From: a virus
Taxonomy: Duplodnaviria; Caudoviricetes
Virus record (IMG/VR): IMGVR_UViG_3300014205_000170
Location: 64,001 to 128,000 of that record
Length of the DNA: 64,000 nucleotides
Strand: one strand, 5' to 3'
How positions within the stretch are numbered: position 1 is the first letter of the stretch; every line of letters begins with the position of its first letter. A model generated the notes under the pieces. The model worked only from the letters and a program-made list of their open reading frames with translations. It ran no database searches and was not told the DNA's origin. The position numbers were made by a program, and so were the translations under genes. This document shows, in pieces, positions 1 to 64,000 of the stretch.

Positions 1-233
1 TTATCGGCAAATGTGATTCTATAAAAATTTAAAATTATGAAAGATATTATTGAAGAGTTGTTTTCTTGTCACGAATTAATTATTACCAAAGAAGGTTTTA
101 ATGCTTCTTTAACTTTGAAGAATAATGAAACCAACAAAAAATGGACATCCACATTGCCTTGTGACCATCACTTGGATAAAGAACGAATACAAGATTGTAT
201 TAGATTTATGAAAGACAAAACCAAATAATTAGA

Positions 234-494
234 ATGAGTGAACAAATAAACATTCATCTTTCTGTAAATGGTAAGAATGCTCTTGGGTGTCAACGTCATG
301 ATAAACATATTATGATTTCTTATTACGATAGAGGCCAACAGGACTTTGTTGACCTTTTTATGAATCAATTGGAAGCAAAGAATTTTTTAAAAGATTTGCA
401 ACAATGCATTGAAGAAAATGATGATGAAACTATAGCTCCAGCAAAAAGGCATATGTTAATTGAAAAAACAAATTACAAAATGAGGTGGTCATAA
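234..494 (+). CDS. Hypothetical protein, C-terminal RxVLxEK tag
   Basis: RHMLIEK near the C-terminus. Confidence 0.7.
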   Translation: MSEQINIHLSVNGKNALGCQRHDKHIMISYYDRGQQDFVDLFMNQLEAKNFLKDLQQCIEENDDETIAPAKRHMLIEKTNYKMRWS

Positions 495-499
495 TTGGT

Positions 500-832
500 A
501 TGAAAAAACGTAAAATATCTGAAACTAGAGTTGTAATAATAGAAAAATTCGATACCAAGGATGGGTGGATTGATATTAAAACCAATCTACCAAAACCTAT
601 AAGTACAGTATTGATTTGGACAAACATTTCATTTGCAGCTACAATTGGTTATTATACCGGTAGGGACTGGATGTATTTATCTGTTAATGAAAATTTATGG
701 TTAAATAAACATCCACATATAAAAGTATTATATTGGAAACCTTTACCAAATGTTCCAACAGCATATTGTAGACAAATTATGAAAAGCGTAAACGAAGACC
801 AAGATAATGTTGAAGTACTTGATAATGAATAA
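500..832 (+). CDS. DUF551-like small phage protein, N-terminal tag
   Basis: WIDIKTNLP...YWKPLP resembles DUF551 W..V.E.LP...HWMPLP; TRVVIIEK; ATG at 500 preferred. Confidence 0.6.
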   Translation: MKKRKISETRVVIIEKFDTKDGWIDIKTNLPKPISTVLIWTNISFAATIGYYTGRDWMYLSVNENLWLNKHPHIKVLYWKPLPNVPTAYCRQIMKSVNEDQDNVEVLDNE

Positions 833-1055
833 AGATTATTGTATATATACAAATTTTGAATTCGGTGTCAGTGATATTAATAAGAGGATAGTTTTGTTTG
901 AAAAACACAATGATTTAATTGTTGAAAAAAAACAAGAAAAATTAAATAAAAAACTGTTTAGTATACTTATGGAGGCAGCTTCTACAATAGAAAGAAATCC
1001 AAAACAGTTCGTTATGTATTTTGATTATCCAACATTTTCTAAAAAAAGAGAATAA
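825..1055 (+). CDS. Hypothetical protein with tag
   Basis: KRIVLFEK; ATG at 825 preferred. Confidence 0.65.
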   Translation: MNKDYCIYTNFEFGVSDINKRIVLFEKHNDLIVEKKQEKLNKKLFSILMEAASTIERNPKQFVMYFDYPTFSKKRE

Positions 1056-1213
1056 ATTTATGAATCGTTTTTTGTTTATATTCAGTCTTATTACAACTGT
1101 AGTGACAATAATAGTTCCGGTACATCCTTTTTGGGTAGGATGGATATTGTCTGGAGTAAGCGGATTTATGACAGGAAAATTTTTGGTTACTTTATTAACA
1201 GAAAAAATTTAAA

Positions 1214-1462
1214 ATGAGTTTAACATTTGATATAGTTGGCTATAAAGAAAGCACTAGAATGGTAATGTTTGAAAAAAATCAAAGTTATTATTTTAAATTA
1301 GACCCTAAAGGAGCTTGTGAAAAAAGGTGTCACTTACTTTTAAATGGAACTCGTGTTGGTAGTGGTGCTTGTGGAAGATGTATGTTCAATAAAGGTTATG
1401 GTCCAACAGAGAAGTATATAGTCTGTTCTAAATTAAAAGAAGCTTTAACTGAAAAGAATTAA
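1214..1462 (+). CDS. Cys-rich small protein with tag, paralog of 1466..1738
   Basis: TRMVMFEK; GSGACGRCMFN. Confidence 0.7.
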   Translation: MSLTFDIVGYKESTRMVMFEKNQSYYFKLDPKGACEKRCHLLLNGTRVGSGACGRCMFNKGYGPTEKYIVCSKLKEALTEKN

Positions 1463-1465
1463 GAC

Positions 1466-1738
1466 GTGAATAAAAACAAAAAAGACTTTGGTAGTCACAA
1501 CAATACTAGACATGTTATGTTTGAAAAAGCACAAGTTTATTACTACAACACAACTCAGGTACATGGTGTGTCAGGTATGATTCATGTATGTATTGAAACT
1601 TGTCATATCTCTAAAGTTTGGTGTAAAATTGGTAGTGATTTTTGTAAAGAATGCCGATTCAATGTAGGATTTCATATTAAAGAACAATATATTATTTGTA
1701 AAAAGATTAAACAGATTCAACAAAGAAGTGAAAAATAA
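1466..1738 (+). CDS. Cys-rich small protein with tag, paralog of 1214..1462
   Basis: TRHVMFEK; GSDFCKECRFN. Confidence 0.7.
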   Translation: MNKNKKDFGSHNNTRHVMFEKAQVYYYNTTQVHGVSGMIHVCIETCHISKVWCKIGSDFCKECRFNVGFHIKEQYIICKKIKQIQQRSEK

Positions 1739-2210
1739 AATCTACGAAATAATTTGTGTTGTTAAAGTGTGCAATACTGGAAACTTGTCTATGCATAATA
1801 TTCTATGGAGTTTCAATAGTTCAGTTAGTTCAGTTAATACTTCGAGATTTAAAAATGTGAAAACAACAACATTGAGTTTACAATATAACAACCTCGCTTT
1901 TCGTGAAATACAAATATTTAAAAAAATAATAAGGCAATGTGAATGGTTAGAGATTAGTAAGGCTTACCCACCAACATTATTAACTAAAAAGTCATATAAA
2001 ACTTTTAAACAATTTTGGTTAGAGATTGGAGTCAACCCAGTAGATATAAAATTTTTACAGAAGATAGGAAGAATAAGAAGTCTTGTAAATCACAATTTTT
2101 ACAAAAATGGTATTACAATTCAAATATGCCGACCATATAAAATACAAATCTTAACACAAACCAGAAAGGTTATAATTGAAAAACGTAAAAAAAGGAAATT
2201 AACAAATTAA
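1728..2210 (+). CDS. Hypothetical protein, C-terminal tag
   Basis: TRKVIIEK. Confidence 0.65.
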   Translation: MKNKIYEIICVVKVCNTGNLSMHNILWSFNSSVSSVNTSRFKNVKTTTLSLQYNNLAFREIQIFKKIIRQCEWLEISKAYPPTLLTKKSYKTFKQFWLEIGVNPVDIKFLQKIGRIRSLVNHNFYKNGITIQICRPYKIQILTQTRKVIIEKRKKRKLTN

Positions 2211-2222
2211 CTAAAAAATAAA

Positions 2223-2525
2223 ATGGAAACAGAAAAACGCATAAAAAGACTGGAGAGAATTGTAATAATATTATCAATACTCTTCATTGTATCAGTATTA
2301 ACATCAATTTATAGTGCCATACAAATTAAAACAGTGGCCAACAAAGTGCCTAGCTATCAAGAACTTAAGAAAGATATTCAAGCACTTAATCAATTATGTA
2401 AGATTTCTGAGGTAAAAGTACCTCAAGCTTATAACTTTACCAAGGATAAAGCCGTTAAAGGTTATGAGTACAGCAAAGAAAAGACAAACGAACTGATTGA
2501 TTACATAAAGAAAAAGAGCAAGTAA
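2223..2525 (+). CDS. Single-TM membrane protein
   Basis: Hydrophobic stretch IVIILSILFIVSVLTSIYSAI. Confidence 0.65.
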   Translation: METEKRIKRLERIVIILSILFIVSVLTSIYSAIQIKTVANKVPSYQELKKDIQALNQLCKISEVKVPQAYNFTKDKAVKGYEYSKEKTNELIDYIKKKSK

Positions 2526-2803
2526 GTGGAGAACGACTACGTTGAATATATACCAGTTAAGAAGTTAACCAAACGTCAAAGAGAGGTTTTAACCATTTTA
2601 TCAAGTGGAGAAGAGCTTGTTTTTGAAAAGGGTGCCGGATGGTGGCTTGGGCTTGATAGAGTTGGAGGAAAGTTGCCTATAACACTTTTAAGACATATGA
2701 CCATAAGGGCAGATGATTACTCATCTTCTGTTCAACGTTATACTATTAATGAAACCGGGAGAAAATCTTTAACCGATAACTGCTTGTATCTTATTAGAAA
2801 AAA

Positions 2804-3181
2804 ATGAGCTTTACCAAACAACATAAAGTAAATTTTAAAGAATTATTAAATCAATGGACCTTAAAAAGTCCACTTGCCAATCATTATACTATTCACTTTA
2901 AAGACAAACAAAAGGCTTTAGAATTGGAGGAATATTTACTTGGATTAAACTTTACAGGTAAACCAAGAAGTCAGTCTGATGATAAAAATATTTTTGTTGA
3001 TTGGAATAATACTCGCAGAAAAACATTTTCTATTATAATTTTTCCTAAATTAAACTCTTTTATGAGAACAAAAAGAGTCACTAAAAACTCAAGAGGTTAT
3101 TATAATGTATTATCTGGAGATTCAGTAGAAAAATTTTGTTTTAAATTTGTAATGGTTGAAAAAGCAATTGAATATTTATGA
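2804..3181 (+). CDS. Hypothetical protein, C-terminal tag
   Basis: KFVMVEK. Confidence 0.6.
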   Translation: MSFTKQHKVNFKELLNQWTLKSPLANHYTIHFKDKQKALELEEYLLGLNFTGKPRSQSDDKNIFVDWNNTRRKTFSIIIFPKLNSFMRTKRVTKNSRGYYNVLSGDSVEKFCFKFVMVEKAIEYL

Positions 3182-3636
3182 AAAGTAAACAATTCAAACA
3201 ATTTAATAAAGATGAATATGTTTGTCGTTTTTTTGATATTAACCTTACAAGGATAACGAATTTTTCTTTTAAATTCAAACACAAATTAACGTCAGAAGAA
3301 AAAAAAATTATAAAAAAAATTCTAAAAATAAGTGATGGCTATTGCGTTTATAATGTAGTAGAAAAAAGAACATTAGTTTTTAGAATGAAGCACACTTATC
3401 GTTCTTATAAAGATTTGTATATTGATAACGACATTGATAAAAACATTATACAAACTTTAAAAAATAAAAAAATAATTATTCATATGCTTAACGGGTGGAA
3501 TAGAAACACCAGAAAGAGAGACTATAGTATTTATTTTTATTTTGATGTTGAATATTTTCACAATTTAACATCAACAAGAAAGGTGTTGTTGGAAAAACAT
3601 AAAAGTAGAGGACGAAAAAAGAAGGTACTTGCATAA
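3178..3636 (+). CDS. Hypothetical protein, C-terminal tag
   Basis: TRKVLLEK. Confidence 0.65.
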   Translation: MKSKQFKQFNKDEYVCRFFDINLTRITNFSFKFKHKLTSEEKKIIKKILKISDGYCVYNVVEKRTLVFRMKHTYRSYKDLYIDNDIDKNIIQTLKNKKIIIHMLNGWNRNTRKRDYSIYFYFDVEYFHNLTSTRKVLLEKHKSRGRKKKVLA

Positions 3637-3673
3637 TATTACAAATTATATATAATGAACTTTATTTTATACA

Positions 3674-4012
3674 ATGGCCAAATTAATAGGTGATAGATAT
3701 GATTTAAAGGCTATGAAATGCAGATTTTGCGGATGTGCTTTTTTGATTGGCATGTCTGTGGTAGGTCAACATGCACAAGCCTGCCATCAGTGCTTAGAAA
3801 GATTTGGAGGTGGTTTTTTAAGCATTAGAATTCCTGAAATTTCTCAGGGAAGTATGAGAAATATGGAATATTTGATTCCGTATTATGTTTTAGCATTTCG
3901 TAATGTACTAACTGAAAAACATGTGAATAATAAAAATACATCTTTAATACAAATTGCAAAAAAATATCCAAATAACGTAAGTAAACATATATTAGTATCT
4001 TTAAGAAGATAA
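3674..4012 (+). CDS. Zn-finger paralog 1 (CxxC..CxxC-GGG-tag)
   Basis: CRFC, CHQC, GGGF, RNVLTEK. Confidence 0.75.
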   Translation: MAKLIGDRYDLKAMKCRFCGCAFLIGMSVVGQHAQACHQCLERFGGGFLSIRIPEISQGSMRNMEYLIPYYVLAFRNVLTEKHVNNKNTSLIQIAKKYPNNVSKHILVSLRR

Positions 4013-4420
4013 ATGGACACTACTGGCATAGAAGAAATAACAACAGAACATCAAAAGAGATTAGAAGAGAAGTTCTACCCAATTACTTATTGTAAAATGT
4101 GTGGGGATAAATTTTTCATCAACAGATATGGTAGTAATGAGCGTTTTTGTCTTGGTTGTTTAAAAGAAGCAGAAGGTGGTTATTGTGAAATAAGAATAGA
4201 GTTTAAAGAGTATCTCACTAAGAAAATTAGAGAAAATTTTTTTTTAGACAACCGAAATATTTTGGTACCATATAAAAGTTTTATGATTCACAGAAATGTA
4301 CTAACAGAAAAATTTTACATTAATAATCAGAGAAAAAATTCTATAAATAAATTACTCATTAAGTATCTCGAAAATTCTAAGGGCATAACACAAGAAGAGG
4401 TAATATTTGAAAGAGTTTGA
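4013..4420 (+). CDS. Zn-finger paralog 2
   Basis: CKMC, CLGC, EGGY, RNVLTEK. Confidence 0.75.
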   Translation: MDTTGIEEITTEHQKRLEEKFYPITYCKMCGDKFFINRYGSNERFCLGCLKEAEGGYCEIRIEFKEYLTKKIRENFFLDNRNILVPYKSFMIHRNVLTEKFYINNQRKNSINKLLIKYLENSKGITQEEVIFERV

Positions 4421-4899
4421 AAAACAGCAGATATACATATAATAAACGCACTACTATTGGTAATAACAAAAACATTAAGCCTAAGCAAAAGTCTATGGCT
4501 AAACGTTTGGAATGCCCTATAAAAAATGTAAAACCAAAATCAAAAAGTTCAAAAATGGATTTTTGTGTAACGGGTTTATGTAGTTTATGTAAATCTATGT
4601 TTCCAGAAGCATATGAGAAAAAAGGTAAAAACACAAGGCGACATTTCATTGGATGGGACCGTTCAATTTGTTCTTCATGTTTTGAGAAATCTGGTGGTGG
4701 ATTTTATGAAATTGAAATACGTACTCAAATAGATACCAACACTGTTAATTTACAACTTTATATTATTCCGTACAAAATATTGGAATCAAGAAATGTATTA
4801 TTGGAAAAAAACAAAAATGACAGAGATGTATCCTTGGTGAAAATTGCTATAAAACACGGAATACAACCTACCGAAAGTTTAATGTATACATTAAGTTGA
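4417..4899 (+). CDS. Zn-finger paralog 3
   Basis: CSLC, CSSC, GGGF, RNVLLEK. Confidence 0.75.
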   Translation: MKNSRYTYNKRTTIGNNKNIKPKQKSMAKRLECPIKNVKPKSKSSKMDFCVTGLCSLCKSMFPEAYEKKGKNTRRHFIGWDRSICSSCFEKSGGGFYEIEIRTQIDTNTVNLQLYIIPYKILESRNVLLEKNKNDRDVSLVKIAIKHGIQPTESLMYTLS

Positions 4900-5282
4900 A
4901 AAAGATTAAAAAAAATACCACGAGTATTCCAGCAATATCAAATTTAGATAATGGCTGGACTTATACTAATCCAGCACTGTTACATAAGTTAAAAAAATGT
5001 ACAATTTGTTTTGATTTGTATGAACCATCAAAAAAATTAAAAAAAGGAACATTAATTATTTGTCCAGGATGTATTGAAAAATTAGGTGGAGGCTTATTGC
5101 GAATAGAAGTTTTTGTTAAAGAGTATGGTATAATCGAATATCATATACCTTTTAAAGTTCTAAATTATAAAAACGTTTTAATTGAAAAATATACTAATTC
5201 GCTAAATTCCCCAATGTTACAATTGGGTAAAAAATACAATTTAGGAAGTACTGTGCATTTTGTTAGTCCATTACCAGAATGA
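4896..5282 (+). CDS. Zn-finger paralog 4
   Basis: CTIC, CPGC, GGGL, KNVLIEK. Confidence 0.75.
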   Translation: MKKIKKNTTSIPAISNLDNGWTYTNPALLHKLKKCTICFDLYEPSKKLKKGTLIICPGCIEKLGGGLLRIEVFVKEYGIIEYHIPFKVLNYKNVLIEKYTNSLNSPMLQLGKKYNLGSTVHFVSPLPE

Positions 5283-5653
5283 GTTTTGTAGAAAAATACA
5301 TAATGTCTTCTGATGTTGCTGCTAATAACAAAAAACCAACAGTATTTTTCAGTATAGTATGTACTGTATGTAAAACTGTTTATAGTTATAATACTATATG
5401 TGGCACAGAAGGTGAAATTTGTTCTTCATGTATTGAAAGAGCTGGAGGTGGATTCATTAAAACGGAAGTTATATTTTTTGAAGAGGTTCTTTGTTTTGAA
5501 TGGGTGAAATGTTTTTATATAACATACACTTCTCTTCAAACAAGAAATGTATTAACAGAAAAACACATCAACTCAATGAACACTTCTCTTGTACAGATAG
5601 CACAAAAGCACAAAGCTGTAATGACTGAAAAAAGAGGAGAACAGTTATGGTGA
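5279..5653 (+). CDS. Zn-finger paralog 5
   Basis: CTVC, CSSC, GGGF, RNVLTEK. Confidence 0.75.
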   Translation: MSFVEKYIMSSDVAANNKKPTVFFSIVCTVCKTVYSYNTICGTEGEICSSCIERAGGGFIKTEVIFFEEVLCFEWVKCFYITYTSLQTRNVLTEKHINSMNTSLVQIAQKHKAVMTEKRGEQLW

Positions 5654-6000
5654 TGTTTGTTGAAAAAATATTAAAGAAAATTTATAGTAAACACAATTAT
5701 AAAAGAGATATTTTTTGTTCATATTGCGATTCAATGTTTGCTTGTAAGCGTATTGTGAATTATCATTATTGGGCTTGTAATGAATGTTTAAAAGAAACCG
5801 GTGGCTTTTTAATAGAAACAAGAACAGTACACACATCAGAATACACAACAGAAGAGTGTTCTTCAACCATAAGCTTTTTTATTACAAATAAAATTTTGGC
5901 AAACAGAAATGTATTAACAGAAAAACATAGGAATACTATTAATGACTCTTTAATAAGAATAGCTATCAAAAATGACGCAAAATTTGTTGTTTCTCCTTAG
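5647..6000 (+). CDS. Zn-finger paralog 6
   Basis: CSYC, CNEC, TGGF, RNVLTEK. Confidence 0.75.
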   Translation: MVMFVEKILKKIYSKHNYKRDIFCSYCDSMFACKRIVNYHYWACNECLKETGGFLIETRTVHTSEYTTEECSSTISFFITNKILANRNVLTEKHRNTINDSLIRIAIKNDAKFVVSP

Positions 6001-6013
6001 TTATCTTGAAGAG

Positions 6014-6042
6014 TGTAACAATTTTAACAATTTTTCGTTTAA
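6014..6042 (+). promoter_or_regulatory. ECF-sigma-like promoter
   Basis: TGTAAC-N16-CGTTTAA upstream of ATG 6053. Confidence 0.75.
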
Positions 6043-6052
6043 TTAAAAGACT

Positions 6053-6295
6053 ATGCATATTGTTAAAAATGAACATAATTCTCTTGGATTAAATCAAGAG
6101 AGTGTAAGAAGATGTTCTTCTTGTCTTACTCCTAATCCAGATAAAGGAAGGGCGTTTGACGGAAGACGTGCTTATCGTTGTAAATGTTGTAGTAATGTAT
6201 GGTCAGAAGGAATGCAGGGTCGAAAGAAGACCTTTAGTATTCAACGATACGGATTTCAATTTGCAGATAGTAAAGGCATTGGACACGTTGCTTAA
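6053..6295 (+). CDS. Small Zn-ribbon protein
   Basis: CSSC...CKCC; follows a promoter. Confidence 0.6.
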   Translation: MHIVKNEHNSLGLNQESVRRCSSCLTPNPDKGRAFDGRRAYRCKCCSNVWSEGMQGRKKTFSIQRYGFQFADSKGIGHVA

Positions 6296-6304
6296 TCTAG
6301 TCAC

Positions 6305-6559
6305 ATGTTCAGCTTTGGAATAATGGATGGCGAAGAGTGTGGACGAAATGGCTGTAAAGGCATTTTGGAAGAAAAACCACAAGAATTGGAAGGATGTTCT
6401 TGTCATCTTCATCCACCATGTGCTTATTGTGTAAACAAAGTTGGATGCTGTCCAATTTGTGAATGGAATACATTGGACAGTTTAAACACAAGAGTAATGT
6501 TGTTTGAAAAATATGAAACCATTAAAAAAGAAAAGAACAAGCGGCGAAATACGCGTTAA
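6305..6559 (+). CDS. Cys-rich protein with tag
   Basis: CSCHLHPPCAYC; TRVMLFEK. Confidence 0.65.
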   Translation: MFSFGIMDGEECGRNGCKGILEEKPQELEGCSCHLHPPCAYCVNKVGCCPICEWNTLDSLNTRVMLFEKYETIKKEKNKRRNTR

Positions 6560-6647
6560 GAAACATGCGAAAGAAATTCGTAAATTACTTAAGAACTCTC
6601 GTCAAAAAGTTTCAGCAAAAAGAATTTCTAATTTATAAAAATACCAA

Positions 6648-7682
6648 ATGAGAAAACTAGCTTCCATACAAAGAGTAGATAAAATCAGACCGATTGAGAA
6701 TGCCGATAGTATCTGTTGTGCTAATATTTTAGGTTGGCAAATTGTATGTAGAATAGGAGATGTGAAAGAAAGTGATTTGGTTGTTTATTGCGAAATAGAC
6801 AGTTTATTGCCGGATATTGATTTATTTCAAGATGTCAAAAAAATCACTAGCGGAACTATGCGTATACGCACCGTTAGAATGAGAGGACAGGTATCACAAG
6901 GAATTTGTTTTCCAATAAGTATTGTTGAGAATTTTGGTTTATCAGTTACAAACATGACTATTGGCCAGGATGTAACCGATGCGATGGGTATAAAAAAATA
7001 TGAAGATGTGTTACCAGCCGAATTATTGGGTAAATCAAAAGGATATATGCCATCTGTAATACCTAAATCAGACTTATACCGTGTGCAAACAATGCAAGAT
7101 GTTCTTGATAAATACCAAGGAACTCTTTGTTATGAAACTGAAAAGTTAGACGGAGAAAGCATTACTTTTTATTTAAAAGATAATGTGTTTGGTGTTTGTT
7201 CTAAAGTTGTGGATTTTATTGAATCTGAAGATTCTGTACATTGGCGAATTGCAAAACAATTTAAAGTTGAAGAGAAATTAAGATTATATTCCAAAACCAA
7301 AGGAGCTAACTTGGGGTATAATTATTCAATGCAGGGCGAAATCATTGGAGAGGGAATCAAAAAAAATAAATACAAAATAAAGGGCCAAAAAGTATTTTTA
7401 TATAACATTTTCAACATTGATAAACATTGTTATTTAAACTACGATGAATTTGTTATGGCTACTACTGTATTAGATTTAGAAAGAGTACCTTTAATCAACG
7501 ATAGGCTCATTTTAAGTAATGATATTAATGAACTTGTTGCTTTATCAAATGGCAGGTCTATGCTATATGATACCAAACGTGAGGGAATTGTGATTACTCC
7601 GTTAATTGAAATAAATGATATTATTGGTCGCATAACCTTTAAGGTAATAAGTCCTGAATTTTTAATTAAACATGGTGAATAA
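6648..7682 (+). CDS. RNA ligase, DRB0094 family (OB-fold N-terminus plus Rnl2-like nucleotidyltransferase)
   Basis: MRKLASIQRV start, RMRGQVSQG, motif I TEKLDGES, QGEIIG, REGIV, FKVISPEFL. Confidence 0.9.
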   Translation: MRKLASIQRVDKIRPIENADSICCANILGWQIVCRIGDVKESDLVVYCEIDSLLPDIDLFQDVKKITSGTMRIRTVRMRGQVSQGICFPISIVENFGLSVTNMTIGQDVTDAMGIKKYEDVLPAELLGKSKGYMPSVIPKSDLYRVQTMQDVLDKYQGTLCYETEKLDGESITFYLKDNVFGVCSKVVDFIESEDSVHWRIAKQFKVEEKLRLYSKTKGANLGYNYSMQGEIIGEGIKKNKYKIKGQKVFLYNIFNIDKHCYLNYDEFVMATTVLDLERVPLINDRLILSNDINELVALSNGRSMLYDTKREGIVITPLIEINDIIGRITFKVISPEFLIKHGE

Positions 7683-7971
7683 AATGGATAAATCAATAAC
7701 AAATTTTATTGGGTGCACTTTTTTAAAAACAAATGATAGAGTAAAATTATCACAAAGATGTGGTGATTTTAAAATGTTAAACAAAATAACTCCTCAATAT
7801 ATTTCAGATGGACTACAAAAAGAAAAAGAATATATTATAACAGATGCCACACCAATTCTTAAAGTAGTAGATGCGGACCAACAGTTTGTAAGTGTGAATG
7901 GAGCTCCTTCCATGTCTTATCCTTGTTGGTGTTTTGAAAAAATCAATAATTAATTCATTTAAACATCAATT

Positions 7972-8457
7972 ATGTTATGTATAGGCTTGTTTGGTACGTG
8001 TGGTGGTAGTTCGTGGAGAACTGCTTTTATTGAAGCGTATCAAAAGCTTGGTATTGAACATTATAATCCACAAGTGGAGGATTGGAGACCAGAATTAGCC
8101 CAAATAGAAGCAGAGCATTTATTAAATGATGAAATCATTCTATTTCCAGTTACTGACGAAACTTATGGAACCGGTAGTCTGGCCGAAACAGGCTTTTCAA
8201 TCCTTCAAACGGTTAATTCTAGTGAAAATAGGTCTGTTGTCATTTTAATACATAAAGATGTCAAGGAAGAGCTTAAAATAGCCAATCCAGCCCTTGCCAA
8301 AGAAAGTATGAGGTCACGAGCTCTCGTAAATGCTCACCTCTCTAAAATCAAGAAAAACAATGTATACATTGTGGATACGCTTGAGGACATGCTTAATGTC
8401 AGTTTAAAACTTTATGAAGTCCATTCGATTTTAAGAGAATTAAAATTAAAAAGCTGA
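7972..8457 (+). CDS. Nucleoside 2-deoxyribosyltransferase-like protein
   Basis: GLFGTCGGSSWR, YNPQVEDW, SLAETG. Confidence 0.65.
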   Translation: MLCIGLFGTCGGSSWRTAFIEAYQKLGIEHYNPQVEDWRPELAQIEAEHLLNDEIILFPVTDETYGTGSLAETGFSILQTVNSSENRSVVILIHKDVKEELKIANPALAKESMRSRALVNAHLSKIKKNNVYIVDTLEDMLNVSLKLYEVHSILRELKLKS

Positions 8458-8468
8458 AATAAATTTAT

Positions 8469-8476
8469 TAAATTTG
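8469..8476 (+). promoter_or_regulatory. Bacteroidetes primary-sigma -7 element
   Basis: TAAATTTG (TAnnTTTG) just before ATG 8481. Confidence 0.55.
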
Positions 8477-8480
8477 ACAC

Positions 8481-8933
8481 ATGCAAATCCCTGTAATTCC
8501 AAAATATAAAACGGTTCTTATTGAAAAACAATTATCAAAATTTGAAATTGATTTTTTTGATGTGATTAACGATGGAGTTTGGTTGGAGGATTTTAATCAT
8601 TGGCCAGATAACTATTTCTTTTTTAAGTTTTTCCAAAAAGAAAAACAAGAATGTATTTTTAGATTTAGTGCAATTGGAAATGCTTTTTATTGCGATATGG
8701 ATTTGTGGAATTATTACGAAAAGCAATATAGTATTTATTCTGAAAATGTTTTTTTGAATACATTTACAAAAACTTTAAAAAAGTTTTTTAATTTATCTAA
8801 CATACATTTTTTATATCCAACAAAACTTGATAAACAAGCTGATTTACTTCCTTGGTATGAGTGGTTAAATGTATACAATAATAGAATTACATTTTATGAA
8901 AAAGAAACAAGAACTTTAACTTATATAAAATGA
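8481..8933 (+). CDS. Hypothetical protein, N-terminal tag
   Basis: KTVLIEK. Confidence 0.65.
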   Translation: MQIPVIPKYKTVLIEKQLSKFEIDFFDVINDGVWLEDFNHWPDNYFFFKFFQKEKQECIFRFSAIGNAFYCDMDLWNYYEKQYSIYSENVFLNTFTKTLKKFFNLSNIHFLYPTKLDKQADLLPWYEWLNVYNNRITFYEKETRTLTYIK

Positions 8934-9231
8934 GTAAATATTATTGTTCAGGCTGTCAACAAATCATTGAGCGAGATTGGAATGGGAAAACTTACAGTAG
9001 TTATTGCGATACTATTGAAAAAAAAGTGGTCTTAAAAAAATTAGAACTCATTCCTATTTCTGAATTATCAATATTCAAACCAAAGAAACATATAGATTTT
9101 GTTTGGACGGATAAATTAGTATTAGAATTTAATAAAATATCAACCTCTGGTTCTTATGGTATTTATTCAGATTGTAAAAGCATTAAATCAAAATTGAAAA
9201 AATTTAAAGAAATAAACAAATCTTTGAAATA

Positions 9232-9645
9232 ATGATAGAACTGATTGAAAATACTATTATAGAAGAATTTAAACCTCTACAAAATGATTGGGAAGCCAAA
9301 TATAAACATATCATTAATATAGGCAAGAGTCTACCAACACTGGATAACAAGCATAAAATCAAAGAGAATTTAATTAAGGGCTGTCAAACTCAAGTGTGGT
9401 TACATGCTAGGATAAGTGATGATGATAAAATAATTTATACGGCAGATAGTGATGCAGCTATAACTAAAGGAATGATAGCTTTAATTATTCGTGTACTTTC
9501 AAATCAACTTCCTCAAGATATTATACAGGCCGATTTAAAATTTATAGATACAATAAATCTAAAAGAGCAATTGTCTCCGACACGTTCTAATGGTTTATTA
9601 AGTATGATTAAACAAATGAAAGAAGAAGCTCAAAGATTTTTATGA
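9232..9645 (+). CDS. sufE: SufE Fe-S cluster sulfur acceptor
   Basis: IKGCQTQVWL, ADSDAAITKG, LSPTRSNGL. Confidence 0.92.
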   Translation: MIELIENTIIEEFKPLQNDWEAKYKHIINIGKSLPTLDNKHKIKENLIKGCQTQVWLHARISDDDKIIYTADSDAAITKGMIALIIRVLSNQLPQDIIQADLKFIDTINLKEQLSPTRSNGLLSMIKQMKEEAQRFL

Positions 9646-9851
9646 GCTCATTAGAAGAATATATAGCCATAACTTCAATTCCAGTATCTATCTGGATGTT
9701 AAATTACGTATTGGAATATGCGATTAAAAAACATGATAAAAAAAAGTCTCAACGTTTGCATGACCACTTACACAATACGACAAGAAGACGTGTTTTGTTG
9801 GAAAAAATTAAAAAAGAAAAATTTGAAACAAATAATATTAGCATGATTTAA
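9642..9851 (+). CDS. Small membrane protein with tag
   Basis: N-terminal hydrophobic segment; RRVLLEK. Confidence 0.6.
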   Translation: MSSLEEYIAITSIPVSIWMLNYVLEYAIKKHDKKKSQRLHDHLHNTTRRRVLLEKIKKEKFETNNISMI

Positions 9852-10116
9852 AATGAAACAATTTCAAGAAGAAGGACCTCAACAAATAATAATTCCGGAA
9901 CAAAAATTCATGTCTTGTTCGCGTTGTAAATATTTTAGTAATGATTTACTAAAATCTGGTAAAAACCCAAAGTATAAATCCAATTGCAATCATCCTTCTA
10001 TAGCGGAAAATAAATCATTGAATTTATTTTGTGGCAATCTTCATGAAAATCTTAATAGAATTGTGGAAACTCCAACATGGTGTCCTTTTTTAAAAACTGA
10101 ATCGAAAGAAAAATAA

Positions 10117-10767
10117 GTGCCGAAGGTAGTTCAATCTTTAAATAAACCAGGCAAGAAGACCAAAAAGCCTATAAAAAAGATTGATTATGATTTTTCTTCG
10201 AGAATAGTCATAACTGAAAAATCCAATAAACAACTTGAAAGAATTCTTTCTTCTTTAGATAATAGTCAATATACTACTGAGATAATCCCTTTAAACAACA
10301 ACGATATTGCTATTTATCAAACTTGTGAAAAATTATCCAAACAAATTTTTGGAAAAGCATCAAAAAAAATAGATGTTGTACGTTTAATGATTTTTGACAC
10401 ACATACATTTAAAAACATTGTTCTACAATATTCTTTGGAAAGATATTTTGAAATGCAACGTGACTGTCAATTTACAACCAGTTCTTCATGGAAAGATTTT
10501 ATTATGACTGGATTAATAGCTATACCAACACAAGCAAAACATTCTCTCATAAAATATGCTGTACAAAATAGACTTGATAGGTTAAAAAAAGAAATAGAAT
10601 TTAATTTTCCTTATTTTCTAATAACAAGAGCTTTAATTCTTCCGTCAGCAATTAAAATTGAAAACATATATAAAGACTTTAAAAGACAAGATTCACGCTT
10701 TATTAAAAAAGAAATTAATAATTTTTGTGATAAAGTAAAAGCATTTGAAATAGCAACACCACAATAA
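10117..10767 (+). CDS. Hypothetical protein with tag
   Basis: SRIVITEK. Confidence 0.65.
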   Translation: MPKVVQSLNKPGKKTKKPIKKIDYDFSSRIVITEKSNKQLERILSSLDNSQYTTEIIPLNNNDIAIYQTCEKLSKQIFGKASKKIDVVRLMIFDTHTFKNIVLQYSLERYFEMQRDCQFTTSSSWKDFIMTGLIAIPTQAKHSLIKYAVQNRLDRLKKEIEFNFPYFLITRALILPSAIKIENIYKDFKRQDSRFIKKEINNFCDKVKAFEIATPQ

Positions 10768-11217
10768 TGGACCCATTAAGAAAAGACATATACGAAGAAT
10801 TAGAATCTGCTTTTGACGTTGGAGGTCATAGAAATTTTGGTGGTTGTGTTGAAAACATTCTTGATGTGTTCGAAAAACACAACAACACTATTACGTTGGA
10901 GATTTTATTAAGGAAAACAGAAAACACAGTTATTCAATATGCGCGACCCAAATTAAGCATTAAACAAGTAGAAGATTTTTATTTAATGTTACAAGGGAAA
11001 GATATAGATTCTGATGGTTTTTCTTTAGGACATAAATTTAATTTAACTCCAAACAAAGCGTTTACTATTATTTGGTACTTACAAGAAATATTAAAAATTA
11101 TTCCTGACCGGTTTGAAAAGTGTGATGTTTGCAAAGAACTATATAATTCTTATAGTAGTGGACATTATTCAGAAAAAAAAGGAAAACATTATTGTGATTC
11201 TTGCGACACTTTTGAAG

Positions 11218-11466
11218 ATGAGTAATAATGAAACGCATATAGTAGATGAAAATTCTCTTAAAAGAATTGTGCTGTTTGAAAAAAGCAATTTATATGTTAA
11301 GATTTTTCCAATGCTTAAACGTTGGTATTATTTTCAACAAACAAATCAAGAAGTGGAATCCATAGATGAGTTTATTGCAATTAACAGAACGCTACAAGAA
11401 CATAATATAACGATTGAGGAGTTTTTAATAAGTAGAATACTATATAAATCGAAAGCTAAAACATGA
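11218..11466 (+). CDS. Hypothetical protein, N-terminal tag
   Basis: KRIVLFEK; ATG at 11218 preferred over TTG 11113. Confidence 0.65.
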   Translation: MSNNETHIVDENSLKRIVLFEKSNLYVKIFPMLKRWYYFQQTNQEVESIDEFIAINRTLQEHNITIEEFLISRILYKSKAKT

Positions 11467-12629
11467 AAAAAGCAGAAATAATAAAAAATGGCAATGTTAA
11501 TCTGAAGGGGATTGATTTAAAAGAAAAAGATAAGGTTTATGTTACAAACATCCCAGATATTGGAAATGTGTACGTTGGCGATAAAATCCCCGTTAAAACC
11601 TGGACTTGGATAAAAGTAATGGCTTATGTAGATGGTTATGTTATGGGTAGATATAAGGGTTGTATGGCTTTTGCGGACTCCCTAGAAGCATTCAAAAAAA
11701 GAGTTCAATCAGAAAAATAACCTATTGATAACAAGATAGTTGTAAAAGTAACAAAATGGGATTTTTTCCGTTCAATAATTTAGTGTTAACTATGGACTTA
11801 AAAGAGATTTTACAAGACCCTATCTGGATGAATCATAAAATCGGAGATACCTATTCTATGGTTAATGTAGGAGGTAAAAGTGATGGCAAGGTTTGGAAAA
11901 TAGCTTATTATCCTTTGTTTGGAACATATAAAGGTGAAGGAGATAATACGAAGTGGGTTGAATTTGATGAACCAAGAGCATTAGTAGAAACACCGCTGGA
12001 CAAAGGAACAGACTTCAGAGAAGTACCGTTAAGATATTTGAGTAAAAATGGAAAAAATTAAAATTACCGATACGATGTTGCAATTGGCCGGATTTCAAAA
12101 ATTTGAAACGGTTATTGTTAAAACACATAATTACATTAAAGGTGACTTTAAAATGAATACTGCATTGCCTTTAATCTTTTTTTATAAAGAAGAAAATTTG
12201 GGAAAAATTGAATACATGGATGAACTTTTAAAAATTTATCTTGATAAGACTGGAGAACCATTAGAATTTAAATACATACCTATCGATAAAGAAAAAAAAC
12301 AAACACTTATAGCTTGGTATGAGGCCCACAAACAAACAAGCACAAATAGCAGTTTATTATTGTTGAACCATACAAAATTTTCAGATTTATGTGCTTCTCG
12401 CATGAATGTTTCTCAAATAGCAGACAATATGTTATATGCTATTTCTCTTGAAGATGAAGATAATCCAAAAGAATTAACAAGACATTTAAAGGCAAATCAA
12501 GATAAAAGTTGTTGTTCTCATATTTCTATTTTAAAAGATAAACATCCAGAGTGTATTGAAAAATCTAATGAATGGTTTGAATCTCAAAAAAATCTGTTAC
12601 AACACATTCAAAAATACTTGCTTAAATAA

Positions 12630-12995
12630 ATGATAGATATTTTAAATAATAAAAGACAAGTATTGGTTGAAAAGCATAATTTTCAGTTTTTAGCCTGTTA
12701 CATCAACAATTGGAAAAACACAATAGTGCGAAATCAATTTTATGAAGCAGCTGCTATATTAAGAGAGTGTGCAAAATTATTAGAAATGGACTTTGAATCG
12801 AAAGGAAATAAGTTCAGTTGTGCTGATACAGATTTTTGGTTTCAAGTAATTACAAAATACATGGAGCCAAGAATTTTAGAAAAAATAAAAGAGTCACAAA
12901 AAGATGAAAATAAAACTTTAAAATATGCTAAAAAGTTTGAAGCTTTGGTGAAAAAATTTAAAGAATTAGAAAGAGAAGAAAACAAACAAGAATAA
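12630..12995 (+). CDS. Tag plus UVR-like helix protein
   Basis: KRQVLVEK; IVRNQFYEAAAILRE resembles UvrB/UvrC motif. Confidence 0.6.
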   Translation: MIDILNNKRQVLVEKHNFQFLACYINNWKNTIVRNQFYEAAAILRECAKLLEMDFESKGNKFSCADTDFWFQVITKYMEPRILEKIKESQKDENKTLKYAKKFEALVKKFKELEREENKQE

Positions 12996-13001
12996 ATTAT
13001 A

Positions 13002-15656
13002 ATGGAAAAAGTAAGACAAGCAAAAAAATCTGAATTAGTAAAAGGCAGTTATGTACTAGTCGATTATAAAGGTGGTGGTATTGAAGCTGGTTTATTAAAT
13101 TATAATCCAAAAATTTATGGCATACAAGAAATAACATCTATTGATGAAAAAGGACACTATTGGCTTTCTTGTGGAAGTGGAATGACTCTCAAAGGGTTAA
13201 TGATACCAACTTCTGAAATGATTGAAGATTATGAAATTTTTATGCAATTTTGTGCTGTTGAGGAGAAAAAAAATCCTTCAGATTATAAAACTGCAGACGA
13301 ACAAGTTGACTATGTTACCAAAATCAGGAAAGCTGCAAGTAAAAAATTTCTTAAATTAAAAAGTTATCCTAACATTGAAAAAGAATGTAATAAGATTTTA
13401 GAGATAATGAAAGAAAACCAGGATTTCTTATGTAAAAAGGCTAACAGACCATTGTTGGCATATATAATGCTAAGATGGCAAAATTTATATTATGCTGGTC
13501 GTATTGTTTATGGTGAAGAAAAATATGGTTATCAATGTCAAAACAACCCGAAATATGAATTTGAGGGTATGGAAAACAACGAAACAAACGAAAGGTTTAT
13601 TTATGATGCATGGGGTGCTGGAATTGAAATGGAAAAAATGCTACCGGCAGAATTTCTAAAGAAGCATAAGCGTTCGCGCTCATCAAGTATGGAACAATTT
13701 AATGAAGCTGATTTTGACGAACTTTCTTCTTATTACAATCAGAATGATGAATTCACTAAGTTGTTATACAAAAAGAATAAAACCATGAATGATTGGTATT
13801 CTCTTCTTGGAAACAAAAATCATCGCTATCATTCTTTATATCAAACGAAACACTCCATTGATAATCACTTGCTATGTGTTATAGGAAATGGTTACAGCTG
13901 GAATAAAGATGGTTTTATTTCTAACAATGGTCCTTCTGGCGAAGATGAAGTGGATTTTGGGAAATTTCCAATGTTAAAAGGAAATTCTAAAGGTGAAGGT
14001 TTAAAAATTGAACAAAAAGTAAATAAAATTCTTACACAAAGTTTTGTGCAGGATTGTTTAAACAATGCTAAGAAAAAACATTTAGAGACAATAGCTCAAA
14101 ATACAAAAAAAGATTTATCTAGTTCTTTAGATTTAGGACATCATATGATTGACTTAGTGTTTGGTAAAAAAAGCAAATCAAAAACTTTTTTCAAACCACA
14201 TAAAATTATTGTAGAACTTGAAAATAAAACATTCAACACTTTCAAAAAGAAAAAAGAAATACAAAAACTTTCTAAACGATTCAATGAATTGCGTACAAAT
14301 TTATTGAAACGTATGCCAAAAAATTTAAATACTGTTGAACAAGGAAAGTGGCAATCTAAAAATTCTACTCCAGAATACAAAGAACTCACAACAAAGCTTT
14401 CTCAATTTTATAGTCAATTAACAAAATTGGTAAAAGAAAAATTTTCCACATTAAAACTTAGTGGCGAACAAATAAGAGACATTGAGGTTTTCAACAAGAA
14501 AGCTATGAGTGATTTTTTAAATTCCGCAGAATATAAAAAAATGTTTGGAGACAGAAAGAAAACCAAACAAGTAGATTCTGAGTCTGGTAACTACTATCCT
14601 TTGTCTAGGTATTCTGCAATGCTTAAAATGCCAAAAAATGTACATTCTTCTTATGTTAAAGCTGCAATAAATATTTGTTTAAACATAGTTAAATATTCTA
14701 AAGTAGAAGCAGAACAAAGCGAAGACAACAAAGAGAGAACGCTCGACAATATTGCAATAGCAAAAAAATTCTTGAGTGAAAATGGATATTCAGAATATAA
14801 AAAGGATTTACCAAAAACAGTAAACAAGTACTCTATTTTAAAACAAATACAAATACAATTTAAACCTATATTAAAACTTTATCCGGCAGCAAAAAAAACA
14901 AATGTATATGAACAAGAATTAAATAGTTCTAATCTCTATTTAAATGATACTAAAAAAAATGAATATGCTGATGATAATATTTATTGTAACATCAAAATAC
15001 CATCCTCAGATGTTGTTAATGGAATTTCAAATAATGTTGAGTTTTTAACAGGAACTAAAATATACACGCCAATTAAACAATTTTTAGAAAATTTAAAAAA
15101 CATCAAAGATATTAAAGCAATCTTTTTCTATGTTGATAATATAAAAAACAACAACAAAGAATCTTGTCAAATAACAATTGAAATAAAAATTACCGGCAAA
15201 CAATATCATTTCGATGATAACCTAAAGTGTGAAAAAGAATTTGTTGAGCAAGGATTTTTGCTTGGCCACCACACAATGGCGTTAGAATTAGAAGATTATT
15301 TCTTAACTACTCAAAAATCAATAACGCTTGGAAGTACACATCCACACAACATAGATGGTAAACAATATTTTAGTAATTCCCAATCTTTTGATGTATATGA
15401 TAAAAATTGGATTTTACTAGATTCTTATCGAATCGATGAACGTAAGTGTAATCTATTTTATGGCGGAAGCAAAAGCGAATTAACCACATGGTTAACAGAA
15501 CAACATGCAACTATGAAAGGTAGCGATAAAGATTATGGCACATATGATTCAACTAAAACAAATAATAATGGTAAAGACGGTAAGAAATGTCTTTACTCAC
15601 ACGATTTTATGTTGTGGTTAAAAGAACATCAACCAGTATCTCAAAAAAATGGATAG
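13002..15656 (+). CDS. Large hypothetical protein (884 aa)
   Basis: Long ORF; no family recognised. Confidence 0.8.
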   Translation: MEKVRQAKKSELVKGSYVLVDYKGGGIEAGLLNYNPKIYGIQEITSIDEKGHYWLSCGSGMTLKGLMIPTSEMIEDYEIFMQFCAVEEKKNPSDYKTADEQVDYVTKIRKAASKKFLKLKSYPNIEKECNKILEIMKENQDFLCKKANRPLLAYIMLRWQNLYYAGRIVYGEEKYGYQCQNNPKYEFEGMENNETNERFIYDAWGAGIEMEKMLPAEFLKKHKRSRSSSMEQFNEADFDELSSYYNQNDEFTKLLYKKNKTMNDWYSLLGNKNHRYHSLYQTKHSIDNHLLCVIGNGYSWNKDGFISNNGPSGEDEVDFGKFPMLKGNSKGEGLKIEQKVNKILTQSFVQDCLNNAKKKHLETIAQNTKKDLSSSLDLGHHMIDLVFGKKSKSKTFFKPHKIIVELENKTFNTFKKKKEIQKLSKRFNELRTNLLKRMPKNLNTVEQGKWQSKNSTPEYKELTTKLSQFYSQLTKLVKEKFSTLKLSGEQIRDIEVFNKKAMSDFLNSAEYKKMFGDRKKTKQVDSESGNYYPLSRYSAMLKMPKNVHSSYVKAAINICLNIVKYSKVEAEQSEDNKERTLDNIAIAKKFLSENGYSEYKKDLPKTVNKYSILKQIQIQFKPILKLYPAAKKTNVYEQELNSSNLYLNDTKKNEYADDNIYCNIKIPSSDVVNGISNNVEFLTGTKIYTPIKQFLENLKNIKDIKAIFFYVDNIKNNNKESCQITIEIKITGKQYHFDDNLKCEKEFVEQGFLLGHHTMALELEDYFLTTQKSITLGSTHPHNIDGKQYFSNSQSFDVYDKNWILLDSYRIDERKCNLFYGGSKSELTTWLTEQHATMKGSDKDYGTYDSTKTNNNGKDGKKCLYSHDFMLWLKEHQPVSQKNG

Positions 15657-15896
15657 AAGCAAACTTATTGATAGAGCAAGGGAGTTAGGTGATAATTTAA
15701 ACCCTAAGTCATTATATGGATTTTTGTTTAAACAAAATCAGACACAACTTGAAGCGCTTTTGTTTGAAATAGCTCAACAAGCTAACACGAATGAAATTAC
15801 AAAAAAAGGAATGATTAAAACAGTTGGTTCTGAAATAGTAGAAATTTCACTATATTTGTTTCCTAATTTAACATTGGAAGATAAATACGAATCATA

Positions 15897-16166
15897 ATGT
15901 CTTTTATATTACAACGACATATTTTTATAGAGAAATTTCCACATCCAGGATTAAAAAGTATTTTAGAAAACGAAAAGAAAGCTATTCTTGAACAAGATTA
16001 TGAAGCAGAGGCAACATATAGCGCTTTGGAAAGAAATTTTTACCGGCTCAAATTTGGATATGAAATTGCAAATGAACCAAAACCTTATAATATTTGTTGG
16101 GAGTTACAATCAATCTTAGAATTACTTAATAAAATTCAGAAAAAAATCAAATTTAGAAAAACATAA
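15897..16166 (+). CDS. Tag plus UVR-like protein, paralog of 16439..16717
   Basis: RHIFIEK; KAILEQDYEAEA. Confidence 0.6.
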   Translation: MSFILQRHIFIEKFPHPGLKSILENEKKAILEQDYEAEATYSALERNFYRLKFGYEIANEPKPYNICWELQSILELLNKIQKKIKFRKT

Positions 16167-16438
16167 CCATGGAAACAATAGCAATTAATGAAAAACTTAA
16201 ATGTTTAAATGACAAACCTTTAAAAGGTAATGATGTAGCGCCTCCCTTAAAAGAAGGTGAAAAATATTCAGCAAAAAATGTTATTAAATGTTCTTGTGGA
16301 AAAGAACACATTGATGTTGGCTTAGTGTCTGATTATAATTACATCACTTGTTATGATTGTAGTGAACAATTACCAGATGGAAATAAGATTCACTGGTGTC
16401 ATCCAAGTAGATTTGAAAAAGACACTGCATAATTAAAA

Positions 16439-16717
16439 ATGAGTACTACTGTTAAACGACAAGTGTTTGCCGAAAAATATCCACCTTTTGGTTTAAAACG
16501 CATTATAACACAGAAATTTGAAGCTGTTCGTTGTAAGAACTATGAATCTGCTGCAAAATACAGAGATGAAGAGGTTGATTATTATAAAAATAAATATGGC
16601 TACGACATAAGTCACACAACAGTAAGACCAAAGATTTCAATATGTGAACCTGAATTTATTGAAATGAGTCAGGAACTACAGGATTTTATTTTAAACCTTT
16701 TAAAAACAAACGAATAA
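16439..16717 (+). CDS. Tag plus UVR-like protein
   Basis: RQVFAEK; EAVRCKNYESAAKYRDEE. Confidence 0.7.
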   Translation: MSTTVKRQVFAEKYPPFGLKRIITQKFEAVRCKNYESAAKYRDEEVDYYKNKYGYDISHTTVRPKISICEPEFIEMSQELQDFILNLLKTNE

Positions 16718-17616
16718 TGAAAAAACTAAAACCAAATCTTTTTGATTTAACTCCGGCAGAAATAGAAACTTCCATTGCTATGTATGGTAAAGTAATTAAA
16801 TGCTTAATTGCTCCTTATCACAATATTACCAACATACCATTAGAGTCAAATGATGTGGTATATGTTTATCCGGAAAGGGATTTAACTATTCAACAAAGAA
16901 AGGAAATTGTTAGTGTGATGGCAAATTCTGACAAAACAGAAATTTGTTTTGTTACATCTGATGTTTTTATTATTCGCGACATGGTTGATTCTTGTACTCG
17001 CATTCTAACTCCAGATGGTGAATTGGCAGAAACTCCTGAAAAAACGTTTGCAGCCAATCATCATACAGTTTTACATAGTGTTTTATCAGATAAACATTAT
17101 GTAAAAAGAGCAAATGACGAAAAAGAAAAATCAATGAAAATTATTAATAAAGTTATTACAGATATAAATAAAGGTTCAATGACTAGGGCTGAATATGCAA
17201 AAACTAACACCATTATTGATAATATTGGAGAACAAATCATTAGTGGTAAATTAAAAGAAATGTTACGTGATGTAAATATCATCCAAGATGATTTCAAAAA
17301 AGACAGTTCCGGAGCAGTTGAATTTAACAAAGAAGAACTAAAATATTTAAAAGACCGTAGTTGGTTTAAAGAAAACTTATCAGTCAAAGAATGTTTAAAA
17401 CAACTTAGAGATACTACTCAGCAAGAAGAAAAAAAATTATCTTTGCTGGATGAATTGATTGGATTGTTATTAAAGACCCCCGAAGATAAAGAAGGTCTTA
17501 AAAAGCATAAAGAAGACAAGGAAACCCTTGAGGCTCAACTAAAACTAAGGCACAAGATAGAATATTGGCTTACAGAGCAAAAAGATAATGCAAAAATTCA
17601 AAATGTACTAAAGTAG
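16717..17616 (+). CDS. Degenerate ABC/AAA_21 (PtuA-like) ATPase C-terminal half plus coiled coil
   Basis: YPERDL, FVTSDVFII, TFAANHHTVL, IGEQIISGKL; no Walker A. Confidence 0.5.
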   Translation: MKKLKPNLFDLTPAEIETSIAMYGKVIKCLIAPYHNITNIPLESNDVVYVYPERDLTIQQRKEIVSVMANSDKTEICFVTSDVFIIRDMVDSCTRILTPDGELAETPEKTFAANHHTVLHSVLSDKHYVKRANDEKEKSMKIINKVITDINKGSMTRAEYAKTNTIIDNIGEQIISGKLKEMLRDVNIIQDDFKKDSSGAVEFNKEELKYLKDRSWFKENLSVKECLKQLRDTTQQEEKKLSLLDELIGLLLKTPEDKEGLKKHKEDKETLEAQLKLRHKIEYWLTEQKDNAKIQNVLK

Positions 17617-17625
17617 GAACACTAT

Positions 17626-18237
17626 ATGAAAATATCAAAAGGAGCAAAACAATTCTTAAATTACGCAAAAAAAGAATGTGATAAAAATGGCATTGACCTT
17701 GTAGTTTATGATGGTAAAGAAATACCAAACTTAAGATGTTTAGGTTTCTTTAGTGAGTATGAAATGCAATTGGGTGTTGCTATGGGTGTTCCGGAAAACA
17801 ATTGGGTTTCCACTTTAGCTCACGAATTGTGTCATACAAAGCAATTTCTAGAAAACACAAAAGTTTGGAGAAATATTAAAATTGGCAACTATGATAAGGG
17901 CGAAATGTTTGATATGTGGATTGAGAAAAAGGTTGAACTTACCGAAATTCAGCGCAAAAAATACGTTAAAGCAATTATAGACCTTGAATATGATTGTGAA
18001 AAACGCACTGTGCAGCTCATAAAGCGTTTAAAACTTCCTGTTGATACCAAGGCTTATATAAGAGGTGCTGTCTCTTATCTTTGGTCTTATAAGGTTATGA
18101 GCGAAGTTCGTAAAGAACCCAAGGTATTCACCTATGAAATACCTCAATTATTAAAACAAATGCCTACTCAATTTCCAAAAAACCCTCACATTTTAACAAA
18201 AAAGACATTTGATATTTTAAAACAATACATGTATTAA
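17626..18237 (+). CDS. HExxH zinc metallopeptidase-like protein
   Basis: TLAHELCH with downstream E (LEYDCE). Confidence 0.65.
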   Translation: MKISKGAKQFLNYAKKECDKNGIDLVVYDGKEIPNLRCLGFFSEYEMQLGVAMGVPENNWVSTLAHELCHTKQFLENTKVWRNIKIGNYDKGEMFDMWIEKKVELTEIQRKKYVKAIIDLEYDCEKRTVQLIKRLKLPVDTKAYIRGAVSYLWSYKVMSEVRKEPKVFTYEIPQLLKQMPTQFPKNPHILTKKTFDILKQYMY

Positions 18238-18241
18238 GCCG

Positions 18242-18631
18242 ATGTTTAAAAAATTTAACATATCTTTTTTTAACAATAAAACCACTGTAAAGGTTAAAAC
18301 TTTTTTACACTTAATGCCAAAAGTAGAAAAGGCTCAAACCATACATGTTATAAGAACAAATAAAGCTGTTTACTATATATACAACATTGACTATTTACCT
18401 GGAACTAACGTAAATATTTGGATTGAGAGAAATGGAATTCCGATTTTAAGAGAAGAAATCATTGAAGAATCATGGGGTACTTTAGGAGGAGATTCTTTTA
18501 CTTCTTTTGTAATGAGTTGTTTGAACGAAACCAGATGGTATATTGGAAAATCCTACGAACATATTTTAGAGGACAGAAGAATATATGAACTTGACTATGT
18601 GGTATTAACTGAAAAATACCTACTTTTGTAA
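18242..18631 (+). CDS. Hypothetical protein, C-terminal tag variant
   Basis: YVVLTEK. Confidence 0.6.
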   Translation: MFKKFNISFFNNKTTVKVKTFLHLMPKVEKAQTIHVIRTNKAVYYIYNIDYLPGTNVNIWIERNGIPILREEIIEESWGTLGGDSFTSFVMSCLNETRWYIGKSYEHILEDRRIYELDYVVLTEKYLLL

Positions 18632-18655
18632 CAATTATAATAACAAAACGTTTAA
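18627..18655 (+). promoter_or_regulatory. ECF-sigma-like promoter
   Basis: TGTAAC-N16-CGTTTAA upstream of 18666 and MetRS. Confidence 0.75.
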
Positions 18656-18897
18656 TTTAAACCTCATGAAAACTAAAAAAAGCAAGGAGCTTATTGATAT
18701 TGAAAAAGAAATCAATATTAAACAAAATGAGTTAGATGATATTATTGTTGAATTCAACCGGAACAACACTGAAGATGGTGAACTTTTAATAAAAAAATAT
18801 CGTGGGGAAATCAAAAAGTTAAACATCAAGAAATATGAAATTGAACAGAAAGACAATACTACTTACGACTTAGTTCAAGTTTAACACATTTCCAAGT

Positions 18898-20352
18898 ATG
18901 ACGCTAAATAAAAAGATATTTATAACAACAACATTGCCCTATGTGAATTCTATTCCGCACATTGGACATTCTCTTGAATTTATACAAGCAGATACTTTAA
19001 AGCGTTATCATAAAAGCATTTTAAATAGTGATGTTATTCTAAATGTTGGTTTGGATGAACATGGTTTAAAAGTTTTTACTAAAGCAAAGGAATTGGAAAA
19101 AACACCACAAGAATATTGTGATGAGCAAAGTAAAAATTGGATAGAATTCTGTGAAAAATTTAAAATTACTTACGATATATTTTATAGAACATCTTCTGAG
19201 GAACACAAAGTAAAAGTTCATACATTTTGGAATGAATGTTTAAATCGTGGTGATTTATATAAAAGAGAATATTCAGGGAAATATTGTGTAGGGTGTGAAT
19301 CTTTCAAAACCGATTCAGACCTTATCAACGGACGTTGCCCTGACCACAATGTAGAACCGGTTTATACAGCAGAAGAGAATTGGTTTTTTCGCATATCAAA
19401 ATACACAGAACATTTAACTCAATGGATTGAAAAAGAAGGAAAAAACTTTTTGACTCCACACTTGAAATTAAATGAATTAAAAAACATCATTGAAGGTGGT
19501 GTTGATATTTCAGTTTCAAGAAATAAAGATAATGTGCCTTGGGGTATACCAGTACCAAATGATAACACTCAAGTAATTTACGTATGGTTTGAAGCTTTGT
19601 GCAATTATTTGTTTGCATCTAATTATCTTGCTGGTGATGATGAAAATTATTGGAATGGTACAACTATTCAATTGTGTGGTCCGGACAATACTCGTTTTCA
19701 AGGTCACATTTTTCAAACACTTATTGCTTCTGCTCAAATAAAGCATACCACAAAACTTTTAGTTCATGGTACCATTTTAGATACCAATGGAAAAAAAATG
19801 TCAAAAACTTTAGGAAACGTTGTTGACCCAATAGAACAATTGAATAAATATGGACTGGATGCAGTTCGTTATTATACAATCAAAGGCATACATACTTGTT
19901 TAAATCACAATTGGAGTGAGCGCGAACTTGTAGATTTATACAATTCAGAACTGGCTGATGATTATGGGAATTTAATTGCAAGGACTTTACATTTAGTTGA
20001 TATAAAACGTTGTCCAATTGATGCGAGGTATGTAGAACCAAGTTTTAAAGAGGACATTGACAACAGATTGAGTGAAGTTAAAAACGAATGGCACAACCTC
20101 AACATAAACAAAGCCATTGAACTTACAATTTCTACTTTAAAATTTGGAAACAAATATTTAAACAATGCTCAGCCTTGGAATGAACCACATCTGTATACTC
20201 TTAATAATCTTTTTTATTTGTTGGAACAATGCACAAATTATTTAGAGCCGGTTATTCCGGATGGATGTGCATTAGCTCGTAAGTCTTTAAAAAACAAGAA
20301 AAAAGCAATAGTTTTTCCTAAAATAGTTGAAGAGTTAAAAGTTAATGTTTGA
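18898..20352 (+). CDS. metG: Methionyl-tRNA synthetase (no C-terminal OB domain)
   Basis: TTLPYVN, PHIGH, GLDEHG, YCVGCE, YVWFEAL, KMSKT. Confidence 0.95.
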   Translation: MTLNKKIFITTTLPYVNSIPHIGHSLEFIQADTLKRYHKSILNSDVILNVGLDEHGLKVFTKAKELEKTPQEYCDEQSKNWIEFCEKFKITYDIFYRTSSEEHKVKVHTFWNECLNRGDLYKREYSGKYCVGCESFKTDSDLINGRCPDHNVEPVYTAEENWFFRISKYTEHLTQWIEKEGKNFLTPHLKLNELKNIIEGGVDISVSRNKDNVPWGIPVPNDNTQVIYVWFEALCNYLFASNYLAGDDENYWNGTTIQLCGPDNTRFQGHIFQTLIASAQIKHTTKLLVHGTILDTNGKKMSKTLGNVVDPIEQLNKYGLDAVRYYTIKGIHTCLNHNWSERELVDLYNSELADDYGNLIARTLHLVDIKRCPIDARYVEPSFKEDIDNRLSEVKNEWHNLNINKAIELTISTLKFGNKYLNNAQPWNEPHLYTLNNLFYLLEQCTNYLEPVIPDGCALARKSLKNKKKAIVFPKIVEELKVNV

Positions 20353-21049
20353 TAATTCATCTACAATAACAGATTCCACTAGAATGGTTTTGTTTGAAAA
20401 ATTTCATCCATTCATATCCACGATTTTAAAAAGCTTAGATTGTCCTTTAATGAATATGGAATTGTTTTTTTATAAAAATGATTTTATAGTTTATCAAGAA
20501 TCTCCTTATGCTGGAGAAAAGATATATGGTATCGATATGGTTTTGGTAAGAATTTTATATTTTGATATGTCTCGATTAAAATGGTTAGAAAATGAAGCCA
20601 CTTTTCCTGGAATAATATCAAGAAGCAATTGGCATTGGTTAGCAATGAATTATGCAGACCATTACATTGGAGAAAGAGGTGGTTACATTACAACTACCGG
20701 TTTATTATTTATTCATAAATCTTGTAAAAGTGAACTAATAAATGCTTTAATAAGTTTTAAAAAATATATAACTCATTACGGTACCACATTTAAAAGCATG
20801 AAAGATGTACTTATTTCAAGCCATTTACCCGTAAGAAAATGCAAAACACTTTATCATTTAAATAATAAAGAAGATAAAAATTTTATTTACAAAGTGGCGG
20901 ATGATGAACAATATAGATTTAATCAAACAAAAATAGAAGATTTTAAACGAGATGTTTTTAAATGGCAAGATGGTAAAAAAAATGTTATGATTGATTATGT
21001 GAATTTTGACCAGAAATCAAAATCTTTCACCAGAGGAATGTATGCTTAA
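20345..21049 (+). CDS. Hypothetical protein, N-terminal tag
   Basis: TRMVLFEK. Confidence 0.7.
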   Translation: MFDNSSTITDSTRMVLFEKFHPFISTILKSLDCPLMNMELFFYKNDFIVYQESPYAGEKIYGIDMVLVRILYFDMSRLKWLENEATFPGIISRSNWHWLAMNYADHYIGERGGYITTTGLLFIHKSCKSELINALISFKKYITHYGTTFKSMKDVLISSHLPVRKCKTLYHLNNKEDKNFIYKVADDEQYRFNQTKIEDFKRDVFKWQDGKKNVMIDYVNFDQKSKSFTRGMYA

Positions 21050-21323
21050 ATTTATAAAAAAAATATTTTCTTTTAGTTGGATTAAGAAACTCAATAAAAC
21101 TATCATTGAAATACGACACATTGATAATAATGGAAGAAAATTATTGGCAACATTAGAGGCAATAGATAATATAGAGACTAGAGGCGTTTTAATTGAAAAA
21201 TGTAATTTCACAACTCCACTTCCTCCACACAATACCATATTAAGCTCTCAAGCTATTTTTACTTTTATTTTTAAAACTATTCCGGTTCATAATTACGTTT
21301 TAGGTCAACAAAAAAATGAATAA
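21042..21323 (+). CDS. Hypothetical protein with tag
   Basis: TRGVLIEK; ATG at 21042. Confidence 0.6.
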   Translation: MLKFIKKIFSFSWIKKLNKTIIEIRHIDNNGRKLLATLEAIDNIETRGVLIEKCNFTTPLPPHNTILSSQAIFTFIFKTIPVHNYVLGQQKNE

Positions 21324-21579
21324 TTATGATGAGAAAATATATAAATTACTTTCAACAGGAGATATACATAATAAAGTGCTGATTGAGAAAAAATTAGAAT
21401 TTCAAAAATACTGGATAAAAAGAGCTATCATTGAATATGATTCTCCAAAAAACCAAATATTAGGAGCAAGATGTATAAAAAATGCTTTTCCAAAATTAGG
21501 TTTGTTTTATATTAAACAATTTTTGGATAATCACACAAATATTAATTTATTGAAATTTATACAAGAAAATATTGAGTAA
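21316..21579 (+). CDS. Hypothetical protein with tag variant
   Basis: NKVLIEK. Confidence 0.6.
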   Translation: MNNYDEKIYKLLSTGDIHNKVLIEKKLEFQKYWIKRAIIEYDSPKNQILGARCIKNAFPKLGLFYIKQFLDNHTNINLLKFIQENIE

Positions 21580-21997
21580 AGTAAATTTCATACAAGAAAT
21601 TGTAGAACAACAAGAAAACATTCAAACACGTTCTATATTGTTGGAATTTAAAAAACAAAAGTTTCTTATTCAACCTCTTTCTGTTTGGCTTCAAAGCAAC
21701 TTTGATTATTTATCTGGGACTTTACGCAAAAAATATTTTACACATATAAATAAAAATGGCAAAAAGTCAACAAAAAAAGAAACCATAAAGCCACTCTTAG
21801 AAAGATATGGTTATACAGAATTAGAATTAGATTTTGTTGATTTACAAAGAATAAATCTTTCATCTTTAAGAGGTAATGGGAAAAAATTTGTCATTGATAT
21901 GATTGTCAAATATAAAATAGACCCTCCACAAAAGAAAATAGTTTATAGATTTCAAGGGAGTCAATCAACACGTTGGATTAGAATTTTTTATAAATGA
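21572..21997 (+). CDS. Hypothetical protein with tag variant
   Basis: TRSILLEF. Confidence 0.6.
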   Translation: MSKVNFIQEIVEQQENIQTRSILLEFKKQKFLIQPLSVWLQSNFDYLSGTLRKKYFTHINKNGKKSTKKETIKPLLERYGYTELELDFVDLQRINLSSLRGNGKKFVIDMIVKYKIDPPQKKIVYRFQGSQSTRWIRIFYK

Positions 21998-22437
21998 TAA
22001 AAAACGATATAAATAAAAATCTATTTAAAGGCGTATTAATTGAAAAAAAATCTATTCATAATTCCGTTAAACATTTCGTATTATCATTATTTAATGACTG
22101 TACTTTATATAAATTTAAGGAGAAATCTGAAATGGACCCATCTATTTTCCTTTTAAAGGATAAAAATATATTTGCTCAAATAGAAATTTATGATAATGCG
22201 ATGTATTTTAATTATTCTTTAATAAGAGAGCATTTTAATCGTTATGATACACAAAAATATAATATCAAAATTATAACAAATGAAGTTATTCGATATTATC
22301 TCCAGAAACCAAACTTAACTATTATTCCTATCTCAACAATAAAAGGTTGGAAAAGAAATCAAAAATACATATTTCCAGAAGACTGCCTAATACATAGAGA
22401 CCTTCTTAAAAAAAGAATTGGTATATTTGATTTGTAA
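21994..22437 (+). CDS. Hypothetical protein, N-terminal tag
   Basis: KGVLIEK. Confidence 0.65.
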   Translation: MIKNDINKNLFKGVLIEKKSIHNSVKHFVLSLFNDCTLYKFKEKSEMDPSIFLLKDKNIFAQIEIYDNAMYFNYSLIREHFNRYDTQKYNIKIITNEVIRYYLQKPNLTIIPISTIKGWKRNQKYIFPEDCLIHRDLLKKRIGIFDL

Positions 22438-22461
22438 CAAAAAAGCTATAAATTCGTTTAA
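22433..22461 (+). promoter_or_regulatory. ECF-sigma-like promoter
   Basis: TGTAAC-N16-CGTTTAA upstream of 22467. Confidence 0.75.
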
Positions 22462-23168
22462 ATATAGTGAGTCAAAAAGTCCAAAATATTAACACGAAAA
22501 CACCTCAGAATCAACCGGTTCAAAGAGGACCGCAATCAAAAATTCCATATGCTCTGAAGGTACTAGAAGATGCTTTAAGAAAAAATGAAGAAGAATTAAG
22601 GTTTTGGAAAAAGCATGTTCGCGTTTTTAGCTGGATGCGCTCTAGAAAAAAAGGTTTAGATAATCAAACAGTTAGTGTTGTTATTGCTTATAAGGATGGT
22701 TTTGGAAAGGAATTTTTATCTAAAGAATTTTTATTTCTAACTGCTCCAGATTTTTGTGAAAATTCTTTAGAATATTGTAAACACAATTTCATGGATTCTA
22801 TAACAAATATTCAGGCAGAAGGAAATGTTGGACCATGTGAAGATAGAATAAAACAAATTAAACAAGTTTTGGAAAAATTAAAAAATGTTGAAAGTTTATA
22901 AAGATTGTTGTAAAAATTGTTTGTTAAGCCCAGACAGTATTGTAAGTCCTAAAAGACGTAAAGAAATAATCAATACTTGTGCTAAGAAACAATCATACTT
23001 TATTTGCCACAAAGCAAGCATGGATAACAAAGAAGTTGTGTGTAAAACATTTTATGATACTTTAGGACACATTTCTCAAATGGTTCGCATTGCACAACGG
23101 TTAAATGCTATTGAAGAAGTTGAACAACCAGAAGCAGAGAAATTACCTACTTATAAAGAAATGCAAAA

Positions 23169-23639
23169 ATGAAAAAATTAAAGTCCGGTCACGAAATAGA
23201 AAAGAAGATTCTTTTAAAGAAGCTTCCCAAAATCACATTTGATGAAATTCAGAACATAACTCAATACTATACCCCTAAAGGTCGCTTTAGAAGCGTTCAT
23301 ACTGTAAAGGGTATCAAGTTCATCAAAACAATTAAAAAACACATTACAATTGGTGTAAACGATGAACAAGAATGGGAGTTGACACAAGCTGAGTTTAACA
23401 AAGCAATTAAAACTGCTACTAGGAAAATCATCAAAACCAGGTTTATCAAAAAAACCAAAACAGTAAAGTGGGAAATTGATGTATTTGCTTTCATAAAATT
23501 GATAATCGCAGAAGTGGAAGTGAAAAATCAAAAACAACTTTCAAGCATTAAGCTTCCAAAATTCATAAAAAATGAAATGATTTTGGATGTAACCGGTATT
23601 AAAGCTTTAAACAACTTTAGTTTAGCAGAAGAATTATAA
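23169..23639 (+). CDS. CYTH (triphosphate tunnel metalloenzyme) protein
   Basis: HEIEKK (ExExK), IIKTRF, WEIDVF, IAEVEV. Confidence 0.85.
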   Translation: MKKLKSGHEIEKKILLKKLPKITFDEIQNITQYYTPKGRFRSVHTVKGIKFIKTIKKHITIGVNDEQEWELTQAEFNKAIKTATRKIIKTRFIKKTKTVKWEIDVFAFIKLIIAEVEVKNQKQLSSIKLPKFIKNEMILDVTGIKALNNFSLAEEL

Positions 23640-24105
23640 TTTATTACAACATGGCTAAAAAAGAAACAAGTGTTTCACAGAAAACGGTTATGACAGAAAA
23701 AATTTCTGAAAGACCTTTATTGAAATTACATGTTCCCGGAGAAAGTTTTTGGGCATATAAAATTTCTGAAAATACTGCTGAAATTGGAAATATACTTATG
23801 AATCCAGATTATTGTTTGGGTGACATTGTATCATTTAATCCAAACAACAATGAAGTTATAAAATTAATAGAGAAAAAAACCACCACTTTAGCTATGAGCT
23901 ATTCTAAAGATGGTGATGTTAAAGAAAAATATAGTAAAATTTATACTTATTTTGAAGATAAAAACATTAAAGTAGAAGGTATGTTTGCTGGAGTTTTCTT
24001 ATTGGCTATTCCTATTAATATTCCAGAAAAAGCCATTGAACAAATTATAGCAGAGTGTCCTGAAAAAATAGATTTTATTGTTGATTAAAAAATTCGTTCT
24101 TTGAA

Positions 24106-24575
24106 TTGGTACTTAAAGTTAATTCAAAATTTTTATGTGGTTAAACCTACGGGGATTTGCCATGACGAGCCGGTTTAAAACCAATGAACCGTTTAACTTA
24201 TGAGCATCTTATATAGATAAGTGCTGCATAAAGAAATTGAATTAGCCTGAACCTTCATTTGCATTATTTATGAAGTAAAGAGCTGCCTTAAAAACAGGTC
24301 AAGAATAATGTAAGTTTTACTATTAACATCTTTATAGTATTACGGCTGCTGTACGTCTTCAGCAAAGCTTAGTAAGCAATTTTACAGGCATGACAGACAA
24401 AGAAAGATGTGAGTGATATTCAATAAATAATACTTATTGAAGAAACAAGAAGTTTCAGAAGGGATGATTGCTATGCCTTAATTCTTCTTAGGGATATTTC
24501 TGAAAATTATAAAATCCTCTTTAACTAAAAAAGAGTACCAAACCAGTGGAGGCTGGAACGAAGAGTTGGTACTTA
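24106..24575 (+). ncRNA. Candidate large structured ncRNA, family unassigned
   Basis: Only ~500 bp gap without an ORF; terminal helix TTGGTACT/AGTACCAA and at least 8 internal helices; strand inferred from context. Confidence 0.6.
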
Positions 24576-24928
24576 TTTTGAAAAAGAAGAATATACGATA
24601 ATAATGAAAAAAACATATACCACAAAACAAGCATTGACTCTTTTCAAAAAAAATCTCAAAAAAAAGAGGCCAGTTATAAATGCTTATTTGAAAAAATATT
24701 TACAAAAAATCATTAATAAAGAACTAGGGAAGGAATACAGAATTGAGGCTATGAAAATACTGTTAAAAGCAAAAAGAGAAGAAGTGGCTGAATTTCTCAT
24801 ATCTTATCATTCTGATGGAGTAAATGCTGGTATTTGCTGTCTTGCTTTGGATTTTATAAAAGACCGTCTTGTAAAAGACAAAGAGGTCGGAGAAAATTTT
24901 TGTAAAAAATTCGGTAATAAATTTTAAC

Positions 24929-25503
24929 ATGGCAAATCACGCAAGAATTTGTTCAAAGAAAAAGATTGACCCCAAAGAGGTTACAAAAATCATTAAAGGT
25001 CTTAATGAAGATATATTAGCTGGAGTTTTTACTATTGAATATCAACACAAACAAGAAAACGGATGGGGGAACATCAATGGTATGTACGTTATAAACAAAA
25101 CGAGAGGATTGCCTTAATGTTTTGGTTGACAGATGATGTTCGATATGGAACAGGTGATGAATATGGTTCTCAAAAGGAATATAAAGAATATAAAAAACCC
25201 AAGACTCTATCCAAACAAAGTTGCATTGAATTTCGACATGGTCATGCTTTTCAATTCATGTGGTGGGTAGAAGGGGTATTTAGAGAAAATCTGGGTAAAC
25301 ATTATAATGCTCAAATGTGGGATGATGGTACAGGTTGGTTAGAAAAAGCCAAACCTGAGCTTTATAAAACATTAGAAAGTTATGTTACCGGCATTGGTTG
25401 TAAAACTAAAGAACAAATTAAAGCTTGGAAAAAACTTCATTTTGATTGGCAGAAAGATGAAATTCCAAAAGAATTAATTAAAAAATTAAAATTAGATTTT
25501 TAA
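24929..25503 (+). pseudogene. Probable single gene split by a frameshift at a G5 run
   Basis: ORFs 24929..25117 and 25063..25503 fuse (ENGWG-EHQW) if one G is added at 25065-25069. Confidence 0.45.
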
Positions 25504-25505
25504 AT

Positions 25506-25682
25506 ATGAACGACAATAAAGCATTTGCAATAATAGTAACAACAGGAATAGTGTGTGGAGCAATATTCCTTTCTATTGTGTCAATAACATCTAAAGATGT
25601 TGATATAAGCAAAGAAAAAACAGAACAATTAAAATATCAATTCAAAATTGATTCCTTAGCAAAAGTTTCTTCTGCAAAATAA
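25506..25682 (+). CDS. Small single-TM protein (58 aa; not in the ORF track)
   Basis: MNDNKAFAIIVTTGIVCGAIFLSIVSI...; fills the gap. Confidence 0.6.
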   Translation: MNDNKAFAIIVTTGIVCGAIFLSIVSITSKDVDISKEKTEQLKYQFKIDSLAKVSSAK

Positions 25683-26032
25683 AGAACATATTCAACTTCG
25701 AAAGGTTTTATTGGAGTTTAATAAAAACCTTAATATACAAACATATCGAACTTGGTTAAAAAACTACACAGGCGAAAAACTCCATAGTTTTAGTTACATC
25801 TCTCCTCTTGGCTATTTAACTAAACTTCCAACTTTAAAATATAATGGTTTTAAAATTATTTATGATAGAGTCTGGGGTGAAGTTCTAAAATGGAAAAATC
25901 AAGATATTATTATATACACAATGTCTAAACATCATATTGATAAAAAATCAGAGGTTGTATATATCATTGAAAATGAATATAGTAACAATGGAAAGTTGAA
26001 TGGTAAACGTATTCAACTTTTTCACAAAAAAA

Positions 26033-26061
26033 AGTAACAAATTGACCTTCTTTTCGTTGAA
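26033..26061 (+). promoter_or_regulatory. ECF-sigma-like promoter
   Basis: AGTAAC-N16-CGTTGAA upstream of 26068. Confidence 0.65.
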
Positions 26062-26832
26062 ATCTAGATGCCTCCCATGGACACAATATTGGAACAAGCC
26101 ATAAAATCACATAAAACTTTATCCCTAGATACAGATAAACGCTATGTGTTTGAAGATTTTATACATTCATATAGTATGAAATGTGCATTTGATATTTTCA
26201 GTTGCAATGAAAAAAAATTAGCAAAACACTTACCAGATATTTTACATCATATAAGCGAAGCTGTTACATATACTAAACCTCGTATTGTTTTTCATGAAAG
26301 AACAATGACATTAGAAAAAATGATTGACAAAATAATACAGCGTATAGAAGAAAGATTTGAAGTAGAAGATTTATTAATAAACAAAGTTAAAGAAATTCAA
26401 AAAAATAATACAAATTCTATTATTAATTTTAATCAGCTTTTATTAAGACAACTAAGAAGTTTTGTTCATGGCTTTCATACGTGTGGTAGATTTTATAAAT
26501 TCAAAATAACTTCTCATCACAATAATGCTACCACTTTATATTATGTGTCTACTTTAGATTCTTTTAGTAATAAAAAATCTAAAAAAATTTTTGATGACCG
26601 TTTTAACATAACAATATCAAAAGAAGTTCGAAGTGCATATTGGGAATTAAATAAAAAAACTAAAGATTTTTTTTCTTTTAAAGAAGGTGATAAAACAATT
26701 TTACAAAAAAAAGAATTAGAACAATTTTTAAAATTATTATTTCAAGGTTTATTGCAACCAGCAATCGATTATAATGATAGTAATAGTAAATTTGGAAAAA
26801 GTAGAATAAACGCATTTTAAAAAATAAAAATC

Positions 26833-27204
26833 ATGAAAACAATTACATTAACACTCTTGACATTAGTTTTATTAACTTCATGTGGAGAACCCTCTAAAAT
26901 TTCAGAAATCCCAGTTATTGAACAGGTTGAATTGTTAGATTCTCCAAATACATACGCTAAAAGATATGCTGTGAAACTCAAAACATCAACAGCTGAAAAA
27001 CAAACTTTCATGTACACAAACTTTAAATATGAAGTTGGTGATACTTTAGTGAGTTTCAATACTTATGTTAGATACAAAACCAAACCGGCAGATAGCCTGA
27101 AAATTTATCAAGACAGATATAGAGAACTTAAACAAGAAAATGATGCTTTAAAAAATTACGTTAAATTTTTAGAGAAAAAAATAATTAAAAGTTATACTGA
27201 ATAA
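26833..27204 (+). CDS. Lipoprotein
   Basis: Signal peptide with lipobox LTS-C. Confidence 0.7.
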   Translation: MKTITLTLLTLVLLTSCGEPSKISEIPVIEQVELLDSPNTYAKRYAVKLKTSTAEKQTFMYTNFKYEVGDTLVSFNTYVRYKTKPADSLKIYQDRYRELKQENDALKNYVKFLEKKIIKSYTE

Positions 27205-27904
27205 TGATAACTTTCAAATCGAAACGAGAACTGTTCTCATTTGTTGTTGGAGATAAAGAAAGAGTGCCTGATTTTTATGTAAAACATAAATATAAAGGTT
27301 ATGGCATTTATGATTCTGAGTGCATAATAAAAATTTGGACAAAGCAAAAATACACAGTTGTTCTACTGATTGATATTGGTGTAGGCACTTCTGTTATAAA
27401 CAGTGCTGAGCAATTAATAAGTGATTTATGGAAAATGTGTTTAGGACATGTGGGTATAAAAAGAGAAGATTGTTTATTTTTAGAAACATCTCTTGAGCGA
27501 GGAGAATATGAAGCTGATGAAATTGAGCCTGTGTGGTCAAAATTCAGTGTCTTGCATGGTCCGGTAGAATATAAACGAAGTGAATTGTCAGAAACAACAA
27601 TATATGAATGTAAAAAAGTTAATTTTAAACCATTTGGAAAATTACCTTAAGTGATGAAGAAAAAAAATGAAACTTTTCAACAAGGCTTAAAGCGAATTTT
27701 ATCCAAAAAAGTTTACGAACTTGCCTTAAAAAACACTCATCACAAAAGACGTAAAAGAATACATAATTTTATAAGAAATCATGATATTCTTACTGGGGCT
27801 TTTTATTGGGGCAACACAAAACAAGGATTAGATTTTTGGCATACTGAGTGGTTGAAAATAGAATACAAACAACGTACTGGTAAAACATTATTTATTTTAA
27901 AAAC

Positions 27905-28585
27905 ATGGAAGAAAATTTATACAACAAAAACGGTCTAATGTTTTGGACCCAGGAAGAAATTAAATTAAGAAGAATGTTTGAAGACTATTTTTCTACCGAA
28001 ATACTTTCTTCTTTGCGTAAACAAAATGCGGCATTTCAACTCATTCAAGTAGAAGCTCCATTGTTAACGCCACAAGAATTAATAAACAAAAACTATACAC
28101 AGGACGATATATGGTCCTTTGGAGAACTTTGCTTAAGACCAGAGACTACTATGGGTTCCTTTATTTATGCAAAACATATTTTATCAGGTCATAATGAAAT
28201 AAAACAAAAACCTCCAATTGTTGTTTTTCAACATGGAAAGTCGTTTCGTCAAGAACAAGACCAACCTACAAAATTTATGCGTCTTAAAGAATTTTATCAA
28301 TTGGAATTTCAAATTATTTTTGGAGAAAATACTGCTAATGATTACTCTCTTAAATTGTATCCAGATGTTCTTAAAGCAATTTCTAATATGATTGGAGAAT
28401 GTAGAATGGAAGCCAGTGATAGGTTGCCGGATTATTCTGAAGAAACCATGGATGTTGTGTGGGTGAAATCAAATATGGAAGTTTGTTCTATGAGTAAACG
28501 TAAAGATTTACTAGGATATAAAGTAATTGAGATTGCAATAGGTACTGATAGATGTCTTTACTGTTTTAATAGTAAAAATTGCTAA
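27905..28585 (+). CDS. glyQS: Minimal glycyl-tRNA synthetase (alpha2 type, catalytic core only)
   Basis: LRPETTMG, GKSFRQE, MRLKEFYQLE, motif 3 IEIAIGTDR; only 226 aa. Confidence 0.82.
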   Translation: MEENLYNKNGLMFWTQEEIKLRRMFEDYFSTEILSSLRKQNAAFQLIQVEAPLLTPQELINKNYTQDDIWSFGELCLRPETTMGSFIYAKHILSGHNEIKQKPPIVVFQHGKSFRQEQDQPTKFMRLKEFYQLEFQIIFGENTANDYSLKLYPDVLKAISNMIGECRMEASDRLPDYSEETMDVVWVKSNMEVCSMSKRKDLLGYKVIEIAIGTDRCLYCFNSKNC

Positions 28586-28615
28586 AGGAGCAAAAGGGTA
28601 CTTAGAACTTTTCTT

Positions 28616-28631
28616 GTTTATTTATATTAAA
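28616..28631 (+). promoter_or_regulatory. Putative late-type promoter TATTTATA
   Basis: GTTTATTTATATTAAA; near-identical copy at 61316. Confidence 0.45.
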
Positions 28632-28639
28632 ATAGATAA

Positions 28640-29368
28640 ATGGCAAGAAAAGAAAAGAAGTATCATTTCATTTACAAAACAACAAATTTACTTAATGATA
28701 AGTATTATATTGAAATGCATTCAACTAATGATTTGAATGATAGATATTTAGGCTCTGGTAAATATTTAAAACGTTCCATAAAAAGATATGGAAAAAATAA
28801 TTTTAAATTTGAAAAACTTAAATTTTTTTCTAGCAGAAAAGAATTAATAGAAGGTGAAAAAGAATATGTGAATGATATAGTTTTACAAGACCAATTGTGT
28901 ATGAATTTACGTGAAGGCGGAGGAGGTACAGTTGTAGACTTCAAACATTCAGAAGAAACAAAAAGAAGAAGGTCCATCGAGAGTTCAAAAACATATGAGG
29001 AAAGAGTTGGAGATAAAAGAGCAAAGATTTGGAGTAATAGGATTTCTAAATCTCTAATTAAATATAATAAAGAAATTGGTATTTCTGATGAAACCAGGAA
29101 AAAACTTTCAAATTCTCATAAAGGACAAATTCCTTGGAATAAAAATCAAAAAACTGGTTTTATTCCTTGGAATAAAGGAGTGGTTGGTTCAATGATAGGA
29201 AAAGGAAGTGGTGTGCAAAAAGGAAATGTACCTTGGAATAAAGGGAAAATTAATGACAAGATTTTGATTTATAATAACTTTGAAAAAAAGACTAAACAAA
29301 TAAAACCGGATGAATTACAAAAATGGATAAATCTTGGTTGGATAAAAGGAAGAAAAATAAAATGGTGA
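28640..29368 (+). mobile_element. Free-standing GIY-YIG homing endonuclease with NUMOD3/PWNK repeats
   Basis: FIYKTTN...YYIEMH (YIG reads YIE), YLGSG, HSEETKRR, three PWNK repeats. Confidence 0.85.
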
Positions 29369-29710
29369 AAAAAACAACTACTGATATAACAAAAATTGTA
29401 AAAAACAAAAGTTTAATTTTACCTTCACAAGTAAAAATAGTTCTTGATTATTTAAAAGAGCATAAAATCAACGAATTAGATATGAAAAAGGTCGAAAATT
29501 TTTCTTCTGGATTCGCTGTTTGTTTGATTCATGAATATAATAAATCTGTAAAATTTCGAAGATTTGAAAAGTTGTTATTTTTCAATGTAAAAAATCCTAT
29601 TTGGGTATATAAAATACAAGAAGCTCAATTTAATTTTTTTGATAAAGAAACAGCAAAAAAATACATTAAGATTCACGATAAAATTTTGAATAACATAATT
29701 AATTCTTAAG

Positions 29711-29980
29711 GTGAAATCAGAAGCCATTAAATTAAGTGATGACCAAGTACGAGTTCAGATAGCAAAATGTCCAGCTTGTAAAAAAATAGTTTTAATGGCT
29801 ATTGCTCATCTTATGGAGAGAAAAGATGAAATGGATTTTGTAAAATTAATGAGAAAAGAATGTAAAATTAGTCGGATTAGTCTTGAGGAAGCTAGAAATT
29901 TAGAGAGATGTTTTCTTGATTGTGATAGACCTTTGGTGGTACCTCGACAATTATTAATAGAAAAAACAATAAACACATGA
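29711..29980 (+). CDS. Hypothetical protein, C-terminal tag
   Basis: CPAC; RQLLIEKTINT. Confidence 0.65.
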   Translation: MKSEAIKLSDDQVRVQIAKCPACKKIVLMAIAHLMERKDEMDFVKLMRKECKISRISLEEARNLERCFLDCDRPLVVPRQLLIEKTINT

Positions 29981-30735
29981 GAGCATTTTTAGAAACAGTT
30001 GAAGGTGATTATCTAGATGATTTTGTGTTTATTGCAAAATACGCTTTACAAAACTTAGGTGTTGAAATTATTGATTTTGACGGAAACAAACTTAAAGAGT
30101 TTAAAGATAAATATGTATTCAATCTCAAAAATGATATTATTATAGGTTCAGTAGAAGCCTCATGTGTTTTTTTTAAAGCTTGTAAAATAGAAGAACCAAA
30201 ATATTTAGGTTATCCCGAAGAATTAAAATCATTTTTAAATAGAGAAATTTTAGAAACTACATTTGGAGAAATTAATTATCCATACCCATACTTCATTAAG
30301 CCTCGTACACACGTAAAGTTATTTACCGGCTCTCTCATTAAAACCGAGAAGAGTTATAATTTTATGAGAGATTTCTACAAAGAGGTTCAGAGTGATACTG
30401 CTTTATTTTTAAGCTCTCCTATTGACTTTATTACGGAATATCGTTGTTTTGTACATAAAGGAGTTTTAAAGGGCATACAATGGTATTGTGGAGACTTTAC
30501 GGTGTTTCCTAACATTCAAAAGATAAACGATATGATTGAAGCCTATAAGTCTGCGCCTATTTCATATACCTTAGACGTAGGTGTTCATTTAAGTGAAAAC
30601 GGAGCAGCAGAAACTAGTTTGGTAGAAGTAAATGATATGTGGGCTATTGGCAGTTATGGATTTAACGGAGAAGATTATGTTCGCATGACCATTGACAGAT
30701 TCCAAGAAATATATAAAAAAACATTATTTAAATAA
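29977..30735 (+). CDS. ATP-grasp protein (R2K/DUF4343 type)
   Basis: YPEEL, FIKP, EYRCFV, YTLDVG, LVEVND. Confidence 0.85.
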   Translation: MRAFLETVEGDYLDDFVFIAKYALQNLGVEIIDFDGNKLKEFKDKYVFNLKNDIIIGSVEASCVFFKACKIEEPKYLGYPEELKSFLNREILETTFGEINYPYPYFIKPRTHVKLFTGSLIKTEKSYNFMRDFYKEVQSDTALFLSSPIDFITEYRCFVHKGVLKGIQWYCGDFTVFPNIQKINDMIEAYKSAPISYTLDVGVHLSENGAAETSLVEVNDMWAIGSYGFNGEDYVRMTIDRFQEIYKKTLFK

Positions 30736-31238
30736 TGGAAAATTTGAATATTATACAAGCAAAGTTTTATTTAGATAATAAAAATGGTGAACTTAATGCT
30801 CATGTAGATATTTGGTTTGACAAAGCTCGTTTCAATAAAAGAATTGTTCGTCTTGAAAAAACTCAAAAAATTCATCCGATTGCTTTTGAAGTTATTAAAG
30901 ATGATATTATGACATTTATGCAGTATTTTATATATACTGAAAAAGATTTAGATAGAAGTCGACAAAAAAAAGAAGGAAATTTCAGTGATTATTTTACAAC
31001 TGGGCCAATTGCATTTTTTGGTGGTCTTTTAAATCAACAAAGAGATGTTTATTTGCCTCCAAATTTACTTTATTTTAAACAAAAATATATTTCTAATAGT
31101 TACCCTCCAAACGAGGTTCAAAATTTTATAGCATTAAAATTACCAGACTACATAGAATATGATTTAGAAAACTATCAAGCACAAAAGGCTAGAGAAGAGA
31201 AAAATCATAAAACATGGTTTGATATTCCAGGCTGCTAA
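30735..31238 (+). CDS. Hypothetical protein with tag variant
   Basis: KRIVRLEK. Confidence 0.6.
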   Translation: MENLNIIQAKFYLDNKNGELNAHVDIWFDKARFNKRIVRLEKTQKIHPIAFEVIKDDIMTFMQYFIYTEKDLDRSRQKKEGNFSDYFTTGPIAFFGGLLNQQRDVYLPPNLLYFKQKYISNSYPPNEVQNFIALKLPDYIEYDLENYQAQKAREEKNHKTWFDIPGC

Positions 31239-31270
31239 GTCAGGAATTTTTTATATCTTTACATGGTTAA

Positions 31271-31954
31271 GTGGCTAAAGATATCGAAATAACTTTTGGA
31301 AAGTTCGTAATTATCGAAAAAATCTCTAATGATTTTATAGACTTTATTTCTCCTGTGTGCAAAGTAGTACCCAATAGTGCTTTACACATGTGTATATGTG
31401 GTACATATACAGCAACAATAATCCGTTATGCACCATTAACTCCAGAATCAAACATTTTTATAATTAGAGCATTAAGAATAAGTAAGGTAAGAAAAGAATA
31501 TCTTTATATTAATGATACCTTACCATCAACTGATAACAATTTTCTTAGAGAAACACTATATGCAGTTGCCAATGCTAAGCATACTGTAAAGATAATGCTA
31601 CAAGGAAAGATGAAAATTCAACTACTTGATAGTACCGTATATGCTTGTCACAAAGAATCTCTTGGAGAGCTCATAATAAAATTTTCTAAAGATTTTAATA
31701 ATGTTCAGAAAATTAAATATCAATTTCAATTGTCAGATTGTGAAGAAATTGTTGCACCTTATCACAAAATACTTTTAGATGAATGTGTACTTTTATATGG
31801 ACAATACAATACAGAACATCAACTCATTAGACATACTACTCACATAAGTGACCATCATTTAAAAGCCCTTAAACGTGATATAAACAATTATTTAAAAACT
31901 TTAAAAAGAAAAGGTAGGAGATTACTATCAAAATCTATACATTTGAATGTATAA
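31271..31954 (+). CDS. Hypothetical protein, N-terminal tag
   Basis: KFVIIEK; preceded by TATCTTTA, a -7 variant. Confidence 0.65.
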   Translation: MAKDIEITFGKFVIIEKISNDFIDFISPVCKVVPNSALHMCICGTYTATIIRYAPLTPESNIFIIRALRISKVRKEYLYINDTLPSTDNNFLRETLYAVANAKHTVKIMLQGKMKIQLLDSTVYACHKESLGELIIKFSKDFNNVQKIKYQFQLSDCEEIVAPYHKILLDECVLLYGQYNTEHQLIRHTTHISDHHLKALKRDINNYLKTLKRKGRRLLSKSIHLNV

Positions 31955-32229
31955 AATATTATGAAAAGAATAGAAGTTATCACAGAAGCAAATGGTTTAC
32001 AAGCCAAAGAAGTTAATCCATATGGTTGTTATGGAGGAAATAGACCTCATCCTATGGATTTTGAAGATAAAGATGAGTTTGCACAAAGACATCAACAATT
32101 TGAGGATTACGAATCAAAGTTAAGAATGTTTGAAATTGAATTGGGTGTTCTTAAAGGATTTACACCACACAGAAAACATGATGCGGAAATTTTAGAGAAT
32201 GGAAAAATTAAAATATTAGTTAATTAATT

Positions 32230-32574
32230 ATGAGTACAAATGAAAAAAAGAATTATCCTGAAATTGGGACAAATTATAGACACTATAAAGGTGGTAAATA
32301 CAATGTATTGACATTAGCTAAACACAGCGAAGCTTCAAATGTTAAAGCAATATTTGAAAAACTAAATTCAACAAAATTAAGTCCAGAAATAAAATTCTTA
32401 ATAAAAGAGCTTGAAAAATCTTTTGAAGAAAATTTAGTAATTTATAAATCAATTCACTTTGGAAGTGTTCATGCAAGACCATTACAAATGTGGTTTGATA
32501 AAGTAAAAGATAAAGAAACCATGTTAGGAGATGATACATTTAGATTTAAAGAAATCAAAGACAACAAAGATTAA
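32230..32574 (+). CDS. DUF1653 protein
   Basis: YRHYKGGKY, LAKHSE, LVIY, ARPLQMW. Confidence 0.8.
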   Translation: MSTNEKKNYPEIGTNYRHYKGGKYNVLTLAKHSEASNVKAIFEKLNSTKLSPEIKFLIKELEKSFEENLVIYKSIHFGSVHARPLQMWFDKVKDKETMLGDDTFRFKEIKDNKD

Positions 32575-33433
32575 TAATGAGCAAATTCAAGAAAATAGTA
32601 GAACGACCTTTAAAAACACTGAGTTTGAAAGAAGGAGAAAAATTATCTAAAAATCCCAACAAACCAATCATTCATATTAACGGAGAAGGTAAGCAATGTT
32701 ATTTATGGATTGGTAATAACAATAAAGGAGATAAATTTTGCTATGCTACAGTGTCTGGACAAAAAACTTTAAAGAAGTTTGCTCAAACTTTATTAAAGAA
32801 ATTAGAAACTATAAAAAAACAATAAAAATGTCTAGTGGCGATTATGGTGATTATATTAGGGCGTTTGCTGGCTCAGAATTAGATATGAACTATCTATTTT
32901 CCCAAATAACGAAACAACCAATACAAGAAAAAACAAATTTAGAAATTTTACAAGAAAATTTTTCTGATTTTTTTTATAAATCCGGAATAGTTGAAAACAA
33001 TTCTATGGCAAATTTATGTGCCGCCCATACTATTGAATTTGCAAATCAACAATGTGAAAAACTACACAAACTTCTTCTTGATGAAATAAAAGATTTAAAG
33101 GACAGAGAGTTAGAATTTAGATATAAGGAAGAAAAATATTTGGAAGAACTTGCAACTTTAAACTCTATCATGCAAAACACGAATGAAGAGACTGTTTGTT
33201 ATGCAGATGTTGTTGAATTAAAACGTGAACTCAAATTAGAAAAAGAGAGAAATCGTTCTTTAGCGCAAAGAGAAGTAAGTTGGCCCATTCCAAAAGGTGT
33301 TGTTGAACCTCTAGATGATTTTAAACCAATAAGAAAATCACCATATGCAGATGAGGGTTCTTGGTTCGGCGATGCTAAGTACAATCCAGATTGTGATTAT
33401 GACGACAAGCCTTTTTAACAAATTTCAATATTT

Positions 33434-33463
33434 TGTAACAAAATTGTCTTAAAATTCGTTTAA
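33434..33463 (+). promoter_or_regulatory. ECF-sigma-like promoter
   Basis: TGTAAC-N17-CGTTTAA upstream of 33472. Confidence 0.7.
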
Positions 33464-33755
33464 ATATATGAATGAAAGAGCCTAAAAAATCCAAGAAAAC
33501 GCCATCACTATTCGATTATAGTGAGTTTACATGGGGCTTTAATTCATCGGTGAGCGGTAAAAACCTCCATTCTGTCTCTAGACACTCAAGAAAAGAAAAA
33601 CTTACCGAATGTAGATTACACGTTACAGACAAAATAACGAACTTAGAAGAAAACTACACAATTCCGGCTGGACATTATTCTAAAAAAGAAATGCAAAAAT
33701 TACGTCAAGACGCACTTGACAAAACAATATTATCTCTAATGAAAAAAAGAAAAAA

Positions 33756-34307
33756 ATGATTGGAGAACTAAAAAATATTGAAAAAACTCAATTACTATCT
33801 CTATTACAAGATGAAGCAAAATGGCATACATTAGATGTTAATTATCATCCACCAAGAGTTGAGCGTTTATGGACTCAAATGGGAAAGAACCGGTTATTAC
33901 TTCACGTTATTCATCCTTGTACTTCTGAAGAAGCTTTATATCATCCACACCCATGGCCATCTGCTATTCATATTTTAAGTGGTGAATACGAAATGGGATT
34001 AGGTGTGAAAGCCTCAAACTTCATAGGACCAACTGAAAAATTTGCTGGGAAAAATCCAAAAATATATGAAATTGCAAAGGTTATATTAGGTGCCGGAAGT
34101 TATTATGAAATGCTTCAAAAAAGAGGATGGCATTTTGTAAGACCAATTAGCATTCCTTGTGTATCTCTTATGTTAATCGGAGAACCTTGGGATAACGAAG
34201 AAGAAAATGGTCAACCAAATCCAGAAGGTGGACTTTTTGAGATTTTATCAGAAAGAAAACAAGAAATTTTAACCACAGCAATAAAATTAATTACATGTAT
34301 ACATTAA
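33756..34307 (+). CDS. Cupin-like protein
   Basis: HPHPWP...ILSGEYE...WHFV. Confidence 0.55.
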   Translation: MIGELKNIEKTQLLSLLQDEAKWHTLDVNYHPPRVERLWTQMGKNRLLLHVIHPCTSEEALYHPHPWPSAIHILSGEYEMGLGVKASNFIGPTEKFAGKNPKIYEIAKVILGAGSYYEMLQKRGWHFVRPISIPCVSLMLIGEPWDNEEENGQPNPEGGLFEILSERKQEILTTAIKLITCIH

Positions 34308-34628
34308 TCCAGATATTACATAATACAGAAAGAAAAACATGGCATCCAATTTTTTACATGGAAAGTCCATTACCTGGCCAAGACCTTTCTAATGATTTAA
34401 TACGTTTTAAGTCAAAAGGACATCACACTAGTGGTTTTGTAACATTAAAAGCAGCAATCGCAGAAACAATAGTTGTGGAGTCTAGATTAGTTGGACAAGG
34501 TCACACTGTTTTTTGTGAAATTGAGCCATTATTATCTTGGGATGGTATTGAAGTACCGGTAAGTACCACCTTAAGAAGTTTAGAAGAATTAAAAAACTTT
34601 AAAAATAAAACTGAAGGGAATCTTACAC

Positions 34629-35396
34629 ATGAATAAGGAAGAGTTAATACAAGTGTTTGAAGATACAAAAAACCTTTGTCAAAATATACCGGCACCAAGT
34701 ACACAAAAATCCATTCACACAATGTCTAGAGATGTTGAATCGGAAAAACTTACGCAAAAAGAGGGATTAGTTATAATAGAACCTTTAGATACGGTCACAG
34801 CTTTAATTAAGTATTCTAAGAAAGAAAACAATAATGGTATCTTTAAACAGAACGCAGTTCTAAATATGGCCAGCTCAAAAAGACCCGGAGGAGGTGTTCA
34901 AAACGGTTCTGTTGCTCAAGAAGAATGCTTGTTTAGATGTTCAAACTTATATCATATTCAAAAAGAATTTTATCCAATAGATTCAAAAGAATTTATTTTT
35001 AGTAAAAATGTTAGTTTTGTCAAAAATGGCAACTATGAAAGAATAGAACCAATTTTGGCTGACGTTATTACAATGCCAGCCATTAATTTAAACAAGAATC
35101 ATATTGATAATGTAATAGTAAAAGATTCTATTGTTGACTATGAAGAAAGAATGATTGAGAAAATTAATAAAATTTTTGATATTGCAGAGGAGAATTTAAA
35201 TAAAAATTTAATTCTTGGAGCTTGGGGGTGTGGGGTTTTTAAAAATGAACCTAAAGTCGTAGCAGAGTTTTTTAATATTGTATTAGAAAAGAAAAGATTC
35301 TTTTTTGATAAAATTATTTTTGCAATTATAAATGACCAAAATTCCGTAGCAAATAACTATCAAATATTTTTAAATACTATTAAAACAAAATATTAA
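34629..35396 (+). CDS. Microbial PARG-type macrodomain (TIGR02452/DUF2263)
   Basis: VLNMAS..PGGG..NG..AQEE, LILGAWGCGVFKN. Confidence 0.9.
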   Translation: MNKEELIQVFEDTKNLCQNIPAPSTQKSIHTMSRDVESEKLTQKEGLVIIEPLDTVTALIKYSKKENNNGIFKQNAVLNMASSKRPGGGVQNGSVAQEECLFRCSNLYHIQKEFYPIDSKEFIFSKNVSFVKNGNYERIEPILADVITMPAINLNKNHIDNVIVKDSIVDYEERMIEKINKIFDIAEENLNKNLILGAWGCGVFKNEPKVVAEFFNIVLEKKRFFFDKIIFAIINDQNSVANNYQIFLNTIKTKY

Positions 35397-35595
35397 AATG
35401 GGTTGGAAATCGAGCAAAGACATAACAAGAGAAGAATCTATGAAAATTATATTAGACCGGTTATACATGGCCTCAAACGATGAACTCTCTCATATCTTGC
35501 TTAATCTTGGTTTTGGAGATGATATAAATCTTCCACACTATGGATATAATTTTAATGTAGTAGATAAATCAGAAGATAATAAAGAATTATAAAAT

Positions 35596-36660
35596 ATGGC
35601 ATTCAAGAAAAAAGCACCATTTGTTATAAGATTTAATCACTATGAATCTTATCCTCATAAAACACTTACACATATTTTTGTTAATGATGTTTATTTCAAT
35701 TCTACTAATTCTATAAGTGGTGGTGGTTACAGTGACAAAAGAACTCTTAATGAAATTATACAAGTAAATATTTTAAAACCACTGCTCGAAAATACATGTT
35801 ATTATTTTGAAAATACTGTCGATTCAAATTATAAAGAAAAAAAATGTCAAATATTTGAATATAAAATTCAACTCGGAAACGAAAAAACAACTCTTGAAAG
35901 AATAAAAGAAAAATTTGCTCTTAAAACAGAACGATATTATTTTGAACAAAGTCAAATTGAAACAATTGAAAATAACATTATAACTTCTACTTTATCAAGT
36001 GAAACTCATAAAAAAGAAGAAGTTTTTAATTCAAATATCGAAAAACAAACCTTGGCTTTGAAACAACACTTTGAAAATTTTTATGGAGTTCAAATAGAAA
36101 TAAAAAATCAACCTACTTTTTTGGATATAAATAAGACAGACTCATGGCGTGCATTGTTGCCTTTTAAATATAAAATCAAACAAGTTTTAGATGTTGAAAA
36201 ATTAAAAACAAAAGCAGAAAAAATAGATTTTTTTGATAGATTTAACTTAGTATTAGCAGATATTGAAATTGATAAAAAAAATGAATATGATGTATTGAAA
36301 ATGACAGTATCTCCATCTTATTCAAATGTGTTACTCTCAGAAGCAGTATTAGGGTGTATGGAAAATCCAATATATTTACACATTATTAAAACGCATGAAC
36401 AAGAATTTTTAAATGATTTTGTTGCATTTAAAAAAATAATTTTTGATAATTTCAAACAATCATCTCGTTCTAGGGGAAACTTTATATTTTTAATGAATTT
36501 TCACAAGATAATGCCAGAACTTTATAAGCAAATGTTTGGTACTTTATCTTATGGTTTAGTTCCGGCTTTAATTACAATGAAAGAAACAGTTGGATTTTCT
36601 AAAAACATTGATATACAAGATATTTATAATGATAGCAATAACCTTCCAGAACAATTTTAA
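35596..36660 (+). CDS. Hypothetical protein (354 aa)
   Basis: Long ORF in a co-oriented array. Confidence 0.7.
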   Translation: MAFKKKAPFVIRFNHYESYPHKTLTHIFVNDVYFNSTNSISGGGYSDKRTLNEIIQVNILKPLLENTCYYFENTVDSNYKEKKCQIFEYKIQLGNEKTTLERIKEKFALKTERYYFEQSQIETIENNIITSTLSSETHKKEEVFNSNIEKQTLALKQHFENFYGVQIEIKNQPTFLDINKTDSWRALLPFKYKIKQVLDVEKLKTKAEKIDFFDRFNLVLADIEIDKKNEYDVLKMTVSPSYSNVLLSEAVLGCMENPIYLHIIKTHEQEFLNDFVAFKKIIFDNFKQSSRSRGNFIFLMNFHKIMPELYKQMFGTLSYGLVPALITMKETVGFSKNIDIQDIYNDSNNLPEQF

Positions 36661-36663
36661 ATT

Positions 36664-38352
36664 ATGTTAGAAATTTTAGTCCCAAGAATAGAACATGATA
36701 TTAAATATCAAGCTAAAGATGGTCAATTTTTTGAAAATAAAGACAATTGCATACGACATGAGCAAGAACTAGACTTTGCATCCTTTGTGTTGGATGAAAA
36801 AAAAGTACAAGGTCCAATCACAGAAGAAAATTGGCAACATTGTGTTTATGATTTATTAAATCAATTCTATAACAATCCTATCAAACATGCATTCCTTTTA
36901 CAAAAAGAAAATTATTCAAGAAACGATTGGAAAAAAAATGAAAAAACAAACGAATATGAAACTGTAATAATAGAATTTGATATTACCCAAGTTAAAATAT
37001 TGTTTTTAGAAGCTTTCAAAGAGGTTTATAACTACAGAGAAATTTTCATAGATAGAATGAGACATGATAGAAATAACTATCAAAGAATAAATATATCTAA
37101 TCTAGAATCACATACTGGGTCATATGTTGGTTGTAAATTTAAATTAGACACTCCGTTAGAAAATATATACAAATTCATCTTAGATAAAAAATTATTATCG
37201 CTTGAAGATTTATTAGAAGATTTTAAAAAAACAATATACACCACTAAATATAACCGATTGTCAGGTAAATCTGAAGAACGTAAGCTCACGTTAGAAGAAA
37301 TTCATAATTCTTTTTCTTTAACACACTTTCATAATTGTTTTAATGCTAACTGTACTACTTCTTTAGATATTGCAATAAAAAACTTAAACTTAAATTTAAT
37401 GTTTTGTTTAAATTATATAACAACCGGAAGTTATGGAGGAGATATAAATAACACATTAAGAGCAGATTTTTTTACAAGATTATGCTGTTTTCGTTTCACT
37501 TATAAAAGCAATTACTCTAACACCATTATATCAGCAGATGATACAAAAAGAATTAAATGGATTAAATATTTAATTGAAAAAAACATATCTTTAAAACTAT
37601 TTAAATATTATTATTCTTATGATGAAATGCATAATAATGAAATAGATTTTAAAACTAATTCTAATGTTATTTATTTAACAATAGACGATTTAATTAAAAA
37701 CGTTGAAAGAGAGGCGGATAATCATAAAGTGTTTTTGTTTCAAAAAACAAGTAAAGAAATTATATCTTTATTACGAGGGATAACAAATAATATTTTTACC
37801 ACTAATAAAAAAAATAAAAAACCATATTCTTATTTTGTGCTAGAAAAAGCATTTCACGAAGTAGTAGAAAAACTTTCTGATTATCCAGAATTGAACATTG
37901 TAGTTGATAGAGATAATTTTTCAATTATAAGAATAATTGAAGAAAATAAAAGTTATGAATTAAATAAACATAATGAATATAGGAATTTTAAGCAAATAGA
38001 AGCTCAATTTCATTTATCTCTTTTTAATGCAAGACAACATTATGCTGGTCATGATAAAACGAAAGTTAAAGATGAAATTACTATTCACTACACTTCTAAA
38101 GAAGATAGATATGATAGTAAAAAAGATTCTGCATTAAGGACGAGACTGTTTATAAACGATTATAAAAACAAAGAAGATAAATTAATTTCGGAAATAATTT
38201 TTCAATTAAATGATAAAAATCCATTAGGACAAGATGGATTGCAAAAAATAAAAAGTCTCGAAGAGACACTCCTTCAAATGGAAAAACAAAAAGAAAAGCT
38301 ATTAGAAGAAAAAGAAACTTTAGAACGTTTAATACCTAAAAAGAAGAAATAA
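36664..38352 (+). CDS. Hypothetical protein (562 aa)
   Basis: Long ORF; N-terminal YQAKDGQFFENKDNCIRHE motif. Confidence 0.75.
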   Translation: MLEILVPRIEHDIKYQAKDGQFFENKDNCIRHEQELDFASFVLDEKKVQGPITEENWQHCVYDLLNQFYNNPIKHAFLLQKENYSRNDWKKNEKTNEYETVIIEFDITQVKILFLEAFKEVYNYREIFIDRMRHDRNNYQRINISNLESHTGSYVGCKFKLDTPLENIYKFILDKKLLSLEDLLEDFKKTIYTTKYNRLSGKSEERKLTLEEIHNSFSLTHFHNCFNANCTTSLDIAIKNLNLNLMFCLNYITTGSYGGDINNTLRADFFTRLCCFRFTYKSNYSNTIISADDTKRIKWIKYLIEKNISLKLFKYYYSYDEMHNNEIDFKTNSNVIYLTIDDLIKNVEREADNHKVFLFQKTSKEIISLLRGITNNIFTTNKKNKKPYSYFVLEKAFHEVVEKLSDYPELNIVVDRDNFSIIRIIEENKSYELNKHNEYRNFKQIEAQFHLSLFNARQHYAGHDKTKVKDEITIHYTSKEDRYDSKKDSALRTRLFINDYKNKEDKLISEIIFQLNDKNPLGQDGLQKIKSLEETLLQMEKQKEKLLEEKETLERLIPKKKK

Positions 38353-38788
38353 AAAACTTTAATGAATATAAATCCTAAAAATATAATTTCTACCGGTTGT
38401 TGTGAAAAAGCAAATCAATTTAAAACAGTATATTTAGATTTTGATTATGAGGAACACAAGCAGTCCGATTGTCACGCTACTCTTAAACCGAGATGGTATT
38501 CGAAAGGAGTTCAAGAAATATATGAAGGTTCTAATTATTTTTTAATTAGTTCTGTTGAGGTTACATTTTGCCCATTTTGTGCCAAACAAGTTCCTGAAAT
38601 TGAAAGAAATAAAAAGGCTCCAAAAAAGAGAATTCAAAATGGAGATGGAGATTATTGTCACACTTGTGATGAACGTTTAATGAGCTGCGATTGTTTACCT
38701 CCGACATTTAGTTGGAAACCGGTTGGAGTCGAAGTATTCATTCCTAGTCCTATTAAAAGAAATGAAGATTAATAATTAAAACAACAAC

Positions 38789-39136
38789 ATGGAAACAAAC
38801 ACACAACAAAAATCCGACATTGCTTTTGAAGATTTTGCGAAAGCTGATATTCGTATTTGTAAAATCCTAACAGTAGAAAAAGTAGAAAAGGCAGATAAAC
38901 TTTATAAACTTACTGTTGATACTGGAATTGATAATAGAGTAGTAGTTAGTGCCATTGCTCATAAATTAACTCCAGAACAAATTCTTAACAAGAATATTCC
39001 TTTTATTTTAAATCTACCGGTACGCTCAATTCGTGGTATAGAATCTCATGGTATGATTTTATTAGCCGGAAATCCTGATAATGATTTTTATGTTCTTAGT
39101 AATGAGAACGCTGCCCCAGGAACGGTTGTAATATAA
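38789..39136 (+). CDS. Stand-alone tRNA-binding OB domain (MetRS C-terminal/Trbp111-like)
   Basis: FEDFAKADIR, ADKLYKLTVDTG, NLPVRSIRGIESHGMIL. Confidence 0.9.
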   Translation: METNTQQKSDIAFEDFAKADIRICKILTVEKVEKADKLYKLTVDTGIDNRVVVSAIAHKLTPEQILNKNIPFILNLPVRSIRGIESHGMILLAGNPDNDFYVLSNENAAPGTVVI

Positions 39137-39137
39137 C

Positions 39138-39166
39138 TGTAACTTTTTAACAATCACTACGTTTAA
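39138..39166 (+). promoter_or_regulatory. ECF-sigma-like promoter
   Basis: TGTAAC-N16-CGTTTAA upstream of 39172. Confidence 0.75.
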
Positions 39167-39742
39167 TAGATATGAAGGTCAAACCTTGTATATTATCTAT
39201 TATTCCTTATACTCCGGACGAGCTTACGGATGGTATTGTAATGTATAACCTCCAAAGTAAGGAAATTGATTTTCTAAAAGCTGGTACAGCCTTTATGCAT
39301 CCATTTGTACCGGTTAAACTACGCTTAGTCTTCGAAAGGGAAATTTTGGCCTCAGAGAACCAAATTGGTCTTATTTATTCGGAAGACCCAGAAGAAATTC
39401 TACTTGATGCTTGGCACTATCATACAAACGTAAGTGGAGGACACACATTTGAAACATTCAAACGGTTATGTGTAACGGACCGAGAATTCGCTAATTTATG
39501 GCTTTTTAGACCAAATGACGCAAGCAACCAATATATTGACATTCATACTGGTCATCTTAATGAAATCATTCAGAATGATTGTAAATGCTTTATAGAAGTT
39601 GAGGATGACCCAGAAGAAGAAATATCCAATTCAGTAGGTATGATTGATGTTTCATTAAAAAGATATGCTCCTAAATTTATTAATAATAAAATCATAATAC
39701 ATTTAAGAAAACCATAATAAATTTTCTAACTTTCAGTTTTAT

Positions 39743-39793
39743 AAGGTCTAATTTCTTATCTTTGTATAGATGTTGAAATTAGACCTTTTTTTT
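39743..39793 (+). terminator. Intrinsic terminator-like hairpin with a -7 element in the loop
   Basis: AAGGTCTAATTTC/GAAATTAGACCTT 13-bp inverted repeat running into T8; TATCTTTG at 39757-39764. Confidence 0.6.
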
Positions 39794-40021
39794 GAATGAG
39801 TAACAATAAACACATAAGCAATACTAAAACTATTAGCCAGAAAAAGTCTAATGAGCTATATCGAGTAGTTGATAAAACTATTATGGATGCTCGTATAGAC
39901 ATTAAGAAGTACATTGACACGCACAACCTGTCTAAACATCATGATAAAATAGATAAGATTCTTTTTGATTGCGGAATTAATGCTGCACAAGGAGCAATTG
40001 ATGTATTTAAAAAAACGAACA

Positions 40022-41266
40022 ATGGAAACAACTGAAAAAAACCAAATAGATATACACACATTTAAAATCATTCCTGAACATTTAGGAAAAGGTTTTGGTT
40101 TTTGTGTTTATGGAGAAACTTCTGAAGAAGTGTTGGAATTGGCGAAAGAATGTAATTTTAAAGTTGAGCCAGCTATTTCTGCAAAAGGCCATCAGTATAC
40201 AGATTTTTTTCCTACCGAAAAAACGGATTTCACTAAAATGTTTCCTGCATTTAAAAAATTTAAATACATGGATGGTTTTAGTCCAAACTTAAATAAACAT
40301 TTACATATTGGACATTTTTCCAATCTTGTAATTGCCAAAGCATTTCAATCATTGGAAGTCGCAGAAGTCTATTTTTCTATTCTTGGAGATACACTATCAA
40401 CAGAAGTGTCACTTAAAGCGGAAGCATTAGCGAAATTCGCTGGACATTGTATAACATTTGAATATAAATCAAATCCAATTTATTTTGCATCTGAAATGGT
40501 GTATAAAGGAGATTTATTAAAAGATGGCGAAGGAGATTATGCCGGTACAAAAATTGTTGAGATTGGTGAGGAAAAAATTGTTGTCATAAAACAAGATGGG
40601 TCTACATCTTATTTTTATCAAGATTTAGCTTTAGCTTCCGAACTTAATGAATCTACTCTTTACTTAACAGGCTATGAACAAGAAAATCATTTTAATACGC
40701 TTAAAAAGATTTATCCGCACATCCACCATGTTGGTTTGGGACTATTACGTTTTCAAACTCGAAATGAAGAAGGTAGTTTAGAGGATGATAAAATGTCAAC
40801 TCGTCTTGGAAATGTGATATTTCTTGATGATTTTCTAAAAGACTTACAGAAAAAATTTAATGATGATATAAAATTGTGTTATAACATCTTTGCAGGATAT
40901 ATTTTAAAAAACAATCCCAAGTCAGACAAAATGTTTAATGCTGACACAATGGAAAATCCAAAAAATTCTCCAGGATTATATTTGAGTTATACTATGGCGC
41001 GTTTAAAAAGTGCCGGAGTGCCAGCTACAACGAATGAAAATTTCATAAAACAGTTCTTAACGTTTAATTACTTAAAAAGTAAACACTCATTGAATCCTAA
41101 ATATTTATTTGATGCTTTAATTGATTTGTGTAATCAAATTAATCAATTGTATGGAATACATCAGATAAGCGAAAATGAAAAAAACAAAGAAATGTTTTCA
41201 GTTTTATTAGGAGACCTGTCTTTGGGAATGAAAAAATTAGGATTGTTTGAAATTGATAAAGTATAA
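40022..41266 (+). CDS. argS: Shortened arginyl-tRNA synthetase
   Basis: FSPNLNKHLHIGH, KQDGSTSYFYQDLA, KMSTRLGNV, YLSYTMARLKS; ATG at 40022. Confidence 0.9.
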   Translation: METTEKNQIDIHTFKIIPEHLGKGFGFCVYGETSEEVLELAKECNFKVEPAISAKGHQYTDFFPTEKTDFTKMFPAFKKFKYMDGFSPNLNKHLHIGHFSNLVIAKAFQSLEVAEVYFSILGDTLSTEVSLKAEALAKFAGHCITFEYKSNPIYFASEMVYKGDLLKDGEGDYAGTKIVEIGEEKIVVIKQDGSTSYFYQDLALASELNESTLYLTGYEQENHFNTLKKIYPHIHHVGLGLLRFQTRNEEGSLEDDKMSTRLGNVIFLDDFLKDLQKKFNDDIKLCYNIFAGYILKNNPKSDKMFNADTMENPKNSPGLYLSYTMARLKSAGVPATTNENFIKQFLTFNYLKSKHSLNPKYLFDALIDLCNQINQLYGIHQISENEKNKEMFSVLLGDLSLGMKKLGLFEIDKV

Positions 41267-41450
41267 TAAATTATGTGGAAAGCAATTGCGAATTTAATAA
41301 ATAAGTGGGCCTGTATGCATCAGTGGGATAAATTATTCGAAAGAGATGTGAAAAATCTTGGTTCTAATGAAAATTACACAAGTATAACTTATTGTTGTAA
41401 AAATTGCGGTAAATTTAAAAGATGGAAATCATCTTAAAAAAACATAATGA

Positions 41451-41696
41451 ATGATTAAAATAAAAACCATACATTTTCTTGCTCATGAGGATGATAGCAA
41501 ATATGTTGCTGCTATTAAAGAGCATGAAGATGAGATACAAAAGTTTTTTATTTTAATAGAGTCAGAAGGACACACATTTATTAGTATGAACGAAGTGTCT
41601 TATGGGAGATTTAAAAATAACAACAGAACAAAAACAACAATATTATACCGAGAAAATTTGGTAAGAAAAGTCATTGTAGAGAAAAAAAGAAAATAA
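41451..41696 (+). CDS. Tandem paralog A, C-terminal tag
   Basis: EGHT...YRENLVRKVIVEK. Confidence 0.7.
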   Translation: MIKIKTIHFLAHEDDSKYVAAIKEHEDEIQKFFILIESEGHTFISMNEVSYGRFKNNNRTKTTILYRENLVRKVIVEKKRK

Positions 41697-41905
41697 TGGA
41701 ACGGAAAGTGTTTCAAGCAAATGTTTATAATAGATTAGATTATGATGAATCAATTAATAAAATCTTGAAAGAGATAACAGAAGAAGGACATACTTTAGTT
41801 TCATACGCGACTATGATGATTGGGTCTGAAAGAATGCAAACAGAAGTGATATATCGAGAAAACTTTGCTAGAAAAGTTATTGTAGAAAAAGAACAAATGG
41901 CATGA
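41696..41905 (+). CDS. Tandem paralog B, C-terminal tag
   Basis: EGHT...YRENFARKVIVEK. Confidence 0.7.
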   Translation: MERKVFQANVYNRLDYDESINKILKEITEEGHTLVSYATMMIGSERMQTEVIYRENFARKVIVEKEQMA

Positions 41906-42144
41906 TTAAAAGAAAATTATTTAAAGGTAGTGTTGGAGGAGAAGAAGTATTTGACAAATTAATAGATGATTTTTTTAAAGAAATAGCAGACAATGAATAT
42001 ACAATAATACACTACAATACTATTGCTTGTGGATATTCAAAAGGATATATTGATAAATTAAGAACAGAAATTATATATAGAGAGAATACTGTAAGAAGAG
42101 TTATTGTAGAAAAAAACAAAAAAGAAAATGAGAATACTTTATAG
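41902..42144 (+). CDS. Tandem paralog C, C-terminal tag
   Basis: YRENTVRRVIVEK. Confidence 0.7.
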   Translation: MIKRKLFKGSVGGEEVFDKLIDDFFKEIADNEYTIIHYNTIACGYSKGYIDKLRTEIIYRENTVRRVIVEKNKKENENTL

Positions 42145-42343
42145 ATTGTTAATGTGTTTATTGTATGTTGGTGTATTTTTGTCAATAATTATGGAACCTG
42201 TGATTTTTATATTTCTTTGGATTTTAACAGGAAAAGATAATTTAACAGGTTCTATAGTGGATTACATTTTAAAAAAGGAAGATGAGTGGTTTGGATGTAA
42301 AATAGTTCGACAAATTTTAATAGAAAAAACAATATACAAATGA
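42128..42343 (+). CDS. Membrane protein, C-terminal tag
   Basis: Hydrophobic N-terminal half; RQILIEKTIYK. Confidence 0.65.
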   Translation: MRILYRLLMCLLYVGVFLSIIMEPVIFIFLWILTGKDNLTGSIVDYILKKEDEWFGCKIVRQILIEKTIYK

Positions 42344-43084
42344 AGCAAAGAACATTAAAAATAAGACTTGGTGATGATGACCCAACACCAATTAAATTGA
42401 ACGAGAAAGAGCATAAAACATATGTTAAAGCAGTTCAAAACTTATCGTTGGCATTAAATACTCTTGGTGGTTCTCTGTACGAAAAAGGAGAAGGGGTTCA
42501 AAATACAGCAAATACTATATGTGCTTCTTTGGATTTATATGCTGCAGATATTCAAAAAATTCTTAAATATGATTCAAAACTATTAAGAGATAAAGAAGAA
42601 CGTTATAAAGAAATTCGTGAACTAAATCAAGAAAACAGAGAATTACGAGAAGAAATTGGCAAAGCGGTAACAAACGACCATTTAAGAGAAAAGCTTAAAT
42701 GCATGGTTAAAACAATTGAAAATTGGTGGAACGATAATCACTTAGGTTATAGTGAAGTTAAATTTTATGGAAGTATTATTCATGTCGAGTTTAAAGTTGC
42801 AATGTACATTCACCTTGATTTAAACACTGCTGCTGAACAAGAAGAATTTATTAAAAAACATTCTTCTGAACTAGGGTTAAAATTAGCTCCTGTTAATCCT
42901 AATCGTTATGAAACACGTCCAGATTTAATCGATAATGAACATAACAAAAAAATCATTGATAAGTTGGTTAAAGCTAGATTTCCATCTGCGAAAATTGATA
43001 CAATTCAAATTCGTTATACAGAAAATGATATGGGTGAAGCAACCTCAAGAATTTTAAGTTTTAGTTATTATCTAAGAAATTACG

Positions 43085-43501
43085 ATGAAGTCTAAACAGG
43101 TTATAGTTTTAAGAAAAGATTTAAAAAATGCAAAGGGCGAAAAAGTTCGGTCTGGTAAATTGTGTAGTCAAGCTGCGCATGCTTCTCTAAAAGTTATTAT
43201 TGATTTAATGCGCCAGAATGAAGATGCAGTGCAAACACAATTAATATTAGACATTAAAAAAGACTCTGCTTTGAATGATTGGATAAAAGGACATTATACT
43301 AAAATATCTGTAAGCGTTAATTCAGAAGCTGAATTATTACAAATATACAATACCGCAAAAGAAAGTGGTTTAATTTGTTCTTTAATTACAGATGCTGGCT
43401 TTACTGAATTTGAAGGGATTCCGACACTAACAGCTGTTGCAATAGGTCCAGCTTGGGAAAATGAAGTTGATGCAATTACCGGAAAACTACCTTTATTATA
43501 A
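43085..43501 (+). CDS. pth2: Peptidyl-tRNA hydrolase, Pth2 family
   Basis: KQVIVLRKDL, GKLCSQAAHAS, ITDAGFTE, TAVAIGP, ITGKLPLL. Confidence 0.92.
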   Translation: MKSKQVIVLRKDLKNAKGEKVRSGKLCSQAAHASLKVIIDLMRQNEDAVQTQLILDIKKDSALNDWIKGHYTKISVSVNSEAELLQIYNTAKESGLICSLITDAGFTEFEGIPTLTAVAIGPAWENEVDAITGKLPLL

Positions 43502-44210
43502 AAAAATAACTCAAAACAAAATGCAAGAATTAATTACAAAAAAACTCGAAGAATTAACATCTAATGGAAAATTAGATGAAATCATAACTAAAGAAATCAC
43601 TGCTGCCTTACAAGATACAGCTAGAGAAGCTTTGCGTTCTTACGGCGAAGTAGGAAAAGCATTAGAAGAAAAATTAAAAAAAGAACTCTTATCTAATATT
43701 GCAGGTTTGGATTTTACGCAATACGCGAAAACAATGACTGATTTGATGGAGTCTAGTTTAAATAAAAGTATTATTGAATATGGTATTGAGCCTGCAAAAG
43801 AAATGATTAACAGATTTGTTGGGCAGTTAGAAAAGAAAGAATGGAAATTATCAGAAGTAATAGAAAAATTCAAAGAAAGCTTTGTTAATGAAGATGACCG
43901 TGATGAATCAGGAGTTATTTCCCTTGTTGTAAAACCAAGTAGTTACGGTTCTGTTTGGATTGGATTTGACGAAAAAGAAGGACAAAACTCAGATTACAAT
44001 TGTAAATACAGACTGTCCGTTGATGATAAGACAAACAGAATGTGGTATTTTACAAATGATAAAGAAAAAATCACACCATTGACTGAATCTAATTTGACTG
44101 GATTTGATTTCTTCTTATTTAAATTATATGCTTGTCAGTGTACTTTAATATTAGATGAGGAAGAGTGTGATTTAGAATGGTCTACTTATAATAATTAAAA
44201 AACAACAATT

Positions 44211-44789
44211 ATGGAAACTATGACATCAGGAGTTGCTCTTTCAAAAGAAGCTATTAGTATTTTAAATTCTCAAGAATTAAAGAATATAGAAGCATTCGCT
44301 ATTAAAGTCCATCATGATACAAATCATTATTATGATGATTACCTTCCTTATGAATTTCATTTAAGGATGGTGGTAAAGGCAGCTAAGGATTTTATTTACT
44401 TAATTCCGGTAGATAAGGTATTCACTGTAATAGCAGCAGCGTTTTTACATGATGCTATTGAAGATGCACGACAAAATTACAATAGCATTAAGAAAGCTAC
44501 CAATATTGACGTAGCTGAAATTGTTCGTGCTGTTACAAATTATGGTCGCGGAAGAGATAGAAACGAGAGAATGCCAGATTCTATTTATGAAGATATTTGT
44601 AAAGTTCCTTTTGCAACATTTGTGAAATTATGTGATAGAATTGCAAACGTTCAATATTCTAAAATGACAGGCAGCGATATGTTTAATAAGTACAAAAAAG
44701 AGCATACTCACTTTAAAGAAAAACTATATGTTCAAGGCGAGAACGAACCTCTTTGGGATTACTTAGATACATTATTCAAACAAGATTAA
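44211..44789 (+). CDS. HD-domain hydrolase, SpoT/Mesh1-like
   Basis: PYEFHL, AAFLHDAIED, VAEIVRAVT, VKLCDRIAN. Confidence 0.85.
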   Translation: METMTSGVALSKEAISILNSQELKNIEAFAIKVHHDTNHYYDDYLPYEFHLRMVVKAAKDFIYLIPVDKVFTVIAAAFLHDAIEDARQNYNSIKKATNIDVAEIVRAVTNYGRGRDRNERMPDSIYEDICKVPFATFVKLCDRIANVQYSKMTGSDMFNKYKKEHTHFKEKLYVQGENEPLWDYLDTLFKQD

Positions 44790-44976
44790 GATGAGATTTA
44801 TAGTAATATTTTTTTCTCTTTTTGTTATGAGATTTTTGTTTCTTCCAATGGATGTGCCTGGAAAATTTAGTTTTCCTTATCATATTTTTATGGGATTGTT
44901 TGTTGGAATGACAGCAATATTATTAGACAACAATTGGGATAAAATAAAAAATAAATTTAAAAAGACAAAATAACAT

Positions 44977-45642
44977 ATGGGATACAGCACAAGTTTTACT
45001 GGACAATTATCATTTACTAAAGAATTAAAAGCAAGCGAATTAGCTGAGTTAAGAAAATTTTTAGAAGAAGATTGTAGAGACCATCCAGAATGGAAAGCCA
45101 CACATCTGTCTTATATTGACTTACAATTAACTAAGGATTTCACAGGAATTGAATGGAATGGTGCAGAAAAAACATATGACCTTGTAGAAAAAATTAATGT
45201 TGTTATAGAACAAATGCGTAAAAGATTTCCAGATTTTGAATTAACCGGTACTTTATTGGCGCAAGGCGAAGAAATTGGAGATGTTTGGAAACTTGTTATA
45301 GAAAACAATGAAGCTGTTGAAAGAAAAATTGACTTAAGTCATAAAAAGAAAATTAAATGTCCACATTGTGAGGAAGAATTTTTCTTAGAGGACACAGAAG
45401 ATGATATTAAGGATTCAGTGGGGAAAAAATGTGTTTTCCTTTTCTCAGGTTTTAGAAATGAAGAATTATCTTCAAAAGTAATCAATGAAGGTTATGCAAT
45501 AGCAGAAGATTTTTCTAAACAAGTAACACACCTTGTAATGAAAAATGTTTCAGCAGACTCAACAAAAAAGCAAAAAGCTCAAAAACAAGGATGTAAAATT
45601 TGGTCCAAAGAACAACTTGAAGAATTTTTAAATGATAAATAA
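44977..45642 (+). CDS. Phage protein with Zn ribbon and C-terminal BRCT domain
   Basis: CPHC; GKKCVFLFSG...SKQVTHLV...KKQKA...IWS. Confidence 0.65.
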   Translation: MGYSTSFTGQLSFTKELKASELAELRKFLEEDCRDHPEWKATHLSYIDLQLTKDFTGIEWNGAEKTYDLVEKINVVIEQMRKRFPDFELTGTLLAQGEEIGDVWKLVIENNEAVERKIDLSHKKKIKCPHCEEEFFLEDTEDDIKDSVGKKCVFLFSGFRNEELSSKVINEGYAIAEDFSKQVTHLVMKNVSADSTKKQKAQKQGCKIWSKEQLEEFLNDK

Positions 45643-46570
45643 TGAAAGTAACCATTAAAGTAGAAAAAGAAGTTGAAATTACAACATTAAAAGTAAAAGC
45701 CGGTGTGCGTTATTACGAAGATGCGACTGTTGATGGTGTTGAAGATTCAAAAGGAGATTTAATACCATGTAAACAAGGAGAGTTATGGTGCCCTATCATT
45801 GATATAGATAATGGTGTAATAATAAATTGGAAACAAGGAGTAAAAGCCAAAGTACACTATAAAGTTTGTGATGCTGGTAATTATTATCTATTAGATAAAG
45901 ACAACAATATTGTATTGTCACTTGAGGATGGTTATGTACCAAGAATAATGTGTCCTGAAAAAGGTGGTTTTGGTGACTACATTATTATGAATATTGATGA
46001 ACATGGTAAAATAGCTAATTGGAATCCAGATATAAAAGATTTTACTAATGAAGATTAAAATATAATTATGGGAATAGATACAAATATACATATTGGTCCT
46101 TTTATGATTGTAAAAGGGACAATAACTTTCGAATCAGAAGAATCTGTTGAAACATGTTCAAATGAAAAATGCATAAATTTTGTCAAGAACAAACAACTTG
46201 CACAAGGTTTTTGTCCTAAATGTGGTTCACCAGTTGCAGAAAGAAAATATACTGACTCGGAAGAACTTGATGCAAGTGATTTGGTTTATCACGAAAAATA
46301 TTATAATAATTTTGAAGATAAATTGGTGTGGACAGACCCAATGGGTTGTGATAATGGAGTTTTCATTACTAATCAAAATATGCCAAGCGAAATTGATGTA
46401 GAAAATTTTGATTCAGAAAATTCTTTCGCTATTGACCTTACTAAAACAGATTTTGATAAACAAATTAATTGGTTTAGTGAACATTACAAAAAGCAAATAG
46501 ATATTTTAAAAAAGGAATTTGGTGAAGAATCTATTGAGATAAAATGTGGTATAGTTCAATGGTTTTCATA

Positions 46571-46792
46571 ATGAGTCGAGCAACAAGAATAATGTTAATA
46601 GAAAAGCATTTTGACATAACTCCTCGTTTTTCTTTTACTCATCGTGGAATAAAAGAAGCAGGAATATTTATTAGAGAAATAGGTGGCATTGAACAAATGT
46701 ATGAAACTTGGCCACCTTGGTTTAATCCAACTGTACTAGGTATAATTCATAGAGCAAATAACTTTTGGGAAAGATTAAAAAACAATGAATAA
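46571..46792 (+). CDS. Hypothetical protein, N-terminal tag
   Basis: TRIMLIEK; ATG at 46571. Confidence 0.65.
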   Translation: MSRATRIMLIEKHFDITPRFSFTHRGIKEAGIFIREIGGIEQMYETWPPWFNPTVLGIIHRANNFWERLKNNE

Positions 46793-46804
46793 CAACTAAA
46801 CTAA

Positions 46805-47266
46805 ATGGAAGCACTAGATAAAATAGAAACAGTACTTGAACATATTCAAAATGTTCAAAAAAATTGCTATAAATTAGGTTTAAAACTAATTAAAATGGGT
46901 GAAATTGAGCTAGGTAGAAACTTAATAGCCAATGGTCAAATCCATGATAATAGTAAATTTAAGGGTATTGAATTTAAACACTTATTTCATGGCGACCCAA
47001 TTTTAAAAGATGCTATTGAGCACCACAGAGCAATTAATCCACATCATCCTGAATTTTGGGGCGACTCTATTCATAAAATGCCAGAATTGTATTTAATTGA
47101 GTTTGTTTGTGATACAACAGCTCGTTCTCAGGAGTTTGGTACTGATATACGGACCTGGCTTAAAGAAGATGCAACAAAGAAATATAAATTCAAAGTTGAT
47201 GATGAAGTTTGGAAAAGAATAATTTATTATTTAGATTTGTTGTTATCACCACCATTTCAAAAATAA
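46805..47266 (+). CDS. HD-like protein (DUF5662 type)
   Basis: HIQNV, HDNSK, HHRAINPHHPEFW, MP..YLIEFVCD. Confidence 0.75.
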   Translation: MEALDKIETVLEHIQNVQKNCYKLGLKLIKMGEIELGRNLIANGQIHDNSKFKGIEFKHLFHGDPILKDAIEHHRAINPHHPEFWGDSIHKMPELYLIEFVCDTTARSQEFGTDIRTWLKEDATKKYKFKVDDEVWKRIIYYLDLLLSPPFQK

Positions 47267-47669
47267 TAACTCATGAAAATTCTCTCTGAAATAAATCAAC
47301 ATCGTTCTATAAAGGGATATTTGTTTTGGACTGCTGCTTGTGGTTGTGCCACTTTTATAGCGATTCAAGATGCTTGTAATGAAAATAAATTATATTGGAT
47401 AGTGGTTCCAATTGTTGCAATAGCTTTTCTCTTTAATCTTGGAGGATTAATTATAAAATTAAAAAACATACAAATATATGACAACGGAGCAAAGAAAAAA
47501 ATTAATCGAAGAAGGCAAAGACGATTTAGTTCGTTCTTATGATTTATTGAAAACTGGCTATGCCGGCATTAACCAAAAAGGAAACATTGTAGATAGACGT
47601 TATGTACGTAATGCTATACCAATTCCTCAAAATGAAATGTTTGATACACCAGCGCCAAAAAAAGTTTAA

Positions 47670-48671
47670 ATGAACAAAGAATTATTAGATTACATTCAAA
47701 AACTTTCTAAAAACGATAAAAAGACTTTATCTCAAAAAGCGTTAAAAGTATCTGAGGAGTGTGGTGAATTAGCAAAAGTAATTTTGCCTTACGACAATGC
47801 TGCTGGTACAACACACCGTTTTATTGAAAGTGAAAAGATTTTAGAAGAATCTGTTGATATTATTTTAACTGCTATTTCTATGGCTTACGAACTAGGTTAT
47901 TCACATGATGAAGTAGAAGAAATGATGTGGGCTAAAGCAGAAAAATGGCATGGCATTCAAACTAAAGAAGAAAAAGTCGACTATCCTATACCTTATGAAA
48001 TTCATATTACTATAGATTTAACTGATGCCTTAAATCATGAGTATTACAAAAAACATAACTTAGGATGGGAACATGCTGTAATAGATTTTAAAGAAAAATG
48101 TGAAGTTGCCAATGTAAAACCAATAATTCTTGATTTAGAGAATGATGGGGAAACAGTTATGAAAGATGTTATGACTTCTTCAAAACACTTTGGAAATAAC
48201 ACAAGTGCATATGAGGAATGTAATCGAATTGCTAAATTTTTTGAAGTTCGTAACTTTAAAGTTTTACGTAAAAAAATAGAAACAGTACCTTGGCATCCGG
48301 CTGCTCCTGTTGTGAAAGATGATAAAATGCCAAAAAATTGTTATTTTGAATCTCATATCAATTGTGTGATTAAAGAAGAAGAAAAACAAAATCTTAATAT
48401 AATTGCACAACTTCATGATGCTCACTTGTCTAAAAATTTCTTTAAAAAACTAGAAAATGGTAAGTTTGTCAATATGATTACGTATAGAAAACATAATGGA
48501 ACTTACAATGAATTCCTTCAAAATATTGAACATTTAAAAGAAACATTAAAAAATAAGAATATTCACTTTGAAAAAATTATAACTGAATTTTCTATATATG
48601 ATACTAAAGTAAGTCATGATTTTTTATGGTTAACAAAAAATAAAAATGAACAAACCGAGATACACCATTAA
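47670..48671 (+). CDS. MazG-like pyrophosphohydrolase fused to an unknown C-terminal domain
   Basis: LKVSEECGELAK, EESVD; C-terminal YEIHITI / RKKIETVPWHP / YFESHI. Confidence 0.7.
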   Translation: MNKELLDYIQKLSKNDKKTLSQKALKVSEECGELAKVILPYDNAAGTTHRFIESEKILEESVDIILTAISMAYELGYSHDEVEEMMWAKAEKWHGIQTKEEKVDYPIPYEIHITIDLTDALNHEYYKKHNLGWEHAVIDFKEKCEVANVKPIILDLENDGETVMKDVMTSSKHFGNNTSAYEECNRIAKFFEVRNFKVLRKKIETVPWHPAAPVVKDDKMPKNCYFESHINCVIKEEEKQNLNIIAQLHDAHLSKNFFKKLENGKFVNMITYRKHNGTYNEFLQNIEHLKETLKNKNIHFEKIITEFSIYDTKVSHDFLWLTKNKNEQTEIHH

Positions 48672-49390
48672 GGGAACGTATAAACAAAAATATGAAAGCC
48701 CATTAAATTTTAGACAGTGGGATGTTATTTTGAATAGAAAAACAGGAATTGTATTATTGCAGTTTTCTGGAGAAAATTTACAAACAAAATGGCATTTAAC
48801 TCCACAAAATCCTGATTTAAAAAAAATCATTTCATTTCACAATGAAAAGGAATGGGAAACTTTAAAAGAAAAATGCAAAGCAATTTTAAAAATTCAAAAA
48901 GAAAAATTTCCAATTCAACACGAGGAGCAACAAAATATAGCAGAAACAGAAAAGAATTTTTTGTTAACTAAAGTTTAATATGGCAAAACACAACAGTACC
49001 GCTTATGGAGAATGTCCTAAACATAAAGGACAAAGTATGCTTAATTGTTCGGAATGTAGTATAGAAAATTTTGATTTTATGAAAAACATAAAATTCAAAG
49101 GTGATTGGAAAAAACTAGACATGACGAAAGTTTTTGAGGAAGAGAAAAAGCGTAAAGAAAAAGAGAAAAAACGTCTTGAAAAAGAAAATAAAATAGAAGA
49201 AAAAAGAATAACAGATATTAAATGTCCGTGTTGTAAAAGCACAAAAAAACAACCGGTTAATATTTCAGTTAGAAATGGTCCTTTAGTTGTTGGAGGACAT
49301 AATTCTATAAATAAATTGGCTTCCTATATTGTATGTCAAGATTGCGGTGTAATGTATGTAGATTTACACAAAAAAGGAGTTTAAGTTAAT

Positions 49391-49419
49391 TGAAACTATT
49401 AAGGAGGTTCTTCGTTTAA
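49391..49419 (+). promoter_or_regulatory. ECF-sigma-like promoter
   Basis: TGAAAC-N16-CGTTTAA upstream of LeuRS. Confidence 0.75.
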
Positions 49420-49425
49420 TCCTAT

Positions 49426-50700
49426 ATGTTAAATTCTTCTATGTATATAGCTGTCATGTTCCCATATCCAAGCGGAGCAGGTTTGCACGTTGGTCATTAC
49501 TATAACTATTCAGTTATCGACTCGTATTGTCGTTACAAAAAATATTTACAAGTTCCTGTTTTTCAACCTTTTGGGTATGACAGCCATGGTCTTCCTGCAG
49601 AAAATTTTGCAAAATCAGTAGGAAGAGACCCAAAAGATGTGACGTATGAAAACATTGAAAATTTTCGAAGTCAAATGTTAAAAATGAACACTGGCTTTAA
49701 AGAGCTTTTAATCACTTCAGACGCATCTTATGTAAAATGGACTCAATGGTTGTTTTTACAATTAAAAGAGCGTGGGTTAGCCTATAAAAAGACTGGCTTA
49801 GTAAATTGGGACCCAATTGACCAAACAGTATTAGCAAACGAACAAGTAAAAAACGGTATTGCAGATAGAAGTGGCGCTAAAGTAGAACAGCGCGAAATGG
49901 AACAATGGTATTTTAAAATTACCGATTATAAAGACCGGTTGATAAAAAACTTGGATACAATCGATTATCCAAAATCTACCATAAATGCTCAAAGAGCTTG
50001 GTTGGAGAATTTACATGATTGGTGTGTATCTCGTCAACGTAAATGGGGATGTCCTATTCCTGTTGATGGCGAAACGGATACGTTGGATACTTTTGTGGAT
50101 AGCAGTTTCTATTTTATACGTTATTGTGACCCAACTAATGAAAATGAATTATGTGCTAAGAATAAGTATAAACCGGTTGATTTGTATGTAGGTGGTCCCG
50201 AACATGCTTGTATGCATTTGATTTATGCCAGATTCATCAATATGTTCTTGTATGACATTGGAATTGTTTCCCAAGAAGAACCTTTTAATAAAGTAATTCA
50301 CCAAGGAATGATTTTGAATGAAGGGCAGAAAATGTCAAAATCAAAAGGCAATGTTGTCAATCCTGATAGTTATGACTCAGATGAATTAAGATTTTATTTA
50401 ATGTTCATTGGACATTATTTTGATGGTGGAAGCTGGTCCGATAAAAACATATCCGGAATAAAAAGATTTATTAATCGCATGAAGGAATGGATGAGTCGTT
50501 CTGGAGAAGAAACTATTGACTTAACCACCTTCAAAAAACAAATATTCGATTATACAGAAGCTTTCAAGTTTAATAAAGTTGTAAGTTCATTTATGATTTT
50601 TTTAAATGATAATAAAGCTAAAAACGTAACTCCTGAATGTAGAGAAGAAATTATTTCTTTGCTTGAAATCTATATGCCAGGAATTAAAAATAAATTATAA
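49426..50700 (+). CDS. leuS: Minimal leucyl-tRNA synthetase lacking the CP1 editing domain
   Basis: MFPYPSGAGLHVGH, GLPAEN, TVLANEQV, DWCVSRQRKWG, KMSKSKGNVV; 424 aa. Confidence 0.93.
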   Translation: MLNSSMYIAVMFPYPSGAGLHVGHYYNYSVIDSYCRYKKYLQVPVFQPFGYDSHGLPAENFAKSVGRDPKDVTYENIENFRSQMLKMNTGFKELLITSDASYVKWTQWLFLQLKERGLAYKKTGLVNWDPIDQTVLANEQVKNGIADRSGAKVEQREMEQWYFKITDYKDRLIKNLDTIDYPKSTINAQRAWLENLHDWCVSRQRKWGCPIPVDGETDTLDTFVDSSFYFIRYCDPTNENELCAKNKYKPVDLYVGGPEHACMHLIYARFINMFLYDIGIVSQEEPFNKVIHQGMILNEGQKMSKSKGNVVNPDSYDSDELRFYLMFIGHYFDGGSWSDKNISGIKRFINRMKEWMSRSGEETIDLTTFKKQIFDYTEAFKFNKVVSSFMIFLNDNKAKNVTPECREEIISLLEIYMPGIKNKL

Positions 50701-51073
50701 GATGGGGTATTCAATTGATTTAATAGACAGAGAAAAATCTATAGATGAAAAAACTGTAGATAAAATTATCAAGAAATTACCTAAACGATTGTTGGGTCAT
50801 TTTGGAGGTTCTAAAGAACAATGGGGATGGTCACTAAGAACAGACCTAAAATTAGATGAAAATAAAAATGGAATTAAATATTTAAGTGTATCAGGTTCTT
50901 TTGGTGGGTCCGGTGAATGGGCATTAGATATGGTTGTGGCACTACAACAACTCCTGCAAAGAGAAGGACATAAAATAGAAATTTTCTCTACTGATTTTGG
51001 TTTTTGTAATAAGAAGTTATATACTTGGCTCGGATACAGTGCTAAAGAATTAAAAGATGAAGAAAGTTTTTAA

Positions 51074-51592
51074 ATGAAAAAATTTAATTCTAAAGATTAT
51101 TGTATTTTTAAAATTAGATATTATGCTAGTGACTACCTTTTGAAAAAATGGCGAGAAGGTGCAGCTCAACCAAAGCAACATTATTATAGAGCAGAACAAT
51201 TAACTAAATTCAAATGGGAGTTAATCAAAAAAATAACCGGAAGAACACATAATTACTATTGGAAATTATATATGGTCGAAACAACTGAGTGTGTTTTTGA
51301 TGAATTAGTTGAATTTCATAATGTTCTAACACTTGATAATGAAAAGTATTTTCTTTTATTAATACCTGTAAAAAAGAAAAAATTAATAGAATGGGTAAAA
51401 GAAAATGTAAAATTACCATATATAATTTTAAACAAAACACGTTCTTATTTTTATTTTGAAAGGTTAAAACATAATGTTTCAAACAACGGAAGAAGAGAAA
51501 GAGCAAAACAATTTTCAGAAAAGAGATTATTAAAATGGTTTAAAGAAGATAATACGAGAAAATTATTAATTGAAAAACACCATAATGGATAA
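51074..51592 (+). CDS. Hypothetical protein, C-terminal tag
   Basis: TRKLLIEK. Confidence 0.65.
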   Translation: MKKFNSKDYCIFKIRYYASDYLLKKWREGAAQPKQHYYRAEQLTKFKWELIKKITGRTHNYYWKLYMVETTECVFDELVEFHNVLTLDNEKYFLLLIPVKKKKLIEWVKENVKLPYIILNKTRSYFYFERLKHNVSNNGRRERAKQFSEKRLLKWFKEDNTRKLLIEKHHNG

Positions 51593-52235
51593 TATAAAAA
51601 ATTTTTCCAAAGAATTAGAAGCAATAATACAAAAAAACGAACGCTTAGAAAGAGCGAATGAAATGTATAAACAACAATTGTTAGTTATTGCTATTAATAA
51701 TGGTGGCAGATTAAAACATTTAGATTACGACGACTTAAATAAAATAGATATGACTAAAATATCTATTGGTGTAGGATTCACCAGCCTCTCTGTCTCAAAT
51801 ACCGAAACAAATAAAATATTAAAAAGTTGGGATGAAGTTCCTTTAAAAAAAGAAAAAAAATAAATAATATGCAATATACAGAAAGCCAAACAGAAAAACT
51901 CACTTCAATAGAACAATGGCTTGTTCCAATAACAAATACAGTTATTGAAATAAGAAAGAAACATCATATTGATGTTCGTAAAGATGTTTATGAATACTTC
52001 ATAGGTCGTAGTTTTACTTTTCGGGAATTAAATGTTGATAGGACTATTGCTATTTCAAATATGGTTAGAAGAAACCACTTGTATGGTGAAGGCTCTCGTT
52101 TATTAACCGAATCCATTGAAAATATTGAAACCTTTCTGAAAGATGTAAAACAATTTGAATCTTCTGAAAATATTGTTTTATCAAACAAAGGTTGGATAGA
52201 TTATTTTAAAGAAAAGTTCACTTTTTAATAAGAAA

Positions 52236-52652
52236 ATGTTTCCAACATTTACTCATACATTCACTTATAAAGCATTACCTTTAAAAAGACAGTATAGTAA
52301 AAACAATTTTAAAATTCAAAAGTTTCATCGACTAGGTTGGTATCATGTTTTTTATAACGAACACTTAATTGGAACTTTTAGAAATGAATTTACTGAATTT
52401 GGTTCTGGACTAATTAGTTTATGGTCTACTTCTTTTAAAATGGAATTGGGCGCATTTGAAGATATGGCGATAGGCGGAACAGTTATTTTTAGATTATTAG
52501 ACACAGATAGGGTAAAACTACATATAATTGATGTTTTTCCGGAAACGTTTCAAAAATTTGTTTTCGCAAAATCTGTATTAGTTGAAAAACAAAACAAAAA
52601 TGTATTTCCTATTGCTCAACGTGTATTGGCTAGGACATTTATTAATGTATAA
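52236..52652 (+). CDS. Hypothetical protein with tag
   Basis: KSVLVEK; VFYNEHLIG shared with 54114, 55863, 56290. Confidence 0.65.
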   Translation: MFPTFTHTFTYKALPLKRQYSKNNFKIQKFHRLGWYHVFYNEHLIGTFRNEFTEFGSGLISLWSTSFKMELGAFEDMAIGGTVIFRLLDTDRVKLHIIDVFPETFQKFVFAKSVLVEKQNKNVFPIAQRVLARTFINV

Positions 52653-53214
52653 TACTTTTAAAATATTTGAAATTTTACCACCTTTACCAATAGTTTCTGT
52701 AACTACCAGGGAAGTTTTATTTGAAAAACATAAAACATTGCAACTTAAACAAACTTATGAAAGACTTCAAAAAACTTTTCTTAAAAGAGGTGAATATATA
52801 TGGTTTGCAAATTGCAATACTTTTGAAATTACCAAATACGTGATTGCAAAAGTGCCGACAGAAATAATTTATAGACAACTAGACAGAGAAAACAGAATAA
52901 CTTTTTTTAGTCGAAGCGGTAAAGATGATATTTCTATTGGGTGTCAAAAATTTTTAGACTCTTTTGATGCTCAAACAGCAATTCCTGTTCAGGTTTTTGG
53001 AGTTTCGGATAAACAATTAATTTGTTCTTCTCAACAAAATGCTATTCTTGCATTGAAAATTTATATTCCACAAGCCATTAAAATGTTAAATGAACAGATT
53101 CAAAATTCAATCGAATTTCAATCTGCATTTAAAGTATTTGAAAAAAGAAAAATAATACAAAAACTATCAAAACTTCAAAAAAAAATTAATAGGTTCTTAT
53201 TAGAAAAAAAATAA
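52645..53214 (+). CDS. Hypothetical protein, N-terminal tag
   Basis: TREVLFEK; ATG at 52645. Confidence 0.65.
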   Translation: MYNTFKIFEILPPLPIVSVTTREVLFEKHKTLQLKQTYERLQKTFLKRGEYIWFANCNTFEITKYVIAKVPTEIIYRQLDRENRITFFSRSGKDDISIGCQKFLDSFDAQTAIPVQVFGVSDKQLICSSQQNAILALKIYIPQAIKMLNEQIQNSIEFQSAFKVFEKRKIIQKLSKLQKKINRFLLEKK

Positions 53215-53215
53215 T

Positions 53216-53223
53216 TATATTTG
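53216..53223 (+). promoter_or_regulatory. Bacteroidetes -7 element
   Basis: TATATTTG before GTG 53228. Confidence 0.55.
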
Positions 53224-53227
53224 TATT

Positions 53228-53536
53228 GTGAAATTTATTCCTACAACATCAACTTTGAAAAATCCTTTACCGGACCCAGCAGCTTCACATCCTTTTATAC
53301 AATCATTAGGTGAAAACTATGAAGACATAATGTGCTATTGTTTAGGAGAACATTGGAGAGCAACTTCTTTAAAAGAATCCCTTAATTGGTTTAACAAAAG
53401 ACTCGGAATTACTATATCTGAAACCACTAATGTTTTGGAAACAAGTCAGATTATAAAATCAAGATATGAATGGCTTCTATGTTATCATAGATACAGAGAA
53501 GTATTAATAGAAAAAACACATAACATTTTAAGGTAA
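53228..53536 (+). CDS. Hypothetical protein, C-terminal tag
   Basis: REVLIEK. Confidence 0.65.
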   Translation: MKFIPTTSTLKNPLPDPAASHPFIQSLGENYEDIMCYCLGEHWRATSLKESLNWFNKRLGITISETTNVLETSQIIKSRYEWLLCYHRYREVLIEKTHNILR

Positions 53537-54114
53537 TGGGTTGCGATATTCACACATATGTAGAAACTAGAAAAACTTCTAAACACAAATGGAGATTGTT
53601 AAATAAAGAACATTTTTCAAAATTTGATTATAGTTTAAAAGCTTTTATTAAAAATAGTACTTCTTCCCCTTTTTCCTCAAGACATTATGCATTATTTGGA
53701 GTTTTAGCTGGTGTTCGATATAATGACATAAAATCATTTGGTAAACCAAAAGGAATTCCAGATGATGTATCTTATTCAGTGGGAAAATTTTGGAAAGCCG
53801 AGGAGGGTGATGCACACTCAGCATCTCATTTAAGTGTTAAAGAATTAATCGAATTTAATTTTTTTGAAGAGATGGAATATGATGATAGCTTTTATGAAGA
53901 GTTTTCAATTCATCCACATAAATTTGGTAACACATTTGGAAACAGGGTCGTTTGCATTGAAAAAGAAAGACCTAAGAACATATACATGCATAAAAAATAT
54001 AAACAAACTTTAAAAGCTTTTATTGGAGAATTGTTTTTTGTACAACTAGATGAAATGTGTGATTTACATCAAGACCCCGAAAATGTTAGATTAGTATTTT
54101 GGTTTGATAATTAA
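53536..54114 (+). CDS. Conserved phage protein (MGCDIH family) with internal tag variant
   Basis: MGCDIH, YALFGVLAGVR, RLVFWFDN; RVVCIEK. Confidence 0.75.
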   Translation: MGCDIHTYVETRKTSKHKWRLLNKEHFSKFDYSLKAFIKNSTSSPFSSRHYALFGVLAGVRYNDIKSFGKPKGIPDDVSYSVGKFWKAEEGDAHSASHLSVKELIEFNFFEEMEYDDSFYEEFSIHPHKFGNTFGNRVVCIEKERPKNIYMHKKYKQTLKAFIGELFFVQLDEMCDLHQDPENVRLVFWFDN

Positions 54115-54614
54115 TGTCAATTCTTGATAACAGAACATATTATGTAGGTCATTTTACATTTACTCCAAATAGAGCCGGAGATACGCGAGATTTTATGGTT
54201 TTATATGCTGATGAACCAATAGGGACATTTTCAACAAGACAATCGGTCAAATCCACATATTCTCACAAAAACAATGAACCTTATTGTTATGAAATTTTTG
54301 AATTCCCTATTCTAGATGAAGAAAAAATTATTGTAGGTAGTTTTAAAGTCACTCTATTTCATTTGACTAGAGACCCTTATAACGATTTAAAAGAGAATGG
54401 TTTTAATAAATTAAAAATAGATAATATTCAAATCGATTTGTCAAAATCAGATTATATTAAAAAAAAATTTGTATCTCCAAGAGAAATATTAACTGAAAAA
54501 TATCAAGAAATTACTATAAATATTTACGGTCAGGTATATACAGTCAGAAAAGGTATCGCTCGATACAATAAAAACACCATAAATCAAACCTATTATAATT
54601 CTTTCCTTTTATAG
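54114..54614 (+). CDS. Hypothetical protein with tag
   Basis: REILTEK. Confidence 0.65.
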   Translation: MSILDNRTYYVGHFTFTPNRAGDTRDFMVLYADEPIGTFSTRQSVKSTYSHKNNEPYCYEIFEFPILDEEKIIVGSFKVTLFHLTRDPYNDLKENGFNKLKIDNIQIDLSKSDYIKKKFVSPREILTEKYQEITINIYGQVYTVRKGIARYNKNTINQTYYNSFLL

Positions 54615-54624
54615 ATAATTTCTT

Positions 54625-54632
54625 TAAATTTG
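54625..54632 (+). promoter_or_regulatory. Bacteroidetes -7 element
   Basis: TAAATTTG before ATG 54637. Confidence 0.55.
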
Positions 54633-55026
54633 CTATATGGCAGATTTTAAGATAAGATTCAATACTGAACATAAAAGTTCTGAATTAAAATGGCGAGTTT
54701 TAATAGATGAGGAAGAATATTTAGCAAAGCAAATCAATGTAAATTGTCCTTGTAAAACAAGTGAGGATTGGATTTTAATTAATGATTTTCCGGCTTTAAA
54801 ATACCACATTAGTTGCGAATCTGAAAAGTGGGATTGGAGCGAGGATAAAATTTTAATAATTTCTTAATGAGGAAAATCAAACAATACTTTAGGATTTTCT
54901 GGTTCTATATCTCTAATAATCAGTGCAGTTTTTGTAAACAATGGTATCCAAAAGAACATTATGTGAAAGATACCATATTTGTTAAAAAATGCCATAAATG
55001 CTTTAAAAATAACCTTTAACCAGATT

Positions 55027-55055
55027 AGAAACATTTAAGCAATTCTTACGTTTAA
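55027..55055 (+). promoter_or_regulatory. ECF-sigma-like promoter
   Basis: AGAAAC-N16-CGTTTAA upstream of 55060. Confidence 0.7.
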
Positions 55056-55059
55056 TACC

Positions 55060-55398
55060 TTGGTGGGTGATTTACTAAAAAACAAAGAAGTTACAATAAA
55101 AAAAGCTAGGTTTTGTTGGGGTTGTGCCTCAAAAAAAGAACCTGGCACAATAATGAATTATCTGGTCTACGTTGAAGATTCTGACCTTTTAACATCATAT
55201 TGGTGTGAAGTATGTAATGCATATTTTAATTCACATTCAGAATATTTGGATGACGGTATACTGTATGGGGAACTTAAAGGAGAAAGGTCATATGAAGAAT
55301 TTAAGCAAGATTATTTACATCCAACACGAGAAGTACTTTTTGAAAAAAATATTGAATTTTGGAAAGGGTTTATGGCAAGAATAAAATTACACAAATAA
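55060..55398 (+). CDS. Zn-binding phage protein, C-terminal tag
   Basis: CWGC...CEVC; TREVLFEK. Confidence 0.65.
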   Translation: MVGDLLKNKEVTIKKARFCWGCASKKEPGTIMNYLVYVEDSDLLTSYWCEVCNAYFNSHSEYLDDGILYGELKGERSYEEFKQDYLHPTREVLFEKNIEFWKGFMARIKLHK

Positions 55399-55862
55399 AA
55401 TATGAAAAATCAAGAACAAACATTTTTAAAAAAATACTGGAATTTAATATTTGTAATTTTAATTACTCTTTGTGCAATTTTAGCACTTGCTTTTGCATTG
55501 TCATATTTTGAAAAAAAGGATGAGCTTATTAAAATTCAAAATCAATATAACAAACTTTTTTTAGAAGAATCAACCATTAATAGTACTTTAAAAAAACAAA
55601 CAGTTCGTGCGGATTCAATGAATAAAATTTTAAATCGTATTGGAAAGTATATGCCAATGGCAGCTTCTCTTCAATATAGAGATTCTGTATGTTCAAAACT
55701 ACCATATAAAACCGGAACTGTTATTTGGCTAAAACCAGATTCATTAAAATGTGTTATTACTTCGTTTGTAATTAAAGGTAGTCAATGGCAACACAGTGTA
55801 TCTTACTTAGTAAAAGATAGTTCCGGAAAGGAAAAAGAAATTTCTCCTGAAATTATTTACTA

Positions 55863-56300
55863 ATGACCATTAGAAAAAGAATAAAAAATAAATGGCATTC
55901 TCAATTAGGGGATTTTTTATTTAAAAGGGCCACATATCATCCAACGGGTGAACGCTCTTTTGAAGTGTGGTATAAACATGATTTTATTGGTGATTGTTTT
56001 TTAGGGAATTCTTATTGGATAAAGACCATTGACCCTTTCCCTGAATCTATATCTTCTAATTATAAAGAAGAGGATTTAAGAGTCGCAAGAATAGATATGA
56101 GACTTGAAGCTAATAAAGAATTTATAAGTGGACATGTTGGTAGATTGATTTACACAGGACTTAGAAATCAATTTCCAGAAAAAATTCTGTATGTTGAATT
56201 ACATGATAATATTTTAAAATTAAAAAACAGCATTGTTACAAAAACAGTATTTGTAGAAAAACTCAAAAAAAAATTAGTTCCAAAAGAAGATGAGTTTTAA
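55863..56300 (+). CDS. Hypothetical protein, C-terminal tag
   Basis: KTVFVEK. Confidence 0.65.
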   Translation: MTIRKRIKNKWHSQLGDFLFKRATYHPTGERSFEVWYKHDFIGDCFLGNSYWIKTIDPFPESISSNYKEEDLRVARIDMRLEANKEFISGHVGRLIYTGLRNQFPEKILYVELHDNILKLKNSIVTKTVFVEKLKKKLVPKEDEF

Positions 56301-56751
56301 GAAAAAAAACAAAAAGAATAAGGGTGGTCCTAGAAAAAAATGGTCTAAAACCAAAGGAGATTTCACTGTAAAACATCCAATTTATGATGGAGGAGATGTT
56401 TATATTGATGTATATTATAAAGATGAATTAATAGGCATTGTTGAATCTTATTCAACACTTAGATATTTAGACCAAACTGATGAATATGAACTTGTAATTA
56501 ATTCAATACAAAAAGAAGATGCAGTCGAAATTTTTCGTTCGAGAGTTATTGGTTTTATGAAATGCAGAGGATTATCTCATAGATTACCAAAAGTAATTGA
56601 TAATATATATTTAAGTGCAGATTGTGAACTCATTTTAACAAAATGTTTATTAATAGAAAAATATTTCGAAAATAATCAAACACGATTTGTTGTGGGACTA
56701 TCACCTATAAGACGAAGAAGAAGAGTTGCAGCCAAAGGACCTGACCGTTAA
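56290..56751 (+). CDS. Hypothetical protein with tag
   Basis: KCLLIEK. Confidence 0.65.
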   Translation: MSFKKKNKKNKGGPRKKWSKTKGDFTVKHPIYDGGDVYIDVYYKDELIGIVESYSTLRYLDQTDEYELVINSIQKEDAVEIFRSRVIGFMKCRGLSHRLPKVIDNIYLSADCELILTKCLLIEKYFENNQTRFVVGLSPIRRRRRVAAKGPDR

Positions 56752-57149
56752 TGTTAAACAACAGAGTAAATATTGATAAATTTAATTATACTTTTAAAGT
56801 ATATTCTGAAGAAGAAATTAAACAAGTTCGTTTTAATGTTATGAAAATAATTATTGTAAAGAACAAAGGACATGCTAGAGCTATTCGTAAAAGAACAAAA
56901 TGTAATGAAGTAATAACCGGAGATATTTTTTATAGTGAATCATGGTGGTTAGAGGCAGAAGAATTTAAATTTCTTCCTCCCACAAAAACAGGAATGGCCA
57001 TACAAAGGAACAATGAAATAATTTGGTACTCAATTCCTGGCATTCCAAAAGGAACCGCTAAGCGTACAATATTATTTGAAAAAAGCCCCAGAACACGTTT
57101 AAAAATAAAAATAAAACACACTCAATTATCAAACAAATATGATATTTAA
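56751..57149 (+). CDS. Hypothetical protein with tag
   Basis: RTILFEK. Confidence 0.65.
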   Translation: MLNNRVNIDKFNYTFKVYSEEEIKQVRFNVMKIIIVKNKGHARAIRKRTKCNEVITGDIFYSESWWLEAEEFKFLPPTKTGMAIQRNNEIIWYSIPGIPKGTAKRTILFEKSPRTRLKIKIKHTQLSNKYDI

Positions 57150-57502
57150 AGATTTATTAAAATACGTAGACCATGAAACATCGTGGTTAAAATCGTATGG
57201 TCTTATAGAAGAAAGAAAAAAAGACCTTTATAATGATACCAATTTTTACGAACGCTTACAGCGCGTACATACCAATTCTAGAACAGTAGCATTACCATTA
57301 AGGTGTGCTGCTGTCTATATTACGAGTAAGAAACCGGTTTTAGAATCAACCATTGAAGAATTGGAATGTGTATCTGGACCAAGAAATCATCAAATTAATG
57401 TTTATACTCCATTGGAGTATTTCTTTGCTAAAAACATAGAAGGATGTGAAGATTTAAAGGCAATATTGCGTTCTTAAACATTTACAATGAAAGCCATGAC
57501 AA

Positions 57503-57510
57503 TATATTTG
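57503..57510 (+). promoter_or_regulatory. Bacteroidetes -7 element
   Basis: TATATTTG before ATG 57515. Confidence 0.55.
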
Positions 57511-57514
57511 TCAC

Positions 57515-58051
57515 ATGGCTTTGGTTCAATCAAAAAAGGTATTATTTGAAAAAACATCTAAATTATCTTCATCGATAGGATTTAGATTTGTGAACAACAT
57601 TGCATTTATTACTGATAAACACATAGCTTTTCATTTTAAAAATGATAATTTAAATTGCATATTAGTATGGACATCCCTTCAAAAAGAGTGTTTTCATACA
57701 GATAATGGCCTATCTAATAAAATGAATCATTTTTATGAGAAAACCATAAATCAAAACAACTTCTTTTATGAGGGTTTAGGTTTAATGTCTGAAACATCTT
57801 TCATCAATTCAGGGTTTAAAGAATTATCAAAAAATGCTAATGTTTGGGAAACAATAAATAAATTATGTTTAATTGGAGAAATCGTCAAAATAAATGTTTT
57901 AAAGTATTTAGATAACATTTATACTGTAGATGATGCCATAGCCTCAACAACACTGTCAACAGACCATTTATTCAACACTTTAAAGACTCAGTTTGTTAAT
58001 TTAACAATGAATGAATTTCAAAGAAAATTTCAAACAATTGGAATACCATAA
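57515..58051 (+). CDS. Hypothetical protein, N-terminal tag
   Basis: KKVLFEK. Confidence 0.65.
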   Translation: MALVQSKKVLFEKTSKLSSSIGFRFVNNIAFITDKHIAFHFKNDNLNCILVWTSLQKECFHTDNGLSNKMNHFYEKTINQNNFFYEGLGLMSETSFINSGFKELSKNANVWETINKLCLIGEIVKINVLKYLDNIYTVDDAIASTTLSTDHLFNTLKTQFVNLTMNEFQRKFQTIGIP

Positions 58052-58066
58052 TTTAAATAAAATCAT

Positions 58067-58074
58067 TATCTTTG
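58067..58074 (+). promoter_or_regulatory. Bacteroidetes -7 element
   Basis: TATCTTTG before ATG 58080. Confidence 0.6.
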
Positions 58075-58079
58075 AGTAA

Positions 58080-58550
58080 ATGAACAAGACCACTAAACCC
58101 ACTATTATAGACGACATTGTATTTGAAGTGCAATTTGCATTGTGTGATGTCCTATATAGAAAACTTTTGAGTTTACTGGCTTCTACTCATACGGAAACTT
58201 TATTATTACCTTTTAATGAATTATATCAATTTCGTTTAAGTGCGGAGTTAAATGCAAAATATGCTTTAAGTTTTTATTCTAAAAGAACGAATAATAGTCA
58301 ATCTTATGAGGATATGTTGGATTTTAAAAAGAAAATTTCTATTACTGAAATTCAGGACCCAGTAATATTATTTATTTTAGAACAAAAATTAGAAAATAAA
58401 CCTGAGCTTTATTCTGCGTGGGCAGAGACAGTAAAAAAAGCTATTAAAAAGTTAATGGAAGAAGAAAAAAAATTTAAAAATATTTTAGAGGATATTAAAA
58501 ATTTACCTTTTGATTCTCCGACACGAGAAGTAATTATTGAAAAGAATTAA
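58080..58550 (+). CDS. Hypothetical protein, tag at extreme C-terminus
   Basis: PTREVIIEKN-stop. Confidence 0.7.
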   Translation: MNKTTKPTIIDDIVFEVQFALCDVLYRKLLSLLASTHTETLLLPFNELYQFRLSAELNAKYALSFYSKRTNNSQSYEDMLDFKKKISITEIQDPVILFILEQKLENKPELYSAWAETVKKAIKKLMEEEKKFKNILEDIKNLPFDSPTREVIIEKN

Positions 58551-58783
58551 TGGAAATTGAATATAAATTATCATATTTTGAAACACCTAAGAGAAAAGTT
58601 TTAATTGAAAAAAACAATCCTAGTTGGTTAGATGCTTATTTTGATACTACATTTTCGGTAGATATAAATGCGCTCTTTTTACAACAAGTGGCTCTACAAA
58701 CCATAATGAAAGATAATATGTTTTCTTCTGTTGGGATACCTTCTCATTTAATAAAACCGTCTAATGAGAATAGTGCTGATTGA
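58550..58783 (+). CDS. Hypothetical protein, N-terminal tag
   Basis: KRKVLIEK. Confidence 0.65.
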   Translation: MEIEYKLSYFETPKRKVLIEKNNPSWLDAYFDTTFSVDINALFLQQVALQTIMKDNMFSSVGIPSHLIKPSNENSAD

Positions 58784-59390
58784 AAAAACATTAGACAATA
58801 AAGACCTTTTAAATTTAAGTGACACTCTTAAAAAAGCCAATCTTGTTACTGAAATTGTGTTTTTTTCAAATGACCTTATAATTTTTAGAGGTGAAAATAC
58901 TTTTATAAAGAAAGCAAATCATAGAAAAGCTTATGATGTAAAAACACAAAGAATAATTGCAATATCTTGTATGGCTTTACCCCAAAAAGAGTTTCTATAT
59001 TTAAGAAATAAAATACACTCTTTGGATATCTCAAATTATTATCCAAAATTTGATGGGATACCATATAGATTTATAAATTTACTAGGTCATGATAGGGTAT
59101 TGAAATCATTTCAACCAAATGAATTTTACGAACAACATGAAAAAGAAATAATAAATTTAATTTTCAGCAGTCATATAACTTTAAAAAAGAGTGTTAAAGA
59201 ATTTTTATCTTATGATTTAAATAATATGAGAGATAGTATAATCAAGGAAATTTTTAAAAATTATTCTAATGTGTATAAATTTTATCGTAAGCAAATAAAT
59301 ACACAAATTATTGAAGATGAAATCGTAAAAAAAGCTAAACAAATGAGATTATTAAATTTAAATAAAAATGGAAAACAACAAGTGGCTTAA
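58764..59390 (+). CDS. Hypothetical protein, tag at extreme N-terminus
   Basis: MRIVLIEK. Confidence 0.7.
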   Translation: MRIVLIEKTLDNKDLLNLSDTLKKANLVTEIVFFSNDLIIFRGENTFIKKANHRKAYDVKTQRIIAISCMALPQKEFLYLRNKIHSLDISNYYPKFDGIPYRFINLLGHDRVLKSFQPNEFYEQHEKEIINLIFSSHITLKKSVKEFLSYDLNNMRDSIIKEIFKNYSNVYKFYRKQINTQIIEDEIVKKAKQMRLLNLNKNGKQQVA

Positions 59391-59681
59391 AAGAAAATTT
59401 CCAAATTCTTTTGAACGTATAAAGAATTTCTTAGACGATAACCAATTTCAACAGTTTAAAAATTACAAATTTAGAATTGGAATTTTAAAAGAAGACTTAA
59501 TGAACTGTCAAAACTATCCAAAAGATTCTATTTTTTTATATAAGATGAATAAAGTTTATTATAAAAATAGGTGGACTGGAGACTATGATATGTATTTAGT
59601 TTTTAAATGTCAAAAAGGATACACAGCAAGTGGATACCATGGATTCATTTGTAGTGGAGTAAAATACGAAGAAGTCCTATC

Positions 59682-60662
59682 TTAATTAAAAAGTTCTGCC
59701 ATTCCCGGATGACGTTTAAGTAAATCATCTTTTTGTTCTGTATGTAATGGGGTAACTCTAATATTTACTTGATGTGCAAATTCAGGATACTTACGCAAAA
59801 CTTTATACAATTCATCAGGAACAAAAAGAGTTGGTTTTTGTGAATAAAGAGTATTAATGTTCTCTAAACTTAAATCTTTTAATTCAAAATTACTATCCGG
59901 TTTATAAGTGCTAGGATTCATGGACTTAATACCAATGGCAGTATCTAAAAGAAAATCTATTATATAAGGATGATATTCAGCTTTTGGTTTAGTATTCATT
60001 CTTCCTCTTAATTGAATTAGATTACCTTTATGTACATCTCCAGTTAAAACGGGATTCTTATATTTACGCAAAGAATAAAGTCTTCCAACCCCATTACCAC
60101 AATGACCCATAGCTCTTGCTTCTGCTGGACAATTGCTAGACAAAAGGTCAAGCCAGTAAAAGCCATTAGGGTACGTTTTAATGATATTACCGGTTTCATC
60201 AACAATAGCTGCCGCTTTTAATCTTTGTACTTCTAAATGCCAAGCCTCAGCTCTACGTATAGCCTCTGCATAAGAAAGGGTCTTTAAATTGATTTCATCT
60301 GTTTCTGGGGCTAATTCTCTACGATTTTGAAGCCAACCCATTACTTCTCGAAATGCTCCACCAAAATATGCCTTTTGTCTTGAAAGTTGATTTATTAAGG
60401 AAGGGGGAGTTTTATCTCCTGCTAATTTTAATAGCATAAAATGGGCTATTGCTTCTTTATTACCAGAAATCTTTTTAACAGCTTCTGCTTTAAAGGTATT
60501 AGCTATCCAAAGTTGAAACTTTTCAGGATATTCAGAGGTAATCCAATCTGATATAACAGAGGGTAATTTGATTTTATCCACTATAATATTAGTGTTTTTG
60601 TCCTCTGTAATAAGAATTTGCCTTACTTCTTTGATTATCTGTGTTTTAATTTGGCTTTTCAT
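59682..60662 (-). CDS. PcfJ-like domain protein, possibly virion-associated
   Basis: AEAWH, EARAMGHC, LYSLR, IQLRGRMN; N-terminal IIKEVRQILITE; TATTTAT upstream on the - strand (60668-60674). Confidence 0.6.
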   Translation of the reverse strand: MKSQIKTQIIKEVRQILITEDKNTNIIVDKIKLPSVISDWITSEYPEKFQLWIANTFKAEAVKKISGNKEAIAHFMLLKLAGDKTPPSLINQLSRQKAYFGGAFREVMGWLQNRRELAPETDEINLKTLSYAEAIRRAEAWHLEVQRLKAAAIVDETGNIIKTYPNGFYWLDLLSSNCPAEARAMGHCGNGVGRLYSLRKYKNPVLTGDVHKGNLIQLRGRMNTKPKAEYHPYIIDFLLDTAIGIKSMNPSTYKPDSNFELKDLSLENINTLYSQKPTLFVPDELYKVLRKYPEFAHQVNIRVTPLHTEQKDDLLKRHPGMAELFN

Positions 60663-60686
60663 ATTAAATAAATATGTTAAATTTTC

Positions 60687-60715
60687 TGTAACTTTATCAC
60701 AAATATAGCGTTTAA
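60687..60715 (+). promoter_or_regulatory. ECF-sigma-like promoter
   Basis: TGTAAC-N16-CGTTTAA upstream of 60766. Confidence 0.75.
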
Positions 60716-61901
60716 AAATTCAATGAAAACTACTAAAAATTATACATTTATTAAAAAAAAATAATATGGATGTAGGTTTAAATAACAAAAACACACTTGG
60801 TGAAATAGCGCCGGAATTCAAAGATGTTGTATTCTTCGTAGAAGCTACGAGCGCTGAAAAATTTAATCTTTGGCAGGAATGGTCTGAAGAAAGTAGAACT
60901 AATATCGAACCACTTTCAGATGACTTTATTAATTCTTTACCGGAATCATGTAAACAAAAAATTAAAGACCTCAACGACCAAGTGAAAGATTTTAAACACA
61001 CGAGAGTTAATTGGGAAGAAGTTAGTGCTGGTTTTATGCTTACAATAGGAAAAGTATACAAAAAACCAGTAAGTGTATGTTTTAATTTCGCTTTCATAAA
61101 TGGACATAAAATATGTTTTTATGAATGTACTTCTCAAATGGCTGACCACAAAATGATTGAGGATTGGCTTATTAGCAAATTCCAATTAACACATGATAAA
61201 TATTCACGTTGGAATCACACTAATGCAACAAATTTTCATAATTGTGTAAATAGTCTTGATAGTATTGATAAAGAACCAAGAAATACAATCTATAAAAAAT
61301 AAATTAGAGAGTCTAGTTTACTTATATTAAAGCAAACAATAATGGGATACAGAAATTATATTGGTTCTTTACCAAGAAAAGAATATGATAAAATCAAGGA
61401 TTTTACAAAAGAAGAATTGTATAAATACAAAAATGTAGACAAAGATGATTATCTTGGTGTTTTTGATTTAAAAGAAAAAGAATTATATGAATTTGGAAAA
61501 TATTGTGATTTTGCAAGAGATTTTTTCAAACCTGTTTTTTCCAATAAAGAATTACAAGAGGATTATAATGAGGAACAAGATTGTTATCTTGTCGAAAAAG
61601 ATTTTTTGAAACACGTCATTGAACACTACACAAAACAAACTCAGGATTTTTATCTCGAATTAGTAAAAAACTCTAACAATAACGTAAATAGCATATCACA
61701 ACAAAACTTAGAGAAACTATTTGCTCACATAAGAAGCATGTCTTCCGAATGGAATTATCTCACACCTTTCAAATTAGATGAAGGAGAAAGCATAACAACT
61801 AGCTGGAAATATGAATATGCCATTTTTGAATTGGTTCGTTTGTATAAACATTTTGATTGGGAAAATAACGTAGTAATTTATTATGGTTATTAATTTTTAG
61901 T

Positions 61902-62456
61902 TTATCTACTATACTTTTTCCAAATTTCTAAATCCAAGTCTGCCGGATTCTTTTTATTCTGTTTGCAATAGTTCAAAAACACCTGTTCTAATTGCAAATA
62001 CTTTTTTTGAATTGGTGTAGATTTTGGTGTTTCTATTTTAAGCTCATCTCTTAACCATTTTAGAATATGAGTATCAAGAACAGCTATGTTTTGATTTGGT
62101 CTTGAATGTAAAATATAAAATCTGGCTGTTTTTGGACCGATGCCGGTAATGCCCTCTAAATCTTGCACAGAATAATTAAACATATCAAGTTGAATAATTT
62201 CCTGGAATGCTTTATTTATTTTTGTATATTGACCTAATTTAGCTTCTTGAATTTTTTCTAGCAATACATTGTTCGAAATGTATGTTTGAATCAATTTAAA
62301 TGGAGATAATTTGTTATTATCCTTTTTGAGAAATAAATCTAATTTTTTAGCTTGAATTGAAGCTGTTTTACCGGCCACTATAATGCAAAATAGAATTAAC
62401 TCTTCTAATTCTTCTTTTGTGCGCTTAAAATTGGTTATGTCCCTTGGGTCTATCAT
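61902..62456 (-). CDS. HhH DNA glycosylase-like protein (Ogg2-type)
   Basis: HhH motif ITGIGPKTARF, AVLDTHIL, DLDLEIW. Confidence 0.75.
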   Translation of the reverse strand: MIDPRDITNFKRTKEELEELILFCIIVAGKTASIQAKKLDLFLKKDNNKLSPFKLIQTYISNNVLLEKIQEAKLGQYTKINKAFQEIIQLDMFNYSVQDLEGITGIGPKTARFYILHSRPNQNIAVLDTHILKWLRDELKIETPKSTPIQKKYLQLEQVFLNYCKQNKKNPADLDLEIWKKYSR

Positions 62457-62480
62457 TTTGGTAAAGTTAAGAAAAATTTC

Positions 62481-62488
62481 TATCTTTG
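62481..62488 (+). promoter_or_regulatory. Bacteroidetes -7 element
   Basis: TATCTTTG upstream of 62512. Confidence 0.55.
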
Positions 62489-62511
62489 TGAGTAATTCGT
62501 AAGCAATTAAT

Positions 62512-62934
62512 ATGGAAGAATTTTTTAAACTTAAACAAGTTGTTTCTGATACTCAACAACAGCAAAGATATGCTGAACGGGAGTTGTCAGATTATATACG
62601 CGATAATGCAAAAAGATTATTTGAAGGGACTTTTTGGAAAATTGAATATACACATGAAACTCAATATTATTTTTGCAATCACATTGTTGAAAATGCTCCT
62701 GGGTTTGGAGACACCTTATGCTTTAGAATAGATTCTTTTAGTATTTCTCACTTTAAAAGGCCAAAAGAAATAAATCAAAAATTCTCAAAAAATTATATAA
62801 CATCAAATTTACATATGTTTAAAACTCAAATCACTAGAGAAGAATATGAAACAAAATTTGAAGTTTTTCGAAATACCTTAAATGAGTTTTGCCATCTAAG
62901 AACAGAAATTTTAATTGAAAAATTTCATGAATAA
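62512..62934 (+). CDS. Paralog pair member, C-terminal tag variant
   Basis: LFEGTFWK, ITREEYE, TEILIEK. Confidence 0.7.
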   Translation: MEEFFKLKQVVSDTQQQQRYAERELSDYIRDNAKRLFEGTFWKIEYTHETQYYFCNHIVENAPGFGDTLCFRIDSFSISHFKRPKEINQKFSKNYITSNLHMFKTQITREEYETKFEVFRNTLNEFCHLRTEILIEKFHE

Positions 62935-63352
62935 GATAGAAGAACAACATAAAGAACTAAGAGAACATTCAAAGGTCAAGGACCAAGAATCTAAATTAGC
63001 AAACAATAACCTAATACAATTTCAACATCAAAATTCTAAAATTTTATTTGTTGGAAAATTTTGGAAAACTTCTAGCTTTAGATGTGACACATATGCTTTG
63101 TGTAAAAAAATTTCCGATACATATAATTCTTATGCTTTTTTTGATTGTGTCAAATTTAAAAATGAAAATGAAGAACACCTAACTGATACTTTTACATTTC
63201 AAAGAAATATACATGAACCAATTTATAGTATTTGTCAAGAAGAAATTTCAAGAGAAGAATATGAGCAAGTATTAGAAAAACTAACAAAACACTATCGTGA
63301 ATTTGTAAATTATGAACGAATCGTATTAATAGAAAAAAATGAAACAAATTAA
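62927..63352 (+). CDS. Paralog pair member, C-terminal tag
   Basis: LFVGKFWK, ISREEYE, RIVLIEK; ATG at 62927. Confidence 0.7.
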   Translation: MNKIEEQHKELREHSKVKDQESKLANNNLIQFQHQNSKILFVGKFWKTSSFRCDTYALCKKISDTYNSYAFFDCVKFKNENEEHLTDTFTFQRNIHEPIYSICQEEISREEYEQVLEKLTKHYREFVNYERIVLIEKNETN

Positions 63353-63368
63353 CACTTTTTACGTTTAA
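63340..63368 (+). promoter_or_regulatory. ECF-sigma-like promoter
   Basis: TGAAAC-N16-CGTTTAA upstream of 63387. Confidence 0.75.
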
Positions 63369-63386
63369 AGAACAAACCCTTTAAAC

Positions 63387-64000
63387 ATGAAAAATCCTCT
63401 ATTTTTCTTTCTTATTTGTTCATTTTTGACTGTAAATGGTCAAAAAGATACCGTAAAAAATCACCAACTAAATGAAATTGAAATATCTGGCGTTCGAGCA
63501 CAACATAAGGACCCAGTATCTCAAAGTAACCTTTTAAAAGATGATGTTTGTAAAAATTATGCTGGTCAAGATTTTGCCTCATTAATTTTAACAAAAGCTC
63601 CCAGTTTAACCGGATATTCAGATGGTGGTAATTCAATAGGATACATGTATCTTAAAATGCGAGGCATTGACCAAAATCGTATGAATTTTACGTTTAATGG
63701 AATTTCTTTAGCAGAACCAGAAGACAATGGTTTTTATCCATCAAATTTTACAGATTTCCTAAATAATGTAAATTCAATACAAATTCAACGTGGTGTAGGA
63801 ATTTCTCCTAGTGGTATTGGTAATTTAGTAGGTTCGGTAAATTTTGAAAGTCCCAACTTATCAGATTCGCTGTATCATGATATTCAATTAGGATATGGTT
63901 CTTTTAATTCAAGTCGAATAAGTGCTTGCATCAATACTGGTATTCAAAAATCAGGTTTTGCAGTTTATGGGCGTTATTCCAACAATTTCTCTTCCGGCTA
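63387..64000 (+). CDS. TonB-dependent receptor (signal peptide and plug), truncated by the window end
   Basis: Hand translation: MKNPLFFFLICSFLTVNGQ...LNEIEISGVRA...KMRGIDQNRMNFTFNGI...SIQIQRGVG; open to the end. Confidence 0.88.
   Translation, partial: MKNPLFFFLICSFLTVNGQKDTVKNHQLNEIEISGVRAQHKDPVSQSNLLKDDVCKNYAGQDFASLILTKAPSLTGYSDGGNSIGYMYLKMRGIDQNRMNFTFNGISLAEPEDNGFYPSNFTDFLNNVNSIQIQRGVGISPSGIGNLVGSVNFESPNLSDSLYHDIQLGYGSFNSSRISACINTGIQKSGFAVYGRYSNNFSSG

Follow-up and report, generated by a model that had tools for sequence, protein, structure and literature searches.

The 64,000-nucleotide window analysed here spans bases 64001-128000 of a complete IMG/VR phage record (518,809 bp, with direct terminal repeats) and raises the question of why so many small proteins of one phage carry the same short peptide, and what might read it. 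The source phage is a T4-related megaphage of 519 kb.

A short peptide tag recurs across the phage proteome

Searching the window with the regular expression [RK]-x-[VILM]-[VILMF]-x-E-K gave 52 matches in the three frames of the + strand versus 1 in those of the - strand. Forty-eight matches were in frame, spread over 46 of the 139 non-overlapping ORFs and at the coordinates given in a preliminary description, which confirms that the shared tag reported there is real. Genome-wide, 199 matches were found in 194 of approximately 889 ORFs (about one in five proteins), more than the roughly 50 carriers first proposed. Within-protein shuffling (n = 200) yielded a mean of 12.5 and a maximum of 23 matches, so the observed number is far above chance. 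In an unbiased count of 5-mers, tag words ranked at the top (VLIEK 31, VLTEK 23 and VLFEK 22, compared to a shuffle maximum of 8), whereas in a 372-kb relative (28.7% GC) nothing exceeded the level of its own shuffles. The sequence logo reads [P/V]-[N/Q/H]-T-R-x-V-L-[I/F/T]-E-K-[H/Y/T], with an eight-residue core of [T/S]-R-x-V-L-[I/F/T]-E-K and no conservation in the flanks beyond.

All copies in the window are on the + strand (coordinates are followed in brackets by the ORF and by the residue over the protein length). The first is C-terminal, at 447-467 (234-494, 72/86), and the second N-terminal, at 527-547 (485-832, 15/115); they are followed by copies at 885-905 (807-1055, 27/82), at 1256-1276 (1214-1462, 15/82) and 1508-1528 (1466-1738, 15/90) in two paralogues, at 2163-2183 (1728-2210, 146/160), at 3143-3163 in a K-initial form (2804-3181, 114/125) and at 3577-3597 (3178-3636, 134/152). 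Members of a Zn-ribbon family carry the copies at 3899-3919 (3674-4012, 76/112, where a structural model places the tag after the folded part), 4292-4312 (4013-4420), 4789-4809 (4417-4899), 5169-5189 (4896-5282), 5543-5563 (5279-5653, with a second, weaker copy at 5612-5632, 112/124) and 5905-5925 (5647-6000). ORF 6305-6559 has a copy at 6491-6511 (63/84) and, at residue 18, an atypical match at 6356-6376 with E in fifth place, one of a few K-initial matches that are probably due to chance. Further copies occur at 8508-8528 (8481-8933, 10/150), 9786-9806 (9642-9851, 49/69), 10201-10221 (10117-10767, 29/216), 12654-12674 (12630-12995, 9/121), 15915-15935 (15897-16166, 7/89) and 16457-16477 (16439-16717, 7/92), the last being followed by a UVR motif at residues 19-45; at 20381-20401 (20345-21049, 13/234); internally at 21180-21200 (21006-21323, 59/105); and at 22027-22047 (21994-22437, 12/147), 23681-23701 (23651-24088, 11/145), 29945-29965 (29711-29980, 79/89) and 31301-31321 (31271-31954, 11/227). 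The remaining copies are at 41664-41684 (41451-41696, 72/81), 41870-41890 (41696-41905, 59/69), 42094-42114 (41902-42144, 65/80), 42308-42328 (42128-42343, 61/71), 46586-46606 (46544-46792, 15/82), 51557-51577 (51074-51592, 162/172), 52569-52589 (52236-52652, 112/138), 52708-52728 (52582-53214, 43/210), 53495-53515 (53228-53536, 90/102), 54480-54500 (54114-54614, 123/166), 55327-55347 (55060-55398, 90/112), 56241-56261 (55863-56300, 127/145), 56641-56661 (56290-56751, 118/153), 57063-57083 (56751-57149, 105/132), 57533-57553 (57515-58051, 7/178), 58524-58544 (58080-58550, 149/156), 58592-58612 (58550-58783, 15/77), 58767-58787, immediately past the start codon of ORF 58764-59390 (208 aa), and 63317-63337 (62915-63352, 135/145).

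Tagged proteins are mostly small, soluble and otherwise unrelated

Over the whole genome, 97 copies are no more than 30 residues away from the C-terminus and 60 equally near the N-terminus, and 41 are internal. In two AF2 models the tag, for which a beta-strand had been conjectured, is in exposed, low-confidence coil (pLDDT 54-65) and not in a core strand, adjoining the folded part but outside the folded domain. Carriers account for 33-38% of ORFs of 80-160 aa versus 4-9% of those above 300 aa, in line with the reported absence of the tag from large enzymes. The earlier listing of membrane proteins as a carrier type calls for amendment, with TM-like segments being rarer in carriers (11/194) than in non-carriers (105/695; p = 3e-4). 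When the motif was masked, BLAST placed the 194 carriers in 166 families, 143 of them singletons. Most proteins of this phage have no annotation; known anti-defence domains are found among the carriers, as are capsid, tail-tube, terminase and portal proteins in cut-down copies.

The tag is portable and conserved as a peptide

Codon usage within the tag matches that of the genome (GAA, 173 observed versus 166 expected; AAA, 159 versus 165). Between orthologues with 34-52% identity, residues of the tag agree at 74% and those outside it at 38%; the codon differences of the tag comprise 25 synonymous and 15 non-synonymous changes, with Arg encoded by AGA, AGG, CGA or CGT and Leu by TTA, TTG, CTA or CTT. 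Since the tag of orthologues is preserved through synonymous changes, selection acts on the peptide, as had been proposed.

Families with relatives elsewhere show how the tag is gained or placed. In the Tad3-like family it is a C-terminal addition in 29 of 120 homologues, the other 91 ending just ahead of it, and in the Acb3-like family it lies within an internal insert of ~27 aa in 21 of 120 homologues, the flanks of the insert being joined directly in an untagged member. Tail-tube paralogues carry it either in a 43-aa N-terminal extension or close to the C-terminal end, that is, at opposite ends of one domain; the genuine tail-tube gene of the tagged phage lacks it, as does the homologue of this gene in a phage without tags. 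In all three families only members from this phage clade are tagged, so that untagged orthologues in other phages do exist. At the level of sequence, the tag behaves as a portable linear peptide motif that is maintained by selection on the peptide. The earlier interpretation was thus upheld in part, for portability among mostly unrelated carriers, for peptide-level selection and for untagged outside orthologues.

Candidate readers of the tag

We infer that a single putative partner recognises the tag in trans as a common handle. Our leading guess, which is a tentative one, is that the handle works like the T4 CTS, as a signal for capsid targeting and processing: the tag would bind the prohead core, through the scaffold and/or a gp21-type S77 protease, and the protease may cleave it after the Glu of its L/I-x-E core. 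A T4-type head module is encoded, comprising an acidic scaffold, a gp23-like capsid protein and an S77 prohead protease of the T4 gp21 type (PF03420, E 3e-32), and the presence of this protease supports the link to the T4 gp21 consensus suggested previously. T4 gp21 cleaves after Glu in I/L-x-E (PMC12991175), and the tag contains [L/I]-x-E behind a hydrophobic residue, resembling the likely capsid-protein site M-L-N-E. In a gene for a capsid-protein fragment (genome 432124-432528), a tag-bearing segment replaces the stretch around the likely maturation site, and in this phage as well as its relatives four small tagged genes are syntenic with those for portal and terminase. In T4, the short CTS is the sole common part of diverse anti-defence internal proteins and carries them into the scaffolding core (PMC3012670, PMC9026906), and both ends of Alt undergo processing (PMC5694885). 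Ejection proteins inside giant-phage heads can exceed 40 MDa (PMC7411985).

Several points weigh against targeting to the capsid. About 190 cargo species would be without precedent, and the T4 CTS is strictly N-terminal, whereas half of the present tags are C-terminal and some lie in loops. Cleavage in the Acb3-like loop would produce a nicked domain, and in C-terminal tags a cut behind Glu would keep the presumed targeting residues attached to the cargo. The likely site of the capsid protein lacks both the invariant Lys after Glu and an Arg six residues before the cut, and the protease alone is therefore insufficient to explain the motif; moreover, this protease is 64% identical in tag-less relatives. 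Most carriers are in small-gene arrays lacking the late-type promoter motif that precedes the scaffold, protease and terminase genes, with a carrier fraction of 19% in late-motif operons versus 28-38% elsewhere. Finally, tagged terminase and tail-tube paralogues have no obvious role inside a prohead.

A serious rival, although we consider it doubtful, is that the phage's own proteostasis machinery uses the tag as a handle, by way of a ClpC-like ATPase acting with ClpP, of an FtsH-like protease, or of DnaJ together with host DnaK. It could be a degron or timer that removes a whole class of accessory proteins, or an adaptor handle by which a carrier bound to a host target (a defence sensor, for instance) brings that target to the protease, much as eukaryotic viruses hijack ubiquitin ligases. 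DnaJ and ClpP genes are present in the genome, as are genes for a ClpC-like double AAA+ protein that lacks an N-domain and for an AAA+/M41 FtsH-like protein, and tagged genes are situated between clpP and the clpC-like gene and immediately past dnaJ. Placement at either end or in a loop fits tethering better than processing. The cut-down copies among the carriers also suit an adaptor, capsid, tail-tube, terminase and portal proteins being classic triggers of the CapRel/Lit, DSR2 and Avs sensors. In addition, the Tad3-like carrier represents a direct binder of a defence protein, ThsB being bound by Tad3 (PMC13728456). The tag-less 372-kb relative lacks DnaJ and the FtsH-like gene, but this profile weighs little because 733 of the 889 proteins of the tagged phage have no homologue there, and the relative does have ClpC-like and ClpP-like genes. 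Furthermore, known degrons of AAA+ proteases are at extreme protein ends and look different, and neither ClpS nor Hsp70 was found among the proteins encoded by the genome.

Docking on some other common partner, for example a host hub (RNA polymerase, the ribosome or a host protease) or an unannotated phage protein, or a common covalent modification at Arg, Glu or Lys, is unlikely. The evidence for an exposed motif read in trans serves this explanation equally, and the constraint on six of the seven positions of the search expression (all except the second), together with the preferred Thr preceding Arg, points to a deep and specific groove for binding or to the active site of an enzyme. Nevertheless, this explanation is a residual category, lacking both a candidate partner and any linked modifying enzyme beside the carriers.

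Very improbable is the absence of any common reader, the motif being the last remnant of one huge, fast-diverging superfamily of paralogues or a favoured structural element. Weak matches between carriers are somewhat enriched (the top weak matches of carriers are themselves carriers in 47% of cases versus 26% for non-carriers, with 31% expected), and several small paralogue families exist, such as a Zn-ribbon family whose 12 members all keep the V, E and K of the tag. However, the Tad3-like, Acb3-like and tail-tube comparisons largely refute a common ancestry of this sort, with the tag added to families that have untagged outside members and set at opposite ends of paralogues, and in both models it is outside the folded part with its neighbouring residues unconserved. 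Least credible of all, and refuted at the level the data allow, is a DNA or RNA signal that mimics a peptide (a promoter, recombination site, mobile element or translational signal), for although copies cluster toward gene ends and most end in GAAAAA, the coding frame takes 199 of the 232 six-frame matches in the genome (the remainder being 18 in the two other sense frames, 12 on the antisense strand and 3 between genes), third codon positions follow genome usage, Arg and Leu codons vary between orthologues, and no DNA conservation was found among copies outside the 21 bases of the tag.

Relation to known systems and to other phages

A description of this tag was not found in the literature, but the original statement that no such system was known is only partly right, since the CTS of T4 provides a precedent, smaller and N-terminal. 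As on the T4 proteins IPI, IPII, IPIII and Alt, which gp21 processes, a short peptide is the sole common part of diverse, fast-evolving and partly anti-defence proteins in a phage with this type of head module, and the CTS ends in the I/L-x-E protease site whose core the tag contains. The CTS, however, is an N-terminal propeptide of 10-19 residues on a handful of proteins, whereas the tag differs in sequence, shows an Lys that invariably follows the Glu and a preference for Arg ahead of the hydrophobic core, and is found on ~190 proteins at either end or in loops. Encapsulin cargo-loading peptides likewise use a short C- or N-terminal peptide to load unrelated cargo into an HK97-fold shell, but they are Gly/Ser-rich (LxIGSLK type), serve few cargo types and have no protease site.

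Degrons and adaptor-docking tags of bacterial AAA+ proteases (the ssrA tag, ClpX N- and C-motifs, MecA/ClpC clients) similarly connect many unrelated proteins to one machine by one peptide, and the tagged phage encodes ClpP, ClpC-like and FtsH-like proteins; the known degrons are nevertheless extreme-terminal and of other sequences, no adaptor was found in the phage, and its ClpC-like protein is devoid of the N-domain. Hub-docking motifs (the clamp-binding QL[S/D]LF, the PIP box, and the viral LxCxE and BC-box, which couple their binders to host machines) are exposed, position-tolerant peptides of 5-8 residues that bring many proteins to one partner, but their sequences are dissimilar, the proteome share of the tag (~20%) is far higher and its hub is only putative.

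The tag was not found in four more distant T4-like jumbo phages, among them the 372-kb relative, which is just as AT-rich, and among the phages compared it is restricted to one narrow clade. For such phages, a capsid-targeting tag would load a large, fast-evolving set of small proteins, including anti-defence proteins as well as fragments of capsid, tail-tube, terminase and portal proteins that resemble decoys, into a very large capsid, from which this cargo would be co-injected with the DNA.

Distribution and sequence of the tag

The window, bases 64001-128000 of a complete IMG/VR phage record of 518,809 bp (30% GC; direct terminal repeats), is laid out as densely packed small ORFs on the plus strand. 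A search of it with the pattern [RK]-x-[VILM]-[VILMF]-x-E-K yielded 48 in-frame matches in 46 of 139 ORFs, in agreement with the number of ORFs and the positions that the preliminary description had reported, and matches in plus strand frames outnumbered those in minus strand frames by 52 to 1. Genome-wide there were 199 matches in 194 of 889 ORFs (shuffles gave a mean of 12.5 and a maximum of 23), and of all six-frame matches over the genome, 199 out of 232 lay in the coding frame. A position-weight matrix trained on these matches placed 178 ORFs above a score attained by 0.7 shuffled ORFs, adding only six one-mismatch variants to the set. Tag words also ranked top in an unbiased count of 5-mers in the proteome (VLIEK 31, VLTEK 23 and VLFEK 22, with a shuffle maximum of 8). 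The resulting logo reads [P/V]-[N/Q/H]-T-R-x-V-L-[I/F/T]-E-K-[H/Y/T], with no conservation further out, and the second place of the pattern is variable, most commonly I, K, T, N or E; the eight residues [T/S]-R-x-V-L-[I/F/T]-E-K are referred to here as the tag and the ORFs bearing them as carriers. Five ORFs of the genome hold two copies.

The tag tolerates many positions: of the 199 copies, 97 lie no more than 30 residues from the C-terminus, 60 are equally close to the N-terminus and 41 are internal. Its distance to the nearest protein end ranges from 0 to more than 100 residues, 28 copies lie within five residues of the C-terminal end, and the tail that follows the tag is 0 to about 30 residues long. 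Of the ORFs 80-160 aa long, 33-38% carry the tag, and ORFs above 300 aa seldom do. Carriers also have fewer TM-like segments than non-carriers (11/194 vs 105/695, p = 3e-4). A Tat signal (S/T-R-R-x-F-L-K), in which two consecutive N-terminal arginines precede a hydrophobic h-region, was rejected, since the tag lacks these features: its second place is variable, most copies are not N-terminal and TM-like segments are depleted.

Within the window, none of the RNA ligase (PHA02142 OB-fold, 6648-7682), MetRS-like (18898-20352), ArgRS-like (39965-41266), further class I aaRS-like (47670-48671) and MazG-like (49426-50700) ORFs is tagged. Further genes of the phage are those for NAPRTase, RtcB, peptide deformylase, an NMN transporter and several other aaRS. 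For the window proteins at 13002-15656, 20345-21049 and 58764-59390, no close relatives were found among the phages of IMG/VR and INPHARED.

The tag is restricted to one clade. A strict DNA rendering of it occurs 59 times in the genome (control 0) and five times within 40 kb of sequence from a close relative, and is absent from four more distant T4-like jumbo phage records. One of these four is a complete genome of 372 kb and 28.7% GC, whose S77 protease and capsid protein are 64% and 68% identical to those of the phage studied here. No 5-mer is over-represented in this equally AT-rich genome, and the density of pattern matches in eighty capsid-region loci (about 1 Mb) is 0.033/kb as compared with 0.38/kb in our genome, indicating that AT-richness is not the cause of the tag. 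The preliminary description had raised the possibility that AT-rich proteomes carry the motif equally often, and the motif survives this comparison, as no excess exists in the 28.7% GC relative. Chance or AT-rich composition is thus rejected by the shuffles together with the tag-less AT-rich relatives.

Selection acts on the peptide

Codons within the tag largely follow genome usage (GAA, 173 observed and 166 expected; AAA, 159 observed and 165 expected). The V, I, F and T codons show no departure (p > 0.2), and those for Arg, Leu and the fifth-place Ile depart slightly (p 0.002-0.02). Beyond the 21 bases of the tag, nucleotide conservation is absent. Contigs of relatives with a terminase 82-86% identical also have the tag. 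Between orthologous carriers of 34-52% identity, the eight residues of the tag are 74% identical compared with 38% elsewhere in the protein; of the codon differences within the tag, 25 are synonymous and 15 non-synonymous, most of these 15 at the two free places. As judged from these sequence comparisons, the target of selection is the peptide and not the DNA. A DNA repeat or regulatory site was rejected because of the lack of frame-independent nucleotide conservation, the locking to the coding frame, the genome-like codon usage and the synonymous changes between orthologues.

Portability of the tag among unrelated families

BLAST clustering of the 194 carriers with the tag masked gave 166 families, 143 of them singletons, and neither Pfam nor PHROGs revealed a family common to the carriers. 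Weak carrier-to-carrier matches are moderately enriched, so some deeper paralogy exists, though it is unable to account for the pattern. Comparison with outside relatives of three families demonstrates that the tag is portable. First, in the Tad3-like protein (genome 268856-269506; Tad3 domain PF25185, E 3e-27) the tag forms the exact C-terminal end; 29 of 120 homologues have a C-terminal tag added past the conserved end of the family, at which the other 91 stop. One contig with a tagged Tad3-like gene contains six tags in 20 kb, and a contig with an untagged homologue contains none in 12 kb. Another homologue, P0015, ends in a tandem pair of tags. Second, in 21 of 120 homologues of the tagged Acb3-like protein (genome 341232-342056; Acb3 domain PF25187, E 6e-37), the tag sits within an internal insert, some 27 residues long and bordered by Gly and Pro, and in an untagged member of the same clade the flanks of the insert are joined directly. 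Finally, of three tail-tube paralogues (phrog_4542; the Pfam gp19 match is weak and below cut-off), one bears the tag in an N-terminal extension of 43 residues, a second bears it near the C-terminal end and the third is untagged; the untagged paralogue is likely the genuine tail-tube gene, and its homologue in a tag-less phage also lacks the tag. A single homologous family or domain was therefore rejected on the basis of the 143 singletons after masking, the absence of a shared Pfam or PHROGs family and the tags at opposite ends of tail-tube paralogues. DNA signal, single family and chance are essentially excluded as origins of the tag.

Predicted structures place the tag outside folded domains. 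The twelve Zn-ribbon paralogues (window 3674-6000 and genome 48,992-57,124) share a four-cysteine CxxC...CxxC arrangement, a G-G-G motif and a tag whose internal position is fixed and whose V, E and K do not vary among the twelve. In the AlphaFold2 model of this family, the tag directly follows a folded hairpin and a short helix, and pLDDT drops there from about 80 to 56-65; in the model of the Tad3-like protein, the tag lies in coil past the last helix (pLDDT 54-58). Neither of these two models has a strand of the domain core at the tag, and both predictions would fit an exposed linear motif. The tag is a clade-specific, exposed and position-tolerant peptide under strong purifying selection, present on about a fifth of the proteome, and the natural inference is that it is read in trans by one common partner.

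Carriers and gene classes

Most carriers are orphans. The anti-defense domains among them are the Tad3-like and Acb3-like domains, Tad3 being known to bind the Thoeris sensor ThsB (PMC13728456). Other annotated carriers in the window are a UVR-motif protein and Zn-finger proteins. Several tagged genes encode pieces of virion proteins: three small genes join capsid-protein pieces to tags (genome 432124-432528, 469916-470308 and 308534-308767), and three others are truncated paralogues of the terminase ATPase domain (226 aa, with a C-terminal tag) and of the tail tube (two carriers), located at 472490-473170, 261867-262433 and 367880-368494. Relatives have similar capsid-piece genes, one ORF being ordered tag, spine-helix piece, tag, C-terminal piece, and in one relative a tag precedes a portal fragment. 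Since the CapRel/Lit, DSR2 and Avs sensors are classically triggered by capsid, tail-tube, terminase and portal proteins, the tagged fragments may be decoys for host immune sensors; alternatively, they could act as assembly regulators.

Carriers occur in all upstream-motif classes except that of the terminal 0-46 kb, where they are nearly absent. In this region about 47 genes (genome 1-46,200 and 516,000-518,700) have TCGTATAGTACA ahead of the start codon, at a distance of about 13 nt and at most about 35 nt. Tags are found in only 4 of the 75 ORFs of this block, which represents ~9% of the genome, adjoins the terminal repeats and may be a pre-early class that uses a promoter or leaderless-start signal of its own. 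A second element, TCGTTTAA, is found at window 6035-6052, 22450-22466, 33455-33471 and 49410-49425, 13-18 nt before the starts at 6053, 22467, 33472 and 49426; its intergenic enrichment over the whole genome is 11-fold, and it has TCGT and its position in common with the terminal-region motif. CTATTTA[T/C] is found 20-40 nt ahead of the genes for the scaffold, the prohead protease and the terminase (genome 357,417-359,721 and 312,981-313,060); it shows a 17-fold intergenic enrichment and is probably the late promoter. Since carriers account for 19% of small ORFs in operons with this motif and 28-38% elsewhere, the tag does not appear to be tied to the late class. TAnnTTTG elements are common upstream of genes and hint at a host among the Bacteroidota.

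Candidate functions of the tag

In its mode of action the tag would resemble the capsid targeting sequence (CTS) of T4 internal proteins or hub-docking linear motifs, and no prior description of such a motif was found in the literature on megaphage motifs, capsid targeting sequences or jumbo-phage short linear motifs. Ranked first, tentatively, is a capsid-targeting and processing signal like the T4 CTS, by which carriers would be directed to the capsid and processed there. In T4, diverse anti-defense internal proteins with only a short CTS in common are loaded through it into the scaffolding core (PMC3012670, PMC9026906), gp21 cuts after the Glu of I/L-x-E (PMC12991175) and Alt is processed at both ends (PMC5694885). 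According to one report, giant-phage heads have room for tens of MDa of ejection proteins (PMC7411985).

The phage studied here has a head module of the same type on the minus strand of the genome, with an S77 (gp21-type) prohead protease (358997-359665, minus; PF03420, E 3e-32), an adjoining acidic scaffold-like protein of 491 aa (minus) and a capsid protein of 519 aa (minus) with PDB matches to T4 gp23 and gp24; the large terminase subunit is at 311295-312980. The tag core, hydrophobic-[L/I]-x-E, is like the putative M-L-N-E site of this capsid protein, its probable cleavage site, which was placed by aligning flanking blocks to T4 gp23 and by the position of the T4 cut at Glu65. In the capsid fragment gene at 432124-432528, the stretch around this site is replaced by a tag-bearing segment, and four tagged small genes are conserved beside the portal and terminase genes. 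Like the T4 CTS, which ends in I/L-x-E, the tag has L, I, M or F at the fourth place of the pattern and always E at the sixth, and an S77 protease is present in the same genome; like the CTS, it is the sole element shared by diverse small proteins (166 families), some of them with anti-defense (Tad3 and Acb3) domains. The CTS is, however, an N-terminal propeptide of 10-19 residues, whereas only 60 of the 199 tag copies lie no further than 30 residues from the N-terminus; because of this, and because the sequence differs, the tag falls outside the CTS family as defined. Also against this reading are the very high number of carriers, the many tags that are C-terminal or in loops, the invariant Arg and Lys of the tag, which are missing from the obligate substrate of the protease, the presence of an S77 protease in tag-less relatives and the location of most carriers in non-late gene arrays. 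When the S77 protease was co-folded with the last 43 residues of the Tad3-like protein, which include the tag, the prediction, run without controls, scored 0.00 and is counted neither way.

The main rival, which we consider doubtful, is that proteostasis proteins encoded by the phage itself use the tag as a handle. It would then be either a degron or timer, or an adaptor handle by which host proteins bound to the carriers are brought to degradation. Candidate machinery is encoded: a cluster at genome 169,700-176,000 comprises a full-length DnaJ (170427-171575), ClpP (172443-173189) and a double AAA+ protein (173917-175938) that is ClpC-like, has a UVR motif and lacks an N-domain, and an FtsH-like AAA+/peptidase M41 protein without an obvious annotated membrane anchor is located at 484139-486160. 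The Pfam batch scan of large proteins covered the best 25 of 104 families, and other proteases or peptide-binding domains were possibly missed; neither ClpS nor Hsp70 genes were found in the genome. ClpC-like and ClpP-like genes also occur in the tag-less relative, and AAA+ protease degrons lie at the extreme N- or C-terminus, whereas the distance of the tag to the protein end varies. The adaptor version, which appears improbable, would amount to a phage-encoded system of targeted degradation in which about 190 small domains, acting as binders or decoys, would each capture a host protein and, by way of the tag, bring it to the ClpC-like/ClpP or FtsH-like protease. These binders would include the Tad3-like and Acb3-like modules as well as cut-down capsid, tail-tube, terminase and portal mimics of sensor triggers and, if true, the system would be the bacterial-virus counterpart of ubiquitin-ligase hijacking by eukaryotic viruses.

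It is also possible, but unlikely, that the tag docks on some other hub or is a modification site. Phylogenetic profiling for the partner, based on one complete tag-positive genome, had little power, as 733 of the 889 proteins are without a homologue in the tag-less relative.

Implications for megaphage biology

A single peptide may address a fifth of a megaphage proteome to one machine. If true, this would provide an experimental handle on about 190 orphan proteins together and explain how huge phages organize large, fast-changing sets of accessory genes. By association with the tagged Tad3 and Acb3 domains, the tag flags candidate anti-defense proteins and sensor decoys, and it could serve in engineering as a portable targeting peptide. 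The tag would either extend the T4 CTS idea or replace it with a new docking system, and there is a real chance that, once the partner is found, it will prove to be a new kind of system.

What the first reader, a model, noticed from the sequence alone, without database searches (positions are those of the whole stretch)
24089..24603. Large structured ncRNA candidate with a pseudoknot and an alternative terminal helix
Seen: this is the only ~500 bp ORF-free gap. Complementary pairs are 24106-13/24534-41, 24120-27/24237-44, 24132-37/24227-32, 24140-46/24191-97, 24203-12/24217-25, 24245-49/24385-89, 24253-58/24270-75, 24419-26/24434-41 and 24453-60/24498-505. ACATCTTT 24326-33 / AAAGATGT 24403-10 crosses the 24245/24385 helix, which would be a pseudoknot. 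TTGGTACTTA is repeated at 24106 and 24566, so either copy can pair with AGTACCAA. A boxA-like GTTCTTTGAA lies just upstream. I found no tmRNA, RNase P or tRNA signatures. Inference: a large phage ncRNA, possibly ROOL/GOLLD-like or new.
Basis: partly seen in the sequence, partly recalled or inferred. Interest (0 to 1): 0.7.

Follow-up and report, generated by a model that had tools for sequence, protein, structure and literature searches.

The report
New large knotted megaphage RNA gene
The only long gene-free gap in this stretch of a 519-kb giant phage is a real gene for a roughly 490-base, intricately folded non-coding RNA. It belongs to a family in no catalogue searched, is kept by compensatory mutations in five related phages, and starts with the same short signal found between this phage's tRNA genes. 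Its job is unknown.

Summary
Window 24089-24603 lies in a 518,809-bp megaphage with terminal repeats. It is closed by stop codons in all six frames and matches no Rfam 15 family.

I found four homologues in metagenome contigs (L006, L067, L074, L077), 66-81% identical over the core. On a five-sequence alignment, an 11-helix model is 94% paired. It has 28 pairs changed on both sides, against 1-5 when partners are slid and 0 of 500 shuffles. G-U pairs outnumber A-C 52 to 3, so the selected fold is RNA on the + strand.

The pseudoknot is real but crosses hairpin 24314-24343, not 24245/24385. The 5'-domain helices and the "alternative terminal helix" exist only in this phage.

All five copies start with GTTCTTTGA. 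This resembles the rRNA-operon boxA and recurs in this phage's tRNA arrays. All end in a covarying hairpin followed by a T run.

The RNA is accessory: close relatives, including a 508-kb phage, lack it. Its function is unknown. My best guess is a stable RNA that acts in its own right.

The scan has noted other boxA-led large phage RNAs on other DNA, but none resembles this one in sequence.

The parts
24096..24104 (+). boxA-like leader motif GTTCTTTGA, directly after the stop codon of the upstream gene
   Evidence: Invariant in all five homologues. The extended 15-mer AAATTGTTCTTTGAA occurs exactly twice elsewhere in the genome, both in tRNA-array spacers on the + strand. It is identical in L074's leader. 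It resembles the B. subtilis rrn boxA-like consensus given in PMC13753749.
24105..24216 (+). Variable 5' domain.
Evidence: The length from the motif to the core is 99-249 nt among homologues. Only short motifs are shared. I did not verify a consensus fold.
24217..24225 (+). Invariant 9-nt segment at the start of the conserved core
   Evidence: Identical in all five sequences.
24253..24414 (+). Pseudoknotted central domain, closed by helix A (24253-56 with 24411-14, which never varies)
   Evidence: RNAalifold consensus and pair counts. Covariance model R1 of this domain finds exactly the five members at 177-205 bits.
24259..24313 (+). Helix B (24259-68 with 24304-13). It encloses the invariant loop 24269-80 and hairpin C (24280-85 with 24295-300), whose loop is conserved.
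   Evidence: Helix B has 3 pairs changed on both sides and is 98% paired. Hairpin C has 3 such pairs.
24314..24343 (+). Hairpin D (24314-23 with 24334-43). Its loop, 24326-33, is the 5' strand of the pseudoknot.
   Evidence: 3 pairs changed on both sides, 96% paired.
24326..24410 (+). Pseudoknot helix: 24326-33 (loop of D) with 24403-10
   Evidence: L074 changes C-G to U-A. Three others change U-A to U-G. 97.5% paired. It crosses the stem of hairpin D.
24346..24365 (+). Hairpin E (24346-51 with 24360-65)
   Evidence: One pair shows C-G, U-A and U-G across the five sequences.
24367..24389 (+). Hairpin F (24367-76 with 24381-89). It contains an invariant 13-nt stretch within 24372-85.
Evidence: 4 pairs changed on both sides and no mismatch at the outer three pairs in any member.
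24419..24441 (+).
   Evidence: Every homologue has a hairpin here, but of different length and sequence: 23 nt in the window and up to about 50 nt in L077.
24453..24505 (+). Arm G-H. Helix G is 24453-60 with 24498-505. The internal loop 24461-75 has a near-invariant 13-nt core. Hairpin H is 24476-81 with 24488-93.
   Evidence: Helix G has 5 of 8 pairs changed on both sides, with three different Watson-Crick versions. Hairpin H has 3 such pairs and is 100% paired.
24532..24580 (+). Terminator-like 3' hairpin. The outer stem is 24532-42 with 24565-75. The inner hairpin is 24543-46 with 24553-56. A T run lies at 24574-80.
   Evidence: The inner hairpin has 3 of 4 pairs changed on both sides. The outer stem covaries: win/L074 G-C to A-U and U-A to C-G, and L067 keeps a U-G. 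All five are followed by 4-7 T. The simple terminator scan did not call it because the loop exceeds 8 nt.
23651..24088 (+). Upstream gene P0001, a 145-aa weak DUF4265-like protein
   Evidence: Pfam PF14085, E = 0.019, covering the whole profile. A DUF4265-like gene also adjoins the RNA in L006 and L074, but downstream.
24604..24927 (+). Downstream gene P0002, 107 aa, no family
   Evidence: In its homologues' loci L002-L005, read with DNA, no RNA stands upstream.
24929..25503 (+). Conserved 182-188-aa protein of unknown family, split here into two frames. It is the syntenic anchor downstream of every copy of the RNA.
   Evidence: Alignment A3 and synteny blast. 86 homologues found.

Best explanation
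Window 24096 to about 24580 (+ strand) is the gene of a stand-alone, roughly 490-nt structured non-coding RNA. It belongs to a previously uncatalogued family carried by some members of a clade of roughly 0.5-Mb megaphages.

Shown:
- It is non-coding.
- It is conserved at 66-81% identity.
- Its fold is kept by compensatory changes. The fold is a pseudoknotted central domain, a G-H arm with a near-invariant internal loop, and a 3' hairpin.
- Selection acts on the + strand RNA.

Inferred:
- It is transcribed together with the upstream genes by host RNA polymerase. In the window and in L074 the leader motif follows the upstream stop codon within 4-7 nt.
- The invariant 5' boxA-like motif recruits NusB/S10-type factors. 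These would protect the long untranslated transcript from Rho-dependent termination, as in rRNA operons. The phage appears to use the same device in its tRNA arrays.
- The covarying 3' hairpin plus U run ends the transcript and protects it.
- The many invariant loop and junction nucleotides suggest that the folded RNA acts in its own right, as a protein-binding or self-assembling RNA of the ROOL/GOLLD kind. This is more likely than a role as a mere leader.
- Its target is unknown.
For: - Non-coding in all frames and codes.
- No Rfam family, for the window or for three of the four homologues (L067 was not scanned).
- Four homologues: nhmmer E = 7.5e-35 to 2e-85.
- The 11-helix model is 94.4% paired. 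It has 28 pairs changed on both sides, against 1-5 in slid controls, and 0 of 500 shuffles reach that.
- G-U cells 52 against A-C 3.
- Model R1 finds one copy per member and nothing else.
- GTTCTTTGA is invariant at the 5' end.
- The exact 15-mer recurs only in tRNA-array spacers of the same genome, where about 0.005 occurrences are expected (the expectation is my own calculation from base composition).
- B. subtilis rrn boxA-like consensus (PMC13753749).
- GTTCTTTGAAAACT is the standard mycoplasma nested-PCR primer. That it lies in the 16S-23S spacer is from my own knowledge.
- T7 carries a boxA behind its early promoters (PMC3709561).
- The gene following the RNA differs among the five loci: P0002, DUF4265-like, a UVR-motif protein, a 66-aa ORF.
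- The window's alternative 5' pairing is not conserved.
Against: - There is no expression data.
- Only five sequences were found, two of them 81% identical, so the covariation counts are not a formal statistical test.
- No promoter is conserved.
- The 3' hairpin has an unusually large loop for an intrinsic terminator, and the scan did not call it.
- In all five loci the RNA lies upstream of same-strand genes and of the same 182-188-aa protein. A cis-acting leader role is therefore not excluded.
- The boxA reading rests on sequence resemblance and on recurrence between tRNAs. The host and its own boxA are unknown.
Confidence: 0.55

Rival explanations
1. Cis-acting leader. The folded RNA is the 5' untranslated leader of the downstream small-gene operon, which ends in the conserved 182-188-aa protein. 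It would work in one of two ways. It could load a boxA/Nus antitermination complex so that polymerase reads into the operon. Or it could use the 3' hairpin as a regulated attenuator.
For: - The RNA always lies 0.02-1.5 kb upstream of, and on the same strand as, the same conserved protein.
- The 3' hairpin ends 20-30 nt before the next start codon.
- In the window, a 5' copy of the 3' arm could compete with the hairpin.
Against: - The competing 5' pairing is absent from the four other members.
- The first downstream gene differs among the loci.
- Relatives express the same operon without any such leader.
- A length of 490-630 nt with about 11 conserved helices and a pseudoknot is far more than a boxA leader or a known attenuator needs.
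Confidence: 0.25
2. A ribozyme or a self-processing or mobile RNA element. Examples are a divergent intron-like or tRNA-processing RNA, inserted between genes and therefore patchily present.
For: - Presence and absence differ among close relatives at the same site.
- The pseudoknotted core has many invariant unpaired nucleotides.
- A Zn-ribbon / weak HNH-like ORF lies upstream in L067 and L006.
- L074 carries a 65-nt insert ending in CCA between the motif and the RNA.
Against: - No match to group I, group II, RNase P or small-ribozyme models, even at E up to 10.
- The flanking genes are separate, complete genes rather than exon halves.
- There is one copy per genome.
- The HNH-like ORF also occurs without the RNA.
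Confidence: 0.1
3. A DNA-level element, such as a replication origin, a packaging site or a recombination site, whose hairpins matter in DNA and not in RNA.
For: It is a gene-free, hairpin-rich stretch, and the - strand also folds better than shuffles (z = -3.05).
Against: - G-U pairs outnumber A-C pairs 52 to 3 in the conserved helices. This is expected only if the + strand RNA is what folds.
- There are no iterons or tandem repeats in what I read.
- There is one copy, and a related 508-kb phage lacks it.
Confidence: 0.03

Closest known systems
ROOL (RF03087) and GOLLD (RF01998) large ornate RNAs
   Same: - It is a large (about 0.5 kb), multi-helix, pseudoknotted RNA carried by phages, with no coding neighbour that explains it.
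- It is linked to tRNA genes by a shared leader motif.
- ROOL averages 581 nt, has three pseudoknots, and like GOLLD is often near tRNAs and in prophages (PMC5737381).
- Both form RNA-only assemblies seen by cryo-EM (10.1101/2024.12.08.627333, listed).
   Different: - There is no sequence or structure match to either model, even at E up to 10.
- It is not next to the tRNA arrays, which lie more than 250 kb away in this genome.
- Only five members are known, all from megaphage-like contigs.
- Self-assembly was not tested.
rRNA-operon leader/spacer boxA antitermination signal (NusB-S10 site); T7 early boxA
   Same: - A short U-rich motif with the core TCTTTGAA sits at the head of a long untranslated transcript and between tRNA genes.
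- It is close to the B. subtilis rrn consensus (PMC13753749).
- Phage use of boxA is known in T7 (PMC3709561).
   Different: - Binding of Nus factors and resistance to Rho were not tested.
- The host is unknown.
- The motif could instead be a processing or promoter signal for stable RNAs.
T4 species 1 and 2 (RNA C and D) and other stable phage RNAs made with tRNAs
   Same: These are phage-encoded stable RNAs of unknown function tied to the tRNA transcription and processing system. This comparison rests on my own knowledge, not on a test here.
   Different: Those RNAs are about 120-140 nt long and lie inside the tRNA cluster. This one is four times larger and lies elsewhere in the genome.
tmRNA
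   Same: It is a large pseudoknotted RNA commonly encoded by huge phages.
   Different: This phage has a canonical tmRNA elsewhere, at genome 475,621-475,985 (104.7 bits). The RNA studied here has no tRNA-like end and no tag frame, and ARAGORN and Rfam do not call it.

Membership tests
ROOL (RF03087) | [quoted passage not shown] | tested here: not met
   No match at the gathering score or at E up to 10 on 23900-24800. None at E up to 1 in L006, L074 or L077.
GOLLD (RF01998) | Match to the Rfam covariance model | tested here: not met
   Same searches, no match.
ROOL/GOLLD kind | Homo-oligomeric RNA-only assembly | not testable with these tools
   Needs native gel, SEC-MALS or cryo-EM of the transcript.
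tmRNA (RF00023) | tRNA-like domain with a CCA end, a tag reading frame, and a covariance-model match | tested here: not met
   ARAGORN finds none in the window and Rfam gives no match. The genome's tmRNA is at 475,621-475,985.
RNase P RNA | Covariance-model match, conserved regions CR-I to CR-V, and the P4 pseudoknot | tested here: not met
   No match to any RNase P model at E up to 10.
Group I / group II intron | Covariance-model match and interruption of a host gene, with the flanks forming one reading frame | tested here: not met
   No model match. P0001 covers a whole DUF4265 profile. P0002 and its homologues are complete stand-alone proteins.
rrn-type boxA | Sequence close to the boxA consensus, placed in the leader or spacer of untranslated stable-RNA transcripts | tested here: met
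   The motif is invariant in five members and recurs in tRNA spacers. It shares the core TCTTTGAA with the B. subtilis consensus.
rrn-type boxA | Binds NusB-S10 and confers resistance to Rho | not testable with these tools
   Needs EMSA and terminator read-through assays. The host is unknown.
Intrinsic terminator | Stable stem-loop directly followed by a U run | tested here: inconclusive
   A covarying 8-11-bp stem followed by 4-7 T is present in all five. However, the loop is 22-27 nt with an inner hairpin, and the consensus scan did not call it.
Riboswitch / attenuator leader | Conserved mutually exclusive terminator and antiterminator pairings | tested here: not met
   The 5' partner of 24534-41 exists only in the window. 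Leader-to-tail duplexes are no better than those in other windows of the RNA.

The most novel reading that the evidence does not exclude
This is a new class of large pseudoknotted RNA that giant phages make the way cells make ribosomal RNA: boxA-protected and co-regulated with their tRNA arrays. It acts in its own right, as a ribozyme, an RNA-protein machine or an RNA-only assembly, within the phage's take-over of translation or stable-RNA metabolism.
Probability: 0.4. Interest if true: 0.8.

Novelty: new variant of a known kind. Interest (0 to 1): 0.62.

Why it matters
Bacterial and phage RNAs longer than about 400 nt with many conserved helices are rare. Those understood so far are ribozymes, ribonucleoprotein cores or, as shown recently, RNA-only cages. 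This adds a covariation-supported family from roughly 0.5-Mb megaphages, a group whose non-coding content is almost unexplored.

It also ties the RNA to the phage's tRNA arrays through a shared boxA-like signal. That suggests giant phages borrow the host's rRNA-type antitermination system for their own stable RNAs. This is directly testable with a short leader and purified NusB-S10.

The family is small and accessory, so it may serve a niche function such as host range or counter-defence.

Tried and rejected
**Searches that found nothing further**
- Phage GenBank collection by blastn: no match.
- IMG/VR protein routes from both flanking genes: nothing.
- Five IMG/VR pattern scans gave only chance hits or none.
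- Two scans of prokaryote genomes: none.
- The related 508-kb megaphage G001 lacks the RNA, both by blastn and by covariance model.
- Loci with homologues of P0002 (L002-L005) or of the 188-aa protein (L068, L070, L072, L073, L075, L076) lack it by nhmmer or covariance model. For the two P0017 contigs no DNA could be read, and only the gene tables show no room for it.
- Records behind the Logan and ENA loci could not be searched whole.

**Readings considered and rejected**
- tmRNA. ARAGORN's permuted call at genome 17780 is a tRNA, and the true tmRNA is at 475.6 kb.
- Split gene plus intron.
It has mismatches in L067 and L077, and local hairpin F fits better.
- A closing helix between the boxA-like motif and the loop of the 3' hairpin. 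It is compatible in all five, but the duplexes (-5 to -8.6 kcal/mol) are no better than those with other parts of the RNA.
- L074's 65-nt insert as a tRNA. ARAGORN and Rfam do not call it, and its fold z-score is -1.3.
- A k-turn or C/D-box reading of the 24461-75 loop. Covariation shows that the flanking "CUGA" is ordinary helix.

Full report
**Setting.** The window is bases 64,001-128,000 of a 518,809-bp virus record with direct terminal repeats and 30% G+C. The genome carries about 50 tRNA genes in arrays and a canonical tmRNA at 475,621-475,985. The window holds several aminoacyl-tRNA-synthetase-like genes and an RNA ligase. Standard code 11 gives 90% ORF coverage, so no recoding is needed.

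**The observation.**
- Window 24089-24603 has stop codons, including TAA, in all six frames.
- It is the only gap of 250 nt or more without a 40-aa ORF in the window.
- Perfect 8-bp complementarities are only modestly enriched: 12 observed against 5.5 +/- 2.8 in shuffles.
- The + strand folds at z = -4.24 and the - strand at -3.05.
- Rfam 15 gives nothing at gathering scores for the whole window. On 23900-24800 at E up to 10 it gives only noise. ARAGORN finds nothing.

**Homologues.**
- The flanking proteins are separate genes. P0001 spans a whole DUF4265 profile weakly. P0002 has stand-alone homologues.
- The one homologue of P0001 (P0003) led to L006. There, a 590-nt gene-free stretch upstream of the gene matches the RNA (nhmmer E = 7.5e-35).
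- A pattern built from a block shared by both copies found L067 in JGI metagenomes.
- A conserved 182-188-aa protein downstream of all copies (alignment A3) gave 86 homologues. Their contigs yielded L074 and L077.
- Core identities are 66-81%.
- Many equally close relatives have no RNA at the site: L070, L072, L073, L075, L076 and the 508-kb phage G001. For the two P0017 contigs this rests on gene tables only. The element is therefore accessory.
- Five IMG/VR scans and two scans of prokaryote genomes found no further members.

**Structure.**
- 94.4% of cells are paired, against 42-49% when partners are slid by 1-3 columns.
- 28 pairs change on both sides, against 1-5 in slid controls. 0 of 500 shuffles reach the observed values.
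- The structure was derived from these same sequences and only five are available. This is strong support, but it is not a formal test.

The best-supported helices are:
- G (24453-60/24498-505), with three different Watson-Crick versions.
- B, C, D, F and H.
- The inner and outer stems of the 3' hairpin.
- The pseudoknot 24326-33/24403-10. L074 changes C-G to U-A, and three others change U-A to U-G.

Other points on the fold:
- The pseudoknot's 5' strand is the loop of hairpin D (24314-23/24334-43), so it is a genuine pseudoknot.
Local hairpin F pairs the same 3' strand without mismatch in all five.
Helix B uses the neighbouring bases and covaries.
- The 5' domain varies from 99 to 249 nt.
- A variable hairpin occupies 24419-41 in every member.
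- Several loops and junctions are invariant: 24217-25, 24269-80, a 13-nt stretch within 24372-85, and the core of 24461-75.

**Strand and ends.**
- In the conserved helices, G-U cells number 52 and A-C cells 3. The fold is therefore selected in the + strand RNA, not in DNA and not in an antisense RNA.
- All five members begin with GTTCTTTGA. In the window and in L074 it lies within 4-7 nt of the upstream stop codon.
- The extended 15-mer AAATTGTTCTTTGAA has only two exact copies in the 519-kb genome. Both lie in tRNA-array spacers on the tRNA strand, and near-copies lie in two more spacers. The identical 15-mer heads L074's copy.
- The motif shares TCTTTGAA with the B. subtilis rrn boxA-like consensus (PMC13753749).
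- GTTCTTTGAAAACT is the standard mycoplasma nested-PCR primer. That this primer lies in the 16S-23S spacer is my own knowledge. T7 uses a boxA behind its early promoters (PMC3709561).
- I therefore read the motif as a boxA-type signal for untranslated stable-RNA transcription. That reading is an inference.
- An alternative is that the motif is the 5' strand of a closing helix with the loop of the 3' hairpin. This is compatible in all five but is not energetically distinctive.
- The 3' end is a covarying hairpin followed by 4-7 T in all members. It looks like a terminator but has an unusually large loop.
- No conserved sigma-70-type promoter was found.

**What it does.** Nothing here shows a function. 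The arguments for an RNA that acts in its own right are:
- its size;
- about 11 conserved helices and a pseudoknot;
- many invariant unpaired nucleotides;
- expansion segments at fixed positions;
- a different first downstream gene in different members;
- the absence of any conserved alternative pairing.

A cis-acting leader role remains possible (about 25%). The RNA always precedes same-strand genes and the same 182-188-aa protein. A ribozyme or mobile-element reading (about 10%) fits the patchy distribution, but no model match or exon structure supports it. A DNA-level role is made unlikely by the G-U excess.

**Comparison and novelty.**
- The closest known kind is the large ornate phage-associated RNAs ROOL and GOLLD (PMC5737381).
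- This RNA fails their covariance models, so it is not a member of either family. It is a new family of that general kind, with an added boxA-like leader.
- Earlier notes of this scan describe other boxA-led large phage RNAs in other genomes. None shares sequence words with this family. I treated those notes only as leads.

Noticed in passing
window 24929-25503: The conserved 182-188-aa protein (strongly conserved central block, no Pfam or PHROG family) is split here into two overlapping frames, 24929-25117 and 25063-25503. The split is at a G run near 25066-25071. Homologues are single ORFs. This could be a sequencing error, a pseudogene or a programmed frameshift.
   Followed up: partly
genome 344,882 and 420,181 (outside the window; also near-copies at 344,431 and 420,976): The exact 15-mer AAATTGTTCTTTGAA lies in spacers of the two tRNA arrays, just 3' of a tRNA and 4-13 nt before the next one. 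It is the same motif that heads the large RNA.
   Followed up: partly
L074:1341-1405: A 65-nt G+C-rich insert lies between the boxA-like motif and the large RNA. It starts with GGGG and ends in CUCCACCA. ARAGORN does not call it a tRNA and Rfam does not match it. It may relate to the small CCA-ended RNAs noted elsewhere in the scan (e1-5365650).
   Followed up: partly
genome 475,621-475,985 and 17,780-18,274 (outside the window): A canonical tmRNA (104.7 bits) lies at 475.6 kb. ARAGORN's 'permuted tmRNA' at 17.8 kb overlaps an ordinary tRNA-like hit and is probably a false call.
   Followed up: yes
genome 18,106-18,455; 19,128-19,632; 30,835-31,092; 497,284-497,603; 514,609-514,883 (outside the window): Other ORF-free gaps of 250-505 nt with no Rfam match at E up to 0.01. 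They were not examined further and could hold other RNAs or terminal and regulatory DNA.
   Followed up: no
window 18898-20352, 39965-41266, 49426-50700, 6648-7682: A cluster of translation and RNA-repair genes: a MetRS-like protein, a weak ArgRS-like protein, a second class I synthetase-like protein and an RNA ligase. The large RNA therefore sits in a translation-related part of the genome.
   Followed up: no
L067:5624-5992 and L006:722-1081: A Zn-ribbon protein (phrog_6504, with a weak HNH-endonuclease PHROG hit) lies upstream of the RNA in two members. A 122-aa gene of the same length also occurs in a relative that lacks the RNA; I did not test its homology.
   Followed up: partly
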